64,000 bases of DNA from an uncultured virus (IMG/VR IMGVR_UViG_3300032163_000924) (IMGVR_UViG_3300032163_000924); one strand, 5' to 3'; positions 1 through 64,000 are shown, counted from the stretch's first letter. Numbers and translations: made by a program. Notes: generated from the letters alone by a model not told the origin.

Positions 1-2
1 CT

Positions 3-692
3 TTTTCAAAAGATAACTTTGTACATTTGTTAATTGATAACGCATCTACCGATAATGCCCCTGATATATGCAAAATATTTACTAAAAAATATTCTAATAC
101 AATATATCATAGGTTTGATAAAAACTTAGGGCAAATGCCAGCTTATAATTGGTCTTTAAAATGGATTGCTGATAATTGTTCAGATGCAAGGGTTTTGGCA
201 CAACTCGATTCGGATGATATGTTAGAACCAGAAGCATTAGACGCTGTAAATAAATATTTCGAGCAATATCCAGCGATAGGTATGACTTATTCTAATTTTA
301 ATATTATTGGTCCAGCACCAAAAAACAAATTAAAGACATTTAGTCATCCAAAGGCAAAAGAAGCTAAAAATCAATTCACACAAGAAGGGCAAAAAACACT
401 TAGACAAATGCAGATAAGCGGCAATGTCGTTGGGCATTTGCGCGCTATGAGGATTAGTTCTCTAATAGATATAGGTGGCTTTGATGAAACTTATAGGTAT
501 AGTACCGATTATAATATGGCCTGTAAAATGCTTCAAAAATATCCGGTTGTAAAAATTACTGGAAAACCACTTTATTTGTGGAGAGAACATAAAAATCAAG
601 TACAGGCCCAACATAGTCCAGAGCAAACAAAAAATTGGCAAGATTTGCAAAAATATTATAGAGAAAAGTGGAAAAAGGAAGGACTTATATGA
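3..692 (+). CDS. Glycosyltransferase family 2 (5'-truncated by window edge)
   Basis: IDNASTD, QLDSDD (DxD), GGFDETYRYSTDY and LYLWREH motifs typical of GT-A/GT2; frame is open back to position 3. Confidence 0.85.
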   Translation, partial: FSKDNFVHLLIDNASTDNAPDICKIFTKKYSNTIYHRFDKNLGQMPAYNWSLKWIADNCSDARVLAQLDSDDMLEPEALDAVNKYFEQYPAIGMTYSNFNIIGPAPKNKLKTFSHPKAKEAKNQFTQEGQKTLRQMQISGNVVGHLRAMRISSLIDIGGFDETYRYSTDYNMACKMLQKYPVVKITGKPLYLWREHKNQVQAQHSPEQTKNWQDLQKYYREKWKKEGLI

Positions 693-1591
693 AATTATGT
701 AAAAAATGTAATCAAACAAAATCATTAGATAGTTTTTATCAAGCAAAAGGAGGCAGATATAGAGGTTGGTGTAAGGAATGCGAAACAAGATACAGAAAAC
801 AATATCAAATAGCAAATAAAAATAAAAACATTACTATTGCCGAAGAAAAGAAATGCGGTTCGTGCCTTATTACTAAAAAATCAAAAGACTTCCATATATG
901 TTTGGGTAATAAAGATCATTTATCAAATGCCTGTAAACAATGTAATAATAAGACAAAAAATAAACAACGGGAATTGAATAAAGCCAGAAATGATAGCGAG
1001 ATATCGTACCCAGATACGAAGAAATGCTGTGCATGTAAGGAAATTAAATTAAAAGAAAATTTTTCAAAAAGTATTAGAAATTCTGATGGTCTTCATGATA
1101 TGTGTAAAAAATGTTCTAATATCTCAATATCTAATTGGGAGAAAAATAATAAAGATAAGGTGGCAATCAAAAATAATAAACGTAGGGAAAGAAAATTACT
1201 AGTGGACGAAAATTTTAATGGTATAGAATTAGAAATAACGTATAAGATCTTTAATAATAAATGCTATAAATGTGGGAGTGATAAAGATCTGTGTGTAGAT
1301 CACAATTTCCCACTTTCAAAGGGCCATGCTCTTTGTTGCGCCAATGCTGTAATTTTATGCAAACCATGCAATTCTTCAAAGGGAACGCAAGACCCAATAG
1401 AATTTTATGCTACTGATGAATTTTTAAATCTGTGTATTTTATTTCAAAAAGCAACAAATTTGTATAACAGTATTATTTCAAATATTTTGCAAGATGGTGA
1501 GGAATATGATCATTCAAAACATTATACCGAAATGATAAGATTTTGGAATAACAATAAAAAAGAATTATTCGTGGAGAAAGGTTTGATATAG
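689..1591 (+). CDS. HNH homing-type endonuclease with repeated CxxC zinc-ribbon units
   Basis: Repeated KxCxxC...F...CKxC units, then CYKCG...VDHNFPLSKGH...N...LCKPCNSSKG HNH motif; ATG 689 overlaps the upstream TGA. Confidence 0.8.
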   Translation: MKLCKKCNQTKSLDSFYQAKGGRYRGWCKECETRYRKQYQIANKNKNITIAEEKKCGSCLITKKSKDFHICLGNKDHLSNACKQCNNKTKNKQRELNKARNDSEISYPDTKKCCACKEIKLKENFSKSIRNSDGLHDMCKKCSNISISNWEKNNKDKVAIKNNKRRERKLLVDENFNGIELEITYKIFNNKCYKCGSDKDLCVDHNFPLSKGHALCCANAVILCKPCNSSKGTQDPIEFYATDEFLNLCILFQKATNLYNSIISNILQDGEEYDHSKHYTEMIRFWNNNKKELFVEKGLI

Positions 1592-1770
1592 TGAATGATA
1601 TAACAAAAACAGTATATAAATGTTATCTTGGGCCTACTTTGGGTTATAGGACAGTATCTATAATGATTTTTGCGGAAGATGGCGGGTTATGGTTTTTCGA
1701 TAAATATAGCACAGATATCGACTCTATATTAAACTTTATTAATCGTTGTAGAGAGAAGAGCTTATTATGA
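1591..1770 (+). CDS. Small protein, KxxY N-terminal-motif family (59 aa, below ORF-track cut-off)
   Basis: GTG start overlapping upstream TAG; translates (M)NDITKTVYKCYLGPTLG...REKSLL; its stop overlaps the next ATG. Confidence 0.6.
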   Translation: MNDITKTVYKCYLGPTLGYRTVSIMIFAEDGGLWFFDKYSTDIDSILNFINRCREKSLL

Positions 1771-1955
1771 TGGCCGACAGTTGTAAGAGTTTGTATAGAA
1801 TGATTTTATTACACAAACCAATAGTAGAACAGCAAGATAATAAAATAACACTATCCAGATTTATTAATAATGTTGATGCAACCGTAATGGTTGTATTTTT
1901 TATTATGAAGGATAGACTACAATCTATATTTGATGTTATAGAGGAAATATCTTGA
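1767..1955 (+). CDS. Small protein, KxxY N-terminal-motif family
   Basis: MADSCKSLYRMIL from ATG 1770; coupled to both neighbours. Confidence 0.6.
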   Translation: MMADSCKSLYRMILLHKPIVEQQDNKITLSRFINNVDATVMVVFFIMKDRLQSIFDVIEEIS

Positions 1956-2938
1956 CCACATTTTACTTTAATCACAGAGGATCGTGGGGCGGTGGCGGCC
2001 CATCAATATTTGTGGCCAAGACAGATCAGGCACTCACTAAACTAGGGCATCAGGTTATATATGATAATCCACAAAAATCTGATGCGGCTATATGTATTGT
2101 TGAAACTGGTAAGGTTTTAAGACAAATAGATAGAAAGAAAACTAAAGTAATATTACGCTGTGACGGAATATATAATTCAATATATAATAAAAAGTTTGGC
2201 AGATCTATTAGGCCCGATATGAAGGCACTCCACGACAAGTTAAAAACTGATGTGCCAGCAGTAGATTGGGTTGTATATCAGAGCAATTGGTCAAGAGATT
2301 GTATAGAGAACGAAATAACTAAACGCGAAAGTAAATGGTCTATAATTCATAATGGCGTAGATACCAATTTATTCAAGCCCGTAATGCAACAACACGATGG
2401 CACTAATATATTTCATTTGGGCAAGATGAGAGATAATTATTTAATGGAGTGTTTAATAGGCACTTATCAAGAATTAAAACAAAGGCACAATATAAGGCTA
2501 TTATTGGTCGGTAGTATGGATGCTGCTTGTATGAATATATATAACAAATACAAAAGTGATAGTAATATCAAATATTTAGGTGCCTTTCCCAACACTAATA
2601 TTACCCAGATATTTGGCCAGGGAGATATTTACTTAGGGCCGCGCGAAGGGAGTTCTTCGGATAATGTAATAGCAGAAGCGCAAGCCTGCGGATTACCTTG
2701 TGTTATTCCAAAATTCGGCGGCAACAAAGATATGGTAATAGACAAACAAACAGGCATAGTGGTAGAGTCTAACGAATGGGATTATGGCCCAGCATATAAT
2801 AAACGACTGGCAGATGGAATAGAGGATATAATGAAAGATTTGGATGGATTTAGGGAGAGGGCAAGAAAACATGCAGTAGAAAACCTTTCTTTAGACAAAA
2901 TGGTTAATAAATACATAAATATATTACAAAAAGTGTAA
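1952..2938 (+). CDS. Glycosyltransferase family 4 (GT-B)
   Basis: GGGGP N-terminal loop, IHNGVDTNLFKP, EGSSSDNVIAEAQACGLP (Ex7E). Confidence 0.85.
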   Translation: MTTFYFNHRGSWGGGGPSIFVAKTDQALTKLGHQVIYDNPQKSDAAICIVETGKVLRQIDRKKTKVILRCDGIYNSIYNKKFGRSIRPDMKALHDKLKTDVPAVDWVVYQSNWSRDCIENEITKRESKWSIIHNGVDTNLFKPVMQQHDGTNIFHLGKMRDNYLMECLIGTYQELKQRHNIRLLLVGSMDAACMNIYNKYKSDSNIKYLGAFPNTNITQIFGQGDIYLGPREGSSSDNVIAEAQACGLPCVIPKFGGNKDMVIDKQTGIVVESNEWDYGPAYNKRLADGIEDIMKDLDGFRERARKHAVENLSLDKMVNKYINILQKV

Positions 2939-2960
2939 TTATAATAATGGGGCAAATTAA

Positions 2961-3311
2961 ATGGCAAGAAGTTGTGGGGCAGGTAGTATGAAGAGTTTAA
3001 TGGTAACTAAAGCAGGAGAAAGCGATTCTTTTCCTAGTTTGTGTTATTATATTTGGCTAAAAAGAAAGGTAGATAATAGGCTTACTTGGACATCAGAGGT
3101 TAATTTAAAAAATATGCTTTTATATACCGAAGATAGGGTTGTTAAAATTCAAATATATGATGAGGTAAAGAGAAGAACTTTGCGGAGATTTAATAGAGAT
3201 AATTTACCTATTATAGTTTCGGAGATAATTGCGTTTGCTAATATGTTTTATAATATAATTATGATTTTTGGCAAGGTATTAGTAATAGAGATAAAAAAAC
3301 GATTATTATGA
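2961..3311 (+). CDS. Hypothetical protein
   Basis: Fills gap on the coding strand and overlaps next start; no recognisable motif; start uncertain. Confidence 0.45.
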   Translation: MARSCGAGSMKSLMVTKAGESDSFPSLCYYIWLKRKVDNRLTWTSEVNLKNMLLYTEDRVVKIQIYDEVKRRTLRRFNRDNLPIIVSEIIAFANMFYNIIMIFGKVLVIEIKKRLL

Positions 3312-4054
3312 AAAATGATCTAACTATTATATCTGTGGTAGAAAATGATCGCGGCTTGATTAACTTGATGATCGATTCGGTAAGGAAATTTACCAAGCCA
3401 TCTCCGCATTTTATTTTGTGCGACAATGGACATAATGGCATAATATTAGAAAAACATAGACATGATCCTTTAATTAAAATAGTCCCGCATATACCAACTC
3501 TTTCTGGCGGATCTAACAGGCATGGGCAATCATTGAATAAAATATTTCCTATGGTTGAAACTGGGAAAACTGCCATAATAGAATCTGATTGTATTGTTTT
3601 ATCAGAGAAATGGCATGATTTAGATTTATCAAAATATAAGATGGCGTCGGCTATAAAAAATTACAATCAGGGTATAATGTGCTATCATATGTGTTTTATG
3701 CTTTTCGGAACTAATATTATGAAACACGGTGATTTGATTGATTTTAGGCCAGGCAAGGATAGTAATAGGGGCAATAGAAATTATAAGCCCTGGGAAGATG
3801 TAGGCTGGGGCATTCAAAAGAAAATTGGAGAAATACAAATTAAAAAATTGGATTTTGTAGATACGAAAACTGGTTTAGGCCAATATTTTGGGAGAGAATT
3901 TCAGTCTGATGAATTGTGGTTTAATAATATTCCAATAGTCGCTCATTTTGGTCGTGGATCAAATTTGGCTGGGAAAGCAATTCATAAGGGATTTGAAAGC
4001 CCAGAAAGACAATTGGAGATGTGGAAGAACAAAGCCAAAGATATTATAGGATAA
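3308..4054 (+). CDS. GT-A/GT2-like glycosyltransferase
   Basis: LTIISVV...FILCDNG N-terminal pattern and IESD (DxD-like) motif. Confidence 0.55.
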   Translation: MKNDLTIISVVENDRGLINLMIDSVRKFTKPSPHFILCDNGHNGIILEKHRHDPLIKIVPHIPTLSGGSNRHGQSLNKIFPMVETGKTAIIESDCIVLSEKWHDLDLSKYKMASAIKNYNQGIMCYHMCFMLFGTNIMKHGDLIDFRPGKDSNRGNRNYKPWEDVGWGIQKKIGEIQIKKLDFVDTKTGLGQYFGREFQSDELWFNNIPIVAHFGRGSNLAGKAIHKGFESPERQLEMWKNKAKDIIG

Positions 4055-4080
4055 AGACAAATACAATATGGAGTTGTTAG

Positions 4081-4800
4081 ATGAAAATTTTACATTTTTT
4101 AGTTGCTATGCTTTTATTCGTTTCTTGCTCTCCGAATATAAATATTTATATGCCAGAATCATCAACAAAAACTTACAATATAAAACAAGCTCATAAATCA
4201 GTTGGCGGGTTAGTTGTAGATAGAGTCGATAAACTTGCAGCATTAGAAGGGACTGCTTTTGCTATAGGAAGGGATTATCTACTTACTGCTGGTCATATTT
4301 GTGTGGCAACTTTAGAAGGCCAAGCAAATGGGATATTAGAAGATCATATTAGACTGCGAATAATAAAAGATGGAATTAAGGGAGAAATAAATAATATCAA
4401 AATAGTGGAATTGGATGAATTACATGATATATGTTTGTTAAAAAAGAAAAATCATGGATTAGTGCCCTTGGAGTTAGCTGATTATAGTATAGTAAAATTC
4501 AATGATACTGTTTGGATTGTTGGTACTCCATTTGGAATGATGCTTTCAAGTCAACAGGGCGAAGTAATGGATGTAGATTTGCAATATCCAGATCCCTTAA
4601 AGGGTAGATTGCTTGCTTCTGTTGCTGTTGCTGGAGGTAATAGTGGAAGTCCGATTATTAATGAACAAGGCAAAGTAATAGGAATGGCAGTTGTACATCT
4701 TACACAAATTTATGATCATTTAGCTGTTTGTGTTAAATCATCTGCTTTAAGAGAATTTTTAGATGCTACAGGACATAAAGGAATAGGCAAGCAAAAATAA
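4081..4800 (+). CDS. Trypsin-like (S1) serine protease, predicted lipoprotein
   Basis: LTAGH, DICLL and GNSGSP catalytic triad motifs; signal peptide ending LLFVSC. Confidence 0.85.
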   Translation: MKILHFLVAMLLFVSCSPNINIYMPESSTKTYNIKQAHKSVGGLVVDRVDKLAALEGTAFAIGRDYLLTAGHICVATLEGQANGILEDHIRLRIIKDGIKGEINNIKIVELDELHDICLLKKKNHGLVPLELADYSIVKFNDTVWIVGTPFGMMLSSQQGEVMDVDLQYPDPLKGRLLASVAVAGGNSGSPIINEQGKVIGMAVVHLTQIYDHLAVCVKSSALREFLDATGHKGIGKQK

Positions 4801-4818
4801 AAACATAGGAGTATTATT

Positions 4819-5538
4819 ATGCGAATATTAATCGCTTTATTGGGCTTGCTATATATAAATGCATGCGCAGTAAATATATGTATGCCAGAAGCTAAAGTTC
4901 AAGCGATAGGTAATAAGTATGATATAGGTCAAGCACATAAATCAGTTGGTAGTGTATTCGTGAGACAGATAAATGGTAAGTTAGAATTAAGAGGAACAGT
5001 ATTTGCAATCGATAAGGATTATTTACTTACAGCCGGACATGTTTGTGTGGGGATTGCACAGTTTCAAGATATGGGCTTGGCGGATAATAATATACGAATG
5101 GATACTGTACGAGATGGCCATAAAGGCTCACTAGATCATATAGAGATAATGGAAATTGATGAGCCCCATGATATATGTCTAATGAAAAAAGTTGATCATG
5201 GTTTAGATCCATTAGAACTTACGTCAAACTTTAATAAAGATTTAAAATTTCGAGATATTGTGTGGATAGTCGGTGCTCCATTGGGTATTGTGATGGCAGA
5301 GGCCGAGGGCAGAGTTATGGATGCTAACCCTAATCTCTCACCACCAGCAAAAGGATTATTTATAGTATCCGCCGCAGCAGCTGGTGGAAATAGCGGTAGT
5401 CCGGTTATTAATGAGCAGGGCAAAGTAGTTGGTATATTGGTTGCCGGCGTTGGAGCATTTGATCATTTAAGTTTTTGTGTTAAATCATCTACTGTTCAAA
5501 GATTTTTAAAGATAGTGGGATATGAAAGACGAGATTAA
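4819..5538 (+). CDS. Trypsin-like (S1) serine protease, paralogue of upstream gene
   Basis: LTAGH, DICLM and GNSGSP; hydrophobic N-terminus ending NAC; same length (239 aa) and collinear with 4081-4800. Confidence 0.85.
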   Translation: MRILIALLGLLYINACAVNICMPEAKVQAIGNKYDIGQAHKSVGSVFVRQINGKLELRGTVFAIDKDYLLTAGHVCVGIAQFQDMGLADNNIRMDTVRDGHKGSLDHIEIMEIDEPHDICLMKKVDHGLDPLELTSNFNKDLKFRDIVWIVGAPLGIVMAEAEGRVMDANPNLSPPAKGLFIVSAAAAGGNSGSPVINEQGKVVGILVAGVGAFDHLSFCVKSSTVQRFLKIVGYERRD

Positions 5539-5656
5539 AAGAATATATTATTCAGTATTATATGATAATCTTTTGATTGCAGAACTTTCTTTGGACGAAA
5601 CCTTATTATTGGTATTTGATAGTCAAAATAATTTCATAGAGGCGTTCGAGGTATAA
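5522..5656 (+). CDS. Small protein, KxxY N-terminal-motif family (44 aa, not in ORF track)
   Basis: MKDEIKRIYYSVLYDNLLIAELSLDETLLLVFDSQNNFIEAFEV; TAA abuts next GTG at 5657 and GAGG lies just upstream of that GTG. Confidence 0.6.
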   Translation: MKDEIKRIYYSVLYDNLLIAELSLDETLLLVFDSQNNFIEAFEV

Positions 5657-6658
5657 GTGTTGGCTGTAGTTATTAGAGATCTACCATACTTAAAAATACT
5701 GCAAAGTGTTGTGGAACAATTAAAAGAGCCATATATCTTATACCACTATGATACTTATAGGGCGGAAAAGGAATATTTAAGAGCGTCCAAAATTAATATA
5801 AATAAAGCGGCCAAATCAATCACAGAAAAGGCCCATAAAATAGTAGCCTTTTCTAATGATAACCAATTAAAGACTTGGCTGTTTAGAGATGACATAACGG
5901 AGTTAATAAGCGTAGAGATATTTCTATGGGCCAAGAAGTATATTAGAGAGTTAAAGGCAGGTGGTATAAAGCTACATAACTACCTATACTTAACTGATTC
6001 GTTATGGTTATCAGATTCCGCGTGCATTACTTCTTTTGATAAGATCTATTACCCTGCCCGATATATAAAGGAAACGCTATTAGAATTTTTGAATCTTAAA
6101 GAAGATATTGTTAGAGACCATATATATAATACTTTTACATCTATTCCTAATACAGGCAATAAGGTATTAGTATTATTACCCAATTTACAACAAGATCATA
6201 TTAATAAGGCTTTTGGCAGTAAAGAACGCTTTTTGCAAATCATAAAACAACTCGCACAACACCATACTCTTGTTTTTAAAGCCCGCCAGAAGCAATGGGT
6301 GCCTCCAGAACTCACGCAATATGGTCAGGTGGTTATGGATGGGGTTATTCAGTATCCACCCGCTATAAACGATTTATTCGCAAAGACTCATACTACCGTT
6401 ATGTTTTATTCTTCTGGTGTGTATGAGGCCGTTAGTGCTGGGCAATATGTAGTCAATATACCCATACCATTGGATCGCTGGAGTTGGGATATCGGCAAGA
6501 TGAAAAAGTATAATGTTTATAGTGCTTTATACAATAGTCCCGGAGTTGTAGAGAATGTTAGTCAGGAAGAGATTATTAACGGTAAATGGCAATTAGATAT
6601 AGGTAAGTATAATACAGTAGCTAGAGAAAAATGGATTAAGGAGTTTATTTCTTCTTAA
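5657..6658 (+). CDS. Putative GT-B-fold carbohydrate transferase
   Basis: LVFKAR and YSSGVYEA resemble the K.HP / SS...EA pattern of TagF/epimerase-like GT-B proteins; glycan-cluster context. Confidence 0.45.
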   Translation: MLAVVIRDLPYLKILQSVVEQLKEPYILYHYDTYRAEKEYLRASKININKAAKSITEKAHKIVAFSNDNQLKTWLFRDDITELISVEIFLWAKKYIRELKAGGIKLHNYLYLTDSLWLSDSACITSFDKIYYPARYIKETLLEFLNLKEDIVRDHIYNTFTSIPNTGNKVLVLLPNLQQDHINKAFGSKERFLQIIKQLAQHHTLVFKARQKQWVPPELTQYGQVVMDGVIQYPPAINDLFAKTHTTVMFYSSGVYEAVSAGQYVVNIPIPLDRWSWDIGKMKKYNVYSALYNSPGVVENVSQEEIINGKWQLDIGKYNTVAREKWIKEFISS

Positions 6659-7229
6659 GGGCAGATAATTGGATGATGCCTATACCGCCCCATTTTCTGC
6701 CTTTTATAATTTCGATTGGATTATTATATTGCGTCTTAATAGATTGCCAAAATCTAAATACAGTGCAATTTTGTTTTTTATGATGATTGGACTCCAAAAT
6801 ATCATGGAAAACTACATACCCATCAGGATTTAGTAATTTTTTGTAATATAAATAATCATTTTTAGCACCCTTAAACTTGTGGTCCCCATCAATAAACAGT
6901 AAATCAGCTTTTCCTAACTTATTTCTTTTAAGTACTTCCCCAACATTAAATTTACAAAAATCAGAGTGGCTATCTTGAGGCACTACATATAAAGTGCATC
7001 TTTCCGCTATGGGCTCTTTATTCCTAAAAAAATTCTGATGATCTACGCATATTAGATTTTTGGCGAAATAAGAAAAAGTACAAGCGCTTCCTCCTGTACA
7101 AGTGCCTATTTCTATTACTGTTTTTGGATTAACTATATTTAAAAACTTAATAAATTCTAACCATTCGGCATCTATTTGTTGTAGTCCATATTGCTCATTT
7201 GATTCTTTTAGTATTAGTTTGAAATCCAT
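6645..7229 (-). CDS. Class I SAM-dependent methyltransferase (Methyltransf_24-like)
   Basis: VIEIGTCTGGS, LLFIDGDH and VVFHD motifs; AGGAG ribosome-binding site upstream on - strand. Confidence 0.85.
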   Translation of the reverse strand: MDFKLILKESNEQYGLQQIDAEWLEFIKFLNIVNPKTVIEIGTCTGGSACTFSYFAKNLICVDHQNFFRNKEPIAERCTLYVVPQDSHSDFCKFNVGEVLKRNKLGKADLLFIDGDHKFKGAKNDYLYYKKLLNPDGYVVFHDILESNHHKKQNCTVFRFWQSIKTQYNNPIEIIKGRKWGGIGIIQLSALKKK

Positions 7230-7280
7230 GTGCTCTCCTAACTATCCCAAAATACTTCAGATTATTAGTATATTATAGTT

Positions 7281-7318
7281 TATAATAGATTTGTTTGTTT
7301 TTATATGGACAAATCTAT
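7281..7318 (+). promoter_or_regulatory. TATAAT box overlapped by a perfect 10-bp inverted repeat (candidate operator)
   Basis: TATAAT 7281-7286; ATAGATTTGT 7285-7294 and ACAAATCTAT 7309-7318 with 14-bp spacer, in the only divergent intergenic region. Confidence 0.5.
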
Positions 7319-7348
7319 CAATATTGTATATATAGATATGAGGCACCT

Positions 7349-8494
7349 ATGTATTCTATAAGCGAAATGGCAGAAAAACTCAATATCTCAATACAAACAT
7401 TGAGGAATTGGGATAAGAATGGAACTCTCGTAGCCAAAAGAAAGCCGTCGGGGCACAGATTTTATACTAATGAGCAATTCCTAAAAGCAGCGGGAAAAGA
7501 AAAATATATTGCTGGTGGGACTGATTTAGATGCTGTTAGGGGTAAGATTGTTTTGATTACGGGTGGCACTGGTACGTTAGGAAATGCTCTCACAGAACGG
7601 ATACATTCAATAGCTAAAAAGATCATCATATTTAGTAGAGGCGAATTGAAACAGGCTGAGATGCAGGAGAAGTTCGCTAGAAAAGAAAACATTAGATTTA
7701 TGATAGGTGATATACGAGATAAAGATCGTCTCATGTTTGCTTTACATAATGTTGAAGTATGTGTACATGCCGCTTGCATGAAGAGGGTTGACGCCTGTTC
7801 GTATAATCCGTTTGAGGCTGTAAAAAACAATATTATTGGGAGTATGAATATTGTTGAGGCTTGTATAGAAAATGGGATAAAAAGGGCATTAATGGTTTCT
7901 TCCGATAAGGCTTGTTCGGCAGCTACTTTATATGGCGGAACTAAATTTGTAGCAGAACAACTATTCATAAATGGCAATAATTATTCCAAACGAGATGGCA
8001 CAATATTCATGGCATCAAGATATGGAAATGTTATGGGCTCTAATGGTTCATTTAGAACTACAATAGAAACTCAAGCGAAAAATGGAAAAATAAAAATAAC
8101 TCATAAAGATATGACAAGATTTTTTATGTCCATTGATGAAGCCGTAAATCTTAATTTATTTGCATTAAATAATTCAATAGGTGGTGAAATATTTATACCA
8201 AAGTTAAAGGCGTCATCTTTATTGCAATTCGCAAAGGCTTTTGCGCCGAATATTCCGATTGAGTTTGTGGGCATTCGAGGCTACGAAAAAATACATGAAG
8301 ATTTGATTTCTGATACCGAAATGCTATACACGGTAGATTGTGATGATTACTACAAAATACTTCCTCCGCCAGATACATGCGGTGTAGGAACAAAGTGGGA
8401 CATAAATTATCCAAAGGAACCTGTAATAAAACCATTTAGATATTCTTCTGATAAAGTAGAGAAACTGACTACCGAAGAACTAAGAGAACTTTGA
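7349..8494 (+). CDS. pseB: MerR/IS607-type HTH fused to UDP-GlcNAc 4,6-dehydratase (PseB/FlaA1 family)
   Basis: N-terminal YSISEMAEKLNISIQTLRNWD...PSGHRFY HTH; ITGGTGTLG, GDIRD, HAACMKRV, SSDKA, YGGTK, RYGNVMGS, MTRFF and EKIHE motifs. ATG 7349 follows GAGG. Confidence 0.85.
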   Translation: MYSISEMAEKLNISIQTLRNWDKNGTLVAKRKPSGHRFYTNEQFLKAAGKEKYIAGGTDLDAVRGKIVLITGGTGTLGNALTERIHSIAKKIIIFSRGELKQAEMQEKFARKENIRFMIGDIRDKDRLMFALHNVEVCVHAACMKRVDACSYNPFEAVKNNIIGSMNIVEACIENGIKRALMVSSDKACSAATLYGGTKFVAEQLFINGNNYSKRDGTIFMASRYGNVMGSNGSFRTTIETQAKNGKIKITHKDMTRFFMSIDEAVNLNLFALNNSIGGEIFIPKLKASSLLQFAKAFAPNIPIEFVGIRGYEKIHEDLISDTEMLYTVDCDDYYKILPPPDTCGVGTKWDINYPKEPVIKPFRYSSDKVEKLTTEELREL

Positions 8495-8679
8495 TGGATC
8501 CAAGAATGATATTATGTTATATGTACGTATTTTGTAAATCAGAACCATTATCATTTGCTTTCAGTCATTATTCTAGCTCTGAGCAATGGATAGGATTATT
8601 TGGTAAAAAAGTATTACTCATTAGTGATTCTAATGAGTTTTTAGAAAAATATTTGGTGAAAGATGAAACCAGCAATTGA
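8494..8679 (+). CDS. Small protein, near-match to KxxY family
   Basis: MDPRMILCYMYVF (Tyr at position 9); start overlaps pseB stop. Confidence 0.5.
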   Translation: MDPRMILCYMYVFCKSEPLSFAFSHYSSSEQWIGLFGKKVLLISDSNEFLEKYLVKDETSN

Positions 8680-9853
8680 GGGTGGAGAGCCAACGCGTAA
8701 AGATTTTTTAGTATTTGGTAGACCTGACATACAGCAACCAGAAATCGACGAAATAACAGATACTTTAAGATCTGGTTGGCTAGGTACAGGCCCAAAAGTT
8801 AAAAAATTTCAAGAACAATTCTCTGCTTATCAGGGTATAAATCATTCTGTTGGTTTATTTTCTTGTACTTCGGGATTATTTCTATCACTCAAAGTTCTTA
8901 ATCTGCCAATAGGATCGGAAGTCATCAGTAGTGATTTTACTTTTACAGCCACAGTTGCTACTATAATACAAAATGGTCTAACGCCAGTATTAATCGATGT
9001 GATGCCAAAATACCAAACAATAGAGTATAACAAGATCGAACAAGCTATTACTCCAAAAACCAAAGCAATGGTAATAGTTGCTTTTGCTGGACTACCATGC
9101 GAAATGGATCCTATAATTGATATTGCAAGGAGATATAACCTACACCTAATACTTGACAATGCGCATGCCATAGAAAGCGAATATAAGGGGAAAAAACTTG
9201 CACAGCTAGGAGATATATCTAACTACAGCTTTTATTCTACCAAAAATCTATCTACTGGTGAGGGTGGAATGGTTTGCAGTAATAACAAGGAGATAATAGA
9301 TCATATTCAGATGTTAGCTTTACATGGCTTAAGTGCTGATGCTGCTCAAAGATTTAGTAAATCTGGGTTTAAACACTATGATGTGGTAGAGTTTGGTTAC
9401 AAGATGAATATGACTGATCTTACGGCTTCTTTAGGTATTCATCAATTAAATAGACTCGATGCTAATTGGATAAAGCGTAAGAATGTTTGGGATAAATATG
9501 TGAAAGAATTATCTGATTTGCCCATATATTTGCCGCATCCAACACCTGATTATATGAAACATGCTTATCATTTATTTACTATTCAGCTAAAGCTCGATAG
9601 ATACAAGGTAAATAGAGATTATATTTTATCTGCAATACAAAACGAGGGAATAGGTGTAGGAATACATTATAGAGCTATACATCAACATAGAGCTTATGCA
9701 CAGACATTCGGTTGGACAGATAAGGACTTTCCTAACGCCACTTGGTTATCAGAACGAACAATATCTCTTCCAATAGAGCCAAATCTAACTGAACAAGATA
9801 CAGATGATGTTATAGAGGCGGTAAGAAAAGTATTATTATATTATAGGAAGTAA
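8663..9853 (+). CDS. pseC: DegT/DnrJ/EryC1 PLP-dependent sugar aminotransferase (PseC-like)
   Basis: SGWLGTGP, DNAHA, SFYSTKNLSTGEGG, GYKMNMTD and ISLP motifs; directly downstream of pseB. Confidence 0.85.
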   Translation: MKPAIEGGEPTRKDFLVFGRPDIQQPEIDEITDTLRSGWLGTGPKVKKFQEQFSAYQGINHSVGLFSCTSGLFLSLKVLNLPIGSEVISSDFTFTATVATIIQNGLTPVLIDVMPKYQTIEYNKIEQAITPKTKAMVIVAFAGLPCEMDPIIDIARRYNLHLILDNAHAIESEYKGKKLAQLGDISNYSFYSTKNLSTGEGGMVCSNNKEIIDHIQMLALHGLSADAAQRFSKSGFKHYDVVEFGYKMNMTDLTASLGIHQLNRLDANWIKRKNVWDKYVKELSDLPIYLPHPTPDYMKHAYHLFTIQLKLDRYKVNRDYILSAIQNEGIGVGIHYRAIHQHRAYAQTFGWTDKDFPNATWLSERTISLPIEPNLTEQDTDDVIEAVRKVLLYYRK

Positions 9854-10564
9854 ATGAAAACTTTTGGACTTAAAGATAAACGCATCTTACTGACCGGCGC
9901 CGATGGGTTTTTAGGAAATCATATAAGACGCGTATTAATAGAAGAGGGTGCTTATGTATTTTCCACTGACATCATAGCATCTCTTTCGGCCGAGCAACTT
10001 AATATATCTGATGGTTATTCTGTAAATAAGTATGTAGGACATTTAATAAAAAATAATATAAGATTAGATGGGCTAATAAATAACGCAGCATTGAGTTTTA
10101 AGGGTTTAGAAATAACAGAAGAGCAATTTGATAGGACTAATGCATCAAATATAAAGGGAACCCACAATATGATTACTAAATGTAAGTCAGTAATGAATAT
10201 TGGTGCAAGTATAGTTAATATAAGTAGTATATATGGCTCGAAGGTTCCGGATTTTTCTATTTATGAAGATGATGATAAGTGGTATAGTAATGTATCTTAT
10301 GGATCCAGTAAAGCAGCAATAGAATATATGACTAAGTATTTTGCTAAAGTATATGGCCCGGAGATGCGAGTTAATAGTGTAAGTCCTGGTGGTATATACA
10401 ATAATCATTTAGAAGATTTTGAAAAAAAATATTCCAAAAGAGTTGCGTTAGGAAGAATGGCCAATCCGGAAGAAATAGCAAATTCCATATTATTTTTATT
10501 ATCCAATCTATCGTCATATATTACTGGGCAAAACCTCAGTATAGATGGCGGATTTAATTTATAG
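9854..10564 (+). CDS. Short-chain dehydrogenase/reductase (PtmA-like)
   Basis: TGADGFLG, LINNAA, NISSIYG, YGSSK, RVNSVSPGG and ITGQNLSIDGG motifs. Confidence 0.85.
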   Translation: MKTFGLKDKRILLTGADGFLGNHIRRVLIEEGAYVFSTDIIASLSAEQLNISDGYSVNKYVGHLIKNNIRLDGLINNAALSFKGLEITEEQFDRTNASNIKGTHNMITKCKSVMNIGASIVNISSIYGSKVPDFSIYEDDDKWYSNVSYGSSKAAIEYMTKYFAKVYGPEMRVNSVSPGGIYNNHLEDFEKKYSKRVALGRMANPEEIANSILFLLSNLSSYITGQNLSIDGGFNL

Positions 10565-10569
10565 GTATT

Positions 10570-10833
10570 ATGATGGATAATATAACTAAATCACTTTACA
10601 TACTGTATACCAAATATCATTATGCTTGGGGCTATCCAATTTACGATACTGATATGAAAGATATGTATAAACAAATATGTTTTGAAAGCTCAAGTCCGCA
10701 ATATTTGGAAAAGATTATAGATGCGAGTATAAGTATGGCCATTACGGATGCTATAAAAAATCATTCTGTGAATGCCAACGAGTTATTCAATGTTAGTAAA
10801 GGCGTTAAGAATTTTATCAAGACGCATTCATAA
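10570..10833 (+). CDS. Small protein, KxxY N-terminal-motif family
   Basis: MDNITKSLYILY from ATG 10573. Confidence 0.6.
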   Translation: MMDNITKSLYILYTKYHYAWGYPIYDTDMKDMYKQICFESSSPQYLEKIIDASISMAITDAIKNHSVNANELFNVSKGVKNFIKTHS

Positions 10834-10842
10834 AGGAGAAAG

Positions 10843-11076
10843 ATGTTTAAAGTAATAGTGTGTTTGATATTAGGACATAAAAGACTTAATGTTGTGAAAA
10901 ATGATTATCATTCACCATTTGGCGTCGGTGTTAGGGGCGAAGAGGGTTATTATCCTGTTTGGCCATGTGACAGATGTAATGTAATGTATATAGAAAGGGC
11001 AAAAAAATATAATGATTTGACTAGTGGTGTTCGCGAAAGTAGTAATCCAAATATAACATTTTTGGATAAACTATGA
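10843..11076 (+). CDS. Small putative zinc-binding phage-type protein
   Basis: CLILGH...CDRC pattern; strong AAGGAG RBS. Confidence 0.6.
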   Translation: MFKVIVCLILGHKRLNVVKNDYHSPFGVGVRGEEGYYPVWPCDRCNVMYIERAKKYNDLTSGVRESSNPNITFLDKL

Positions 11077-11867
11077 AAACTTTTATCATAGCAGAGGCTG
11101 GGATTAATCACGGCGGAGATTTAAACAAGGCCCTATCTCTAATAGATGCGGCCAAAGTATCAGGTGCTGACGCGGTTAAATTTCAAACATATACGACAGA
11201 AAAAAGGGTTGCAAAAGATAATCCTGCTTGGGGAATATTAAAACAGTGCGAACTAACTTATGAACAACACAATCTATTAAAAGAACATGCCGATAAAGTA
11301 GGAATAGAATATTTTTCTACTCCTTTTGATTCGGATGCCCTAATGTTTCTGGTCAAGGATCTGGGCGTTAAGCGAATTAAAATAGCTTCTTTTGATGTTA
11401 CTAATACAAAGTTTTTAGATGAAGTAAATAGATATGCTGGATTGGATGTTATTATGTCAGTTGGTATGTCTAATATAAGTGAAATAGGAAATGCATTAAA
11501 ACACTTGATTAATAATAAAATAACACTATTGCATTGTAAATCTTCTTACCCATTGGAATTGAAAAATATTAATCTAGCAGCTATACAAAAACTCAAGCAA
11601 GCATTTTTCAAAGATGTTGGCTTTTCCGATCATACCAGATCAACAGAAGCCACTGCCCTAGCCGTTATAGCTGGCGCCTCTGTGATAGAAAAGCATTTTA
11701 CACTTGATTATAGTAATGGGGCGGTAGATAATCCAGTATCACTAGATCCTATTGATTTTAGAGTAATGGTTAAAAATATAAGGGCATTCGAAATTGTTAT
11801 GGGTGATGGGAATTTGAAATTAGAGCCCTGTGAAGAATCAACAAAGATATTTAGGAGATATTCGTGA
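11073..11867 (+). CDS. neuB: Nonulosonic acid synthase (NeuB/PseI family), no C-terminal SAF domain
   Basis: IIAEAGINHGG, ADAVKFQ, STPFD, KIAS, LLHCKSSYP, GFSDHT and IEKHFTLD motifs. Confidence 0.9.
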   Translation: MKTFIIAEAGINHGGDLNKALSLIDAAKVSGADAVKFQTYTTEKRVAKDNPAWGILKQCELTYEQHNLLKEHADKVGIEYFSTPFDSDALMFLVKDLGVKRIKIASFDVTNTKFLDEVNRYAGLDVIMSVGMSNISEIGNALKHLINNKITLLHCKSSYPLELKNINLAAIQKLKQAFFKDVGFSDHTRSTEATALAVIAGASVIEKHFTLDYSNGAVDNPVSLDPIDFRVMVKNIRAFEIVMGDGNLKLEPCEESTKIFRRYS

Positions 11868-12706
11868 AAATATCATTCTTCTTCGATTTCGGCCCGGTTA
11901 AAGAGATAGGAACTGGTCATAAATATCGTACAAAAGTAATATCAGAAGAATTAGTTAGGCGTCAGCACAAAACGGATATTATTTCTGATGGCACAATAAC
12001 CAATGATATAAATGTACTTATTATAGATCATATAAAATCACAAAAAAATCTAATACTACAAGCCAAAAGTGCAAATATCAAAATTGTCTTGATAGATGGC
12101 GCGGCAGAAGATGTGCCACTAGTTGACCTTAGCATTAGTGCGTTTATTAATGATGCCGCAACCTATAAGGGGGAAAAGTACATATGTATTCCAACTAATG
12201 ATACTTATTGGGACAAGTACAGCGTATCAAAAAAAAGTAATAATATATTTGTAGCAATGGGCGGATATGATTACAATAATTATGCCGAATTAATAATCAA
12301 GTCATTTCAGGATAGCGAATATAACCTAATAATAGCCAAAAGCATAAATCATCCTAATTACAAAGAAAAATACCCTCGCGTTGAAATGTTTGAGGAAGAA
12401 GATTACTATACAGCCATGAGAGAGTGCGTAATGGGCATAGTAAACGGAGGGCTGACACTTCTACAATGTCTATATTTCGGGCTTCCATGCATAGCCATTG
12501 CTCAGTATGAACACCAGAAAGACAATATAAACGCAGTACAGCATTGTTGCCTACCAACGGAACCAAATGAGACGGATATAAAACTTAAAGCAGAATGGTT
12601 TTTGAGTAATGAGTATTATAGAAATGACACAAGTAGAATATCAAGACATTTTGTAGATGGTAAAGGCGCAAAACGAATTTGCGATTTGATAGAGGGTTTA
12701 GGATGA
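11864..12706 (+). CDS. pseG: PseG/SpsG-like UDP-sugar hydrolase / GT-B protein
   Basis: IGTGHKYR, IFVAMGGYD, GGLT...GLP, HQ..N and VDGKGAKRI motifs. Confidence 0.7.
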   Translation: MKISFFFDFGPVKEIGTGHKYRTKVISEELVRRQHKTDIISDGTITNDINVLIIDHIKSQKNLILQAKSANIKIVLIDGAAEDVPLVDLSISAFINDAATYKGEKYICIPTNDTYWDKYSVSKKSNNIFVAMGGYDYNNYAELIIKSFQDSEYNLIIAKSINHPNYKEKYPRVEMFEEEDYYTAMRECVMGIVNGGLTLLQCLYFGLPCIAIAQYEHQKDNINAVQHCCLPTEPNETDIKLKAEWFLSNEYYRNDTSRISRHFVDGKGAKRICDLIEGLG

Positions 12707-13590
12707 GAATAGTATTGTTTGGCTGCCAACAAATAGCCAAAGATATCATAGACTTTATACTTACCACTGAACATGATCTGGTATATGTAATAGAGCACGA
12801 TGAAGAACGAGATAGGATATTTGGGGAGTTGGTAGGAGAGCATTGCCGCGATATTGGAATCTCAACTATTAGATTTACCGGCAAAATAGATGCCGACTTC
12901 ATAAGACAATTAGAACCAGAAATAATATTTAGTATCTATTATAGGAAAATATTATCGCCAGAAGTTATCACAATACCTCGTCTGGGATGTATTAATGTTC
13001 ATCCGGGATTACTGCCCAAATTTAGGGGCTGCAATCCTACTTATTGGAATATAATAAATGCTGAAAAATATGCTGGCTCGACAATGCACTATATGACTAA
13101 TGAGATAGATAATGGAAATATTATAGCGCAAAAAGTTATTGATATAGGTGATAGAAATGGATTCGAACTAAATAGAGATATAATGAAACTTGGCGTAAGT
13201 TTATTTAAAGAAACATTTACAGATATTGTTAGTGAAAAAAATAAGTCCATTAAACAGGATGATGGTATATCTACTTACTTTGGCCCGTACAGATCCGCAT
13301 TTAAATATATAAACTGGAATGATACAGCGGAAAAAATAATATGTCATATAAGAGCGCATCATATTCCATATGAAGGCTCTATGACATGCAATAAAAGTGT
13401 TAGTATTAGAATAGATAATGCGTATGTATCAAATGCCATTCGGGGCGGAAAACCGGCCGGATATTTTTATAAGCAAGATAATAATATTGTTATTCAAACT
13501 AACACTGCACCATTAATAGTGGAAAAGTATGTTGTAATAAGTGGAAAGATGAAAGATGTCGGAATTTTTATAAGTGGGATCCCAGAGTAA
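12703..13590 (+). CDS. Formyltransferase (Fmt fold, probably nucleotide-sugar N-formyltransferase)
   Basis: INVHPGLLPKFRG, HYMTNEIDNGNII and C-terminal INW motifs; sugar-pathway context. Confidence 0.8.
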   Translation: MRIVLFGCQQIAKDIIDFILTTEHDLVYVIEHDEERDRIFGELVGEHCRDIGISTIRFTGKIDADFIRQLEPEIIFSIYYRKILSPEVITIPRLGCINVHPGLLPKFRGCNPTYWNIINAEKYAGSTMHYMTNEIDNGNIIAQKVIDIGDRNGFELNRDIMKLGVSLFKETFTDIVSEKNKSIKQDDGISTYFGPYRSAFKYINWNDTAEKIICHIRAHHIPYEGSMTCNKSVSIRIDNAYVSNAIRGGKPAGYFYKQDNNIVIQTNTAPLIVEKYVVISGKMKDVGIFISGIPE

Positions 13591-13653
13591 CAAAATGGTA
13601 CGGCAAAAGTGTATAAGATGTATATGAAGATTTATTTCTGGAGAGTACCATGA

Positions 13654-13875
13654 ATGCCACAATTGAAGTTAATGTATAATAAGATTTTAAAAGATCAATC
13701 AACTATAAAGACAGTGATCCAAGGTAGTTATGATCTTGCTAGTGATAAAGACTCGATATTCGTGTTTTTGGACTGGTGGAAATATAACGAGACCTACGTA
13801 ATAAAATTTAAAAAAAATAGATTAGTACAAGTAATGAAAGATGGCAAATCGGATTGGAAGGAATATATGTTATGA
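13654..13875 (+). CDS. Small protein, near-match to KxxY family
   Basis: MPQLKLMYNKIL; GGAG upstream. Confidence 0.5.
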   Translation: MPQLKLMYNKILKDQSTIKTVIQGSYDLASDKDSIFVFLDWWKYNETYVIKFKKNRLVQVMKDGKSDWKEYML

Positions 13876-13885
13876 TGGAGGAAAG

Positions 13886-14815
13886 ATGAGTGAAAAATAT
13901 ACGTATGATCATATAAAGAACTCATTACGCAGTAATGGATTTCTCCTGCTTTCAAAAAAATATTATCGAGTAAAAGAAAAATTGCATGTACAATGTTTGA
14001 TTTGCTCTTACAAATATCATACCAGATTCGATATAATAGCTTCCGGATCTAAATGCCCAAATTGTGTTGGCACAAGAAGACTTACAGGTAGAGAGATAAA
14101 ATCGTTAATATCAAAAAGAAATGGAATATTATTATCTAAATGGGAAAATTCACATGTTAAAATCAAAATAAAATGTTTAAAATGTGATCATATATGGGAT
14201 ACATATTTATCAAGCATTAGATCGGGTTCTTGGTGTTCAAACTGTCACTTTAACAGTATAAGGAATAGTTTGCAGTATGTACAAGATCATATAAAAACCA
14301 AGAATGGAAGCTTGTTATCTACGAGTTACAAGAATAACTCGCAAAAATTGGAGATATTATGTAATGATTGCGACAATACATTTAAAATGACTTTTTCAAA
14401 TATAGTGGGCGGTAAGTGGTGCGCATTATGCAAAAATAAAACACAAAAATATTTATTTAGTTTGTTAAAAGAAATATTCAATATGCCAGTGGAATATAAC
14501 TATAAAGGATTCGAGTGGTTAAGGACAAATGGAAAATACATTCAAGAAATAGATATTTGGGTGCCAGATTTAAAGTTAGCAATAGAATATGATGGAGAAC
14601 AACATTTTATACCAGTTTGTTTTGGTGGTATAAGTAAGAAAGAAGCAAAAGAAAATCTTAAAGATACAAAGCGGTTAGACAAGATAAAAAATAAAAAAAT
14701 AAAGGAACGCCCAGAAGATATACAGTACTTTATTAGATTTAACTATAAAGAAGCGCGCAAGCTAAATAAAGAATATATAATGGAAAGGTTAAAAATAGGA
14801 GGAGTTGTGTTGTGA
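13886..14815 (+). CDS. Free-standing endonuclease: zinc-ribbon repeats plus C-terminal Vsr/PD-(D/E)xK-like domain
   Basis: Three G.LLS...CxxC...CxxC repeats; EIDIWVPDLKLAIEYDGEQHF nuclease motif; GGAGG RBS before ATG 13886. Confidence 0.8.
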   Translation: MSEKYTYDHIKNSLRSNGFLLLSKKYYRVKEKLHVQCLICSYKYHTRFDIIASGSKCPNCVGTRRLTGREIKSLISKRNGILLSKWENSHVKIKIKCLKCDHIWDTYLSSIRSGSWCSNCHFNSIRNSLQYVQDHIKTKNGSLLSTSYKNNSQKLEILCNDCDNTFKMTFSNIVGGKWCALCKNKTQKYLFSLLKEIFNMPVEYNYKGFEWLRTNGKYIQEIDIWVPDLKLAIEYDGEQHFIPVCFGGISKKEAKENLKDTKRLDKIKNKKIKERPEDIQYFIRFNYKEARKLNKEYIMERLKIGGVVL

Positions 14816-15525
14816 TAGTTGTAATAATTCAGGCCAGAACAAAAAGCTCTCGTTTTCCGCGTAAGATATATGAGGATATCAATGGCAAATATACTTTACA
14901 GCGTGTACTAGAAGGCGTCACCAAGGCTCAAATTCCTCATAAAATAATTTTGGTTGTACCGCAATATGATCAGCAAGAATTTTTTGAACGACAAGAAAAT
15001 GGAGATTTTGCTAAATATACAGATAAGCGGTTTTCTACTTATTTTGGTAGTGCAGATGATTTGGTAGATAGATATTTTCAAGCTGCGCGTTTAAATTGTG
15101 CGGATCTGATAGTGCGAATTACAGCTGATTGCCCACTATCTCAAGGTAAACTCATAGATGAAATGCTTTGCGAATATTGGAAGAACGGCTATAATGGGTT
15201 TATGGGTAATAATCCTTTAGTTTCTGATGTTCCCTATCCAGATGGAGTTGATATAGAAATATTTCCGTATTGGATGCTTGCAGAGACTTGGCAACTAACG
15301 CAAGATCCATATAATCGAGAGCATGTCACTCCATTTATGTATCGTAGAGGAACTCAATACAAAATACATCCTTTTCGCAACAATAGACCCAACACTATGA
15401 TTTCTACCCGTTTCCCAGATTTTTCCTTTGATACACCTGAAGATTTAGTACTGATTAAAAAGATTTGTACACAGTATGATCAGCACGAAAATCTCGATAA
15501 AGCCATAAAGGAAACGGTATTATGA
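14812..15525 (+). CDS. spsF: Cytidylyltransferase (SpsF/PseF family)
   Basis: IIQARTKSSRFPRK, GSADDLVDRY, VRITADCP, REHVTPF and DTPED motifs. Confidence 0.85.
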   Translation: MIVVIIQARTKSSRFPRKIYEDINGKYTLQRVLEGVTKAQIPHKIILVVPQYDQQEFFERQENGDFAKYTDKRFSTYFGSADDLVDRYFQAARLNCADLIVRITADCPLSQGKLIDEMLCEYWKNGYNGFMGNNPLVSDVPYPDGVDIEIFPYWMLAETWQLTQDPYNREHVTPFMYRRGTQYKIHPFRNNRPNTMISTRFPDFSFDTPEDLVLIKKICTQYDQHENLDKAIKETVL

Positions 15526-15710
15526 ATGATTATGTTAAAATATTATATTGCCATATTCTTACTAGTGGTATAGAAATATTAGATTACAATAAATGCGAAA
15601 AATATATAGATTTGACTATTAGAACTATACAAAAGTTTGATGACGATAGTATTGAAAGAGAGTATCCATTTGAAATATACTTACAACAAAACATAAGACT
15701 TGAACAATGA
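15522..15710 (+). CDS. Small protein, KxxY N-terminal-motif family
   Basis: MNDYVKILYCHIL; ATGA overlaps on both sides. Confidence 0.6.
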   Translation: MNDYVKILYCHILTSGIEILDYNKCEKYIDLTIRTIQKFDDDSIEREYPFEIYLQQNIRLEQ

Positions 15711-16276
15711 TTAAATATCTAGAAGGTCAAAAAGTTAAACTAGCGAAATTTACGGATCATTATATAACGGCCAACTATATCAAATGGCTAAACGATCCGG
15801 AAGTAAATAGATATCTAAATACTGGTAGATTTCCTGTAGCAAAATCTAATATATTTGCGCCAGACGATGATAAAAATATGATGTTTGCGGTAATGTCCAA
15901 TTTAGGAGTAAATAGTGGTGGCGGTCTTTGGCAGGATACGGAATTTGTTCATTATATAGGCACATGTTCTTTGCACGATATAGATTGGATAGTCCGGAAA
16001 GCAGAGATTGGATACATGCTAGGGGAAAAAACGCATTGGAAAGCCGGCATAGGCTCAGAGGTTGTTAGCTTATTATCTGATTATGCTTTTAATAGACTTA
16101 ACTTAAATAAATTAACAGCGGGTGCTGTAGAGGTTAATATGGGTTCAATTAAAGCACTCGAAAAGAATGGTTTCAAACAATTCGCGATATTGGAACAAGA
16201 ATACTATCTAGATGGCAAATATATGAATACTCGCAGATTTCATAATTTTCAAAGTTGGTATAAGGAACAACTATGA
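15707..16276 (+). CDS. GNAT N-acetyltransferase (RimL/PseH-like)
   Basis: WLNDPEV, AEIGYMLGEK.HWKAGIG and N.GSIKALEKNGF motifs. Confidence 0.85.
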   Translation: MIKYLEGQKVKLAKFTDHYITANYIKWLNDPEVNRYLNTGRFPVAKSNIFAPDDDKNMMFAVMSNLGVNSGGGLWQDTEFVHYIGTCSLHDIDWIVRKAEIGYMLGEKTHWKAGIGSEVVSLLSDYAFNRLNLNKLTAGAVEVNMGSIKALEKNGFKQFAILEQEYYLDGKYMNTRRFHNFQSWYKEQL

Positions 16277-17544
16277 CAAATACAAAAGCAAAAGATATAT
16301 TAAATAGATCGCTAAAATATATAATCAATTCAAGCCAAACTATGAGTAAAAGTTTTATGATGTGGCCATTACACGATACCTTTCCTATTTATGCCGAATC
16401 ATTAGATGGATGTGAGATGACCTCTGTTGATGGCGAAGTATTTATAGATACAATGGGCGGATTGGGTAGTAACTTTTTGCCCGGTTCTGTTGTCAAAAGG
16501 GCTATAAAAGAGCAATTGGACAAGGGTACAAATTTCAGCCTCCCATCTGCTTTGGAAACTGAATTGGCAGAGCTGTGGATTAAAATATTTTACGGTATGA
16601 ATATGGTTAAGTTTTGCAAGAATGGTTCGGATGCTACCAGCGTTGCTATAAGAGCAGCACGACATCGCACTAAAAAAGATTACATACTTATGGTAAAAAC
16701 AGGATACCATGGATGGGCAAGTGATTTCTCTGCCGTATCTGAAAGAAACTATGGTATTCCGATTGCGTATAGACAATATGTGGAAAAGATAGACTATAAT
16801 AACTTGACGCAATTAGAGGATAAACTAAAAACAGGAAGATTTGCGGCCTTTATAGTTGAGCCAGTATCTCTTGAAGAGCCTAATATTAATTATCTTGAAG
16901 GTGTTAGAGAACTATGCGCTAAATACAACGCGATATTAATATTTGATGAGCTGATAACTGGCATGCGTTTTGCTGCTGGTGGATGCGCCGAAAAATATAA
17001 TGTGTGGCCAGATATCATTACTGTTGGTAAGGCGGTAGGATCTGGCGTTTCTTTGGCCGGTGTTTTATTTAAAGATTATTTGAAAGATGCATTTACAGAT
17101 ATATTTTTTTCTGGCACTTATTTTGGCACTTGTTTGGAGTTGGCATCTGGAGTTGCTACAGCCAAGTATATATTGGAACATAAAAATAAAATATACCCAT
17201 ATGTGTGGAAAAAGGGCAATAAGTTTATAAGAAGTTTTAATAGTAAGTGTAAGGAACTAAAGATTGATGCTCATACAGTTGGGATGGCACCGAGAATAAA
17301 TCTAAAATTTAATGGCGATGATCCAGTAGGTAAAAGGGATTTATATCATATAGAAATGATGAAACGAGGAATATTTATAGGTATTCAAATATACATAACA
17401 CCTTGCCACAAACCAAGACATGTGGATCAGATTATTCAGGCCAGCAATGAAAGTCTTGAAGTAGTAGCACAGGCTATTATGGAGAGTAGCATAGATCAGC
17501 GTTTAGGCGGTCAAAGATCAATGACTATATTTAAGAGACAGTAA
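16273..17544 (+). CDS. Class III PLP aminotransferase (GSA-mutase/KdnA-like)
   Basis: KNGSDAT, YHGW, LIFDELITGMR, DIITVGKAVG and SGTYFG motifs. Confidence 0.85.
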   Translation: MTNTKAKDILNRSLKYIINSSQTMSKSFMMWPLHDTFPIYAESLDGCEMTSVDGEVFIDTMGGLGSNFLPGSVVKRAIKEQLDKGTNFSLPSALETELAELWIKIFYGMNMVKFCKNGSDATSVAIRAARHRTKKDYILMVKTGYHGWASDFSAVSERNYGIPIAYRQYVEKIDYNNLTQLEDKLKTGRFAAFIVEPVSLEEPNINYLEGVRELCAKYNAILIFDELITGMRFAAGGCAEKYNVWPDIITVGKAVGSGVSLAGVLFKDYLKDAFTDIFFSGTYFGTCLELASGVATAKYILEHKNKIYPYVWKKGNKFIRSFNSKCKELKIDAHTVGMAPRINLKFNGDDPVGKRDLYHIEMMKRGIFIGIQIYITPCHKPRHVDQIIQASNESLEVVAQAIMESSIDQRLGGQRSMTIFKRQ

Positions 17545-17615
17545 ATCCGTGTAATGTATAAGTATTTTATCTAATAATATATTCTTCTATTTGTATGGTG
17601 AGAGGTTTACACAAA

Positions 17616-18692
17616 ATGAATAAAGGTATGATTTTGGATCCACGAACTTTGCAAATAGATATAATCACATCACCAAGTTGGAATCCTAATAGTGTTGGCT
17701 TGGAGATTGATTTACTTGATGCGTCCCAAGTAATGCATGGTGATATCCATAAAGATTATAATTTCGTAATAGCCACGGAAGTATGGGAAATACCAATGCG
17801 CAAAACACTAAAATATCTACGTAGCAAAGGATTAAAAGTATTTTTTGTTCCACGAGAGCCCTTTAAAACCGAAATACTTAAAGCCACTATGTTCTCCTAC
17901 AATAAGTTCTTATATGAAAATGAGTATTATTTTAAACCAGATTTATTATTAGCACCAGGTGAGGCTTATGCGGCTTTTTGGAGTTCAGCTTCTCCCACGG
18001 TTATTACAGGCTATCCACGTTTTGACTCTTGGCACGATTTAAAATTGGACCGAAAGGAAATCAAGAAAGACTATGGATTGGAAAAAGATCGACGTCTCAT
18101 TTTTTTCCCTTCATATCCGCCGCTACACTATAAAAGAGTTGGGCAAGAAGATACTTTTGTAGATCTTTATGACGAACAAGAAGCTACTCTTAAAGCGTTG
18201 GAAGATTTTACTGTGGCTAATTCAGAATACCAAGCAGTTATTAAAGTTCATCCAGTTGCTTGGAAATCGCATTTGAAGGGCAAAGGTATTAAAGGTTCAG
18301 TAGCGGGTAGAATGAAAAAATATTTAGATCATCCCACACCATCTATGAAAGTTATAGGAGATGATCGTTTTTCGGGTTTAATAGCAAAAGAGTTATTATT
18401 CGCGGCTGATTTGGTAGTTGGCTTTACCTCTACTATGCTATTGGAAGCTGGCATTATTCATAGGCCCTCTATTCACTTGCTATTTGGAAATACTGCAGAG
18501 TTGGAGGGAATACCAGAATATGCCAAATATTTGCCAACTGCTCGAACAGCCGAAGAATTGAGTGATTGTATATTGGCTAGTAAGACGGGTATTGTGCCTC
18601 AAGACTATATTGAGTATTATTTAGGACCACAAGACGGTAAGGCAGGAGAACGCATTTTAGGAGAAATAAAAAAATATCTAGAAGGCAAATAA
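17616..18692 (+). CDS. GT-B carbohydrate transferase (TagF/surface-polysaccharide-like)
   Basis: ITGYPRFD, IKVHP, ADLVVGFTSTMLLEA and DGKAGERI motifs. Confidence 0.65.
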   Translation: MNKGMILDPRTLQIDIITSPSWNPNSVGLEIDLLDASQVMHGDIHKDYNFVIATEVWEIPMRKTLKYLRSKGLKVFFVPREPFKTEILKATMFSYNKFLYENEYYFKPDLLLAPGEAYAAFWSSASPTVITGYPRFDSWHDLKLDRKEIKKDYGLEKDRRLIFFPSYPPLHYKRVGQEDTFVDLYDEQEATLKALEDFTVANSEYQAVIKVHPVAWKSHLKGKGIKGSVAGRMKKYLDHPTPSMKVIGDDRFSGLIAKELLFAADLVVGFTSTMLLEAGIIHRPSIHLLFGNTAELEGIPEYAKYLPTARTAEELSDCILASKTGIVPQDYIEYYLGPQDGKAGERILGEIKKYLEGK

Positions 18693-18698
18693 GAGAAT

Positions 18699-18884
18699 AT
18701 GCAATACGATAATAAGTTTGGTATAATAGTAATAAATCTATTATATCGTGCTGTATTTCAAGAGGAAAGGAAGGATTGTACAAGAACTATGAAACAACTT
18801 ATAGAGAGTTATGGAATGATTAATGATTTAGGCGCACAACTAGTAATGGCGCAAGTAGATTATTGGCAAGAGAAATACAAATGA
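18699..18884 (+). CDS. Small protein, near-match to KxxY family
   Basis: IVINLLYRAVF near N-terminus; coupled to next small ORF. Confidence 0.45.
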   Translation: MQYDNKFGIIVINLLYRAVFQEERKDCTRTMKQLIESYGMINDLGAQLVMAQVDYWQEKYK

Positions 18885-19072
18885 AAGAGGAAACAAAAAT
18901 ATTATACACTCTTATCTTTTTTATAGAAAGCTCTGACGAACGTAGAACAATGCCTTATGATAAAAAAATAACTTTGATGAAATCTATATTAAGATTAGCT
19001 AAATGTAAAATTAAAAATTATGCTTTTATAGATAAATACAATGCAACCAAGAATACTATATGTAATAACTAG
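18881..19072 (+). CDS. Small protein, KxxY N-terminal-motif family
   Basis: MKEETKILYTLIF from ATG 18881, overlapping upstream TGA. Confidence 0.6.
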   Translation: MKEETKILYTLIFFIESSDERRTMPYDKKITLMKSILRLAKCKIKNYAFIDKYNATKNTICNN

Positions 19073-20168
19073 TCCAGCCCATAAAAGAGTGTTTGAATCT
19101 TTTGTTGAGCGAGATGATATGGAACAGATGATTATAGGCCCATCTCCCACAAAATCACATTTTGTTCCAGAGGATTATACTGATTTTAAATTAAAAAATA
19201 TTCATTATTACCAAAAAGATCCAGAAAAAGAAATAGCAAGTTTAATAATCAAATTTAAACCAGATATTTATGTTCAACCAGATCTTACTGCTATACACAA
19301 AAAGTTTAAAGTGCCCAAAAAAGTATATGTAAGTCATGGTATGATTGGCAATCATGTAAAGGGTATTATAAAACAGGCCGGTTTTAATACTTCTGTTTGG
19401 AACGGATTAGATTTATATTGTGGTGCTACTACTATATTTGCTAATTGGGTTAAGCATGTGGCAAAAGTAGCGGATGACAAAATACTACTGAATGCTTTAC
19501 CACAATTAGATATCTTGTACGATTCTAATTATTATAATTCTTATCGTCAAAAAATATTAGTACAAATTAAGAAACCAAATGCTAAAAAAGTAATTCTGTT
19601 CATCGGCTTTGGTTGTAAAGATCGTGTAGATTTTAAAGATCATAATGAAGATTATTTTAGAACGGCCATAGAATTAGGTAAAATAGCAAGACAAAATAAT
19701 TGGTTAGTTATGATTAAACCTAGACAGGAGCATAAAGAAATAATAAAATTTTTACAGCAACAACCATGGCGCGGTAAATACGAAATGGATTATCATAAAC
19801 TACATCTTAATCCAAATGTTCATTTTATAGGTCCAGCAGCAGCACATATCTACCGTTATTATTTTGCTGACGCTTTTGTTATGAATGGTTGTTCTACTGC
19901 GGAAGTTGAAGTATGTGCTATACAAAAGCCTTTGTTCATAGTAAGGACAAGTTTAAAATCTGATTATGATCCATATAATACTATAACTTCTGGAGCGGCA
20001 ATGTTAATTACAGATATATCAGAATTAGAACATGATTTATTAGAATATTTTAATAATGGCAAATTTTATTGGCCAGAAAAGCAAGTACAACTCATCAAAC
20101 AAATGGGTATTGTTTTTGATGGTAGAATGCACGAAAGAATTCAAAATAGATTGAGGATGTTATTATAA
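19041..20168 (+). CDS. GT-B carbohydrate transferase (TagF-like)
   Basis: YVSHG, LPQLD, MIKPR, ADAFVMNGCSTAEVE and DGRMHERI; same scaffold as 17616-18692. Confidence 0.6.
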   Translation: MQPRILYVITSPAHKRVFESFVERDDMEQMIIGPSPTKSHFVPEDYTDFKLKNIHYYQKDPEKEIASLIIKFKPDIYVQPDLTAIHKKFKVPKKVYVSHGMIGNHVKGIIKQAGFNTSVWNGLDLYCGATTIFANWVKHVAKVADDKILLNALPQLDILYDSNYYNSYRQKILVQIKKPNAKKVILFIGFGCKDRVDFKDHNEDYFRTAIELGKIARQNNWLVMIKPRQEHKEIIKFLQQQPWRGKYEMDYHKLHLNPNVHFIGPAAAHIYRYYFADAFVMNGCSTAEVEVCAIQKPLFIVRTSLKSDYDPYNTITSGAAMLITDISELEHDLLEYFNNGKFYWPEKQVQLIKQMGIVFDGRMHERIQNRLRMLL

Positions 20169-20953
20169 TGCAATATGCCGATTTATCATACAAAACACCA
20201 GAAGTCTTTACTAACAAGCATCCAAATAGCAGGATCTTAATAATAGCCGATGGGCCGAGCACTAAAAAGATATTAGATAAAAAAACTATTCTAAAACAAT
20301 ACTTTGATGTTATAATTTCGGTTAATCATGGTTTTGCTTATTTTGATGATATTATAGATTACCATTTAGTTACTGAAAAGGTAAGTCCTACTAATAAAGT
20401 TGTTAAAATGTTATCTGAAAAATCCTATAGCAAAAGCGTCCCAAGGATTTTAAATTGGAAGGGTATAGAAAAGTATGATCAGAGTTACAATATATACAAG
20501 ACTACTCGACATCCATTTACTACGAATTCAAATATAAGAAAATACAAAGATGGGGCGGTAGAGGGATTTCTTACTGGGCCAGCTAATTCTCGTAATATGG
20601 CTGTTGGTTCTGTGTCACTAAATGCTATGCATCTTGCTTGTATATTAGGTGCTACAACTATCTATACCATAGGAACAGATTTAGTTTTTAAAGATGAATT
20701 TGATCATTTTTATGATGATCATATGTATAGGGGAAAGGAATACAAAAAAATAGTAAAGGCAGAAAATAGAGTTCATATAATTGATATAGAACTGAACGGT
20801 AAGAAATACCAAACAACTGATTATTTCAAAGATTCTGCAGATTATATTAATAAATCTATAATTGGTCCATTCAAAGACATAGAAGTTTTTGATTTTAGTG
20901 AAGGGCTTATAACAAGTGCCAATACCATAACAGTAGAGGCTTTTTTTAGTTAA
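20168..20953 (+). CDS. Maf/DUF115-like glycosyltransferase (candidate nonulosonate transferase)
   Basis: ILIIADGPS, IISVN, GSV...AMHLACILGATTIYTIGTDL and HFY, matching the Maf/GT42-like GPS...G.D...HF pattern. Confidence 0.65.
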   Translation: MQYADLSYKTPEVFTNKHPNSRILIIADGPSTKKILDKKTILKQYFDVIISVNHGFAYFDDIIDYHLVTEKVSPTNKVVKMLSEKSYSKSVPRILNWKGIEKYDQSYNIYKTTRHPFTTNSNIRKYKDGAVEGFLTGPANSRNMAVGSVSLNAMHLACILGATTIYTIGTDLVFKDEFDHFYDDHMYRGKEYKKIVKAENRVHIIDIELNGKKYQTTDYFKDSADYINKSIIGPFKDIEVFDFSEGLITSANTITVEAFFS

Positions 20954-20954
20954 A

Positions 20955-20965
20955 GTGTATATAAT
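20955..20965 (+). promoter_or_regulatory. Recurrent intergenic GTGTATATA(A) motif, candidate promoter
   Basis: GTGTATATAAT in a short intergenic gap; the same 9-mer occurs in gaps at 52118 and 54631. Confidence 0.4.
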
Positions 20966-20984
20966 AGAATGAGGTATTATATTT

Positions 20985-21788
20985 ATGAAAAATATAACTA
21001 TAATTTTGTGCCCAGTTTTAAGACACAATTATACTTTCAATACTATAGTAAAACAGGTTCCGATTGCTGGCGTTATAAGACAGCACAGAGTTCGCACTAA
21101 TTCCAGTCATATCTTAAATAAAGAATATCAAGAACTTAATGATGAGCATTTTCAAGCACGAAATATTGCAGAAGCCAAATGGTATACTGGAAATGAAAGT
21201 CCATTGGCAATTTCAAGCACATTAGATATTAATTCTAACAATCTTACTGATCCCAAAATATTAGAATTTATTAAAGCCAATAAAACCGATATACTTATTA
21301 CTTTAGGATGTGCTTTGGTGCCAGCAGAAACATTTAAGCACATAGATTATGGACTTAATTTTCATCTTGGTATGTCTCCGCGATATAGAGGTTCTGCTGG
21401 TTTACTATGGCCAATTTATAATATGGATCCTGAACGAATTGCGACTTCAATTTTAGTATTGGAAGATAATATAGATGGTGGGCCTGTGGTTCATCACTCA
21501 AGGCCAAATATGAGTATAGAAGATGGTATTCACGATATAGCCTGCAAAACTGTTATGGCCGGTGCTTCCGATCTAGTCAATATATTAAGATCTCTATATG
21601 AAGATAAACCTTTAATTGCTCAGGCCCAAAAGACTACTGGCAGGATTTATTATGAATCTGCTTATCATCCTAGACATTTAAAGGTATTGGGCCATTTAAT
21701 GAAATCAGATGTTATAAAGGAATATTTAGATAATAAGGACGAGAGGGATAGTGATGTCAAATTGGTTAAATGCCCATATACACGATAA
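20985..21788 (+). CDS. Formyltransferase-family protein (second copy)
   Basis: LNFHLGMSPRYRG and NIDGGPV motifs. Confidence 0.75.
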   Translation: MKNITIILCPVLRHNYTFNTIVKQVPIAGVIRQHRVRTNSSHILNKEYQELNDEHFQARNIAEAKWYTGNESPLAISSTLDINSNNLTDPKILEFIKANKTDILITLGCALVPAETFKHIDYGLNFHLGMSPRYRGSAGLLWPIYNMDPERIATSILVLEDNIDGGPVVHHSRPNMSIEDGIHDIACKTVMAGASDLVNILRSLYEDKPLIAQAQKTTGRIYYESAYHPRHLKVLGHLMKSDVIKEYLDNKDERDSDVKLVKCPYTR

Positions 21789-23082
21789 AGAATATTTTTT
21801 ACGATTAGGGCAAGAAACATATGACTTGATGTTAAGTCTTTCTGTTTTCCCAAGAAGTCTAACTGGAAATGGAGTTAGAGATACTCTAAAACATATTTCA
21901 AATATAATACCAATTAATACCTATGAAGTCAAAAGTGGCACTAAGCATTTTGATTGGGAGGTACCTAACGAATGGAATTTGAATTACGCCAGAATTACGG
22001 GGCCAGATGGAAATGTTGTTGTATCTACTATTATTAATCCACTAAGTATAATGCACTTTAGTAAGGCAATTGATGAAATTGTATCATTAGAAGTTTTACT
22101 AGAACATGTATATTTTGATTCAAATCGATTTAATACAACACTATATAGAACAACTTATTATAATGATGCTTGGGGATTTTGTCTTCCCCATTCAGTAGTT
22201 GAAAGTCTAATACCTGGCAAATATAGAGTAGAAATAAATGTAGATTTTAAACCAGGCCATTTAACTTACGGTGATATATTATTGAATGGGAAACTAAAGG
22301 AAGAGTTCTTGCTCTCTACTTATATTTGTCATCCATCTATGGCTAATGACAATTTATCTGGCATGGCATTTGCTACTATACTATTAAGAGAGTTAAGCAA
22401 GATAAATACAAATTATACTTATCGCGGGGTATTTGCACCAGAAACTATTGGTTCCGTGATATACTTAAATAAACATGGAGAGGATTTAAAAAAAAATATA
22501 CGTGGAGGGCTTGTTATAACTTGCGTTGGTGATAATGGGGATACTATAACTTATAAAAAATCACGCCAAGATAATAGTAAAGTTGATTTGATAGTAGAAC
22601 ATATATTAAAAAATAGTGGTATAAAAAATAAGATAATAGATTTTTGTCCATTTGGGGGTGATGAGAGGCAATATTGTTCCCCGGCATTTAATTTGCCGAT
22701 AGGTTCGTTAATGAGAACTTATTATTATGATTTTGCACAGTATCATTCTTCTGATGATAACATGAGTATGATAAGTATAAATAATTTGGCTCAAATGTTC
22801 CAAGTATATATAGAAAGCTTATGTCTTTTCGATAATAATGAAAAGTGGATAAGAACTGATGGAGGAACTTGTGAACCTCAATTGGGCAAGAGAAACCTAT
22901 ACTCTAATCTGGGCGGAAGTTCAGAAAATCATATAAATGCCAAAAATATCCTGTGGGCACTTAATTTGATTGATGGTAAAAATGATTTGCTGGCTATGGC
23001 AAATAAAATGAATTGTCCTATGCTGGAATTATTAAATACCATTAAGATACTGGAAGACAATGATTTGATTACGAAAATCTAA
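21751..23082 (+). CDS. DUF4910/DUF2172 aminopeptidase-like polysaccharide-biosynthesis protein
   Basis: RSLTGNGVRDTL, YRTTYY..WGFC, STYICHPSMANDNLSG, PETIGS, DERQYCSP, YHSSDD and C-terminal winged-helix. Confidence 0.85.
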   Translation: MMSNWLNAHIHDKEYFLRLGQETYDLMLSLSVFPRSLTGNGVRDTLKHISNIIPINTYEVKSGTKHFDWEVPNEWNLNYARITGPDGNVVVSTIINPLSIMHFSKAIDEIVSLEVLLEHVYFDSNRFNTTLYRTTYYNDAWGFCLPHSVVESLIPGKYRVEINVDFKPGHLTYGDILLNGKLKEEFLLSTYICHPSMANDNLSGMAFATILLRELSKINTNYTYRGVFAPETIGSVIYLNKHGEDLKKNIRGGLVITCVGDNGDTITYKKSRQDNSKVDLIVEHILKNSGIKNKIIDFCPFGGDERQYCSPAFNLPIGSLMRTYYYDFAQYHSSDDNMSMISINNLAQMFQVYIESLCLFDNNEKWIRTDGGTCEPQLGKRNLYSNLGGSSENHINAKNILWALNLIDGKNDLLAMANKMNCPMLELLNTIKILEDNDLITKI

Positions 23083-23098
23083 TACACTAGGACTTCTA

Positions 23099-23416
23099 AT
23101 GACAATGTGCAGTGAGGGCGTTAAGGAATTATATGAATGCTTTTTTAAATATCTTTATGGCGGTAAAAAATTAGACTACGCAGTTCATAGTGTGTCTTTT
23201 AAAAGGGGCGCACTTATTATATTTTACAGAAATAAAATCAAAAACGGTGTAATAAGAACACATGGTGCCGAAAAAACAGTAGAGAATAATAAAAAAATTA
23301 TAAATAGAGTATTTATTATGAATTATTCTTCTAATGTATTGATGAATATAGGATTATTACAAACTATGCAAGACCCTGATTTGGTGAGGTTTTTGGATGA
23401 ATGGGCAGATGAATGA
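23099..23416 (+). CDS. Small protein, near-match to KxxY family
   Basis: MCSEGVKELYECFF from ATG 23105. Confidence 0.55.
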   Translation: MTMCSEGVKELYECFFKYLYGGKKLDYAVHSVSFKRGALIIFYRNKIKNGVIRTHGAEKTVENNKKIINRVFIMNYSSNVLMNIGLLQTMQDPDLVRFLDEWADE

Positions 23417-23579
23417 AGAGGTGAAAGGAATATATAGGGCAATTTTTTGTATGCCAGTTGATGATTATGCCACGAGTTTTGTTGTTGGCGACTATTACAA
23501 GGTATTATTCAAATATAAAGAAGAAGAGAGTGGTGGAAGAAGAACAAGAATTTATGCTACTTTTACTTTGGAGGTATAG
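23409..23579 (+). CDS. Small protein, KxxY N-terminal-motif family
   Basis: MNEEVKGIYRAIF; ends with GGAGG-containing LEV* abutting the next ATG. Confidence 0.6.
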   Translation: MNEEVKGIYRAIFCMPVDDYATSFVVGDYYKVLFKYKEEESGGRRTRIYATFTLEV

Positions 23580-24140
23580 ATGCTGGTTGGTGAAAAAGTT
23601 ATATTGGAAGAGATAGATCCGGCAAATATAGAACAATTGAGAAAATGGAGAAATGATCCGTTAATACGCAAATACTTTAGAGAATATAAAGATATAACTG
23701 TGGATGAGCAAGTTAAGTGGTATCATGAACGTGGTAATAATTCTGACAAATCTTTTGTATATTTTCAAATTACACATACACATAAGCCTCTTGGTGGAAG
23801 TGTTTTATTAGGATGTTGCGGTTTAACTGGAATAGATTTTAGATTACGAAAGGCTGAGCTGTCTATATTTTTGGGATCTGGCCGTGGTGAAGGTAATGGA
23901 ATGGATGCTTTAAAGTTGCTATTTGATTACGGATTTAAAGAATTAAATTTGCACAAAATATTCGCAGAAGTGTATGATAATAACGAAGCCTTACGAATAT
24001 ACAAAAAGTTAGGTATGGCAGAGGATGGTATATTGAGGGATAGTTATTTTCACGAAGGACGATATGGTAATTCAATTATGCTTTCTATGCTTGAAGATGA
24101 ATGGCGTAATAAATATGGAGACAAACCATTATGGAAGTAA
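23580..24140 (+). CDS. GNAT N-acetyltransferase (PseH-like)
   Basis: LRKWRNDP.IRKY, AELSIFLG, GFKELNLHKIFAEV, N..AL..YKKLG and EDGILR motifs. Confidence 0.85.
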   Translation: MLVGEKVILEEIDPANIEQLRKWRNDPLIRKYFREYKDITVDEQVKWYHERGNNSDKSFVYFQITHTHKPLGGSVLLGCCGLTGIDFRLRKAELSIFLGSGRGEGNGMDALKLLFDYGFKELNLHKIFAEVYDNNEALRIYKKLGMAEDGILRDSYFHEGRYGNSIMLSMLEDEWRNKYGDKPLWK

Positions 24141-24325
24141 ATGATATTAATGATTCGGTATATAACTTGTATTCAGAGATACTTGAGCCACGATACTATG
24201 AACAAAAAATATTTGTTGAGTGGAGAGTTCCAAATGAGTATAGAGTTCGTATAAATAATTTTTATAAAGGGTTATTCACTAGCAGTGTTGAATGTTCTTT
24301 ATTCGCAAAGGAGAATGTAATATAA
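24131..24325 (+). CDS. Small protein, near-match to KxxY family
   Basis: INDSVYNLYSEIL near N-terminus. Confidence 0.5.
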   Translation: MEVNDINDSVYNLYSEILEPRYYEQKIFVEWRVPNEYRVRINNFYKGLFTSSVECSLFAKENVI

Positions 24326-25281
24326 AAAAACGATCTATAACAGATTGTCACAAGTTAGCAAAAAGATATGGTGGTAAATGCTTATCCAAAAAATATATCA
24401 ATGCTATTACAAAAATATTGTGGGAATGTAAAGACAATCACTGTTGGTATGCTACTTTTGATAATGTAAATCATAATCATTGGTGCCCAAAATGCGCTAT
24501 AAAAAATAATGCAGAAAAACAAAAATTAATAAATGGTTTGTATATAGCAAGGCGAATTGCTGAAAAAAGAGGCGGAAAGTGTTTATCTAATGAATATGTA
24601 AATAGTAAAATAAAAATGCATTGGGAATGTGAAATAAAACATACGTGGTGGGTTAAATTTACACACATTCAACAAGGACATTGGTGTCCAAAGTGTTCAT
24701 TTATATCTCTTGCCGAAAAAAACAGATCCGATGGACTAAAAATAGCACAACAGATAGCAACAGAACTGGGAGGAGAGTGTTTATCTGAAAAATATACTAA
24801 TTGTGATGAACATCTTGAATGGAAATGTAAAAATGAACATAAGTGGTCAGCATCATTATACAATGTTAAGAATAATAAAACTTGGTGTCCTGAATGTCAT
24901 ATTTTTAGAAATCAAAATTTTTTATCAGATATGATGAAAGATATATTTCCACGATATACTATTAGAAATAATTATCGTGGATTCGAATGGTTAGCCAATA
25001 AGTCCGGTCACAAACAAGAATTGGATATTTATATAGAAGAAATTAAGTTGGCCATAGAATATGATGGACAACAACATTTTATGCCAATTAATTTCGGCGG
25101 TTGTTCGGAAAGGATGGCTAAAGAAAATCTTAAAAAGACAAAAAGATTAGATAAGATTAAAAATAAAAAAGTTAAACAACATTCAGAGGATATAGAATAT
25201 TTTATACGATTTAATTACAATGATAATTTATCAAAAGAAAATATTATTTCAAAATTAAAAGCAAATGGCATAGTTTTGTAA
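24292..25281 (+). CDS. Free-standing zinc-ribbon-repeat endonuclease
   Basis: Three GGKCLS..Y...W.C...H.W...WCP.C repeats; ELDIYIEEIKLAIEYDGQQHF. Confidence 0.8.
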   Translation: MFFIRKGECNIKKRSITDCHKLAKRYGGKCLSKKYINAITKILWECKDNHCWYATFDNVNHNHWCPKCAIKNNAEKQKLINGLYIARRIAEKRGGKCLSNEYVNSKIKMHWECEIKHTWWVKFTHIQQGHWCPKCSFISLAEKNRSDGLKIAQQIATELGGECLSEKYTNCDEHLEWKCKNEHKWSASLYNVKNNKTWCPECHIFRNQNFLSDMMKDIFPRYTIRNNYRGFEWLANKSGHKQELDIYIEEIKLAIEYDGQQHFMPINFGGCSERMAKENLKKTKRLDKIKNKKVKQHSEDIEYFIRFNYNDNLSKENIISKLKANGIVL

Positions 25282-25526
25282 TGAGTTATTTTTGGAAGAA
25301 ACCAGGTATATTGGGTCCAGAATCATTGCATATAAAAGATTTGTATCGTTATTTATTGGTATGCGGATATAGTGTAAGGCATTTATATTCGCCTACTGAT
25401 AAAGAAAAAATACACAACGAATTTTCACATATGTTTTTGGGCTCTGAAAAAATATATACTGTTGTGGTATCAGACCAGGTTGATGATAGGGCAATTATAT
25501 ATTTACAAGAGGAGAATGAAAAATAA
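25281..25526 (+). CDS. Small protein, near-match to KxxY family
   Basis: ESLHIKDLYRYLL after a short N-terminal extension. Confidence 0.5.
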   Translation: MSYFWKKPGILGPESLHIKDLYRYLLVCGYSVRHLYSPTDKEKIHNEFSHMFLGSEKIYTVVVSDQVDDRAIIYLQEENEK

Positions 25527-25528
25527 TT

Positions 25529-26461
25529 ATGACAAAAAGACACTCACTTAATTTTGTTAAAAATATAATAAAGGATAAGAATGGTACACTTATATCTAAA
25601 AAATATATTAATAATAAGGATTTGTTAGATATAAGATGTAATAAATGTAACTATGAATGGAAAATAAGATTTAATGATATACAATCAGGATATTGGTGTC
25701 CAAACTGCCCAGGACACGTTAAATATACTTATGATCGGGTTAGAAAAATAATTAGTGAGAAAAATGGTAAGTTATTATCTGATGAGTATGTTAATAATAA
25801 AACTGATTTATTGATTAAATGTAATATTTGTGATCACGAATGGCAAGCATCATTAAATACTATATTAGCAAATCATTGGTGTCCTAATTGCTACAAAAAG
25901 AGTGCTTATTATTCATACAAAGAAGTTGAGGATATTGTTAAAAGACGCCGCGGGCGCCTTATTTCAACAGAATATATAAATAGTTGGATGCCTATTTGTA
26001 TACAATGTAATATTTGCAGTAACAAATGGAAAGTTGTATTCAATTCTATTCAGCAAGATTCGTGGTGCCCAGAATGCTCTGGAATGAAAACACAGAAAAA
26101 AATAACAAATATTATTAGATTATTATTTCCAAATAATGATGTAATGTCAGATGTAAGATTTGATTGGTTAGTAAATCCTAAAACAAATAAAAAATTAGAA
26201 ATAGATATCTGGGTTCCATACACTAAATTGGCCATCGAATATGATGGAGAACATCATTTTGTGCCTGTTAGATATGGTGGAACAACTACTGCTAAGGCAA
26301 AAGAAAATTTAAAACAACAAAAAATTCGTGACAATATTAAAAATAAATTGATATTTGAACATAGTGAGGATATTAAATATTTCATCAGATTTGATTACAA
26401 AGAAAATCTAACACAAGAATATATAATAAATAAATTGAAAAATAGTGGGGTAAGTATATGA
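25529..26461 (+). CDS. Free-standing zinc-ribbon-repeat endonuclease
   Basis: Three G.L.S..Y.N...CN.C...W...WCP.C repeats; LEIDIWVPYTKLAIEYDGEHHF. Confidence 0.8.
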   Translation: MTKRHSLNFVKNIIKDKNGTLISKKYINNKDLLDIRCNKCNYEWKIRFNDIQSGYWCPNCPGHVKYTYDRVRKIISEKNGKLLSDEYVNNKTDLLIKCNICDHEWQASLNTILANHWCPNCYKKSAYYSYKEVEDIVKRRRGRLISTEYINSWMPICIQCNICSNKWKVVFNSIQQDSWCPECSGMKTQKKITNIIRLLFPNNDVMSDVRFDWLVNPKTNKKLEIDIWVPYTKLAIEYDGEHHFVPVRYGGTTTAKAKENLKQQKIRDNIKNKLIFEHSEDIKYFIRFDYKENLTQEYIINKLKNSGVSI

Positions 26462-27210
26462 GCAATAAAGTATTAATAATTGCGGAAATTGGAATTAATC
26501 ACAATGGATCGCTTCCAATGGCAAAAGAACTTATACGTCAAGCATCTATATGTGGTGCAGATGTGGCAAAATTCCAAGCTTATTCGGTTGATGCTTTATT
26601 TGGCCCAGATGGAGAAGATCCAAATGAAGAGATTTGGAAAGGTGTTAAACCGCTTGAATTCAATAAAGAACAATTTGCTGAACTCAAAGAATATTGTGAT
26701 TTTGAAGAAATAGAATTTATGTGTAGTGTATTTGATGAGGAACGCTTACAATGGATGGAGGAGTTAGGCGTTAAACGACACAAGATAGCCAGCCGAACTT
26801 CTAAACTTACTCGTGGATTGGCCGAGAAAATAGCGGCCATAGGAAAACAATGTTTTATGTCATTAGGTCTTAATGCCGAACCATTAGGAAAAAATTATTC
26901 AAATATTAAGTATTTGTATTGTGTTAGTAAATACCCCACTATGTATTCTGAACTCAAATTGCCAGAATATTTTGGTTGGCGAGCAGCATCGGGACCACAA
27001 ACCATAACTTATACTGGGCTATCAGATCATTCATTGGGTATTGAAGCGAGCCTAGTAGCCGTAGCTCGCGGCGCGGAAGTTATAGAAAAACACTTTACTT
27101 TAAATAAAGGCTTGCAGGGCTTTGATCATATATCTTCTTGTGATCCTGGAGAATTGAAAGATTTAGTTCATTATGCTAGAAGAATGGAAAGATTATTAAA
27201 ATATTGTTGA
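26458..27210 (+). CDS. neuB: Second nonulosonic acid synthase (NeuB family), no SAF domain
   Basis: IIAEIGINHNG, ADVAKFQ, KIAS, CVSKYP, GLSDHS and IEKHFTL motifs. Confidence 0.85.
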   Translation: MSNKVLIIAEIGINHNGSLPMAKELIRQASICGADVAKFQAYSVDALFGPDGEDPNEEIWKGVKPLEFNKEQFAELKEYCDFEEIEFMCSVFDEERLQWMEELGVKRHKIASRTSKLTRGLAEKIAAIGKQCFMSLGLNAEPLGKNYSNIKYLYCVSKYPTMYSELKLPEYFGWRAASGPQTITYTGLSDHSLGIEASLVAVARGAEVIEKHFTLNKGLQGFDHISSCDPGELKDLVHYARRMERLLKYC

Positions 27211-27220
27211 GGTTATTATA

Positions 27221-27841
27221 GTGAATATTAGAACTTTGCAATCAGAGCACTGGGCAGCAAAAGATCTAAAAATAATTGAATCTTACTGGTCAAGTCCACC
27301 GGCTACTAAACGATCACTTTGGTTTGTTGAACAATTAAAACAGTATGATTTTGATTCCATTTTTGAGATAGGATTCTTTTCTGGTCGTAATCTAAAATAC
27401 ATACAAGAAGCATTCCCAAAGATTAGTGTGGGTGGGCTCGAGATAAACAAGCAAGCAGTTAAATTTGCTCAAGAAAAACTACCAAATACTTCACTATTGC
27501 ACATAAATCTACATGACATGAATAAAATTACTACAAAATATGATATTGTCTTTTCTTCTGGGGTTCTAATTCATTTAGATCCAAACGATTTGAATGATGT
27601 GGCAAAAAAATGTATAGGTTTGGCAAATAAATATGTTATGCACTTAGAACAGTTGGGTAGAAATGAAGTTGTTGCTGGCCCGAAGCATTTAAAACCTATA
27701 TACAAGATAAGTGATCAAATGCAATGGAACCCTGACTTGATGGCGGTTTATTCGGGATTGGGCTATACTCCGCAAATCATTTCATTACCACAGGAATGTA
27801 AGACTAATGGCGCGGCCGAATTAGTAGTGATTAAAATATGA
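27221..27841 (+). CDS. Class I SAM-dependent methyltransferase
   Basis: SIFEIGFFSGRN, GLEIN and YDIVFSSGVLIHL motifs. Confidence 0.8.
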   Translation: MNIRTLQSEHWAAKDLKIIESYWSSPPATKRSLWFVEQLKQYDFDSIFEIGFFSGRNLKYIQEAFPKISVGGLEINKQAVKFAQEKLPNTSLLHINLHDMNKITTKYDIVFSSGVLIHLDPNDLNDVAKKCIGLANKYVMHLEQLGRNEVVAGPKHLKPIYKISDQMQWNPDLMAVYSGLGYTPQIISLPQECKTNGAAELVVIKI

Positions 27842-28185
27842 AACACATAGACGATAAGTGCAAGCATCATAATTATCCATATATTTTCCAATGTCTGCGT
27901 GGCGAGAAGTGCTTATGCTATTCTTGTATCCAGTCTAAAAGAGATCAAGAATTATGCTCCAAAATTAACAAAGAACATATCAAAGGTCAGAAGTGCAAGG
28001 CATGGACTCAATGTGAAAAATGCTCAACACAAAGATATTTTTCAGATTTGTTAAAACATCTTTGTGAAATATGTAGAAAAAACTGTCAGTTTTGTAATTG
28101 TGATACGAAACCATATAGAAGTTTGGATACAAAACAAGTAGTAAAAAATATATACAGGCATAATTTGGGTAAGTGGATGATATAA
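27838..28185 (+). CDS. Cys-rich hypothetical protein
   Basis: Multiple CxxC pairs; start overlaps upstream stop. Confidence 0.55.
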   Translation: MKHIDDKCKHHNYPYIFQCLRGEKCLCYSCIQSKRDQELCSKINKEHIKGQKCKAWTQCEKCSTQRYFSDLLKHLCEICRKNCQFCNCDTKPYRSLDTKQVVKNIYRHNLGKWMI

Positions 28186-28188
28186 TAA

Positions 28189-29061
28189 ATGCAAAATACT
28201 CATCGACCTCCGTTTCTTTTTGTTATAGGAGCGCCAAAAACAGGAACATCAATTATGGGTGGTATGTTGAATTGCCATCCAGATATATGGATTATGATGG
28301 AAGCTTTTATGCGTAAAGAACCTAAGCATTATGATGAAATACGAGATTTTAAAAAAGCGAAGAATATAGTATACTCTAAATATTATTCTATTACTAAAAT
28401 TTATAATAGACTATGCAAAAGTTTTTCTGCCGGATCCTATAAATATTTTGGAGACAAATGGGCTTGTTTAGATAACTTTCAAGTAATGGAAAAATGGATG
28501 AATGAGTTTAATCCACATAAAATAATTTTTACTTTAAGAGATGTTAGATCATGGTTTGCTCATGATGCTACCCAACAAATATTCATAGGCATGGATCCTA
28601 ATGAAATTATATGTCAGTATGTATATTATTTCGTAAGAAGTTTCAAACTTTCAGATTGTATAAGAGTAAGGCTAATAGATCAGGTTCAGGATCCATACGA
28701 AGTAATGAAAAAGGTAAGTAATTTCCTTCCTCTTATTGAATCTGGGGAGGCACAATTTGATAATTGGTGGGACAAAATAGGCAATTATGATGACGTTAAT
28801 AAGATGGCGTATCCGTGGTGGCATAATAGGGCATCAGCGCATATTAAGCCATATAAATTAGATATAAAAGTAGAAATCAAAAATAATATTTTGTGGCATA
28901 ATATATTGCCTATTTTTGATAAATATTTCAATAATATAGATGGAATATTCCAAAGAGCAGATATCAGACAAGATCTGTGTAAAATTATTAATATATATAA
29001 TAATGTGCCAAAGATAACTTTTGATGATTTGTACAATAAAATAGAAAAGGCGGCACCATAA
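28189..29061 (+). CDS. Sulfotransferase-family protein
   Basis: 5'-PSB loop VIGAPKTGTS...LNCHP, YFGDK and 3'-PB IFTLRDVRS. Confidence 0.8.
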   Translation: MQNTHRPPFLFVIGAPKTGTSIMGGMLNCHPDIWIMMEAFMRKEPKHYDEIRDFKKAKNIVYSKYYSITKIYNRLCKSFSAGSYKYFGDKWACLDNFQVMEKWMNEFNPHKIIFTLRDVRSWFAHDATQQIFIGMDPNEIICQYVYYFVRSFKLSDCIRVRLIDQVQDPYEVMKKVSNFLPLIESGEAQFDNWWDKIGNYDDVNKMAYPWWHNRASAHIKPYKLDIKVEIKNNILWHNILPIFDKYFNNIDGIFQRADIRQDLCKIINIYNNVPKITFDDLYNKIEKAAP

Positions 29062-29654
29062 TGGAAATATCTATTATTATTACTAATTACAATTATGAAA
29101 AATATGTAGCTCGTGCTATTCGTTCGGCTATTAACCAATCCTTTAATAAAAACGAATACGAAATAATAGTAATAGATGATTGTTCTATTGATCAAAGCCG
29201 AAAGATAATAGAAAGTTTTGGGATAGTAAAGCCCATATTTAACGACATCAATTTAGGTTTGGCGGCCAGTTGTAATAAGGCCATACGCATAGCTTTAGGC
29301 AAGTTTGTATATTTTTTAGATGCTGATGATTTTATAAATAAAGATACTTTATTAGTATGCCATTCGTTTGCTAGTTGTAATAAAGATAATATGGATGCCA
29401 TTAGTACCGACTACTATGAAGTTTCTGAAAAGGAAAGTGTTATTAGGCGTAGGGATGGAATGGCCTTTCCTATTAGATGTGGTACTTTGTTTTATGCTGA
29501 CCATTTAATAGAACTTGGTCCATACAATAACGATGTAAAGAGAGAGGATATTGATTTTAGACAAAGATACTTAAAATCTGGGAAATATATTTACAACTTG
29601 CCAGTACCATATTATAAATATACACAACATAATGATAGTTTAACAAAAAAATAG
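29061..29654 (+). CDS. Glycosyltransferase family 2
   Basis: ISIIITNYNYEKY, VIDDCSID, FLDADD and EDIDF motifs. Confidence 0.9.
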   Translation: MEISIIITNYNYEKYVARAIRSAINQSFNKNEYEIIVIDDCSIDQSRKIIESFGIVKPIFNDINLGLAASCNKAIRIALGKFVYFLDADDFINKDTLLVCHSFASCNKDNMDAISTDYYEVSEKESVIRRRDGMAFPIRCGTLFYADHLIELGPYNNDVKREDIDFRQRYLKSGKYIYNLPVPYYKYTQHNDSLTKK

Positions 29655-29839
29655 GATATTGTATGACAAAAGATTCATATGCTGCAAATAAATAAGTCTG
29701 GTTTATGGCACTAATGATCATCCACAAGAATCGGTAAGTAGAAGAAAAATAAATGATCCAAGTAGAGCAGGTAGAGGTCGAAAAAATTATTAAGGCCATT
29801 TTTAATAAATTTAAATACAAATAATATCGGGGTAACAAT

Positions 29840-30463
29840 ATGGATCTAAGAGAAATTGAAGAAAAAGTATGGGCAAATAAAAATGTATCTGATTTTTATT
29901 ATAACTGGCCTTTGGGTATGAAGCGTAGCGAATGGTTTGCAGAACAACTTAAAAAACACAAATTTAATTCTATATTTGAGGTTGGGCTAATGGGCGGGAG
30001 AAATATAAAAGTAATAAATGATTATATTCCAAATTTAATGTTAGGCGGGTTAGATATTAATAAAAGTGGAGTTTGTTATACAAGGGAAAAAATAATAAAT
30101 GGAAAATTTTATCATATGAGCGCATTTGATATTGATAAACTTGAAGATAACTGGGATATAATTTTTACTATGGGTACTATGATTCATTTAGCACCAGATT
30201 TAATACATGATTTTTGTAAAAAATTAATACTAAAAACTAATTATAGAATATTTCATATAGAATACAATGGTGGTGGCAAAATTATTAATGGGCCAAAAGA
30301 ATTATTCCCTACATCTGGAAAGATAACAAATAAGATTAGATGGGAACCAGATATAATTAGCATATATAAGAATATTGGAATTAAAGATATTAAAATTAGC
30401 ACATTACCAACTAATCTTAAAGCATCTGATATGAATAGTATTGTTGAAATAAAGTTAAAATGA
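29840..30463 (+). CDS. Class I SAM-dependent methyltransferase, paralogue of 27221-27841
   Basis: KRSEWFAEQLK, SIFEVGLMGGRN, GLDIN and WDIIFTMGTMIHL align with the upstream copy. Confidence 0.8.
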   Translation: MDLREIEEKVWANKNVSDFYYNWPLGMKRSEWFAEQLKKHKFNSIFEVGLMGGRNIKVINDYIPNLMLGGLDINKSGVCYTREKIINGKFYHMSAFDIDKLEDNWDIIFTMGTMIHLAPDLIHDFCKKLILKTNYRIFHIEYNGGGKIINGPKELFPTSGKITNKIRWEPDIISIYKNIGIKDIKISTLPTNLKASDMNSIVEIKLK

Positions 30464-31542
30464 CCAAAGTAGTAATGTTTTCAGATTTATTTTTACCAAC
30501 ATTTCCTTATCTAGACTTACCGTTATATGAAGAATTAAAATTGCGTGGTATCGAAGTTGTTTATGTTTTACAAGCAGGAGATGTACGACTTATTACACCA
30601 TCACTATCCCCAGCCTATTTACCCATAACTGCTACCATAAAAAAACCAAAACATATTGCCTCACTATTAACGGTAGATGATCTATTTGTTTGTCGTTTTG
30701 GCTATAAAGGTGACATACAAGAGGCTATTGACGCAATTAGGTCAAAAAAGTGTAGGATTTTGGCTTTAGATCCTGCTGCTGTGGATGTATCTTTTAGACA
30801 ATGCCAATCTACCTATTTAACTTCCAAATCGCCTTGGATGACGGAGCAAATAAATAAAGAGTTTCCTGGTGCTTATCAAAAAATATTTACCACAGGCACC
30901 ATGCACTTTGACGAAGCTTGGCGTGTAAAAGTTGATAAGGAAACATTTATGCGTTCCTATGGTTTCGATCCTAAAAAGCGATTAGCTATATTATGTAAAT
31001 CTAGTGCCGGAGAAATAGGACATCAGAAAGGTGTGGATGATGAATACAAGCAAATAGCCGAAATAGTTAGAAAGTGTTCAGATTATGAGTTGTTATTTAA
31101 ATGCCATCCCATCGATCATCATTCGCAATATCCTTTGGCGGCGGGCATATTTAGAAAAAATGAGCACTATGGACAAAAACCATCTTGGGAGTTATTATTT
31201 CCAGAGGGCATAAGAGTATTAAAACCAGAAGAAGGTTATATGGGGTTTAAGTGCGCGGATGTAATATTGAATGTTAGATCATCAGTGGGAATGGAGAGCA
31301 TGTTATTTCCTACGCCTCTAATAAACATAAATAGCCACAAATACTCAACTAACTGGCCAAAAGTCAACGAGGCCGGAATAATGAAAAATATAGAGTTGAA
31401 AGATTTGGAAAAGGTGCTAAAAAATAATGAATATGGTGTAAATAAAGATAAGTGCCTCGAACACGTAAAAAGATACTGTGATCCGGTAGCAGATGGTAGG
31501 GCATATGCTAGGATAGCAGATGTAATTGCGGGGTTAATATGA
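30460..31542 (+). CDS. GT-B carbohydrate transferase (TagF-like)
   Basis: TTGTMHFD, FKCHP, ADVILNVRSSVGMES and DGRAYARIAD motifs. Confidence 0.6.
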   Translation: MTKVVMFSDLFLPTFPYLDLPLYEELKLRGIEVVYVLQAGDVRLITPSLSPAYLPITATIKKPKHIASLLTVDDLFVCRFGYKGDIQEAIDAIRSKKCRILALDPAAVDVSFRQCQSTYLTSKSPWMTEQINKEFPGAYQKIFTTGTMHFDEAWRVKVDKETFMRSYGFDPKKRLAILCKSSAGEIGHQKGVDDEYKQIAEIVRKCSDYELLFKCHPIDHHSQYPLAAGIFRKNEHYGQKPSWELLFPEGIRVLKPEEGYMGFKCADVILNVRSSVGMESMLFPTPLININSHKYSTNWPKVNEAGIMKNIELKDLEKVLKNNEYGVNKDKCLEHVKRYCDPVADGRAYARIADVIAGLI

Positions 31543-32432
31543 GTAATTTGCTTTGTGTTTTGGGCGCGGAAAAGACAGGAACATCTACTTTGGTTGGTAT
31601 GTTAAATTGTCATCCAAAAATATTTATTATGCATGAGTGGTTTGTGGATAAAAAAGCCACTAGACACGGTAGCTATTCCTATACTTTTGATCCAAATATA
31701 AAGAAGGTAATGAGACGACATTCAAAACATTCGGTAGGAATATTATTTAAAGGAATGGCTAACCAGTTTGAAAAAGCAAAATATAACTATACATACTTCG
31801 GGGACAAGTGGGCAGAACTTGGCGATCTAAATAAAATAAAAGCAAGGATAAGTGATTTCGAAAGTTGTAGTGAAGTAAAAACTATATTCGCAATCAGAGA
31901 TATTAGAACTTGGATTTGTCATGAAAATATAAAAAAGATGTATAATAATGAAGACAATATCGTTCCAGTAGCTATTGATTATTTATATTATTATATAAAT
32001 AGTTTTAAATTGAAAAATAATATACAGGTTAGGATAGAGGATGTAATTTCTGATTATGACGCAGTATTGAAAAAGATACATTTATTTCTACAACCAGATA
32101 TAAATGATTTTATTATTCATGCTAACAAATGGTGGACAAAGATTGGCATTCCTAATTTTGGGTATAATACATTTCCAAAGACAACTCATAAATGGTGGTT
32201 ACATCATGGCTCTGCTCGCATAAAACCCAAACAAGCCCATATAGATGTTAAATTAAAATCTCATATATTTTGGGACGCAATATTACCGATTTTTGATAAA
32301 TACTATAATGGCAAAGTGGTATTAGGGGAGGTAGATATGGACTTACAAAATATACTTGATATGAAAGATTTATATAAAGCATCTATGGCAGAATGTTATG
32401 AGAATATAGTGTATAATAATTACAGAGTATGA
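31539..32432 (+). CDS. Sulfotransferase-family protein, paralogue of 28189-29061
   Basis: VLGAEKTGTS...LNCHP, YFGDKWA, IRDIRTW and WW...SA.IKP shared with the upstream copy. Confidence 0.8.
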   Translation: MSNLLCVLGAEKTGTSTLVGMLNCHPKIFIMHEWFVDKKATRHGSYSYTFDPNIKKVMRRHSKHSVGILFKGMANQFEKAKYNYTYFGDKWAELGDLNKIKARISDFESCSEVKTIFAIRDIRTWICHENIKKMYNNEDNIVPVAIDYLYYYINSFKLKNNIQVRIEDVISDYDAVLKKIHLFLQPDINDFIIHANKWWTKIGIPNFGYNTFPKTTHKWWLHHGSARIKPKQAHIDVKLKSHIFWDAILPIFDKYYNGKVVLGEVDMDLQNILDMKDLYKASMAECYENIVYNNYRV

Positions 32433-32440
32433 GATCTATT

Positions 32441-32686
32441 ATGAATAATATAATAAAAATGATATATCATACTCAAATGGAAGACGACGTGGGACAAAAT
32501 ATAATAAAATCACTCGAATGGTTTAATGATACAGAAATAATAGGGTTACAAGAGAGTAAAGTATATTTTATATATGCAGATGCGGCCGCAAAACTATACA
32601 ATTTTCTTGTAAACAAAGATAGTTTAATAGAAGCCGGAATAAATAAGCGAAACAAAATAATAGCCAAATACGGATTTAAGAAATGA
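32441..32686 (+). CDS. Small protein, KxxY N-terminal-motif family
   Basis: MNNIIKMIYHTQM from ATG 32441 (alternative ATG 32429). Confidence 0.55.
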   Translation: MNNIIKMIYHTQMEDDVGQNIIKSLEWFNDTEIIGLQESKVYFIYADAAAKLYNFLVNKDSLIEAGINKRNKIIAKYGFKK

Positions 32687-33438
32687 TTATTAATATTTGT
32701 ATGAATTTTTGGGCTATGGGTGGGGCAGAAATTGGCTATAAAAGAATAGCCGCTAAACTTTCAGAATATGAATGGCTCTTTACCACGGAAGTAGATTCAA
32801 AATCTGATTTGGTTATATATTCTAATAACGACAAGTATTACCATCAAGCTAAAAAATATAATATTCCTACCATATTACGCACCACAGGACCCCGTTCATA
32901 TAATATTGTACAACCACTTGATCTTGCTGCGGTAATATGTAGTTCCAAAAAAGCCTATAAACTATCAAAGCATCCTAAAAAACAACTTATATACAATGGT
33001 ATAGATTTCGAACATTTAGCAACTATAAAACCTATTAAATGCGATATCTTGTATGCACCAGCCAGACAGGGAATGGGACAGAAAATAGAGGTAGCGGCAG
33101 AGTGGGCCAGATCACATAATAGAAAGCTTACTTGCTTGGGTGATAAACAGCATCTGGTTGAGGACACAGCGACCGTATTGAGACGCAAATACCCGGAAGT
33201 AGTATGGACGGGGTTGGTTGATAATAATACGGCTTTGGGCTATATACGCGGTTGTAATAGTGGTATTATGCCGACATCAACGCACGGAGTTTCAAATTTT
33301 ATCATAGAGTGTGTGGCGGCAGATAAGCCAATAATAAATATTGGCGGTGTAGAAATACCAGACAAGAAAGATATTGATTTAAATAACACGGTAAATAGCT
33401 ATCGATTATTAATAGAAAATGTGCTTAAAACCAAATAG
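32683..33438 (+). CDS. Short GT4-like glycosyltransferase
   Basis: MGGAE, IYNGID and FIIECVAADKPII motifs. Confidence 0.7.
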   Translation: MIINICMNFWAMGGAEIGYKRIAAKLSEYEWLFTTEVDSKSDLVIYSNNDKYYHQAKKYNIPTILRTTGPRSYNIVQPLDLAAVICSSKKAYKLSKHPKKQLIYNGIDFEHLATIKPIKCDILYAPARQGMGQKIEVAAEWARSHNRKLTCLGDKQHLVEDTATVLRRKYPEVVWTGLVDNNTALGYIRGCNSGIMPTSTHGVSNFIIECVAADKPIINIGGVEIPDKKDIDLNNTVNSYRLLIENVLKTK

Positions 33439-33609
33439 TGTAGGTGTGAATTATTCTATGATATCATCTATTTAAGTGTTCCTAATCCCCCATTTTATTT
33501 AAAAGCCTAGATACATAAGGATAAATACGATTTTAGAATATGCTTATTAAATGAAACGAAAACGAAACAAAAAACTATCAATATTTATATCATAAGTGAG
33601 AGGTGAAGT

Positions 33610-33822
33610 ATGAAAACGAAACAGATTAGAGTATCAGATGCCGTAATAAAAACGCTGGATGACTTGGCCGAAGAGTATGATATTGATAGAAAATCTCTGG
33701 TTAATGTATCTTTGGTTATTATGAAATGGGCATTAGAAAATAAAGCTAACACCATTGAGATTACCGATGCGGAAGGCGTCAAGAAAAGTATGATAATACC
33801 ACTGATCGTAGGAAAGAAATGA
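33610..33822 (+). CDS. Ribbon-helix-helix (CopG/Arc-like) DNA-binding protein
   Basis: KQIRVSD beta strand then helices LDDLAEEYDI and RKSLVN; GAGGTG RBS. Confidence 0.6.
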   Translation: MKTKQIRVSDAVIKTLDDLAEEYDIDRKSLVNVSLVIMKWALENKANTIEITDAEGVKKSMIIPLIVGKK

Positions 33823-34667
33823 AGGTTAATATAATATCTTCAGATCCTACTTGGATCTATGGGCAATTTATAGAACAATTTAAAAAGTATTCTAAATACG
33901 AAATACTATTAAATGCCAAAAGCGGCTATGATTTAGTTCATTTTTTACCATACTATGAACAATATAAAGTAAATTATCCATCAACTGCTTGGTTCAGTCA
34001 TCAAGAACTTAAAAATCCAATAAGAGATAAATTTATATCGGCTGGCAAGGAAGTTAATTTCTGTTTTAGTCATTCAAATAAATATGCCAATATACTTTAT
34101 AAGGGTGGTATAGATAAATCAAAAATCAAACAAGTAATGCCTGGCGTAGATTTAGATAAGTTCAAACAAAGAGAGCAATTGCCAGATAATAGAAATAAAT
34201 TAGTTGCCGGATATGTTGGAAGACAATATACTTCAAGCAATAGAAAAAATCCAAATCTTCTATATAAATTTGCCAAACTTTCCTTTGTTGAATTCAGGGC
34301 TACGGATGGAAAAATACCAGAAAACGAAATGCCTAAATTTTATGCTGATTTAGATATTACTATAAGTCCAGCCACAGTAGAGGGTGGCCCGATGAGTATA
34401 TTAGAAAGTCTCGCTGTTGGAGTTCCTATTTTGTGCTATGAAAATGTTGGTGTATCGGATGAATTCGGTATAGGTTGTTTTAGAACTCCATTTGGTGATG
34501 AGGAAAGAATTTTTGACCAATTAGAAAATTTTTGGACAGCGAAAATTTATAAGCATTTTAACAAGACAGAACTAATGAATAAGATGCGAGAACAAGTGAA
34601 AGAATTTACTTGGGCTAATTTTGTTAAGGCGCATGACGAGGTTTTTGATGATATCATTAATAAATAA
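33819..34667 (+). CDS. Glycosyltransferase family 4
   Basis: PGVDLDKF, GYVGR, EGGPMSILESLAVGVP and FTW motifs. Confidence 0.8.
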   Translation: MKVNIISSDPTWIYGQFIEQFKKYSKYEILLNAKSGYDLVHFLPYYEQYKVNYPSTAWFSHQELKNPIRDKFISAGKEVNFCFSHSNKYANILYKGGIDKSKIKQVMPGVDLDKFKQREQLPDNRNKLVAGYVGRQYTSSNRKNPNLLYKFAKLSFVEFRATDGKIPENEMPKFYADLDITISPATVEGGPMSILESLAVGVPILCYENVGVSDEFGIGCFRTPFGDEERIFDQLENFWTAKIYKHFNKTELMNKMREQVKEFTWANFVKAHDEVFDDIINK

Positions 34668-35775
34668 AAAATTTGATAAATTACAAGTTATTAAATTGCA
34701 TCACAAAGATAAGAGAAACAGACTATACTACATATGTAAATGTGATTGTGGAATGATAACAAAACCAATAAGAAATGATAGTCTTACACTTGGTATTAAG
34801 AAATCATGCGGGGCCGGATTATGCAGTAACCATATTTTAAATATAATTGGAAAAAAATTTGGCAAATTGTTAGTAATAAATTTTTCACATTTAGATCATC
34901 AAGGAAAAGCGAGATGGATATGTAAATGTGATTGTGGTATTATTACAAAACCATTATCATCTGATAATCTTATAAGAAATGAAATCAGTTCATGCGGTAA
35001 TACATTATGTCATGGTCTGACCAAAAGTCTAATGGGAAAGAAATTTGGAAAGTTAATTGTAAATGATTTAGATAATAGTAAGAATATTAATGGACAATTA
35101 TATTGGATGTGTAAATGTGAATGCGGAAGTATAAAATCCATTAATGGACAATCTTTGAAAAATGGTAAAACAATTTCGTGCGGTAATGGATTTTGTAATG
35201 GTATGGCAGATAATTTAATAAATAAGAAGTTCGGTACATTGACAGTAATAGAATATTGTGATAAAATAGCAAATAAATTATATTGGAAGTGCAAGTGTGA
35301 TTGCGGAAGTATAATTGATTATTGTAGGTCGGATGTAATAAAAAATCATAAAAATAAATTATGCCAATGCAATAGATTTAGCGGAGAGAAATTATTAACA
35401 AGTATACTGCAACAAATATATGATAATTTTTATATAAAAAGACATTATATTCCAGATTTTTTGAAACCACAACATGTAGATGGGTGCCTGTTTGATAAAA
35501 ATACGAATAAACCATTTTTAGCATTTGAATATGATGGCGAACAACATTTTAAGCCAGTTAGATTTGGAGGAATTGGCAAAAAAGAAGCCACTAAATTGTT
35601 CGAATATACAAAAAATCTTGATATGAAGAAAAATATCAAAATGAGAGAAAATAAAGATAAAATACCATTTTTTATAAGAATACCATTTGATTACGAAATT
35701 ACAATTGATAATATTAAGAATATTTTGATTAAAAATAAAATACCGCTCACGCAAATAGGAATTGGATTAATATGA
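34648..35775 (+). CDS. Free-standing endonuclease with KKFGKL/CxCDCG repeats and Vsr-like domain
   Basis: Four GKKFGKL.V...W.CKCDCG...SCG repeats; LAFEYDGEQHF and FIRIPF. Confidence 0.8.
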   Translation: MISLINKKFDKLQVIKLHHKDKRNRLYYICKCDCGMITKPIRNDSLTLGIKKSCGAGLCSNHILNIIGKKFGKLLVINFSHLDHQGKARWICKCDCGIITKPLSSDNLIRNEISSCGNTLCHGLTKSLMGKKFGKLIVNDLDNSKNINGQLYWMCKCECGSIKSINGQSLKNGKTISCGNGFCNGMADNLINKKFGTLTVIEYCDKIANKLYWKCKCDCGSIIDYCRSDVIKNHKNKLCQCNRFSGEKLLTSILQQIYDNFYIKRHYIPDFLKPQHVDGCLFDKNTNKPFLAFEYDGEQHFKPVRFGGIGKKEATKLFEYTKNLDMKKNIKMRENKDKIPFFIRIPFDYEITIDNIKNILIKNKIPLTQIGIGLI

Positions 35776-36407
35776 GAATAGACTTAATAGATAAACCTTG
35801 TACTTTTCATTACGAAGATAAGGATGGCAATAGCATTCCTTTTGACTTACAACAGGGCTTTCCAGGTAAAGGATGGCATGCGCAATTTTCTAAAAGTTTA
35901 TTGGTTCATGAAAGTATTTGTTTTAATGATGATGGTAAAGATTTGTTGCCAGTTAAATTCGCAAAGTGGTTAATAAATATGGGCAAGCAACTGCTACGAA
36001 AAATGCCTGATAGTTGGAAAAAAACTGGCGGTTCTATGAGTTTTAATTCCACCATTAATAGTGCTTGGCCGATTGTTAAATACCTAAAAGAAAAGCGCGG
36101 ATTTACTTTTCATGATGCTTGTGTGGTGGCCAGTGAGTTATGTGATCACTGTGGCTCAATTATAGAGTGGGAGTTGGCAGATCAGGATCCTAATAGTCCA
36201 GCAAATCAGGCCTATTTAAAAACTTGCAGATCGCATTGTAAAAATTGTAAGACCATAGATCCGGAGTATTTTATACGAAGAAGAATGTGGGCTTGTTATA
36301 GGACCTTGAAGTTGGAGGGCGATATTGGAAAAGCGTATAAAGAAATATCAGCTAACGCAGCAGAAGGTTATTGGGATAAGGCAAGATGCGACCCGCCGAT
36401 AAAATGA
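35772..36407 (+). CDS. Hypothetical protein (Cys/His-rich C-terminal half)
   Basis: Coupled ORF with CDHC and CxxHCxxC; no family recognised. Confidence 0.55.
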   Translation: MRIDLIDKPCTFHYEDKDGNSIPFDLQQGFPGKGWHAQFSKSLLVHESICFNDDGKDLLPVKFAKWLINMGKQLLRKMPDSWKKTGGSMSFNSTINSAWPIVKYLKEKRGFTFHDACVVASELCDHCGSIIEWELADQDPNSPANQAYLKTCRSHCKNCKTIDPEYFIRRRMWACYRTLKLEGDIGKAYKEISANAAEGYWDKARCDPPIK

Positions 36408-37081
36408 ACAAATTTTCATTATCATTAGATGATTATTCACCAAAGCCAGGTACCAATGATTTGACTTGGGCTAACAAACTAATAGAATTTTACCCAGATA
36501 TTAAGATTGATTTATTTGTGCCAGCTGCCTATGCGCGTTTAGGAGAAAAACAGCATTATTTGCATTTAGAGCAAAACTGGATAGATGAAACGAAAAATCT
36601 GCCAGTATCAAACTATCGTATTAATTTACACGGTTTATATCATAGACGCTCTAAAAAAGATTTCCCTTGGCACACAGGCATAGAGAGTAATAACAATGAA
36701 TGGGAAAATCTAACCTATCAACAAGCAGACAACTTATTAAATAAAGTAGAGGAGGAGTTTGAAAAGATTGGCTTAAAGCATACTCACGTATTTAGATCTC
36801 CTGGGTGGCATATAGGAATAGAGGCAGTAAAGTTGCTTATCGATAGAGGATATACAATAGCCGGAGACGATCGGTATTATCAGAAATATAAATCCCTGCC
36901 AAAATTAAAGTGGTTTTCATACAACTGGGACTTATTAACAGAACCACTACAAGGCGATATAGTAGCATATGGGCACTCATCGGACTGGAACAAAAACCAT
37001 TTAAATGAAGGAAACTACCATAAAATAATGAAAGTGTTAGAAAAACAAGAATATGAATTTAGATTTATAGAGGAGATGTGA
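36404..37081 (+). CDS. Polysaccharide deacetylase (CE4/DUF2334-like)
   Basis: LSLDD, LHGLYH, FRSPGW and YGH motifs. Confidence 0.75.
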   Translation: MNKFSLSLDDYSPKPGTNDLTWANKLIEFYPDIKIDLFVPAAYARLGEKQHYLHLEQNWIDETKNLPVSNYRINLHGLYHRRSKKDFPWHTGIESNNNEWENLTYQQADNLLNKVEEEFEKIGLKHTHVFRSPGWHIGIEAVKLLIDRGYTIAGDDRYYQKYKSLPKLKWFSYNWDLLTEPLQGDIVAYGHSSDWNKNHLNEGNYHKIMKVLEKQEYEFRFIEEM

Positions 37082-37082
37082 T

Positions 37083-38195
37083 ATGAAGAAAATATTAGGA
37101 ATTTTGTGTTTGGTATTAGCGGCGTGTATTCAAACTTCACAGGCGGCTACACCAGCTCCAGTTAAAGGATACATAGTTGTATTTAAAGATAGTGTTGGAA
37201 GTGTGCCGGATGTAGCAAACGAAATGGCCAAGCAACATGCCTTTAAAGTTGATAGAACTTATGGAGTTGCTCTTAAAGGATTTACTGCAAAGATGCCCGC
37301 GGCTGTATTGGACAAAGTAAAAGCCGACGCAAGAGTTCAGTATGTAGAGGAAGATGTTGAGGCATCAGCATTAGGGATATCAGAAACATTTATAACAAAT
37401 AGCTTGCTTGCGATAGATTGCTCAACTCAACCATTACAAAAAATTGATTATGGTGTTAAGCGTGTAGGTGGTGGTATTACTACTTCTAATCATATAGCTT
37501 GGATAATTGATACTGGTATTGATTTAGTTAGTTGCGACCTAAATATTGATTTGATGCGCAGTAAAAACTTTGTACCTCTTGAAACCAGCCCACAGGATAA
37601 AAATGGACACGGAACTCATGTAGCCGGAATTATTGCCGCAAAGAATAATGGCATAGGAACTGTTGGCGTAACACCAGATACCCGTGTAGTTGCTGTTAGA
37701 GTATTGGGGGCAACTGGAACAGGGGCATCATCAACTATTTTAGCTGGTGTTGATTATGTTGCTAAATCTGGAACAGCCGGAGATGTAGTAAATATGAGTT
37801 TGGGTTTTGCTGGTCATCTCCAAAGTTATCACGATGCTATTAACAAGACGGCTAATTTAGGAATATTCTTTGCTATATCGGCTGGCAATAGTGCGGCCAA
37901 TACTGCGGGCTATGAACCAGCGCATGTAGAAAATAGTAGAGTATTTACAGTTTCGGCTATAAGCAGCACTGATACTTTTGCTTCATTTTCTAATTGGGGT
38001 AATCCACCTGTTGATTTTGCCGCTCCTGGTATGAGTATTTTATCTACCAAAATGGGTGGTGGAACTATGTATATGAGTGGCACCTCTATGGCAGCACCTC
38101 ATGTAGCAGGTTTATTATTACTTGGTGTTGTTCATACAGATAAATATGCTATTGGGGATCCTGATGGTAATCCAGATCCAATAGCACATAATTAA
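37083..38195 (+). CDS. Secreted subtilisin-family (S8) protease with I9 propeptide
   Basis: Signal peptide; YIVVFK...GF...VQYVEED propeptide; IIDTGI, HGTHVAG, SAGN and SGTSMAAPHVAG. Confidence 0.95.
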   Translation: MKKILGILCLVLAACIQTSQAATPAPVKGYIVVFKDSVGSVPDVANEMAKQHAFKVDRTYGVALKGFTAKMPAAVLDKVKADARVQYVEEDVEASALGISETFITNSLLAIDCSTQPLQKIDYGVKRVGGGITTSNHIAWIIDTGIDLVSCDLNIDLMRSKNFVPLETSPQDKNGHGTHVAGIIAAKNNGIGTVGVTPDTRVVAVRVLGATGTGASSTILAGVDYVAKSGTAGDVVNMSLGFAGHLQSYHDAINKTANLGIFFAISAGNSAANTAGYEPAHVENSRVFTVSAISSTDTFASFSNWGNPPVDFAAPGMSILSTKMGGGTMYMSGTSMAAPHVAGLLLLGVVHTDKYAIGDPDGNPDPIAHN

Positions 38196-38205
38196 AGGAA
38201 TAAAT

Positions 38206-38733
38206 ATGACCAAAGAAGAAAGAATGGAAAAGATGCGACAAATTAGTGGGGCCCAAACATCGAGTGATCCTTTGGTTTCATTTTTGTATGGTTTAATCCG
38301 AGATCATTTACCTGCAGGAACAGTTGAGAGAATGGTGTTAGATGTAGAAGAAGAACTAACTACCAGATTATTCTCAAACGGATGGTTAGCTCAATACGCA
38401 ATGAACCTCGCAGATCGTCTTAAAAATGCTAATGTAAATCAATTGGCCCAAGAAATAGAAGTGGTATTTGGTGATGGACAAGAACCAAACCCTTCAGATA
38501 AACGGCCATCATTTAAGAAGGATGTATTGGAAAAGATTAAGCAAAATATAAGAGACTATGAATTGGAAGAGGAAGAAACAGATGATTTGGGATTATCGTT
38601 GGTAAATGAATTAGAAGCATCGGGACAATTACCAAAAGAAGAGGCGGATAGATTGAAAAAAGAGATAGAAGAGTGTATAAAACTAACAGGGCAGGAACAA
38701 CAGCCCGAGGAGAAGAAAGATGGAGAGCAGTGA
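38206..38733 (+). CDS. Hypothetical protein
   Basis: AAGGA RBS; acidic C-terminal half. Confidence 0.6.
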   Translation: MTKEERMEKMRQISGAQTSSDPLVSFLYGLIRDHLPAGTVERMVLDVEEELTTRLFSNGWLAQYAMNLADRLKNANVNQLAQEIEVVFGDGQEPNPSDKRPSFKKDVLEKIKQNIRDYELEEEETDDLGLSLVNELEASGQLPKEEADRLKKEIEECIKLTGQEQQPEEKKDGEQ

Positions 38734-39103
38734 AGAACAGGTTATGGCAGATGTGTTGATGAAGAAACTAAATTCGATTAAGTTGGCAAGCTACAACAAA
38801 TTATCATGGTTTGGAAAAGTAGTGTTTAAAGTAAAAAGTATATTTGGACGAACTGAACCGGTATATGATTGGAATACTATTGTGTCAGCTATGATGGAAA
38901 TGGGAGAGCAGGGAATAGGTAAGATATTGCATTATAGTGAGGGGCCTATGATTCTTACAGGTGGTGGCACGGTTGAAGAAGAAGCTCCAAGTGAAACCGA
39001 GCATGTTGTAGGTGATAATGGCGCGGATGTTACGCCTGAATTTGGATTTAGCCACAAAGATATGGCTACAAGACAGTTAGAATTTTTAGATAGAAGGAAA
39101 TGA
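38720..39103 (+). CDS. Hypothetical protein
   Basis: GAGGAG RBS; overlaps neighbours. Confidence 0.55.
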   Translation: MESSEEQVMADVLMKKLNSIKLASYNKLSWFGKVVFKVKSIFGRTEPVYDWNTIVSAMMEMGEQGIGKILHYSEGPMILTGGGTVEEEAPSETEHVVGDNGADVTPEFGFSHKDMATRQLEFLDRRK

Positions 39104-39318
39104 AAGAATATAAATTGCAGTGTCCATTTTTTGAAGGAGTATATACGCCAGTTAGATGCTCCGGTGTATTAGAATATTTGGATGATGCTGTCCAACTCGG
39201 AGCAAATCAGCCGAGGAAAGTTGAACAAAATGATCATATAGAAACTTTTGTGTGCGAAAAATGTAGTAAGACCTACATGAGAAGATGGAAATGGCGGGAA
39301 TTAGGGAGCAATAAATGA
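39100..39318 (+). CDS. Small putative zinc-ribbon protein
   Basis: CP...C and CEKC; ATGA overlap. Confidence 0.5.
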   Translation: MKEYKLQCPFFEGVYTPVRCSGVLEYLDDAVQLGANQPRKVEQNDHIETFVCEKCSKTYMRRWKWRELGSNK

Positions 39319-39524
39319 AGCAGAATAAAAAAAGAAAGGCAGTAGAGTTTGATTGCGTCTCTCTAAAATTTAAAGCAGAAAAGAAAGTATTCTGGGATGA
39401 TGTGTGTGAAATAGCGACAGAAGTAAATAAGTGGCCTGCGTGGAAACAATGTAAATATGAGGTAGATGGTACGCATAAAGATTGTCATCTGCATCTAACA
39501 TCTAAAATACGAGGCAAGAAGTAA
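39315..39524 (+). CDS. Hypothetical protein
   Basis: GGGAG RBS; stop abuts next ATG. Confidence 0.5.
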   Translation: MKQNKKRKAVEFDCVSLKFKAEKKVFWDDVCEIATEVNKWPAWKQCKYEVDGTHKDCHLHLTSKIRGKK

Positions 39525-40112
39525 ATGGATGGCTACCCAATTCCAAAAATCAAGAAATGGCGAAAAGAATTGTATAGTGAAACTCGCTATGCCATAATAC
39601 AATGGTTAGAGAAAGAATTGCCTTTGGTTTCTGGTAGTGTATTGAATATTGGCGCAGGTGGATGGCAAGTTCCGAAGCAATTATTGGATTTTAAGAAAGT
39701 TAAAGAATATAAAACTTTCGATCAAAAGCATTATGGCGACAATACGAATAAGGTTGATTTTTACGGTGATATACAGAACATGCCACAGGATTGGACTAAT
39801 AAATGGGATGTGGTTTTGTGTATAGAAGTGATAGAATGTGTGCCTGATATGTTTAAGGCGTTCAGTGAAATGTATAGGATTTTGAAGCCTGGCGGTTTAT
39901 TATTGCTTACTTGTCCATTCTCATATCGCTGGTTTGGTGATGGGTCTTGGGGTGATAGCAAAAAGGATAAGCGTGGCATAGTTGATTTATGGCGGCCTAC
40001 GAAGCAAGGATTAACATTGATGGCCAAACAATTTTCAGATACAAAAATAGAAGGTTTTGGTGGTAGTGGTGAACATGACAGGTTTGGCCATTGTTTGAAG
40101 GCAACAAAATAG
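39525..40112 (+). CDS. Class I SAM-dependent methyltransferase (type 11-like)
   Basis: VLNIGAG, WDVVLCIEVIE, EMYRILKPGG and DLWR motifs. Confidence 0.85.
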   Translation: MDGYPIPKIKKWRKELYSETRYAIIQWLEKELPLVSGSVLNIGAGGWQVPKQLLDFKKVKEYKTFDQKHYGDNTNKVDFYGDIQNMPQDWTNKWDVVLCIEVIECVPDMFKAFSEMYRILKPGGLLLLTCPFSYRWFGDGSWGDSKKDKRGIVDLWRPTKQGLTLMAKQFSDTKIEGFGGSGEHDRFGHCLKATK

Positions 40113-40122
40113 GAGATTGGAC

Positions 40123-40386
40123 ATGAGTTTAAAAGTAGTTCGCTTTAGCGCCGAATGGTGTCAACCATGCAAGTTGTTGTCTAAAGTAATGGATCGAATA
40201 AGTGAAAATATGCCGGATGTATCATTCGAAACAATCGATATAGATGAGCAACCGGAGTTAGCTTCTTCTATGGCTGTGCGTGCTGTGCCTACTATGGTGT
40301 TTATTAAAGATGGCAAGATAGTTGATGTAATAGTTGGACTACAAAAAGAAGCTTATATAGTTAGTATGATTAATAAGTGGAAATAA
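40123..40386 (+). CDS. trxA: Thioredoxin
   Basis: FSAEWCQPCK active site and VRAVPT cis-Pro loop; AGGAG RBS. Confidence 0.9.
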   Translation: MSLKVVRFSAEWCQPCKLLSKVMDRISENMPDVSFETIDIDEQPELASSMAVRAVPTMVFIKDGKIVDVIVGLQKEAYIVSMINKWK

Positions 40387-40387
40387 T

Positions 40388-40546
40388 ATGACCAAGAAAG
40401 AATATTTGGAGTTACAAAAGAAAATGTGGAAAGTAATAGAAGAAAAAATGCCACCAGCAGAATTTCAGGTTAGTGATGATGATCCGACAGATTTTATCGA
40501 ATATTTAGAAAACAGATATATTAAAATGTTGGCGGGGTTAGAATGA
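40388..40546 (+). CDS. Small hypothetical protein (52 aa, not in ORF track)
   Basis: MTKKEYLELQKKMWKV...KMLAGLE; fills the gap and its stop overlaps the next ATG. Confidence 0.5.
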   Translation: MTKKEYLELQKKMWKVIEEKMPPAEFQVSDDDPTDFIEYLENRYIKMLAGLE

Positions 40547-41499
40547 AAATTGCAGTTACAGGGAGCGCTGGCTTTATTGGCTCAAATTTGGTTGATGCTT
40601 GCTTGGCTTGTGAGTGGGATGTTGTTGGTATAGATAACCTTTCAACAGGTTTTGACGATATGGCCGATCCCATTAGAGTTGCGCATCTACCCGGACATTA
40701 TATGTTTGCTAAAATGGATATAAACGATACTGATTTACTGGCACAGCGTTTTGATAATTGTGAGGTAGTTTTTCATCTAGCCGCACTTCCCCGCGTGTCA
40801 TTTAGTATAGATCATCCACTTGAAGCAGATTACGCCAATGTACATGGAACTTTAAGTGTATTGGAAGCAGCTCGAAAGGCTGGTGTTAAGCGAGTGGTGT
40901 TTAGTAGCTCAAGTTCTGTATATGGTGGTATGTGCGATTTCCCAACAAAAGAAGATTCGATACCACATCCAATGTCTCCCTACGCTTTGCACAAATTAAC
41001 ATGTGAACACTATATGAGGCTGTATAGTAAATTGCACGGACTTGATACTGTATGCTTGCGGTATTTTAATGTTACGGGTCAGTATCAGAGAGCAGGATCG
41101 GCCTATGCAACTTTAATCCCAATACTTATGGAAAAGGCAATTAAAGATGAGGTATGCATAATAAACGGTGATGGTGAAATATCTCGTGATTTTTGTCCGG
41201 TAGAAAATGTGGTTCAGGCAAATCTATTGGCTGCAAATTATTCAGATAAGTTAGACGGCGCAATATTCAATGTGGCTTGTGGCAAATACACTACGATTAA
41301 TGAAGTATATGATAGAATATGTAAGTTAGCAGGCAAGACAATACAAAAACGACATGGCCCTTATCGATTAGGAGATCCATTAAAAAGTTTGGCTGATATT
41401 ACGAAGTCTCAAACGGTATTGGGATATAAGCCTGTTATTACTTTGGATGAAAGTTTGCAAAAGACTTGGGCGTGGTGGAAGGAAAGGTATCATATTTAA
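40543..41499 (+). CDS. NAD-dependent nucleotide-sugar epimerase (WbpP/GalE-like)
   Basis: TGSAGFIGSNL, HLAA, SSSSVYG, SPYALHK, LRYFNV and GDGEISRDF motifs. Confidence 0.9.
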   Translation: MKIAVTGSAGFIGSNLVDACLACEWDVVGIDNLSTGFDDMADPIRVAHLPGHYMFAKMDINDTDLLAQRFDNCEVVFHLAALPRVSFSIDHPLEADYANVHGTLSVLEAARKAGVKRVVFSSSSSVYGGMCDFPTKEDSIPHPMSPYALHKLTCEHYMRLYSKLHGLDTVCLRYFNVTGQYQRAGSAYATLIPILMEKAIKDEVCIINGDGEISRDFCPVENVVQANLLAANYSDKLDGAIFNVACGKYTTINEVYDRICKLAGKTIQKRHGPYRLGDPLKSLADITKSQTVLGYKPVITLDESLQKTWAWWKERYHI

Positions 41500-41535
41500 A
41501 TTAATGATATAAAATTTAAACACAAGGCAATTTAT

Positions 41536-42609
41536 ATGGCAAACAGAAACTCAGATGGTACATTTATAAGTACTTTTAATATAACAAAGAAAGAGTTAAA
41601 TCATTTGTATTGGGAAATGTGGATGAGCGTATCTAAGATAGCGACATTAAAAAATGTAAATAGAACAACAATAATAAGAAAATTAAATCAATTAAACATA
41701 CATAAAAGAAACGGAAATGAAATTGATATGCGCAACATAAAATTTGGAAAATTAACTGGTATTAAATTAATTGGATCTAGAAATAGAAGATCAATATGGT
41801 TGTTTAAATGCGATTGTGGTAATAAAATAGAATATTCTGGTTGTGATGTTAGAAATGGGCACTCGTCCTCGTGTCGACGATGTGATGAGATAGATTTAAT
41901 AAATAAAAAATTCGGAAAATTAAAGGTTTTCAAAACTTTTTATAAAAATATAAAAGTTCGGAATAAAAGCGTAAATAGATTATTTTGTGAAGTTATGTGT
42001 GAGTGTAATAAATGCACTATCGTTTCGGCCGGACACTTAAAGACTGGACATACTACCTCATGTGGTAATATGATTTGCAATGGACTTATTGAAGATTTAT
42101 CTGGGAAACAGTTTTGTATGTTAAAAGTAATAGAATTCTCACACACTGAAAATGGACAATCAAAATGGAAGTGTGAGTGCAGGTGTGGAAAAATAAAAGT
42201 TATTGGGGCAAATACTTTAAAAATGGGAACAACTCAATCTTGCGGGTGTTGTAGGAATATTAACGAAACTAATCTAGAAGACATATTAAAAAATATTTTT
42301 CCAAAATTTGTAATAAAAAGACATTATAGTACTAAATTTTTAAAGCGACAACATTTGGATTTTGGAATAATAAATGATAAAGAATGTTTTTTGGCAATAG
42401 AATATGATGGAATACAACATTTTGAGGCAATTGAATTTTTTGGCGGAAAGAAAAGATTTAAAGAACAACAGGAGAGAGATCAAAGAAAAAATAAAATAAT
42501 GGCGGATAATATAGACAAAATAAAATATTTTATTAGAATTCCATATTGGGAAGATATAAGTGAAAAAAATATAATAAAAATTTTAAAAGATAGTGGGGTA
42601 AATTTATGA
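41536..42609 (+). CDS. Free-standing endonuclease with N-terminal HTH, KFGKL/CxCG repeats and Vsr-like domain
   Basis: ELNHLYW...SVSKIA HTH; three KFGKL...C.C..G...SC repeats; LAIEYDGIQHF and FIRIPYW. Confidence 0.8.
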   Translation: MANRNSDGTFISTFNITKKELNHLYWEMWMSVSKIATLKNVNRTTIIRKLNQLNIHKRNGNEIDMRNIKFGKLTGIKLIGSRNRRSIWLFKCDCGNKIEYSGCDVRNGHSSSCRRCDEIDLINKKFGKLKVFKTFYKNIKVRNKSVNRLFCEVMCECNKCTIVSAGHLKTGHTTSCGNMICNGLIEDLSGKQFCMLKVIEFSHTENGQSKWKCECRCGKIKVIGANTLKMGTTQSCGCCRNINETNLEDILKNIFPKFVIKRHYSTKFLKRQHLDFGIINDKECFLAIEYDGIQHFEAIEFFGGKKRFKEQQERDQRKNKIMADNIDKIKYFIRIPYWEDISEKNIIKILKDSGVNL

Positions 42610-43487
42610 ACGAGTATAAGAAAAATTTTAATATTTCTATTATTGGTTGTGGTTTTTTGGGTAGTGCATTATCATCTGGATTTAGTAACTACGCCAATAT
42701 AAAGATATACGATAAATATAAAAATTTTGATAGTATTGAGGAAACTACAAAACACGGCGATATAATATTCTTTTGCTTACCAACACCATTTTATATTGAT
42801 GATAATGGTAAACAAGATCTAACGATTATAGAGGGCGCTATTAGTGAAGTACATAATCTAATAGAAGATGGATCCGAAAAAATAGCAGTGATTAAATCAA
42901 CAGTATTGCCTGGTACTGCTCGCAAATTTCAAAAACAGTTCCCCAAATTCAAGTTTGTTTCAAATCCAGAGTTTCTATCTGCATCATCCGCAAGAATTGA
43001 TTTTATGTGTGCAGCTAGAAATATATTGGGCGGCGAAACAAAGGATACTGAAAAGGTTGATGCTTTATACAAACATAGATTTGGTAATTCATTATTAACT
43101 TTTAAGACTTCGTGGGAAGGCGCGGAACTCTGTAAATATTCATGCAATATGTTTTTCGCAGTTAAACTAAGCTTTTTCAACTATATTTATTCAGTTTGTG
43201 AAAAAATGAATTTGGATTTCAATGAAGTTAGGGATATGGTAGTTTCGGATTCTAGAATTGGACGATCTCATGATAAAGTACCAGGAACGGATGGTCGAGG
43301 TTGGGCATCATTTTGTTTGCCAAAAGATATGTTAGCCTTTCTCAATTATTCAAAAGAAATAGGGTTAGATCCAAAACTATTACAGGCATCGTGGGATCAG
43401 AATTTGGAAGATAGGCCGAGTAAAGATTGGGAAAAATTAGGATCATCGGTTGTAAGTTATAAAAATGGTAAAAAAACATATGGATAA
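42606..43487 (+). CDS. ugd: UDP-glucose/GDP-mannose 6-dehydrogenase family (short form)
   Basis: IIGCGFLG, CLPTP, IKSTVLPGT, SNPEFL, AELCKY..N, DSRIG and CLPKD motifs. Confidence 0.85.
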   Translation: MNEYKKNFNISIIGCGFLGSALSSGFSNYANIKIYDKYKNFDSIEETTKHGDIIFFCLPTPFYIDDNGKQDLTIIEGAISEVHNLIEDGSEKIAVIKSTVLPGTARKFQKQFPKFKFVSNPEFLSASSARIDFMCAARNILGGETKDTEKVDALYKHRFGNSLLTFKTSWEGAELCKYSCNMFFAVKLSFFNYIYSVCEKMNLDFNEVRDMVVSDSRIGRSHDKVPGTDGRGWASFCLPKDMLAFLNYSKEIGLDPKLLQASWDQNLEDRPSKDWEKLGSSVVSYKNGKKTYG

Positions 43488-43583
43488 AATAATTGATATA
43501 GTTGGATATATTAAAGATACTTATTCATAGAGACAGATTTTAGTGCCGATGAGATCAATGCTATAATAAAACGGACGAAATAA

Positions 43584-43898
43584 ATGAACTATGACAAAAA
43601 ACCTTGGGGTTATGAGTTAGTATGGGCAAATACGGAGGCATATTCTGGTAGGGTATTGATAATCAAGCAGGGGGATTCGACAAATTTTTTATATCACAAG
43701 ACGCGAGACAAGACAATATTTGTTTTACAAGGCATAGTTAATCTGATACTAGAAAGTAGAACTAAACTATTGAATGAAGGCGAGCAATACCATATTCCTG
43801 CAAAAGTTATGCATCAATTAGTGGCAGTAAAGGGAGACGCAACTATATTAGAATCAGGAACTAAACTGTTAGATGATGTAATAGAGATAAAAAGGTAA
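43584..43898 (+). CDS. Cupin (mannose-6-phosphate-isomerase-like)
   Basis: KPWGYE, YH...DKTIFVLQG and HIPAKVMHQL motifs. Confidence 0.75.
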   Translation: MNYDKKPWGYELVWANTEAYSGRVLIIKQGDSTNFLYHKTRDKTIFVLQGIVNLILESRTKLLNEGEQYHIPAKVMHQLVAVKGDATILESGTKLLDDVIEIKR

Positions 43899-43900
43899 AT

Positions 43901-44872
43901 ATGGATAATACTCAATATGCCAAGCAATTATGTTTAGAACGCGATTATCATAAGTGTAGACATTGTGGTTCTACTAATGAATTAGATGTACGTAGATTGA
44001 TAGAACGAGATGGCGCACTGGGATGGCATTTATCAAACCTAATAAGCCTTTGTAATAATTGTGCATCAGAATCAGAGGAGGCACGTTTAAACTACAAACA
44101 TAATCGAATAGGTGTTATTCTTTGCGGTGGTCGTGGAACTAGGCTATACCCATTGACCAAATATCAGAACAAGCATACGTTGCCAATAGGATTAGTTCCT
44201 ATGATTTTTTATCCGCTCAAAACCTTACGCAAATTTGGGATTAGACGGGTTTTGATTGTTGTTGATCGTGAAGGAACTAATGCGACTATGGAAATGTTGG
44301 GTAGTGGTAAGGAATTCGGTTTAGATATTTCCTATAAAGTTCAGGAAGGGGCCGGCGGTATTTCGGAAGCTCTGTATTTAGCTAAAGATTTTGCACAACC
44401 AAGAGATGAAATAGTTTGTATTTTAGGAGATAATATATTTGAAGATGGGGATGTGGATTTTAATATAAATCTTGGCGATGATAAAGCTTGTATCTATGTC
44501 AAAGAAGTTTCAAACCCACAAGACTATGGTGTTGCTACTACGCTTGGTGGCAAAGTTGTTCGAATAATAGAAAAGCCAAAGCAACCAGAAAGTAATTTAG
44601 CTGTTGTAGGATTGTATCTCTATACTTACGATGTATTTGATATTATAGAGACTATTAGGCCTAGTGATCGTGGCGAGTTAGAGATAAGTGCAGTAAATGA
44701 TTATTATGCATCGCAAAACAAATTACAATTCAAAATGGTAAATGGATACTGGGGCGACGCTGGTGGTTCAATTCGTAGATATGCAGAATGTAATATGCAT
44801 GGAGTTAAGAAGGCAAATGTTTCGGCAAAAGAGATAGAAGAATTCAAAAATATAGTTTTTGATGAGAAATAA
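43901..44872 (+). CDS. rmlA: Glucose-1-phosphate thymidylyltransferase with N-terminal degenerate HNH domain
   Basis: GVILCGGRGTRLYPLT, LGSGKEFG, ILGDN, EKP, RGELEI and WGDAG; first ~65 aa ERD...CRHCG...NLISLCNNC. Confidence 0.85.
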   Translation: MDNTQYAKQLCLERDYHKCRHCGSTNELDVRRLIERDGALGWHLSNLISLCNNCASESEEARLNYKHNRIGVILCGGRGTRLYPLTKYQNKHTLPIGLVPMIFYPLKTLRKFGIRRVLIVVDREGTNATMEMLGSGKEFGLDISYKVQEGAGGISEALYLAKDFAQPRDEIVCILGDNIFEDGDVDFNINLGDDKACIYVKEVSNPQDYGVATTLGGKVVRIIEKPKQPESNLAVVGLYLYTYDVFDIIETIRPSDRGELEISAVNDYYASQNKLQFKMVNGYWGDAGGSIRRYAECNMHGVKKANVSAKEIEEFKNIVFDEK

Positions 44873-44873
44873 T

Positions 44874-45095
44874 ATGGCTATGAAACGAGAGGTAAGATGC
44901 ACTTACTTGGCTGTTTTAAAAGAGAATGCAATGATCGTTGGGGTTGATGAGTTGATAAATTTTTATGAGGATTACGCAAAATTTAGACAAAAAATGTTGA
45001 ACAATACTGCTGCACCAAATTCTCTAAAAGCCCAATTGCAGCCGATAAGTATGCCACAATATGTAGAGTGGCTAAAAAAGATGACGGATAAATAA
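44874..45095 (+). CDS. Small protein, near-match to KxxY family
   Basis: MKREVRCTYLAVL from ATG 44880. Confidence 0.5.
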   Translation: MAMKREVRCTYLAVLKENAMIVGVDELINFYEDYAKFRQKMLNNTAAPNSLKAQLQPISMPQYVEWLKKMTDK

Positions 45096-45096
45096 A

Positions 45097-46047
45097 ATGA
45101 TTAAAATTTTAGTTACAGGATCATGCGGTTTTATCTTCTCCAATTTTGTTATATATGCCTTACAAAAAACAGATTGGGATATTGTAAGTATAGATAAACT
45201 AACTTATGCTGGTTCGCTACTTAATGTGCCACAGGTTAAAAGACATAAGTTATATATAGGAGATATATGCGATCAACATTTTGTAAATAAAATTTTTGAA
45301 ATAGAAAAGCCTGATATAGTAATTCATGGTGCAGCCGAATCACATGTAGATAATTCCATAACTAACGCCGAAGTATTTATCAAAACTAATGTATTGGGTA
45401 CTTATAATATGTTGGAGGCGGCTAGAAAAGTTCATACGCCTAGAAAATTTATTAATACGTCAACTGATGAGATATATGGAAGCGTAGAAGTTGGTAGTTC
45501 AACAGAAAATGCTAAATTAGAACCACGCAGTCCATATTCGAGCAGTAAGGCATCAGCAGATTTATTAGGTCAATCATATTTTATTACTTATGGTTTGCCG
45601 GTTATTACTACTAGATGTTCAAACAACTATGGCCCAAGACAGCATATAGAAAAGTTTATTCCAAAAATTATAACCAATATTATGTTGAATAAGAAAATAC
45701 CACTTTATGGGGGTGGCAAGAATAAGAGAGAGTGGATTTATGTTCTCGATAATTATGGTGCAATTATGACTATTATAGAGAAAGGCAGTCCCGGCGAAAT
45801 ATACAACATAAGTTCTGGTTATGAAAAAGAAAATAAAGAAATAATAAATGACATTTGCAAGATAATGGGAAGGGGCAAGGACCTGGTTGAGATGGTAAGC
45901 GATAGACTTGGGCATGATCGTAGATATTCTGTTAATTGCAATAAATTAAAAGATTTGGGATGGACGCCCAAATTTAATTTTGAAGAATCTTTAAAACACA
46001 CAATAGGTTGGTATAAGAGCAATTCCTACTGGTTTAATAAAAAATGA
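45097..46047 (+). CDS. rmlB: dTDP-glucose 4,6-dehydratase
   Basis: DKLTYAG, AAESHVD, STDEIYG, PYSSSKA, RCSNNYGP and DRLGHDRRY motifs. Confidence 0.95.
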   Translation: MIKILVTGSCGFIFSNFVIYALQKTDWDIVSIDKLTYAGSLLNVPQVKRHKLYIGDICDQHFVNKIFEIEKPDIVIHGAAESHVDNSITNAEVFIKTNVLGTYNMLEAARKVHTPRKFINTSTDEIYGSVEVGSSTENAKLEPRSPYSSSKASADLLGQSYFITYGLPVITTRCSNNYGPRQHIEKFIPKIITNIMLNKKIPLYGGGKNKREWIYVLDNYGAIMTIIEKGSPGEIYNISSGYEKENKEIINDICKIMGRGKDLVEMVSDRLGHDRRYSVNCNKLKDLGWTPKFNFEESLKHTIGWYKSNSYWFNKK

Positions 46048-46733
46048 ATTTGCTTTTAGGTGGTTATGGCAGATTGGGTATGGAGCTACAAAAGCATCTT
46101 GTATGTGATACTCCAACTAGGCAAGAATATGACATAACAAAAAATGTAACATTTAGTACAACTTATGATAATGTAATTTTATCAGCGGCTTTTACCGATG
46201 TGCCACGAGCTGAAATTAATAGACTAGATGTTATTAATACCAATATAATAGGAACAAAAAATATAGCAGAAAGATATTTTAGATCTAGAATAGTGTATAT
46301 ATCTACTGACTATGTGTATGAGGGCAAATATGGCAATTATAAAGAATCCGATTTACCCAAGCCATTTAATTTTTATGGGTTTAGCAAATTAGCTGGAGAA
46401 GCCTTTATGAACCTCGACAAAGACCTAGTTATTAGAACTAGTTTCAAACCAATGAATAAGTGGGCATTTGATGCAGCATTCAGTGATATATATACGTCAG
46501 CAGATTATGTAGATATTTTAGCAAAAGATATTGCTATAGTTATTAAATCAGATATTACTGGCATAATAAATGTAGGCACTGAAAGAAAATCAATATATGA
46601 TTTGGCTATTAGGCGAAATCCAAATGTAGGAAGAATGTCTAAAAATAGTATTAAAACAGTTAATTTGCCAGAAGATATTTCTATGGATATATCGAAATTA
46701 TTAATTATTAAAAATAAATATGGAGGAAGTTAA
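46044..46733 (+). CDS. rmlD: dTDP-4-dehydrorhamnose reductase (short form)
   Basis: GGYGRLG, AAFTDV..AE, YISTDYVY, YGFSKLAGE and IRTS motifs. Confidence 0.85.
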   Translation: MNLLLGGYGRLGMELQKHLVCDTPTRQEYDITKNVTFSTTYDNVILSAAFTDVPRAEINRLDVINTNIIGTKNIAERYFRSRIVYISTDYVYEGKYGNYKESDLPKPFNFYGFSKLAGEAFMNLDKDLVIRTSFKPMNKWAFDAAFSDIYTSADYVDILAKDIAIVIKSDITGIINVGTERKSIYDLAIRRNPNVGRMSKNSIKTVNLPEDISMDISKLLIIKNKYGGS

Positions 46734-46734
46734 G

Positions 46735-48135
46735 ATGTCAGATAATAAAGATGGGGTTGTGGTATCCGAAGTTAATATGGAGACTACAAAAACTTCAGAA
46801 GATGTAAAGAAAGAAAATGAAGTATTAGAAAAGGAATTACAACCGAAAGCAAAAAAAGTTTCAATCCAAGATGTGTTAAAGGAAAAAGAAGAAAATAAAG
46901 GGAGAAAATCCAGTATGCCAGTTATATTAGTGGATCAACAAGATCGGAGTATTAATATTGGTGTGGTAGGTGTTGGGCAGTGTGGCTCCAAATTAGCCGA
47001 AGAGTTTTATAATAGAGGCTATCCTGTTGTTGTAATTAATACAGCAATGCAAGATCTCAAGTATATAAATGTTCCAGAGAAACAAAAGTTATTTTTGGAT
47101 TATGCTTTGGGTGGTGCAGCTAAAGATTTAGAAACTGGCCAGGCTGCTGCGGAAGAATATTCCGAGGCAATTACGGAAATGCTACAAGGACATTTGAGCG
47201 AAAGTGACGTCTTATTACTAGCTACGTCTGGTGGTGGCGGTACGGGTTCGGGATCGGCAGAAACGATGGTAAAGATCATGTCTGGTATGGGAAAGCCGCT
47301 ATCAGTAATTTTCGTACTCCCATTAGTAAGTGAGGATGTGCTATCAAAATTCAACGCTTTATCAACATTATCCAAGTTGGCAAAATTAGCAAAAGATGAT
47401 GTTATTAATTCATTAATTGTGGTAGACAATGCTAAGATGGAACTTATGCACGCTGGTCGCTCAATGGCAGATTTTTGGAAGATTGCAAACAACGCCATAG
47501 TGGAACCATTGCATTTATTCAATCAGCTTTCCGCTAACTCCTCTGCTTATACATCGCTAGATCCTATGGACTTTTCTAGATTGTTCATCGGGACGGGTGA
47601 TTGTGCCTTGTATGGCACTATTACAGTTGAAAATTACCTTGAAGATGATGCAATAGCCGAAGCAATGCTAACAAGTGTCGAAAATGGATTACTGGCAAGT
47701 GATTTTGATTTAACCCAAACACGATCTGCCGGCGTAATAATAACTGGAACTAAGGCAGTACTAGAAAAAATTCCAGCGGCTAATTTAGAGTACGGTTTTG
47801 CCATGTTGAGTAAAATTTGTAATGAAGGTACCAGAGTGTTTAGGGGCGTCTACGAATCGTCAGGCAAAGATAATGTGCTACATATTTATAGTTTTTTTAG
47901 TGGCTTGGGGCTACCAGAAGATCGAATTCAAGAGTTAAAGTTAGAGGCAGAAAAGCATATGGAAATCCTAAAAAGCAAAGAAAATAGTCGAGCATCTACT
48001 ATGGTTATAGACATGGGCAGAACACAAACTGTAAGTGCTGCTGATGCTCTTCATAAAAAAATTACCCAAAAACACTCTGCTATGGGAAAACTTACTAATA
48101 ACTCAAAACGAGTAATAGACAAGCGAAGGAGATAG
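46735..48135 (+). CDS. Tubulin/FtsZ-family GTPase (CetZ/TubZ/PhuZ-like)
   Basis: GVGQCGSKLA, INTA..DL, GGAAKD...G, GGGTGSG signature, VDN and LDPMDF; GGAGG RBS before ATG 46735. Confidence 0.85.
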   Translation: MSDNKDGVVVSEVNMETTKTSEDVKKENEVLEKELQPKAKKVSIQDVLKEKEENKGRKSSMPVILVDQQDRSINIGVVGVGQCGSKLAEEFYNRGYPVVVINTAMQDLKYINVPEKQKLFLDYALGGAAKDLETGQAAAEEYSEAITEMLQGHLSESDVLLLATSGGGGTGSGSAETMVKIMSGMGKPLSVIFVLPLVSEDVLSKFNALSTLSKLAKLAKDDVINSLIVVDNAKMELMHAGRSMADFWKIANNAIVEPLHLFNQLSANSSAYTSLDPMDFSRLFIGTGDCALYGTITVENYLEDDAIAEAMLTSVENGLLASDFDLTQTRSAGVIITGTKAVLEKIPAANLEYGFAMLSKICNEGTRVFRGVYESSGKDNVLHIYSFFSGLGLPEDRIQELKLEAEKHMEILKSKENSRASTMVIDMGRTQTVSAADALHKKITQKHSAMGKLTNNSKRVIDKRRR

Positions 48136-48138
48136 TGG

Positions 48139-49275
48139 GTGTCTAAAAAACATACATATAAGTATGTATATAACAAATTAAAAAAATTGGGATTTGGTTT
48201 ATTATCAGATTACACCGATGCTCGCTCTATAATAACTGTAAAGTGCACATGCGGTAAGAAATGGAAAACAAGATATGCATGTATAGTTTATGGCAAGCAG
48301 AGTTGTAATGATTGCGCACAAAATAAAAAAAGACAAAAGTTGGCTTTTTCATATGATTATGTTAAAAAATATATTAAAGCATTAAATGGTATACTTATAT
48401 CAAAGGAATACATAAATTCTGGGCATCCAATAAAAATAAAATGTTTGGAATGCAATAATTTATGGGAAACGGTATTTGGAGATATAAAGCGCGGACATTG
48501 GTGTATGAAATGCGCAGCAAATAAACGGGCAAGAAAAGTGGCCTATACACAATCATATGTAAACGGGGTAATAAAAAAGAAGGGCGGAACACTACTAAAT
48601 GAATATAAATCCGTTGATACAAAGTTAGAAATATCAGATCAATTTGGTCATAGTTGGTCGCAAACATTCAAATCAATATTAGATGATGTATGGTGCCCGT
48701 ATTGCTCTGGGAGAAAAATAACAAAAGATGATTTTAAAAGTATTGTGACAAATAATGATGGTAAACTTTTAAATTTCGAAGGGGAAACTCCAAATTCAAA
48801 ATGTAAAATAAAATGTAATAAATGCGATTATATTTGGAATACTACAATTAGAGCAATAAAATATGATAAAACTTGGTGCCCAAATTGTAATGTTAGAAAG
48901 AGACAGTCAGAGTTAACAAATTTGATTAAAAGTATATTTGCAAAATATACGATAATATGTAACTATCGCGGATTTAAATGGCTTAATACCGAAAGAGGTG
49001 GTAGGCAAGAACTAGATATTTATATTCCCGAAATAAAGCTAGCCATAGAGTATGATGGCGAACAGCATTTTCGGCCAGTTGCTTTTGGCGGAATATCAGA
49101 AAAGAGGGCAGAAGAAAATTTTAAACGTACAAAACAATTAGACGGCATAAAGAATAGAAAGATAAAAAAACATACAAATGATATTAAATATTTTATAAGA
49201 TTCAGCTATAAAGAAAATATTACTAAAGAATTGGTTATTGAAAGATTGATAGATAAGGGTATCACAATACCTTAA
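48139..49275 (+). CDS. Free-standing zinc-ribbon-repeat endonuclease
   Basis: Four G.L...C..C...W...WC..C repeats; QELDIYIPEIKLAIEYDGEQHF. Confidence 0.8.
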   Translation: MSKKHTYKYVYNKLKKLGFGLLSDYTDARSIITVKCTCGKKWKTRYACIVYGKQSCNDCAQNKKRQKLAFSYDYVKKYIKALNGILISKEYINSGHPIKIKCLECNNLWETVFGDIKRGHWCMKCAANKRARKVAYTQSYVNGVIKKKGGTLLNEYKSVDTKLEISDQFGHSWSQTFKSILDDVWCPYCSGRKITKDDFKSIVTNNDGKLLNFEGETPNSKCKIKCNKCDYIWNTTIRAIKYDKTWCPNCNVRKRQSELTNLIKSIFAKYTIICNYRGFKWLNTERGGRQELDIYIPEIKLAIEYDGEQHFRPVAFGGISEKRAEENFKRTKQLDGIKNRKIKKHTNDIKYFIRFSYKENITKELVIERLIDKGITIP

Positions 49276-49309
49276 AAACATCTATTCAATAAGTTTTTGG
49301 AATCCACAA

Positions 49310-50881
49310 ATGGCTAAAATAATTGTAAATAATGTATACTCACAGATACAGGGGCTTACTGATCCCGAAACTCTTAAAATATTAGATCAGCATCTAAGTT
49401 ATTATGTCCAAGGCTACGCTTTCACCAAGGCATTCAGACAAGGTTGGTGGGAACCAAAAGAACATAGGTGGAAAAGATGGGATGGCAAAAATCATCTGTT
49501 GGACAAACAATTAAGATTTCAAACAGGTTTATTAGATAAAGCAAAAATGGTATTGAATAGCAGGGGGATTATATTTACTATAGATGACCAAAGAATAAAA
49601 ATAAAATTCGGCAAAAAAATAAAAATCAAAAATGTAGAAGAACGCGAATATCAGAAAAGAGTGGTTGATGCTACACTCAAATATGAAGGCGGCATAGTAA
49701 AGGCAGCAACTGGTTCTGGTAAAAGTGTTATGATTAATAATCTTATAGCAGAAACCAATGTCAAAACTATGGTATATGTTATAGGTATAGATTTGCTTTA
49801 TCAAATGGCTGAAACCTTTGAAAAAATGCTTGGAACAGATGTAGGGATTATAGGAGATGGTAATGTAGATATAAAGAAAATTAATGTTTGCACTGTTTGG
49901 ACTGCTGCTAATGCTCTTGATAATGAATATGTGCCCTTTGATGACGAAGAACGTGTCAAGGAAAAAAAGTTTAACGCGATTGATAAATCAAGGATAATAA
50001 AGGCTATAAAAGAATCTGAAATGACCATATATGATGAATGCCAAATGCTTGCGGCCAAAACACTTCAGGTTATAAATAGTGCTAGTAATAATGCTTATTA
50101 TAAATATGGCTTTAGCGGTACCCCTTTTCGCGATGATAATGCTGATTTATTATTAGAGGCCGTGTGTGGAAAGATAATTGTAGAGGTTACTGCTTCTGAA
50201 TTAATTCATAGTGGTTTTCTTGTTAAACCAACTATTCACTTTATAGATATACCAGAATATGCTGGTGCATTAGAAGCGCCGTATCAGACTGTATATAAAG
50301 AATATATAGTAGAAAATGACATTAGAAATGCTAAAATAGTAAATATAGCAAATAAACTTGTTGTTGGCGGCAGAAAGGTTTTAATTTTGGTAAAGACCTT
50401 GAAGCATGGTGATTTAATACTCCAGGCATTAAAAAAGAAAAAGATGATTGTATATTTTGTTAAAGGTGAATTAGATTCCGATGAACGCAATGATATAAGA
50501 AAAAGATTCATTGATAATAAAATAGATATAATTGTGGCTAGTGCGGTGTATGATCAAGGTGTAGACCTTCGCAATTTAGATGCGTTAATATTATCTGGAT
50601 CTGGTAAATCATCGGGTAGAGCGCTTCAAAGAATCGGTAGAGTTATACGAACATGCGAAGGAAAGAAAGATGCTATAGTGATAGATTTTATAGATAACGC
50701 GAAATATCTATTTGATCATTCTAAAAAACGAATGGAAATTTATAAAAGTGAAGGCGGCTTCATAGTAAAGTGGCCTAAGGATAGTGAGGATGGTGGTGAG
50801 TTCGGAAGTACCAAAGAAGAAAAAACTAAGGAAAGGGAGCAAATGCCGAAAAGCAACAACAGCGGAAAAATGTCTTGGTAA
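49310..50881 (+). CDS. Superfamily 2 helicase (UvsW/XPB-like)
   Basis: REYQ, ATGSGKS, DECQ, SGTP, QGVDL and QRIGRVIR helicase motifs. Confidence 0.9.
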   Translation: MAKIIVNNVYSQIQGLTDPETLKILDQHLSYYVQGYAFTKAFRQGWWEPKEHRWKRWDGKNHLLDKQLRFQTGLLDKAKMVLNSRGIIFTIDDQRIKIKFGKKIKIKNVEEREYQKRVVDATLKYEGGIVKAATGSGKSVMINNLIAETNVKTMVYVIGIDLLYQMAETFEKMLGTDVGIIGDGNVDIKKINVCTVWTAANALDNEYVPFDDEERVKEKKFNAIDKSRIIKAIKESEMTIYDECQMLAAKTLQVINSASNNAYYKYGFSGTPFRDDNADLLLEAVCGKIIVEVTASELIHSGFLVKPTIHFIDIPEYAGALEAPYQTVYKEYIVENDIRNAKIVNIANKLVVGGRKVLILVKTLKHGDLILQALKKKKMIVYFVKGELDSDERNDIRKRFIDNKIDIIVASAVYDQGVDLRNLDALILSGSGKSSGRALQRIGRVIRTCEGKKDAIVIDFIDNAKYLFDHSKKRMEIYKSEGGFIVKWPKDSEDGGEFGSTKEEKTKEREQMPKSNNSGKMSW

Positions 50882-51536
50882 ATATGTTTTGAATTATGAA
50901 AATAATGCGCCTATTTTCATTTGTGATACCTGTAATGACCGAGATCTAACCTGGAAAAAATTCTACGACGAATATTTACAGTTATTTAAAACAAAAGAAA
51001 ATTGGGATATAGAAAAGAACAAGGTATCGTGTGTGATAGGTTTCTTTTGCCATATGTATAAAGAAACTTATAATACAGAATATGTATTTGTTCCTAGTAG
51101 TCCAAATCCGTATAGTTCAAAGGAATGTATGGATGCTTGGATGCTAATGGCGACTTTCAAAAACAATGCCAATGATGTTAGAAAATATATATTTTGGGTA
51201 TTCAAAAAAGTTATTAAGACATCAACGGCTATAACTAGTTTTGGATATTTTAATACCCCAAACTTAATAAGAAAGTATAATATAATGGCAGAAAGAAAGA
51301 ATAATTATAATAGATCGTCTTCTTTGCCAGAAAATTTTATAGAATGGTGTAATGTCAATACACCTACTATTTTTACTAAATATGCATTTGGTACTATGAA
51401 TGATTTAGGGGCATTGGTAAGTTATGTTGGTAAATATAAATCAGAGTTTGATAATAACTCGGATGAATCTAAGGTCTTGACTATGGCAGAAACATTACGA
51501 CTAACTATTAATGGCAAGTTAAACGTGGTACAATAA
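50784..51536 (+). CDS. Hypothetical protein in replication block
   Basis: 250-aa ORF with N-terminal Cys cluster; overlaps helicase 3' end; start uncertain. Confidence 0.55.
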   Translation: MRMVVSSEVPKKKKLRKGSKCRKATTAEKCLGKYVLNYENNAPIFICDTCNDRDLTWKKFYDEYLQLFKTKENWDIEKNKVSCVIGFFCHMYKETYNTEYVFVPSSPNPYSSKECMDAWMLMATFKNNANDVRKYIFWVFKKVIKTSTAITSFGYFNTPNLIRKYNIMAERKNNYNRSSSLPENFIEWCNVNTPTIFTKYAFGTMNDLGALVSYVGKYKSEFDNNSDESKVLTMAETLRLTINGKLNVVQ

Positions 51537-52114
51537 TGGAAAATTTAATAGGTAATATGGTTAGAGTATTTATGATTTCAGGCGATAAGAGTTTGGATGG
51601 CATACTTATAGGTTTTGAAGAAGATCTTGTATATCTACAAAAAATGGATAACTCTGAGCAAACTTATGTGATTCCAGAAAAAAGAATATCACATTATTTG
51701 GTTGAAAAGATATTGCTTGCACCATCAGTTCCTATAGTAATCAATAACGAAGAATTACGATCAGAAACTAAAATTATACCGAATGAGTTGGAGGTTCATA
51801 TAGATGCTGTGCATATAACAACTATACCATTACCGCCCACTTTTAATCTTGCGGTATTTAGTGACGATATATTACGAATCATATGGGGTAATCCAGATGT
51901 TAGGAGTATTTTGACTGGGAAGAATCAAGAATCATTAGAGTATTTTCCAGGCAAAGTTATTATAAAAACACAGTCTACACCAATAGTTTTGTCTAATAAT
52001 GAAAGCAGTAAACAAGTATCATTTAATATGGGTGTTTCTTCACCAGCTATGTCTTTTTTAAGTCCATCTGATATGGTATTAAGATTAAATAATATAGTAA
52101 AGCCTAAAGCCTAA
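51536..52114 (+). CDS. Hypothetical protein, possible Sm/LSm-like N-terminus
   Basis: LIGNMVRVFM...LDGILIGFEE.LVYL...YVIP...I resembles an Sm-fold pattern. Confidence 0.45.
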   Translation: MENLIGNMVRVFMISGDKSLDGILIGFEEDLVYLQKMDNSEQTYVIPEKRISHYLVEKILLAPSVPIVINNEELRSETKIIPNELEVHIDAVHITTIPLPPTFNLAVFSDDILRIIWGNPDVRSILTGKNQESLEYFPGKVIIKTQSTPIVLSNNESSKQVSFNMGVSSPAMSFLSPSDMVLRLNNIVKPKA

Positions 52115-52117
52115 TTG

Positions 52118-52128
52118 GTGTATATAAA
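52118..52128 (+). promoter_or_regulatory. Intergenic GTGTATATA motif
   Basis: GTGTATATAAA in the gap directly before the DnaC-like ATG. Confidence 0.35.
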
Positions 52129-52131
52129 AGT

Positions 52132-52788
52132 ATGCATAAAAAAACACAACTGATAAAACAGAAGATAACATTAACTCACGGTTGTAATGGTGCGTGTTCA
52201 CAATGCACAAAGAAGCATATGATAATAGATCATATGCACGAGGCTAATATTCCAGTAGGATATTGGCTACTAAATATGAAAGAATTTAGTGGCTCCGAGA
52301 AATTGAAGAATCTTATAGAAGGATACATAAACAATATAGATGGTAATTATATGTCTGGCTATTCAATTTGTTTATCTGGTAGTCAAGGAACTGGCAAAAC
52401 AATGTCATCAATATGTATTTTGAAAGAAGCTATAAAAAATAATTATTCCACCTATTATATTACGGCATCTGATATGTTAAGTGGTTTAACTGGCAAAGAT
52501 AATGTGTTGCGTAAAAAACTCAAAGATGTAGATTTCTTGGTTATAGATGAATTGGATTCGAGATTTTTTACAAGTGATAGTGCTAAGGAACTATTTAGTG
52601 GTATATATGAAAATATTTTTAGATCAAGAGCACATAATACTTTACCAACTATTATATGCACTAACGAAACTGAAGGGATTTTAACATTATTTTACGGTGC
52701 TGGGGTCCAGAGTATTGATTCATTAAATCAACAATATTTAACTATATATCCGGTGGTAGGACAAGATTTTAGGAGAAAGAATGAGTGA
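52132..52788 (+). CDS. DnaC/IstB-like AAA+ helicase loader
   Basis: N-terminal Cys cluster; GSQGTGKT Walker A, LVIDEL Walker B, PTIICTN and GQDFR; directly upstream of DnaB. Confidence 0.8.
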   Translation: MHKKTQLIKQKITLTHGCNGACSQCTKKHMIIDHMHEANIPVGYWLLNMKEFSGSEKLKNLIEGYINNIDGNYMSGYSICLSGSQGTGKTMSSICILKEAIKNNYSTYYITASDMLSGLTGKDNVLRKKLKDVDFLVIDELDSRFFTSDSAKELFSGIYENIFRSRAHNTLPTIICTNETEGILTLFYGAGVQSIDSLNQQYLTIYPVVGQDFRRKNE

Positions 52789-54175
52789 TAATTTGGATAA
52801 AATACTTTTAGCATACGCATTAAAAGACAAAAAATTCACTATGGAGTTAGTTAATTCCACAAGTGATAAATATTTTTCTTCAGATACCCAATGGTTGTAT
52901 AGATTAGTATTAGAATATTTTAAAGATCCAAGATTTAAAGAAATACCGACCGAAAAGATTATTAGAGAATATCTCTCAAAGGCGTATGATAATCCAGGGT
53001 TAGTAGAAGAGTGTATGAGTAAGTATGCAAGTATAGTTGCTATGGAATTAGATCCATTAGAATTTAATTGGTATTTTGATAAATTACGAATACGCTACAA
53101 TTCCCAGATTCAACAAGAATGTTCGATATCAATCCACAAAATTCATAAAACTGAGACAGATGAGAAATTACGGCTTGATAAATCTAATCAAGCGATCAAA
53201 GAAGCCGCCGTCGGTATAGATAGTATTTACAGGCGGCAAGCTTACAAAGAAGGCTCGCTGGATGAAAGTGCCAAGGAAAGGGCAAATAATTATAGCTACA
53301 TAGAGGAAAATCCAAATGCAGCTCGTGGTATTCTCACTGGCTTTAAGGAATTCGATAGGATTACTAATGGGCTTCATGATGGTGAATTAATGATAGTAGC
53401 GGGCTCCACAGGCACAGGTAAATCAGTTGTTATGCATAATATGGGTATTAATGCTTATTTGGGTGAAAATTTGCCATTTTCATTAGAGCAGACATGGAAT
53501 AAAGATTCTGGTAGTAATGTATTATTATTTTCTCTTGAAATGTCCAAAGAATCAATGGAAAGAAGAATTGATTCTTGTATGGGTGGGTTATATTATAATC
53601 AGATACGCGATGGAATGTTGTCAAGTGATGATAAATTAAAATACTTTCAGTTATTAAAATTTCAGATGAATTATTTTAAGAAGTTTCATATAGTAGATAT
53701 GCCAAAGGGAGCAACTACCAGAGAAATAGAATTAAAGTATTTAGAGGTTAAAGAGACCAAATTTAAACCAGATTTGATAATTATAGATTATATTGGCATT
53801 ATGTCGCCAAATGAAGCTGGGGAATCAGATTGGTTGTCCTTAGGTAAAATTGCGGCTGAATTACATGAATTTGCTAGAACATATGATATTCCAGTTATAA
53901 CAGGCTCACAAGTAAATAGGCCAAAAGAAGGAACAAAAACAGATTATTCAACCAATAGAGTGGCTCGTTCTGATATGCTAACTAATAATGCTAATATAAT
54001 TATACAAATAGGATGTAGGGATGATGAATATATACGAACAGATATGCCGGTTTATATTATTAAAATGCGAGATGGGGAAAAGGGTTCATTTACTTTAAGC
54101 AAGGATTTTGCCAAGATGAAGGTCGTAGATATGGTAGATGAATCTTTCGCTGGAATGGATACCGATGATATCTAA
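52781..54175 (+). CDS. dnaB: Replicative DNA helicase DnaB
   Basis: TGFKEFDRITNGL, GSTGTGKS, FSLEM, IIIDY, SQVNR and KMRDG motifs. Confidence 0.9.
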   Translation: MSDNLDKILLAYALKDKKFTMELVNSTSDKYFSSDTQWLYRLVLEYFKDPRFKEIPTEKIIREYLSKAYDNPGLVEECMSKYASIVAMELDPLEFNWYFDKLRIRYNSQIQQECSISIHKIHKTETDEKLRLDKSNQAIKEAAVGIDSIYRRQAYKEGSLDESAKERANNYSYIEENPNAARGILTGFKEFDRITNGLHDGELMIVAGSTGTGKSVVMHNMGINAYLGENLPFSLEQTWNKDSGSNVLLFSLEMSKESMERRIDSCMGGLYYNQIRDGMLSSDDKLKYFQLLKFQMNYFKKFHIVDMPKGATTREIELKYLEVKETKFKPDLIIIDYIGIMSPNEAGESDWLSLGKIAAELHEFARTYDIPVITGSQVNRPKEGTKTDYSTNRVARSDMLTNNANIIIQIGCRDDEYIRTDMPVYIIKMRDGEKGSFTLSKDFAKMKVVDMVDESFAGMDTDDI

Positions 54176-54356
54176 AAAAGTAGGAAAAATAATCAGAATA
54201 ATATGGAATAAAGAAACTGATTCGGTTCAGTTAGTTATGGAAATAATCGATCAACAATATAAATCAAGAATAATACACAATAAGGATTTAGAAGATATAA
54301 TAACATTTGAAGGCAAAGATGTTATGGTTATAGCATCTAAGAGTAGAAAGGAATAA
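54165..54356 (+). CDS. Small hypothetical protein
   Basis: ORF overlapping dnaB stop and ending just before the next ATG. Confidence 0.45.
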   Translation: MISKKVGKIIRIIWNKETDSVQLVMEIIDQQYKSRIIHNKDLEDIITFEGKDVMVIASKSRKE

Positions 54357-54358
54357 TT

Positions 54359-54619
54359 ATGCCCCTATTTAGTTATGAATGTAATAAGTGTGAATGTGTG
54401 GTAGAAAAATTTGTGCATAAATCCTCCGATATACCAGAATTAAAGTGTAGGAAATGCGATGGAATAGGGTTTAAAAAATTATTTTCTGATGTTAAGAGCA
54501 GAATCGGTTTGGATGCTAAGACGTTATATGAGACTAAAATAAAACCGGATGTTCAAAGAATTATGAAAAATATATCCAATGGCAAAGATAGTGATTTCTT
54601 AGATATTAGTGGTGATTAG
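54359..54619 (+). CDS. FmdB-family zinc-ribbon protein
   Basis: MPLFSYECNKC...KCRKC...KKLFS pattern. Confidence 0.8.
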   Translation: MPLFSYECNKCECVVEKFVHKSSDIPELKCRKCDGIGFKKLFSDVKSRIGLDAKTLYETKIKPDVQRIMKNISNGKDSDFLDISGD

Positions 54620-54620
54620 A

Positions 54621-54645
54621 TATAAATATAGTGTATATATAAATA
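54621..54645 (+). promoter_or_regulatory. Candidate promoter upstream of prkA (GTGTATATA flanked by TATAAATA copies)
   Basis: TATAAATA 54621-54628, GTGTATATA 54631-54639, TATAAATA 54638-54645, then GGAGG RBS. Confidence 0.4.
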
Positions 54646-54672
54646 TAAGCAATTTCTTAGATTGGAGGATAA

Positions 54673-56595
54673 ATGGATAATGATATATTTAGGGATATAG
54701 AAGAATATACTCAAAGCACCAATTTAGAAAGTTGGCATGGCACTTTTAAAGATTTTATTCCTATGGTGCAAAGTAATCCCAAGTTAGCTCAGCTTGCACA
54801 TGCTCGAATATTAGATATGATTGAAAATGCCGGTACAGAATATAGCGAAGATGATAAGAATAAATCTTTTCCAAAATATAAGTTTTTTAATAATGATCTA
54901 TTTGGTGTTGATGAGCCAATAACAAAAGTAGTAAAATATTTAAAGGCTGCGGCATCTGGCTCTCAAGTTGGGAGAAGAATATTATTGTTATATGGGCCAA
55001 CAAGCTCAGGCAAAAGTCAATTAGCTACTTTATTAAAGAATGGTATCGAGAGATGGTCTAAAACAGAATCTGGCGCTCTATATGCTATAGATGGCTGCCC
55101 AATACATGAAAATCCACTAAATCTTATTCCATACGATTTACGCAAAAAATTCAGAGAAAACTATGCTGTTAAGATCGATCCATTAGCCAGATTATGTCCT
55201 GTGTGCCAATTTAGATTAGAGAACGAATTGGGCGGGCATTGGTTAGATATGCCAGTTAAGCGTATATTCTTCTCTGAGACCGGTCGGCTTGGTATAGGGA
55301 CCTTTCTACCAGGCGATCAAAAGAATCAATCTATAACAGAATTAGTAGGTTCTGTGGATTTTAGTAAGTTAGGGGAGTTTGGTGTAGAATCCGATCCGCG
55401 CGCTTATAAATTTGATGGAGAGTTGAATGTAGCTAATCGCGGTATTATGGAAATGATAGAAATGCTTAAAGTAGATCCTAAATTTTTGTATGTATTGTTA
55501 ACTTTGGCTCAAGAAAAAACTATTAAAACAGAACGTTTCCCACTTATCTATGCAGATGAGTTTATTATATCTCATTCAAATGAAACCGAATATAATCGTT
55601 TCGTTGGTGATAATAAGATGGAGGCCTTGCATGATAGAATTATAGTAGTAAGGTTTCCCTACAATTTAATATTAGAGGAAGAGATAAAGATATATGATAA
55701 GTTAGTGGGCGAAGCAGATTTTGGTAATATTCATATAGCTCCGCTTACTCTTAAGGTAGCTTCTATGTTTGCTGTATTAAGTAGGCTGGAAGATGCTAAA
55801 GACCAAAATCTAGATCTCTTAAAGAAAATGCAATTATATAATAGTGAAGATGTCGAAGGCTTCACTAAAGAGGATATTAAAAATATAAAGAGTGATACTG
55901 TTAAGGAAGGAATGATTGGTGTAAGTCCTCGTTATATTTTTAATTGTATAGCCGAATGTTTTACCAAATTAGATTTAACTTGTATAACTCCTATTGATGT
56001 TTTAAGATCTATTAAGGATAATTTCGATAGTAGTGCTAAATTTTCTAAAGATGATTTAGAAAGGTTTGACGAAATATTAACTACGGTAGTCGAAGAATAT
56101 ACCAAGATGGCTAAAAACGAAGTTCAAAAGGCATTTTTTCTTAATTTCGAATCAGAAGTTAAAAATCTGCTTAATAATTATATAGATAATGTTGGTTGCT
56201 ATTTGGATGATAAAGATGTGGTTAATGAATTTGGGGAACACCATGATCCTGACGAACATCTAATGCGCGGAGTAGAAGAAAAAATTGGCGTAAGTGATGC
56301 GGCTAAGGGTAGTTTTAGGCAAGAGGTATATCGTAAGGTTATAAAGGGCAAAGCTGATAATGGACAATTTGATTATAAGTCTCATGTAAAGTTACGGGAA
56401 GCACTTGAGCGTCAGATGTTCGATGAGAGATCAGATATTATACGTTTAACAGTAAGCTCCAGAAATCCAGATCCAGATGCTCTTATGAAATTGAATCAAG
56501 TTATAGAAACGCTTGTTAATCAATATGGTTACACTACTGATTCTGCCAATCAGCTTCTTCGTTATGTCAATAGCCTTATGTCACGCACTACATGA
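54673..56595 (+). CDS. prkA: PrkA/YeaG AAA+ protein
   Basis: AHARILDMI, LLLYGPTSSGKS, CPIHENPL, SDPRAYKFDGELNVANRG, EMLK and GVSPRY motifs; 640 aa. Confidence 0.95.
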   Translation: MDNDIFRDIEEYTQSTNLESWHGTFKDFIPMVQSNPKLAQLAHARILDMIENAGTEYSEDDKNKSFPKYKFFNNDLFGVDEPITKVVKYLKAAASGSQVGRRILLLYGPTSSGKSQLATLLKNGIERWSKTESGALYAIDGCPIHENPLNLIPYDLRKKFRENYAVKIDPLARLCPVCQFRLENELGGHWLDMPVKRIFFSETGRLGIGTFLPGDQKNQSITELVGSVDFSKLGEFGVESDPRAYKFDGELNVANRGIMEMIEMLKVDPKFLYVLLTLAQEKTIKTERFPLIYADEFIISHSNETEYNRFVGDNKMEALHDRIIVVRFPYNLILEEEIKIYDKLVGEADFGNIHIAPLTLKVASMFAVLSRLEDAKDQNLDLLKKMQLYNSEDVEGFTKEDIKNIKSDTVKEGMIGVSPRYIFNCIAECFTKLDLTCITPIDVLRSIKDNFDSSAKFSKDDLERFDEILTTVVEEYTKMAKNEVQKAFFLNFESEVKNLLNNYIDNVGCYLDDKDVVNEFGEHHDPDEHLMRGVEEKIGVSDAAKGSFRQEVYRKVIKGKADNGQFDYKSHVKLREALERQMFDERSDIIRLTVSSRNPDPDALMKLNQVIETLVNQYGYTTDSANQLLRYVNSLMSRTT

Positions 56596-56825
56596 AATTA
56601 GAAGAATTTGATGGATTAATATTTTATAATATTGGTGAGGATGAGCCAGTTGCAGTTTCTTTTGATCAACATATGGGGTTTAGTTCATGGAAAAGCACAT
56701 TAGTAATTCCTAAGATGAAAGTGAATGGCATTTATTTCGTGGAAAATGATACTCACTATTGGTTTAGTGAAATGGATAGATTTAGGCAAGAATATTTATT
56801 GTATAAATTATCTGGATTAATATGA
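56592..56825 (+). CDS. Small hypothetical protein inserted in prkA operon
   Basis: ATGA overlaps on both sides. Confidence 0.55.
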   Translation: MKLEEFDGLIFYNIGEDEPVAVSFDQHMGFSSWKSTLVIPKMKVNGIYFVENDTHYWFSEMDRFRQEYLLYKLSGLI

Positions 56826-57994
56826 CTAATTTTATTGATTTTTGGTCGATGCGAAAAAGAGCAAAGCGTGATGGTATCCGCCATTCTTTGCGCATCAAAA
56901 AAGCTATAAAAGAAAACCTAAAAGATTTGATTTCAGATTCAAATATAATATCTTCGGACGGAAATAAGAAAATAAAGATTCCACTTAAATTTCTGGATAA
57001 TTATAGATTCAAGCATCGAGAAGATAAAAATCAAGAAGATGTTGGTCAAAGTGATAAAGATCATAATCCTGGAGATGCAATAGCTCACGATGGATCTGGT
57101 AGAAGAGGCTTAGGATCAGAGCCGGCAGATTCAGAAGGCGAAGAAATATACGAGGAAGAGATATCTATAACTGAAATAATACAAATGATGCTTGAAGATT
57201 TAGATCTTCCATGGTTAGAGCAAAAAGATAGTGCTATAGAGGTAGAGACAGAAGATATAAGATTTAGTGATATATCTGAAGTTGGTCCACTTTCAAACGT
57301 AGATAAGAAGAAGACCATATTGGAAAATATAAAAAGAAACGCCAAAACAGGCGAGCCAGTAATTAAAAATATCAAACCAGAAGATTTACGTTATAAAGTT
57401 TGGGAATTGACAAAAGAATATCACTCTAATGCGGCAGTATACTTTTTAATGGATAGATCTGGAAGTATGGATGAAGATAAGAAGTATATAGCTAAATCTT
57501 TTTTCTTCTGGTTAGCTCATTTTTGCAAGACTAAGTATAAAAATGTTGAAATTATATTTATAGCCCATGATACTGTTGCCAAAATAGTTCCGGAAAAAAA
57601 CTTTTTTACCATTTCAAATAGTGGTGGAACACTCTGCAGTTCAGCCTTTAAATTGGCACTAGAACATATTAATAACAATCATGACCCTAAAATTTTTAAT
57701 AATTATGTTTTTTCATTTAGTGATGGTGATAATTGGAAGCAAGACAATGAAGAATGCATAAAAGTTGTAGAAAGATTACTAGAAGTATGTACTGCAGTGG
57801 GTTATGGAGAAATAAATCCGGATATATTTTCATCTTCTGGTGATAAGCAACCAAAATTATTATGGTCTTCACTGCATCAAGATTTTACCAAGAGTATAAT
57901 ACATAATAGATTTATGACGGCAGCGATATCGAAGAAAGAAGATATTTATTCTTGTCTTAAACAATTTTTGGGCATTAATAGCGAGAATGTATGA
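56822..57994 (+). CDS. yhbH: YeaH/YhbH (DUF444) vWA-domain protein
   Basis: RH..RIK.AIKENL, EDLDLP, DLRY, LMDRSGSM MIDAS, FIAHD, SGGTLCSSA and SDGDNW motifs. Confidence 0.9.
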   Translation: MTNFIDFWSMRKRAKRDGIRHSLRIKKAIKENLKDLISDSNIISSDGNKKIKIPLKFLDNYRFKHREDKNQEDVGQSDKDHNPGDAIAHDGSGRRGLGSEPADSEGEEIYEEEISITEIIQMMLEDLDLPWLEQKDSAIEVETEDIRFSDISEVGPLSNVDKKKTILENIKRNAKTGEPVIKNIKPEDLRYKVWELTKEYHSNAAVYFLMDRSGSMDEDKKYIAKSFFFWLAHFCKTKYKNVEIIFIAHDTVAKIVPEKNFFTISNSGGTLCSSAFKLALEHINNNHDPKIFNNYVFSFSDGDNWKQDNEECIKVVERLLEVCTAVGYGEINPDIFSSSGDKQPKLLWSSLHQDFTKSIIHNRFMTAAISKKEDIYSCLKQFLGINSENV

Positions 57995-59076
57995 GGGATG
58001 TCATTGGAATAAAATTTAACAAACTTTTGGTATTAGAATTTTCTCATTCAGATAAGAATGGAAGATACTGGAGGTGTATGTGTGATTGCGGAAAATTAAA
58101 TACTGTTGCAACAAAAAATCTTACATCTGGACAGGTCAAGTCATGCGGGTGCATTAAGAATCAAATTATGAACATAACTGGCAAAAAATTTGGAAACCTT
58201 TTAGTTATTGATTTTGCATATAAAAAAGATTCAAGATCATATTGGAATTGTATATGTGATTGTGGTAACTCAAAAATAATTTGCGGAAACACGATTACTA
58301 GCGGCCTAGTGAAATCTTGTGGTTGTCTAAAATTAAAAAAATTAAATGATATATCTGGTATAAAATTTGGTAAGTTAGAAGCAATTTCATATTTTGGTCC
58401 AAGTAAATCTGGGGCAAAGTGGAGCTGCATTTGTGAGTGTGGCAAAACCCAAGTTGTTTCTGGAAATTCTTTAAGAAGTGGCGAAACTAAATCTTGTGGC
58501 TGTAGTAGAAGGAATAATATGATCGGAAGAAAAATAGGTTCCCTCTCGGTTATAAAATTTTGTGATAATATTAAGGATTCTAGCTGGGAATGTAAGTGTG
58601 ATTGCGGAAATATTACTATAGTAAAAACAGAAAATTTAATATCAGAAACAACAAAATCATGCGGATGTATGAAGGAATACTATAGAAAAATAACAAATAA
58701 TAAAAAATATGGAAAGGATTATCCAATGCAAACATTAGAAATAGCATTGAAGGTCGCAAAATCATCAAATAATTCTATAATACTTGTACACTGGAAAACT
58801 AATGAAGAATTAGTTTGCCAAGCATCTTATGAAAAAGCAGTTGTTGAATATCTAAATATCAATAAAATAAACTTTCGCTGGCAGTCAAAAACTTTTATGA
58901 TGCCAAATGGGAAAACTTATCGACCTGATTTATATTTGTTCTCCTCCAAAAAATGGATCGAAATAAAGGGCTATTTTAGAAAAGATGCGCAAGAAAAGTG
59001 GGATTGGTTTCATAAAGAATACCCAAATTCAGAATTATGGAATAAAACTAAGCTTGAAGAAATTGGAATATTATAG
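57991..59076 (+). CDS. Free-standing endonuclease with KFG.L/CxCDCG repeats and PD-(D/E)xK domain
   Basis: Four G.KF..L.V...W.C.C.CG...KSCGC repeats; ASYE, YRPDLYL and WIEIKG. Confidence 0.8.
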   Translation: MRDVIGIKFNKLLVLEFSHSDKNGRYWRCMCDCGKLNTVATKNLTSGQVKSCGCIKNQIMNITGKKFGNLLVIDFAYKKDSRSYWNCICDCGNSKIICGNTITSGLVKSCGCLKLKKLNDISGIKFGKLEAISYFGPSKSGAKWSCICECGKTQVVSGNSLRSGETKSCGCSRRNNMIGRKIGSLSVIKFCDNIKDSSWECKCDCGNITIVKTENLISETTKSCGCMKEYYRKITNNKKYGKDYPMQTLEIALKVAKSSNNSIILVHWKTNEELVCQASYEKAVVEYLNINKINFRWQSKTFMMPNGKTYRPDLYLFSSKKWIEIKGYFRKDAQEKWDWFHKEYPNSELWNKTKLEEIGIL

Positions 59077-59079
59077 CCA

Positions 59080-59463
59080 ATGACTGAACGAGAATTAGCA
59101 CAATCAATAATTCTACTAACAAATTATATAAACAAAAGTGTCGAGACCATAAAGGAATCGGCACCAAAATTTTTATTAAAAAGGTATTCTTTCTGCAACA
59201 TAGAATACTTAGACACATTCTTGTCTATAATAGATAATGGTGTATCAAGTCTTGCAGAAAGTGTAATATATGTGTATACAAACTATTTCGACAAGCAGAC
59301 TCTCGAAATTATATATTTATCATCACTATTAGGAGAACCTATTGCAATGAATGCTGATTTCTATGAAAACTTGGAAAAGGCTAAAGATGAGTGGTTTTCA
59401 GATATTGTTATGGTAATGGACGAAATATTACATAATGTAGGCTCAGGAGATTTTACCAATTGA
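59080..59463 (+). CDS. Hypothetical protein
   Basis: 127-aa ORF on the coding strand; no motif recognised. Confidence 0.5.
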   Translation: MTERELAQSIILLTNYINKSVETIKESAPKFLLKRYSFCNIEYLDTFLSIIDNGVSSLAESVIYVYTNYFDKQTLEIIYLSSLLGEPIAMNADFYENLEKAKDEWFSDIVMVMDEILHNVGSGDFTN

Positions 59464-59500
59464 GTATCTATAAAAATAAATTAATTAAGATAAGGATTAT

Positions 59501-62005
59501 ATGAGTCAGGATAATGTACTTCAACAAATAAAAGATATAGAGCAGTTAGCCAAAAATAGTGGTTTGGATTTTATTCCAGTTATATTTGAGTTTGTTAATA
59601 GAGATATAATGTTGGAGGCCTGCACCTATGGGTTACCAACCAGATCTCGACATTGGTCATATGGGAGATCTTATCAACACCAAAAAGTATATGGAGAGAT
59701 GGGCCTATCAAAAGTATATGAAATAGTATTTAATAATAACCCATCCTACGCTTTTCTTTTAGATACTAATGCTGATATAATAAATGTTATGGTTGGCGCC
59801 CACGTATTTGGGCATTGCATTAAATATGATCAACTGATAGATACTTTATGCGGACCAAAACAAATTTCTAGTATTCAGCCAGGAGATATGGTTCTAACAC
59901 ATAATGGAATTTTTAAAAATGTTTTGGAGGCAAAAGAGACTAAAAAGGCAAATGAAATATATTCTATAAAAACATATGGATATCCGGCAACTGAATGCAC
60001 TGCTGATCATAAATTTTATGCAAGAAGGGGTGGAAAAAATATTTGGATAGAAGCAAGGAATTTAATGAGCACAGACTTGATTGCTATCCCAAGAATTAAG
60101 CCATTAAATAATATAAATAATATAAATGTGCCGATAAATATATCCAGAACTACATCACTGGCAAAAAAAGCATTAAAAGATATTGGGTATAATTTTGAAT
60201 TAGACTATGATTTCGGCCGAATTATTGGATTATATTTGGCAGAAGGAAGTATCTCTGTAAATAGATTTTCATTTGCCTTTAGTAATCACGAGCAAAATTA
60301 TGCTGATTTTGTAAAATCTTATTTTGATAAATATAATATAACAACGAAAATCAAACTTCGTTCGAAACAACATTGTATTGAAGTTCAATGTTTTGATAAA
60401 TCCTTGGCTGTATGGTTTGATGATACCTTTGGTCATGGTTGTAATAATAAATCAATCCCAGAATACTTAATAAATGGGGCTAATTTAGAATTTTATGAAG
60501 GTCTATTGAGAGGATACTTAGATGGAGATGGCTGGGTCGAAGATAAATATACATCTGCCTCGGCATCTACTACAAGTATAAAACTGGCGTATCAGATAAA
60601 AAATTTATGCGCTATGTTCGGAATTAAGGCCGGAATAAGCCCAAGGCATAGAAGTGGTAGAAAAAAATCTTATGATATTATTATTTCTGGGGAAAATTAT
60701 GATCTTGTTTTGAAAATATGTAAGATTAATAGAACAAATATTCCAAAAAGAAGATGGTTATTTAACGAAATAGATAATGATTTCATCTATAATAGAATAA
60801 AGAAGATAAGTATTACAAAATCCCGTAATATATCAATGTGGGATTTAATGATTGAAGATGATCGCAGCTTTGTATTATCGAATGGAATGACAGCACATAA
60901 TTGTCATTTTTTTAAAAATAATATAATGTTCAAAGACTCTGATCGTAATATGATTTATAAAGCTGCCGAACGAGCAACAAGAGTGGATACCTACATATCT
61001 CAATACGGTATCGAAAAGGTAGAGCATTTGATGGATATAGGCTTCGCTATTGATAATCATATTGATTGGTATAAGGGAATATATAGACACAAATATCCAC
61101 CAAAAACTACAATAGAAGAAAAAAATAATATTGATGAATTTGAAGATCTACTAAATACTAATGTTAATAGGAGAAGCATGAGATCGCGAGTGATTGGAGC
61201 AAAATTTCCTCCACATCCAGAGAAAGATTTGTTATGGTTTTTAATTAATTATGCGCCTTTAGAAGATTGGGAAAAAGATGTGCTCAATATCATTAGAGAG
61301 GAGTCGTATTATTTCTACCCAATAGTTATGACTAAGGTCATGAACGAGGGTTGGGCCTCATTTTGGCACGCAGAATTGATGTTTAAATATACTGGAACTA
61401 ACGAAGAAGATCATTTAAATTTTTGTAAGTGCCACGCTGGAGTAGTTAATCCTGGCAATAAATTTAATATAAATCCTTATTATTTGGGTTTTAAAATATT
61501 TACCGATATAAGACGCAAGTGGGATAGTATGTATGCCGCAGGACTTTCAAATATCAATGGTATACAAAAAATTACCCAGGTTGCGGCCGAGGAAGATGAT
61601 GCGTCCTTTTTAAGGAATTATTTAACATCAGAATTAGTAAATGAGATGGGGCTATTTAATTATGGATACAGAATAAAAAGAAAGCCAACCGATAAAGAAG
61701 AGGATCTGACGGATAATCATGGTATTATTGAATTAAAAGACAGAGATATGGATAAATTAATTGAGCACATAATAAGGCCTACGCTTAATTATGGTGCGCC
61801 AGTAATAAATATAATAGAAGTGGATGGTGATACATTAATGTTGGAACACTCAAATAACGATGATATTTTGGATGATAAATATACAGAAAAAACTATGGAA
61901 TATTTATTTGAGTTGTGGAGTGGACCAATAGAGTTAAAAACGCATAACAGTATAAACGAATTAGTAACTTATTGTTTTGATGAAAGTGGTTTTGATCTTT
62001 TATAG
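59501..62005 (+). CDS. spoVR: SpoVR/YcgB family protein interrupted by an intein
   Basis: GLPTRSRHWSYG, YEIVFNNNPSYAFL, AHVFGH/CHFFKNN, LEDWEKDVL.IIREESYYF, TKVMNEGWASFWH and NPYYLGF motifs. Confidence 0.92.
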   Translation: MSQDNVLQQIKDIEQLAKNSGLDFIPVIFEFVNRDIMLEACTYGLPTRSRHWSYGRSYQHQKVYGEMGLSKVYEIVFNNNPSYAFLLDTNADIINVMVGAHVFGHCIKYDQLIDTLCGPKQISSIQPGDMVLTHNGIFKNVLEAKETKKANEIYSIKTYGYPATECTADHKFYARRGGKNIWIEARNLMSTDLIAIPRIKPLNNINNINVPINISRTTSLAKKALKDIGYNFELDYDFGRIIGLYLAEGSISVNRFSFAFSNHEQNYADFVKSYFDKYNITTKIKLRSKQHCIEVQCFDKSLAVWFDDTFGHGCNNKSIPEYLINGANLEFYEGLLRGYLDGDGWVEDKYTSASASTTSIKLAYQIKNLCAMFGIKAGISPRHRSGRKKSYDIIISGENYDLVLKICKINRTNIPKRRWLFNEIDNDFIYNRIKKISITKSRNISMWDLMIEDDRSFVLSNGMTAHNCHFFKNNIMFKDSDRNMIYKAAERATRVDTYISQYGIEKVEHLMDIGFAIDNHIDWYKGIYRHKYPPKTTIEEKNNIDEFEDLLNTNVNRRSMRSRVIGAKFPPHPEKDLLWFLINYAPLEDWEKDVLNIIREESYYFYPIVMTKVMNEGWASFWHAELMFKYTGTNEEDHLNFCKCHAGVVNPGNKFNINPYYLGFKIFTDIRRKWDSMYAAGLSNINGIQKITQVAAEEDDASFLRNYLTSELVNEMGLFNYGYRIKRKPTDKEEDLTDNHGIIELKDRDMDKLIEHIIRPTLNYGAPVINIIEVDGDTLMLEHSNNDDILDDKYTEKTMEYLFELWSGPIELKTHNSINELVTYCFDESGFDLL
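59816..60901 (+). mobile_element. Intein (362 aa) with LAGLIDADG homing endonuclease
   Basis: Starts Cys (CIKYDQLI); block B ECTADHKF; LAGLIDADG blocks IGLYLAEGS and LRGYLDGDG; block F MWDLMIED; ends TAHN followed by +1 Cys. Confidence 0.92.
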
Positions 62006-62017
62006 ATAGGAGCTTGT

Positions 62018-62185
62018 ATGAAAATCTGGAAAAAAGCTAGACTTTCAAATAGTAAAGATCCACGATATAGCATTGATATAAAAGAATTAAAATTACGATT
62101 GGAATCTATCGCTAAAGAGGGTAATATAGAGGTAGTGCAACTTGCTATCGAATCGTTATTGGAAGAGATAAATGAACAGAAATAA
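62018..62185 (+). CDS. Small hypothetical protein (55 aa, not in ORF track)
   Basis: AGGAG RBS then MKIWKKARLSNSKDPRY...EEINEQK. Confidence 0.55.
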   Translation: MKIWKKARLSNSKDPRYSIDIKELKLRLESIAKEGNIEVVQLAIESLLEEINEQK

Positions 62186-62197
62186 AGAAGGTAAAAT

Positions 62198-62740
62198 ATG
62201 TATAAAGTTGGTATTATAGGACATAGCCCAGACAATTTTATTAACCAAGAGTTATCTATAAAATCAGTAGAAGACACTATAGATTTAATACATCATCAAT
62301 ATGGTAAGGTAAATTATACTACAAATATAGAAGGGCAACCCGAAAGTTTAAATAATGGACTCACAATAAATATACCTGGAGAGATAGGTACGGGTTTGTG
62401 GGCAGGACAGGTATGTTTTTCTAAGCATATTAAGTATCATCTTTTTCTTCCATTTTTATTAGAAATGACCTCAGAATCTTGGTACGAGAAACAAAAGCAA
62501 CAATTATATATTTTATATGGTGCAGCGAATTCAGTTAGTGTGCAATCCATTATTTTTGATAAAACTTTATTGGAGTTTGCATACTTACCTATCATAGATG
62601 ATTCAAATTTTACCGTAGCTTTTTGGGAAGGCAGGAGGCAAGGTAGAACGTACAATGCCATTAAGTATGCGCTAAAAAATAACAAAGTAGTCTTAAATGG
62701 TACGCAGAATTTGAGATTAATAATTAACAGAGATATTTAA
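62198..62740 (+). CDS. SLOG-superfamily protein (YspA/DUF1273-like)
   Basis: KVGIIGHSP, LFLPF and IIDDSNFTVAFWEG...GRTYNAIKYALKNNK motifs. Confidence 0.6.
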   Translation: MYKVGIIGHSPDNFINQELSIKSVEDTIDLIHHQYGKVNYTTNIEGQPESLNNGLTINIPGEIGTGLWAGQVCFSKHIKYHLFLPFLLEMTSESWYEKQKQQLYILYGAANSVSVQSIIFDKTLLEFAYLPIIDDSNFTVAFWEGRRQGRTYNAIKYALKNNKVVLNGTQNLRLIINRDI

Positions 62741-62741
62741 A

Positions 62742-63347
62742 ATGGAAGATAGTCAGAAACCAGCAGTAGATTTTAGTATGCAATTTAATTTTGCAAAAAA
62801 TCACGAAAAAATAGAGCAATATATAATTGAATCTCTCAAAGTAATAGCCAAAGAAATAGATAATGGCAAAGAAAGTGCTATAGGCTCTATAATAGTTTTG
62901 GGAGATTTTGAAAAATTTGGACCTATTGTAGAGGGTATGGTACAAATGAAGCCAAAACAAAACCCAGTAGAAAATTTATTAGTATTCGATGAAACTCAAA
63001 ATTGTGTTGCACATATTAAAGAATTTTCTAAAACACCATTCGATGGTGCAATCGTTGTAAATAGAACCGGACAAATAATAGGTGCCGGAGTGTATTTAGT
63101 TGTTTCTGATCCACTACTTGATACTCCAGATGATTGTGGAACCAGACATAAAGCTGCGGCAAGTTTTTCTAAAAGAACAGATATAATTTCTGTGCTTACT
63201 TTGAGCGAAGAAACAAATATTATAAGAGTGTGGCAACATGGTAAAATAAAAATAATGATCAAAACAATAGATGAGGAAGAGGAGAAAAAAATTAACCAAA
63301 AAAGAAAAAATAATAAAAATACAATTACGAAGGAGAATGAAGAATGA
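62742..63347 (+). CDS. Stand-alone diadenylate cyclase (DAC/DisA_N domain)
   Basis: FDGAIVV, GTRHKAA (RHR-like) and LSEE catalytic motifs; no transmembrane or HhH region evident. Confidence 0.85.
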   Translation: MEDSQKPAVDFSMQFNFAKNHEKIEQYIIESLKVIAKEIDNGKESAIGSIIVLGDFEKFGPIVEGMVQMKPKQNPVENLLVFDETQNCVAHIKEFSKTPFDGAIVVNRTGQIIGAGVYLVVSDPLLDTPDDCGTRHKAAASFSKRTDIISVLTLSEETNIIRVWQHGKIKIMIKTIDEEEEKKINQKRKNNKNTITKENEE

Positions 63348-63988
63348 TTCAGACGATATCAAACGCTGAAGTCATTAAATTGTTCAAACAGGTAGATGAT
63401 ATAAAAGCCGAAAAAAATATACCAGAAAAAATAAAAAAATATCAAATAGAAAAATTACACAACAAAATTATAAAAGAATTATCATTTTTAGTTCATAACA
63501 CTGCCAAATATTACAAAAAATTTCCAAATCATGAAGATTTGTCACAGGAAGGATTTATAGGGTTGATAAAAGCTGTGCGAAGATTTGATTATACAAGATT
63601 TCCAAACTTTTTTATATATGCTGAGCAATGGATCAGACATAGAGTTAAATATGCTGCTAGTAAATTTGATATTTTATATAACCCAAATCGCATTCGTGTA
63701 GTGTATATAGGAGATATGGAAGAGCCTATGGATGAGGATCTTGACGTGACACCAGAAGATATTTTTTCTGAAACAGAAAAGAAAAAATGTATTAATAATG
63801 CATTGAATGATTTTTCAGATAGAGATAGAGAAATTGTGAAGCGGATTTTCGGTTTAGATGATTGCATGCCACAAACTTTGAGAGAAATAGGTCCAGATTT
63901 TAATATAACATACGAAAGAGTTCGTCAAATCAAAGATAATGTTATTTCCAAATTAAAGAAAAACCAACAAATTAATGAATTACGCTAA
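63344..63988 (+). CDS. Sigma-70 family RNA polymerase sigma factor (regions 2 and 4)
   Basis: EDLSQEGFIGLIKAVRRFD, F..YA..WIR and RDREIVKRIFGL...TLREIG..FNITYERVRQI motifs. Confidence 0.92.
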   Translation: MIQTISNAEVIKLFKQVDDIKAEKNIPEKIKKYQIEKLHNKIIKELSFLVHNTAKYYKKFPNHEDLSQEGFIGLIKAVRRFDYTRFPNFFIYAEQWIRHRVKYAASKFDILYNPNRIRVVYIGDMEEPMDEDLDVTPEDIFSETEKKKCINNALNDFSDRDREIVKRIFGLDDCMPQTLREIGPDFNITYERVRQIKDNVISKLKKNQQINELR

Positions 63989-64000
63989 TTATAGAAAATA

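Follow-up and report, generated by a model that had tools for sequence, protein, structure and literature searches.

Small proteins sharing a predicted amphipathic first helix at gene junctions in the glycan island of an uncultured huge phage

Why should many small proteins, encoded between the enzyme genes of one metabolic island, begin alike and then diverge? The question arises in the window, the 64,000-nucleotide stretch of uncultured viral DNA analysed here, which contains a nonulosonic-acid/glycan island. The first-pass annotation had described the pattern M-x-[DEN]-x-x-K-x-[LIV]-Y at the starts of eight small ORFs and read it as an address tag on hypervariable cargo. The observation itself is confirmed. 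The eight exact matches (1591, with a GTG start, and 1770, 5522, 10573, 15522, 18881, 23409 and 32441, with ATG) each form the start of a small ORF on the + strand, and the seven near matches are present at 8494, 13654, 18699, 23105, 24131, 25281 and 44880. The member set comprises about fifteen small ORFs of 44-105 aa, given below in window coordinates with mechanically assigned start codons.

1591..1770, + strand: member, 59 aa, GTG start, MNDITKTVYKCYL; exact motif; 1-nt overlap with the upstream stop
1767..1955, + strand: member, 61-62 aa, (M)MADSCKSLYRMIL; exact motif; ATGA overlap on both sides
5522..5656, + strand: member, 44 aa, MKDEIKRIYYSVL; exact motif; abuts the downstream 333-aa gene
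8491..8679, + strand: near member, 61-62 aa, MDPRMILCYMYVF; located after a MerR-PseB-like gene
10570..10833, + strand: member, 86-87 aa, (M)MDNITKSLYILYT; exact motif
13654..13875, + strand: near member, 73 aa, MPQLKLMYNKIL; canonical motif present in orthologues
15522..15710, + strand: member, 62 aa, MNDYVKILYCHIL; exact motif; between cytidylyltransferase and GNAT genes
18699..18884, + strand: near member, 61 aa; motif at residues 11-20 (IVINLLYRAVF)
18881..19072, + strand: member, 63 aa, MKEETKILYTLIF; exact motif; 32-nt overlap with the next gene
23099..23416, + strand: near member, 103-105 aa, MCSEGVKELYECFF; core motif with one extra residue
23397..23579, + strand: member (23409), 56-60 aa, MNEEVKGIYRAIF; exact motif
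24131..24325, + strand: near member, 64 aa, MEVNDINDSVYNLYSEIL; motif shifted by 4 residues, Tyr instead of Lys
25281..25526, + strand: near member, 81 aa, ESLHIKDLYRYLL; internal motif, residues 14-26
32429..32686, + strand: member, 81-85 aa, MNNIIKMIYHTQM; exact motif; ATGA overlap on both sides
44859..45095, + strand: near member, 71-78 aa, MKREVRCTYLAVL; between RmlA-like and RmlB-like genes

The 15522 member has the top HMM score (23.8 bits), and the 24131 ORF begins MEVNDINDSVYNLY. In eight window members the motif starts at residue 1-2; it lies 4-16 residues further in for 24131, 25281 and orthologues of 1591 and 44880. By eye, none of the members shows a signal peptide or a membrane segment.

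The motif is far more frequent than expected by chance, with eight exact matches against about 0.02-0.24 expected from shuffled or simulated sequence. Six-frame translation yields the ATG form seven times on the + strand, always at an ORF start, and never on the - strand, while a second-order Markov null (300 simulations) gives a mean of 0.24 six-frame matches and a maximum of 2. Among 87 mechanically picked + strand ORFs, from which a 30-nt overlap filter removed the 18881 ORF, the motif begins 7 of the 26 small ORFs and none of the 61 large ones; 2000 residue shuffles of these ORFs give a mean of 0.021 N-terminal matches (maximum 1). Computed from residue frequencies by position in the 61 large N-termini, the chance rate is 6.8e-5 per protein. 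Of 11 + strand occurrences of the core [DEN]xxKx[LIV]Y, nine are at residues 3-10 of small ORFs and the other two at 56779 and 61064; the - strand has two. A relaxed helix motif is found at 7 of 30 small-ORF N-termini, at none of the 61 large ones, and at no site among the other 18,001 residues. As the annotation had said, strict matches are absent beyond 45 kb and from the starts of large ORFs.

Conservation acts on the protein rather than on the DNA, since codon use varies synonymously. In 14 members (8 from the window and 6 from the related contig L014), Lys6 is encoded by AAA 11 times and by AAG 3 times, Tyr9 by TAT 8 times and by TAC 6 times, and motif position 8 by eight different codons. 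In these members, the 24 nt before the starts carry at most 0.6 bit per column. The member genes lie at junctions within the island, in operons tightly packed with enzyme genes, where almost all copies are single or paired. Translational coupling, also proposed earlier, is borne out by the spacing: on the upstream side, 11 of 15 members overlap or directly adjoin the neighbouring gene, and on the downstream side 14 of 15 overlap the next gene or lie no more than 2 nt from it.

Beyond the N-terminus the paralogues cannot be aligned. Only the first ~14 columns align by BLASTP or hhalign, and hhalign detects no similarity between paralogues past them. This shared element is amphipathic in the manner of a helix, the hydrophobic moment of residues 2-14 being larger at 100 than at 170 degrees for 23 of the 25 members. 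AlphaFold models, built from alignments of 2 and 5 sequences and of low confidence, predict a helix at residues 3-13 followed by three strands for 23409 (pLDDT 64), and a helix at residues 2-14 followed by five strands for 13654 (pLDDT 57). From two such models, neither packing of the helix on the sheet nor a single fold for all bodies can be concluded. Inspection by eye and the periodicity both suggest helical bodies for 44880 and 10573, and the members therefore may not be one homologous fold.

Comparison with related huge-phage contigs shows what is conserved in each gene. Full-length orthologues with 30-47% identity exist for five members (13654, 23409, 25281, 1591 and 44880). In contig G001, the orthologue of 1591 is 47% identical over 57 aa (E 6e-13) and that of 44880 is 46% identical over 68 aa (E 2e-20); P0016 and P0017 are further orthologues of 1591. 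L014:825 matches 13654 at 39% over 70 aa (BLASTP, E 2e-16), and L014:13564 matches 23409 at 40% over 55 aa (E 1e-11). The 23099..23416 ORF is paired with 23409 upstream of a GNAT gene, as L014:13333 is with L014:13564. Member 25281 aligns with L014:16667 from the latter's second motif copy, at 30% over 44 aa (E 3e-3). The 13654-type proteins P0003, P0004 and P0006 begin MNEGLRLLYEQIL, MNEGIRLLYEQIL and MNGGFKTLYTQVL, respectively. The slot of 15522 holds MIDPAIVKLYEAVL in G001 and MNVAIKDIYIKML in L014, while that of 8494 holds in G001 an 80-aa ORF, MIDPVLQFLYQWTL, with a weak C-terminal BLASTP match (E 5e-4). At the 18699 junction, G001 has no ORF.

Two parts of the earlier interpretation do not survive this comparison. 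The cargo is not hypervariable, because the orthologues are conserved over their whole length, each paralogue having its own conserved body, and because their identity is not far below the 46-68% seen between the flanking enzymes and their relatives. Nor is the shared element a tag confined to a free N-terminus; it is better described as the first helix, because 4-8 residues precede it in orthologues of 1591 and 44880. The 44880 orthologues (G001 and P0014) read ...VKRE[LI]KW[IL]Y[KR]ALLK behind 8 extra residues, and the G001-type orthologues of 1591 lack Lys6.

The family is restricted in distribution and centred on the island. L014, in which a neighbouring gene is 68% identical, has eight members in 21 kb. 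G001 has two HMM matches in 206 kb, both within the island, and additional degenerate ones by eye. A possible degenerate G001 member, MSKDVLWIYANLL, apparently belongs to the replication module and not to the glycan island, a location judged from a neighbouring zinc-ribbon ORF rather than mapped. In four further islands (L015, L016, L017 and L020), the motif is present in 0 of 8 small ORFs, and GNAT directly follows the upstream gene. An exhaustive profile search of 1.84 billion representatives found only four small proteins, of the 13654 type, and word-indexed searches found 1, 3 and 3. From these comparisons, the small ORFs appear to be real protein genes, and accessory ones rather than obligatory enzyme subunits, since more distant related islands are without them and they turn over between related phages.

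The earlier view that this is not a described family stands, as it is absent from the Pfam, PHROG and NCBIfam libraries. With 14 members searched, Pfam gave no family at E below 0.089. The best PHROG match (E 0.0019) was partial and to a family of unknown function, the single NCBIfam match reached 16 bits against a cut-off of 122, and the best PDB profile had an E of 0.46. With a low-confidence model as query, Foldseek returned nothing at E 0.001 from PDB or BFVD, and a wide VIA-align search gave a best Z of 4.8. A relationship to the zinc-ribbon repeat (DUF4379 type) of the window's homing-endonuclease-like genes was rejected: 25 small proteins scored no higher than 1.8 bits against an HMM of 16 helix-plus-zinc-ribbon repeat units from 4 genes. 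A Pfam scan of the window's 63 larger proteins (E 1e-5) identified sugar-nucleotide enzymes, transferases, proteases and nucleases, with 22 of the 63 lacking a Pfam family.

The favoured explanation, with a probability slightly above one half (roughly 0.55), is that these genes form a clade-restricted multigene family of uncultured huge phages whose shared amphipathic first helix serves as an interaction or packing surface. The helix would be N-capped and follow [DEN]-x-x-[KR]-x-phi-Y-x-x-phi-phi, usually beginning in the window phage right after the initiator Met, and is followed by a body conserved among orthologues and not alignable among paralogues, predicted to be a β-sheet in the two modelled cases. 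The family may have expanded, through duplication or insertion, at gene junctions and diverged afterwards, with the helix retained as a working surface common to all members. Positions 5, 8, 9, 12 and 13 of the helix form the hydrophobic face that would pack or dock, while two residues at its rim, an invariant Tyr and a nearly invariant Lys, may provide a shared contact. A common docking partner is possible, and naming the partner that the helix contacts would be speculation. The variable body could confer paralogue-specific specificity, most plausibly for the sugar-pathway proteins encoded next to it.

The closest competitor, considerably less probable, is a portable docking helix on unrelated small proteins that recruits them to one hub, for example a scaffold for a glycan-synthesis complex, a phage compartment or a prohead core, as in capsid targeting in T4. 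It would explain why some 14 columns are the sole part common to the paralogues and why the bodies apparently fall into different classes of secondary structure. Moreover, 1591 and 44880 lost 4-8 leading residues in the window lineage, so that their helix starts from residue 2-3 like the others, which looks like pressure towards a common N-terminal format. Orthologues nevertheless tolerate those residues, no hub candidate was identified, and both modelled members are helix plus sheet, which is also compatible with a single small domain. The capsid version, suggested by the first-pass annotation, is not supported. The T4 prohead-protease cleavage site is [LI]-x-E, directly after the targeting peptide; behind the window helix no constant cleavage motif is found, 9 of the 25 members having [LI]xE somewhere among their first 30 residues, scattered over positions 8-26 in no fixed register, and the window phage's protease may differ. 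The genes are also spread through enzyme operons, not grouped near head genes. In favour of a tag, PMC3012670 describes T4 internal proteins as likewise diverse, with only the targeting sequence conserved.

The remaining alternatives are all improbable. The likeliest among them, itself doubtful, is an N-terminal degradation signal for a host AAA+ protease of the ClpXP type, giving the proteins a short, timed life. Near a free N-terminus, the stretch polar-x-[T/phi]-K-x-phi resembles the N-terminal ClpX signals of lambda O and Dps; such signals were reportedly described by Flynn et al. in 2003. Its spacing differs from theirs, however, the segment is predicted to be an amphipathic helix rather than an exposed tail, and orthologues place 4-8 residues ahead of the helix and lose the Lys. 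Still less probable is a RiPP-like precursor, with a conserved leader for the island's modifying enzymes or proteases and a variable core, as the annotation had also offered. A conserved N-terminus, a variable remainder and several nearby proteases and transferases fit it, but no maturase or recognition-element family was found among the 63 larger proteins (Pfam, E 1e-5). By eye, the trypsin-like proteins have lipoprotein-like signal starts and the S8 protease a signal-like start, so these proteases should act outside the cytoplasm. The bodies, moreover, have 30-90 residues, are conserved among orthologues and are not Cys/Ser/Thr-rich (0-2 Cys and 5-16% Ser+Thr in window members), and the genes are dispersed, not grouped beside one enzyme. 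Strongly disfavoured is the reading that the pattern has no protein function and reflects chance or AT-rich start contexts for translational coupling. Codons for the conserved N, D, K, I and Y are indeed AT-rich, and coupling is found in most members, yet equally coupled large genes carry the pattern in 0 of 61 cases, 7-8 matches contrast with nulls of 0.02-0.24, the motif persists with other codons in G001 (41% GC), and orthologues are conserved in frame over their full length. What stands of the original reading is the shared helix, the protein-level selection and the absence of the family from the libraries; hypervariable cargo, capsid targeting and a RiPP leader are not supported.

Several known systems resemble the favoured family in part. 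LYR-motif proteins (Pfam Complex1_LYR, PF05347) are small three-helix bundles whose N-terminal helix carries L-Y-[RK]-x-[LI]-[LF], and several members read LYRMIL, IYRAIF, LYRAVF, LYRYLL or LYKMLL. Membership was rejected: 14 members gave no Pfam match to this family at E up to 1, Tyr is followed by R or K in only 8 of 25, and 23409 and 13654 are modelled, at low confidence, as a helix plus β-sheet rather than as three-helix bundles. In addition, the Pfam scan of the 63 larger proteins revealed no acyl carrier protein among the island's products. RiPP precursors share the conserved N-terminus, divergent remainder and nearby modifying enzymes; unlike them, the window bodies are long, contain predicted strands and are 30-47% identical between orthologues, and their genes are dispersed. 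In T4, according to PMC3012670, a conserved N-terminal peptide of about 10 residues is likewise carried by otherwise diverse small phage proteins. The window helix differs in lacking a constant protease site behind it, in allowing 4-8 residues ahead of it, in bodies that are conserved rather than arms-race variable, and in genes interleaved with glycan enzymes instead of occupying their own locus. Jumbo phages have lineage-specific multigene families of small accessory proteins. Unlike these, the window paralogues have only the first helix recognisably in common and lie at enzyme-gene junctions, not in an early-gene array; like them, they comprise many divergent paralogues per genome, are restricted to a clade, belong to no database family, and turn over between relatives.

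As judged from sequence, at least 15 genes in the window are real genes for small proteins that share a first helix conserved at the protein level; the family is restricted to one clade, and almost all of its genes lie in the glycan island. The shared motif, M-x-[DEN]-x-x-K-x-[LIV]-Y, occurs in exact form at eight sites, seven with ATG and one (member 1591; members are named by their start coordinate) with GTG. Each of these opens a small plus-strand ORF, and the minus strand holds none. The seven near matches listed in the first-pass annotation are likewise all present. Without the initiator Met, the core occurs 11 times on the plus strand, nine times at residues 3-10 of small ORFs. The pattern holds up against shuffled sequence: residue shuffles within 87 chosen ORFs give a mean of 0.021 N-terminal matches and a maximum of 1 (2000 shuffles), and second-order Markov simulations (n=300) give a mean of 0.24 six-frame matches and a maximum of 2. 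Position-specific frequencies of 61 large proteins put the per-protein chance of the motif at 6.8e-5. A looser version of the helix pattern, [KR]-x-[LIVT]-Y-x-x-[LIVAM]-[LFMV], sought in the first 28 residues, is found in 7 of 30 small ORFs versus 0 of 61 large ones, and has no further occurrence in 18,001 residues of ORF sequence from the window. Gene choice and start codons were assigned mechanically.

Codon usage agrees with the earlier claim that it is the protein that is conserved. Among 14 members, Lys6 is encoded by AAA in 11 and AAG in 3, Tyr9 by TAT in 8 and TAC in 6, and position 8 by eight different codons with only the middle T in common; the 24 nt ahead of the start are uninformative. 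The genes are as tightly packed as had been described: on the upstream side, 11 of the 15 overlap or touch the preceding gene; on the downstream side, 14 overlap the next gene or lie at most 2 nt from it. Between 1.5 and 33 kb of this nonulosonic-acid/glycan island, they make up about one third of all genes.

The window is a fragment of a huge phage. It is AT-rich (31-38% GC throughout) with a steadily positive GC skew, and all but one of its long ORFs are on the plus strand. A Pfam scan of the 63 ORFs of at least 100 aa places the sugar island at 0 to about 46 kb. Its transferases and synthases include GT2, GT1, two NeuB-type synthases, a cytidylyltransferase, a formyltransferase, a sulfotransferase, methyltransferases and two GNATs. 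It also encodes a PseB-like dehydratase, a DegT and a class-III aminotransferase, RmlA/B/D-like enzymes and a UDP-glucose dehydrogenase-like protein. A second block, from 46 kb on, encodes a TubZ-like tubulin, a UvsW-like helicase, DnaB, PrkA, DUF444, an intein-bearing SpoVR, a diadenylate-cyclase domain and a sigma factor. The relatives of the window are metagenome contigs of 206, 289 and 468 kb; GenBank phages give no near match to window 46-62 kb, and IMG/VR scans using the neighbouring enzymes find only the 206-kb contig (G001). The completeness of G001 is estimated by its source at 25%. Given this and relatives of up to 468 kb, the genomes of the clade are probably several hundred kb in size.

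Features of the window other than the small-protein genes
4081-5538 and 37083-38195: two trypsin-like proteases in tandem, their N-termini lipoprotein-like, plus a subtilase of family S8 carrying an I9 propeptide; within the glycan island or next to it
6645-7229, minus strand: 194-aa ORF, SAM-dependent methyltransferase-like by eye
7295-8494: PseB-like dehydratase (Polysacc_synt_2) with a fused N-terminal MerR-type helix-turn-helix (Pfam scan)
13841-14815, 24292-25281, 25529-26461, 41536-42609 and 48139-49275: five endonuclease-like paralogues that carry treble-clef zinc-ribbon repeats in tandem
~20985-21800 and ~33820-34900: two long open frames, by eye one formyltransferase-like and the other glycosyltransferase-like
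43901-44872: RmlA-like nucleotidyltransferase, Pfam domain from residue 71 on
46720-48135 and 62742-63988: TubZ-like tubulin, DAC domain protein and sigma-70-like factor, downstream of the island
54673-62005: PrkA / DUF444 / SpoVR triad, here in a phage (Pfam scan)
57991-59076: 361-aa Cys-repeat ORF between DUF444 and SpoVR

Several of these features deserve comment in their own right. DUF4379 is found in four of the five endonuclease-like genes, which have a common C-terminal block (...LAIEYDG.QHF...) that resembles a nuclease domain. Three of them directly adjoin small-family members 13654, 24131 and 25281. In L014, the closest related island, the orthologue of 13654 has no endonuclease-like neighbour, which suggests that these genes are recent insertions at the same junctions as the small-family members. 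The MerR-type N-terminus of the dehydratase is also present in G001 and in L020, a more distant island, and the RmlA-like protein has a CxxC...CxxC pattern in its first ~65 residues, like a small zinc-finger or HNH-like extension. The intein of the SpoVR gene contains a LAGLIDADG domain. The ORF at 6645-7229 is the sole convincing minus-strand gene within the part of the window listed for both strands. The two long open frames were masked by the longest-ORF-first filter, as they overlap ORFs having far-upstream alternative starts; the true starts of the genes assigned at 21751 and 34621 probably lie further downstream.

The paralogues were said to resemble one another at the N-terminus only, and this is the case: BLASTP matches among them are short, N-terminal and of E >0.003, and when two orthologue pairs are compared profile to profile, the alignment is confined to 14 N-terminal columns. 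In 23 of 25 members, residues 2-14 are amphipathic in the manner of a helix; hydrophobic residues occupy positions 5, 8, 9, 12 and 13. On a helical wheel, the Lys would sit on the edge of the hydrophobic face and [DEN] at the N-cap place. Low-confidence AlphaFold models give helix 3-13 plus three strands for 23409 (pLDDT 64), and helix 2-14 plus five strands for 13654 (pLDDT 57). The low-confidence 23409 model has no Foldseek match in PDB or BFVD at E 0.001, and its best VIA-align Z is 4.8, against helix-on-sheet domains. By eye, the bodies of 44880 and 10573 (the parts after the first helix) look helical, so one common fold for all members cannot be stated.

The first-pass annotation had described an N-terminal tag; the orthologues show that the helix does not require a free N-terminus. 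In G001, those of 1591 and 44880 carry residues ahead of the helix, the former starting MARKLNDTDYVYRCYLG with a good ribosome-binding site ahead and the latter MTSKRIPVKRELKWIYKALLK, and orthologues from further contigs have the same extensions. In the window itself, the motif lies 4 and 16 residues into 24131 and 25281, respectively. The initiator Met of the original pattern is therefore a trait of the compact version in the window's lineage.

Nor are the bodies hypervariable cargo, as had been proposed; in five members they are conserved between orthologues at 30-47% identity. By BLASTP, 13654 matches L014:825 (39% over 70 aa, E 2e-16), 23409 matches L014:13564 (40% over 55 aa, E 1e-11), and 25281 matches L014:16667 (30% over 44 aa, E 3e-3). 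The match of 1591 is a 67-aa G001 ORF (47% over 57 aa, E 6e-13), and that of 44880 an 82-aa G001 ORF (46% over 68 aa, E 2e-20). Flanking enzymes share 46-68% identity across these contigs, so the small proteins evolve somewhat faster than their neighbours, yet without hypervariability. In the five-sequence 13654 alignment, invariant columns occur throughout, with 3 in the first 13 residues and 10 beyond. Contigs from sequencing runs are either identical pieces or unrelated, and offer no close variant for synonymous versus non-synonymous counts. The L014 member at 16667-16933 (88 aa) contains the helix motif twice, MDKKVKDTYLGML and then NTQEVKNIYAYLL 17 residues on; 25281, its orthologue in the window, matches the second of these.

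An exhaustive profile search with the 13654 pair (cut-off E 0.001, any protein length) returns ten proteins, four of them small (73-76 aa) and six long with several short stretches matched, which we take as compositional matches. Since the small proteins open with MNEGLRLLYEQIL, MNEGIRLLYEQIL and MNGGFKTLYTQVL, the 13654 of the window, with its atypical MPQLKLMYNKIL, is a diverged copy of a canonical member. An IMG/VR match to the 13654 alignment is a false positive, on a 2.3-kb contig whose sole long ORF is RNA polymerase-like by eye. Word-indexed searches return one protein for 23409 (itself) and three for each of the 44880 and 1591 pairs.

The distribution of the family is narrow. L014 has eight members in the 21 kb read. 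In the 206 kb of G001, a profile of 21 N-termini gives two matches, both within the island, in the slots of window 15522 and 8494. Several degenerate members are seen there by eye, one of which (MSKDVLWIYANLL) is apparently in the replication module, as judged from a neighbouring zinc-ribbon ORF. In the more distant islands L015, L016, L017 and L020, the motif is in none of eight small ORFs, and enzyme genes directly follow one another where the window, L014 or G001 holds a small ORF; in L016, the cytidylyltransferase overlaps the GNAT. The two genes that flank 18699 and 18881 in the window overlap directly in G001. An IMG/VR scan with a narrower degenerate DNA pattern, for MN[DE]xxKx-phi-Yxx[IVM][LF], gives 55 loci with one match each, by eye all in different contigs. 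This is about the chance number (roughly 20-50 by hand estimate); the matches are in unrelated proteins or off ORF starts, and none resembles the cluster in the window. Absence from distant islands and variability at junctions indicate an accessory family, gained and lost at gene junctions and limited to part of one clade. As first proposed, it is not a described family: no Pfam, PHROG or NCBIfam entry fits, the ESM Atlas has no usable match, and a description of motif or family was not found in the open full-text literature.

The helix would serve all members as a shared surface for function or for packing, with the bodies conferring paralogue-specific properties. Because relatives have the enzymes without the small proteins, the latter are probably modulators or adaptors and not required enzyme subunits. 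Of the functions suggested earlier, capsid targeting finds no constant cleavage site after the helix and misses its expected gene context, and a RiPP leader would need a maturase, which is lacking among the 63 ORFs scanned with Pfam, and a peptide-like core, which is not seen. A degron is weakened by the N-terminal extensions of the orthologues. The resemblance to LYR-motif proteins is superficial. Descent of the small ORFs from the repeats (helix plus zinc ribbon) in the five endonuclease-like genes was rejected, as an HMM of 16 repeats scores at most 1.8 bits. Split or fused forms were rejected as well: flanking enzymes are equal in length in relatives with and without small ORFs, and for the 13654 type, the long proteins in the exhaustive search match by short repeated stretches only.

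A common docking partner, which is possible, is the most interesting reading. In it, a lineage-specific box, K-x-phi-Y-x-x-phi-phi, would bring at least 15 structurally unrelated small proteins to one shared hub. Each small protein would be co-translated with a different sugar-pathway enzyme, and the phage would in this way gather its enzymes for glycan building into one ordered complex; alternatively, a set of small effectors would be loaded in one place, e.g., the capsid. Trimming in the lineage of the window would have left the tag at the very N-terminus. We consider this reading doubtful, with a probability of roughly 0.2.

The large metabolic islands of huge phages have an organisation that is barely understood. 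If the helix is a common docking element, this would suggest a phage-encoded means to arrange or control a sugar pathway, or to sort small proteins, and the 13-residue handle would be directly testable. If it is instead just the portion best preserved in a small domain that diverges fast, the family would simply join the many orphan families known from large phages, and even then be useful in annotating their genomes.
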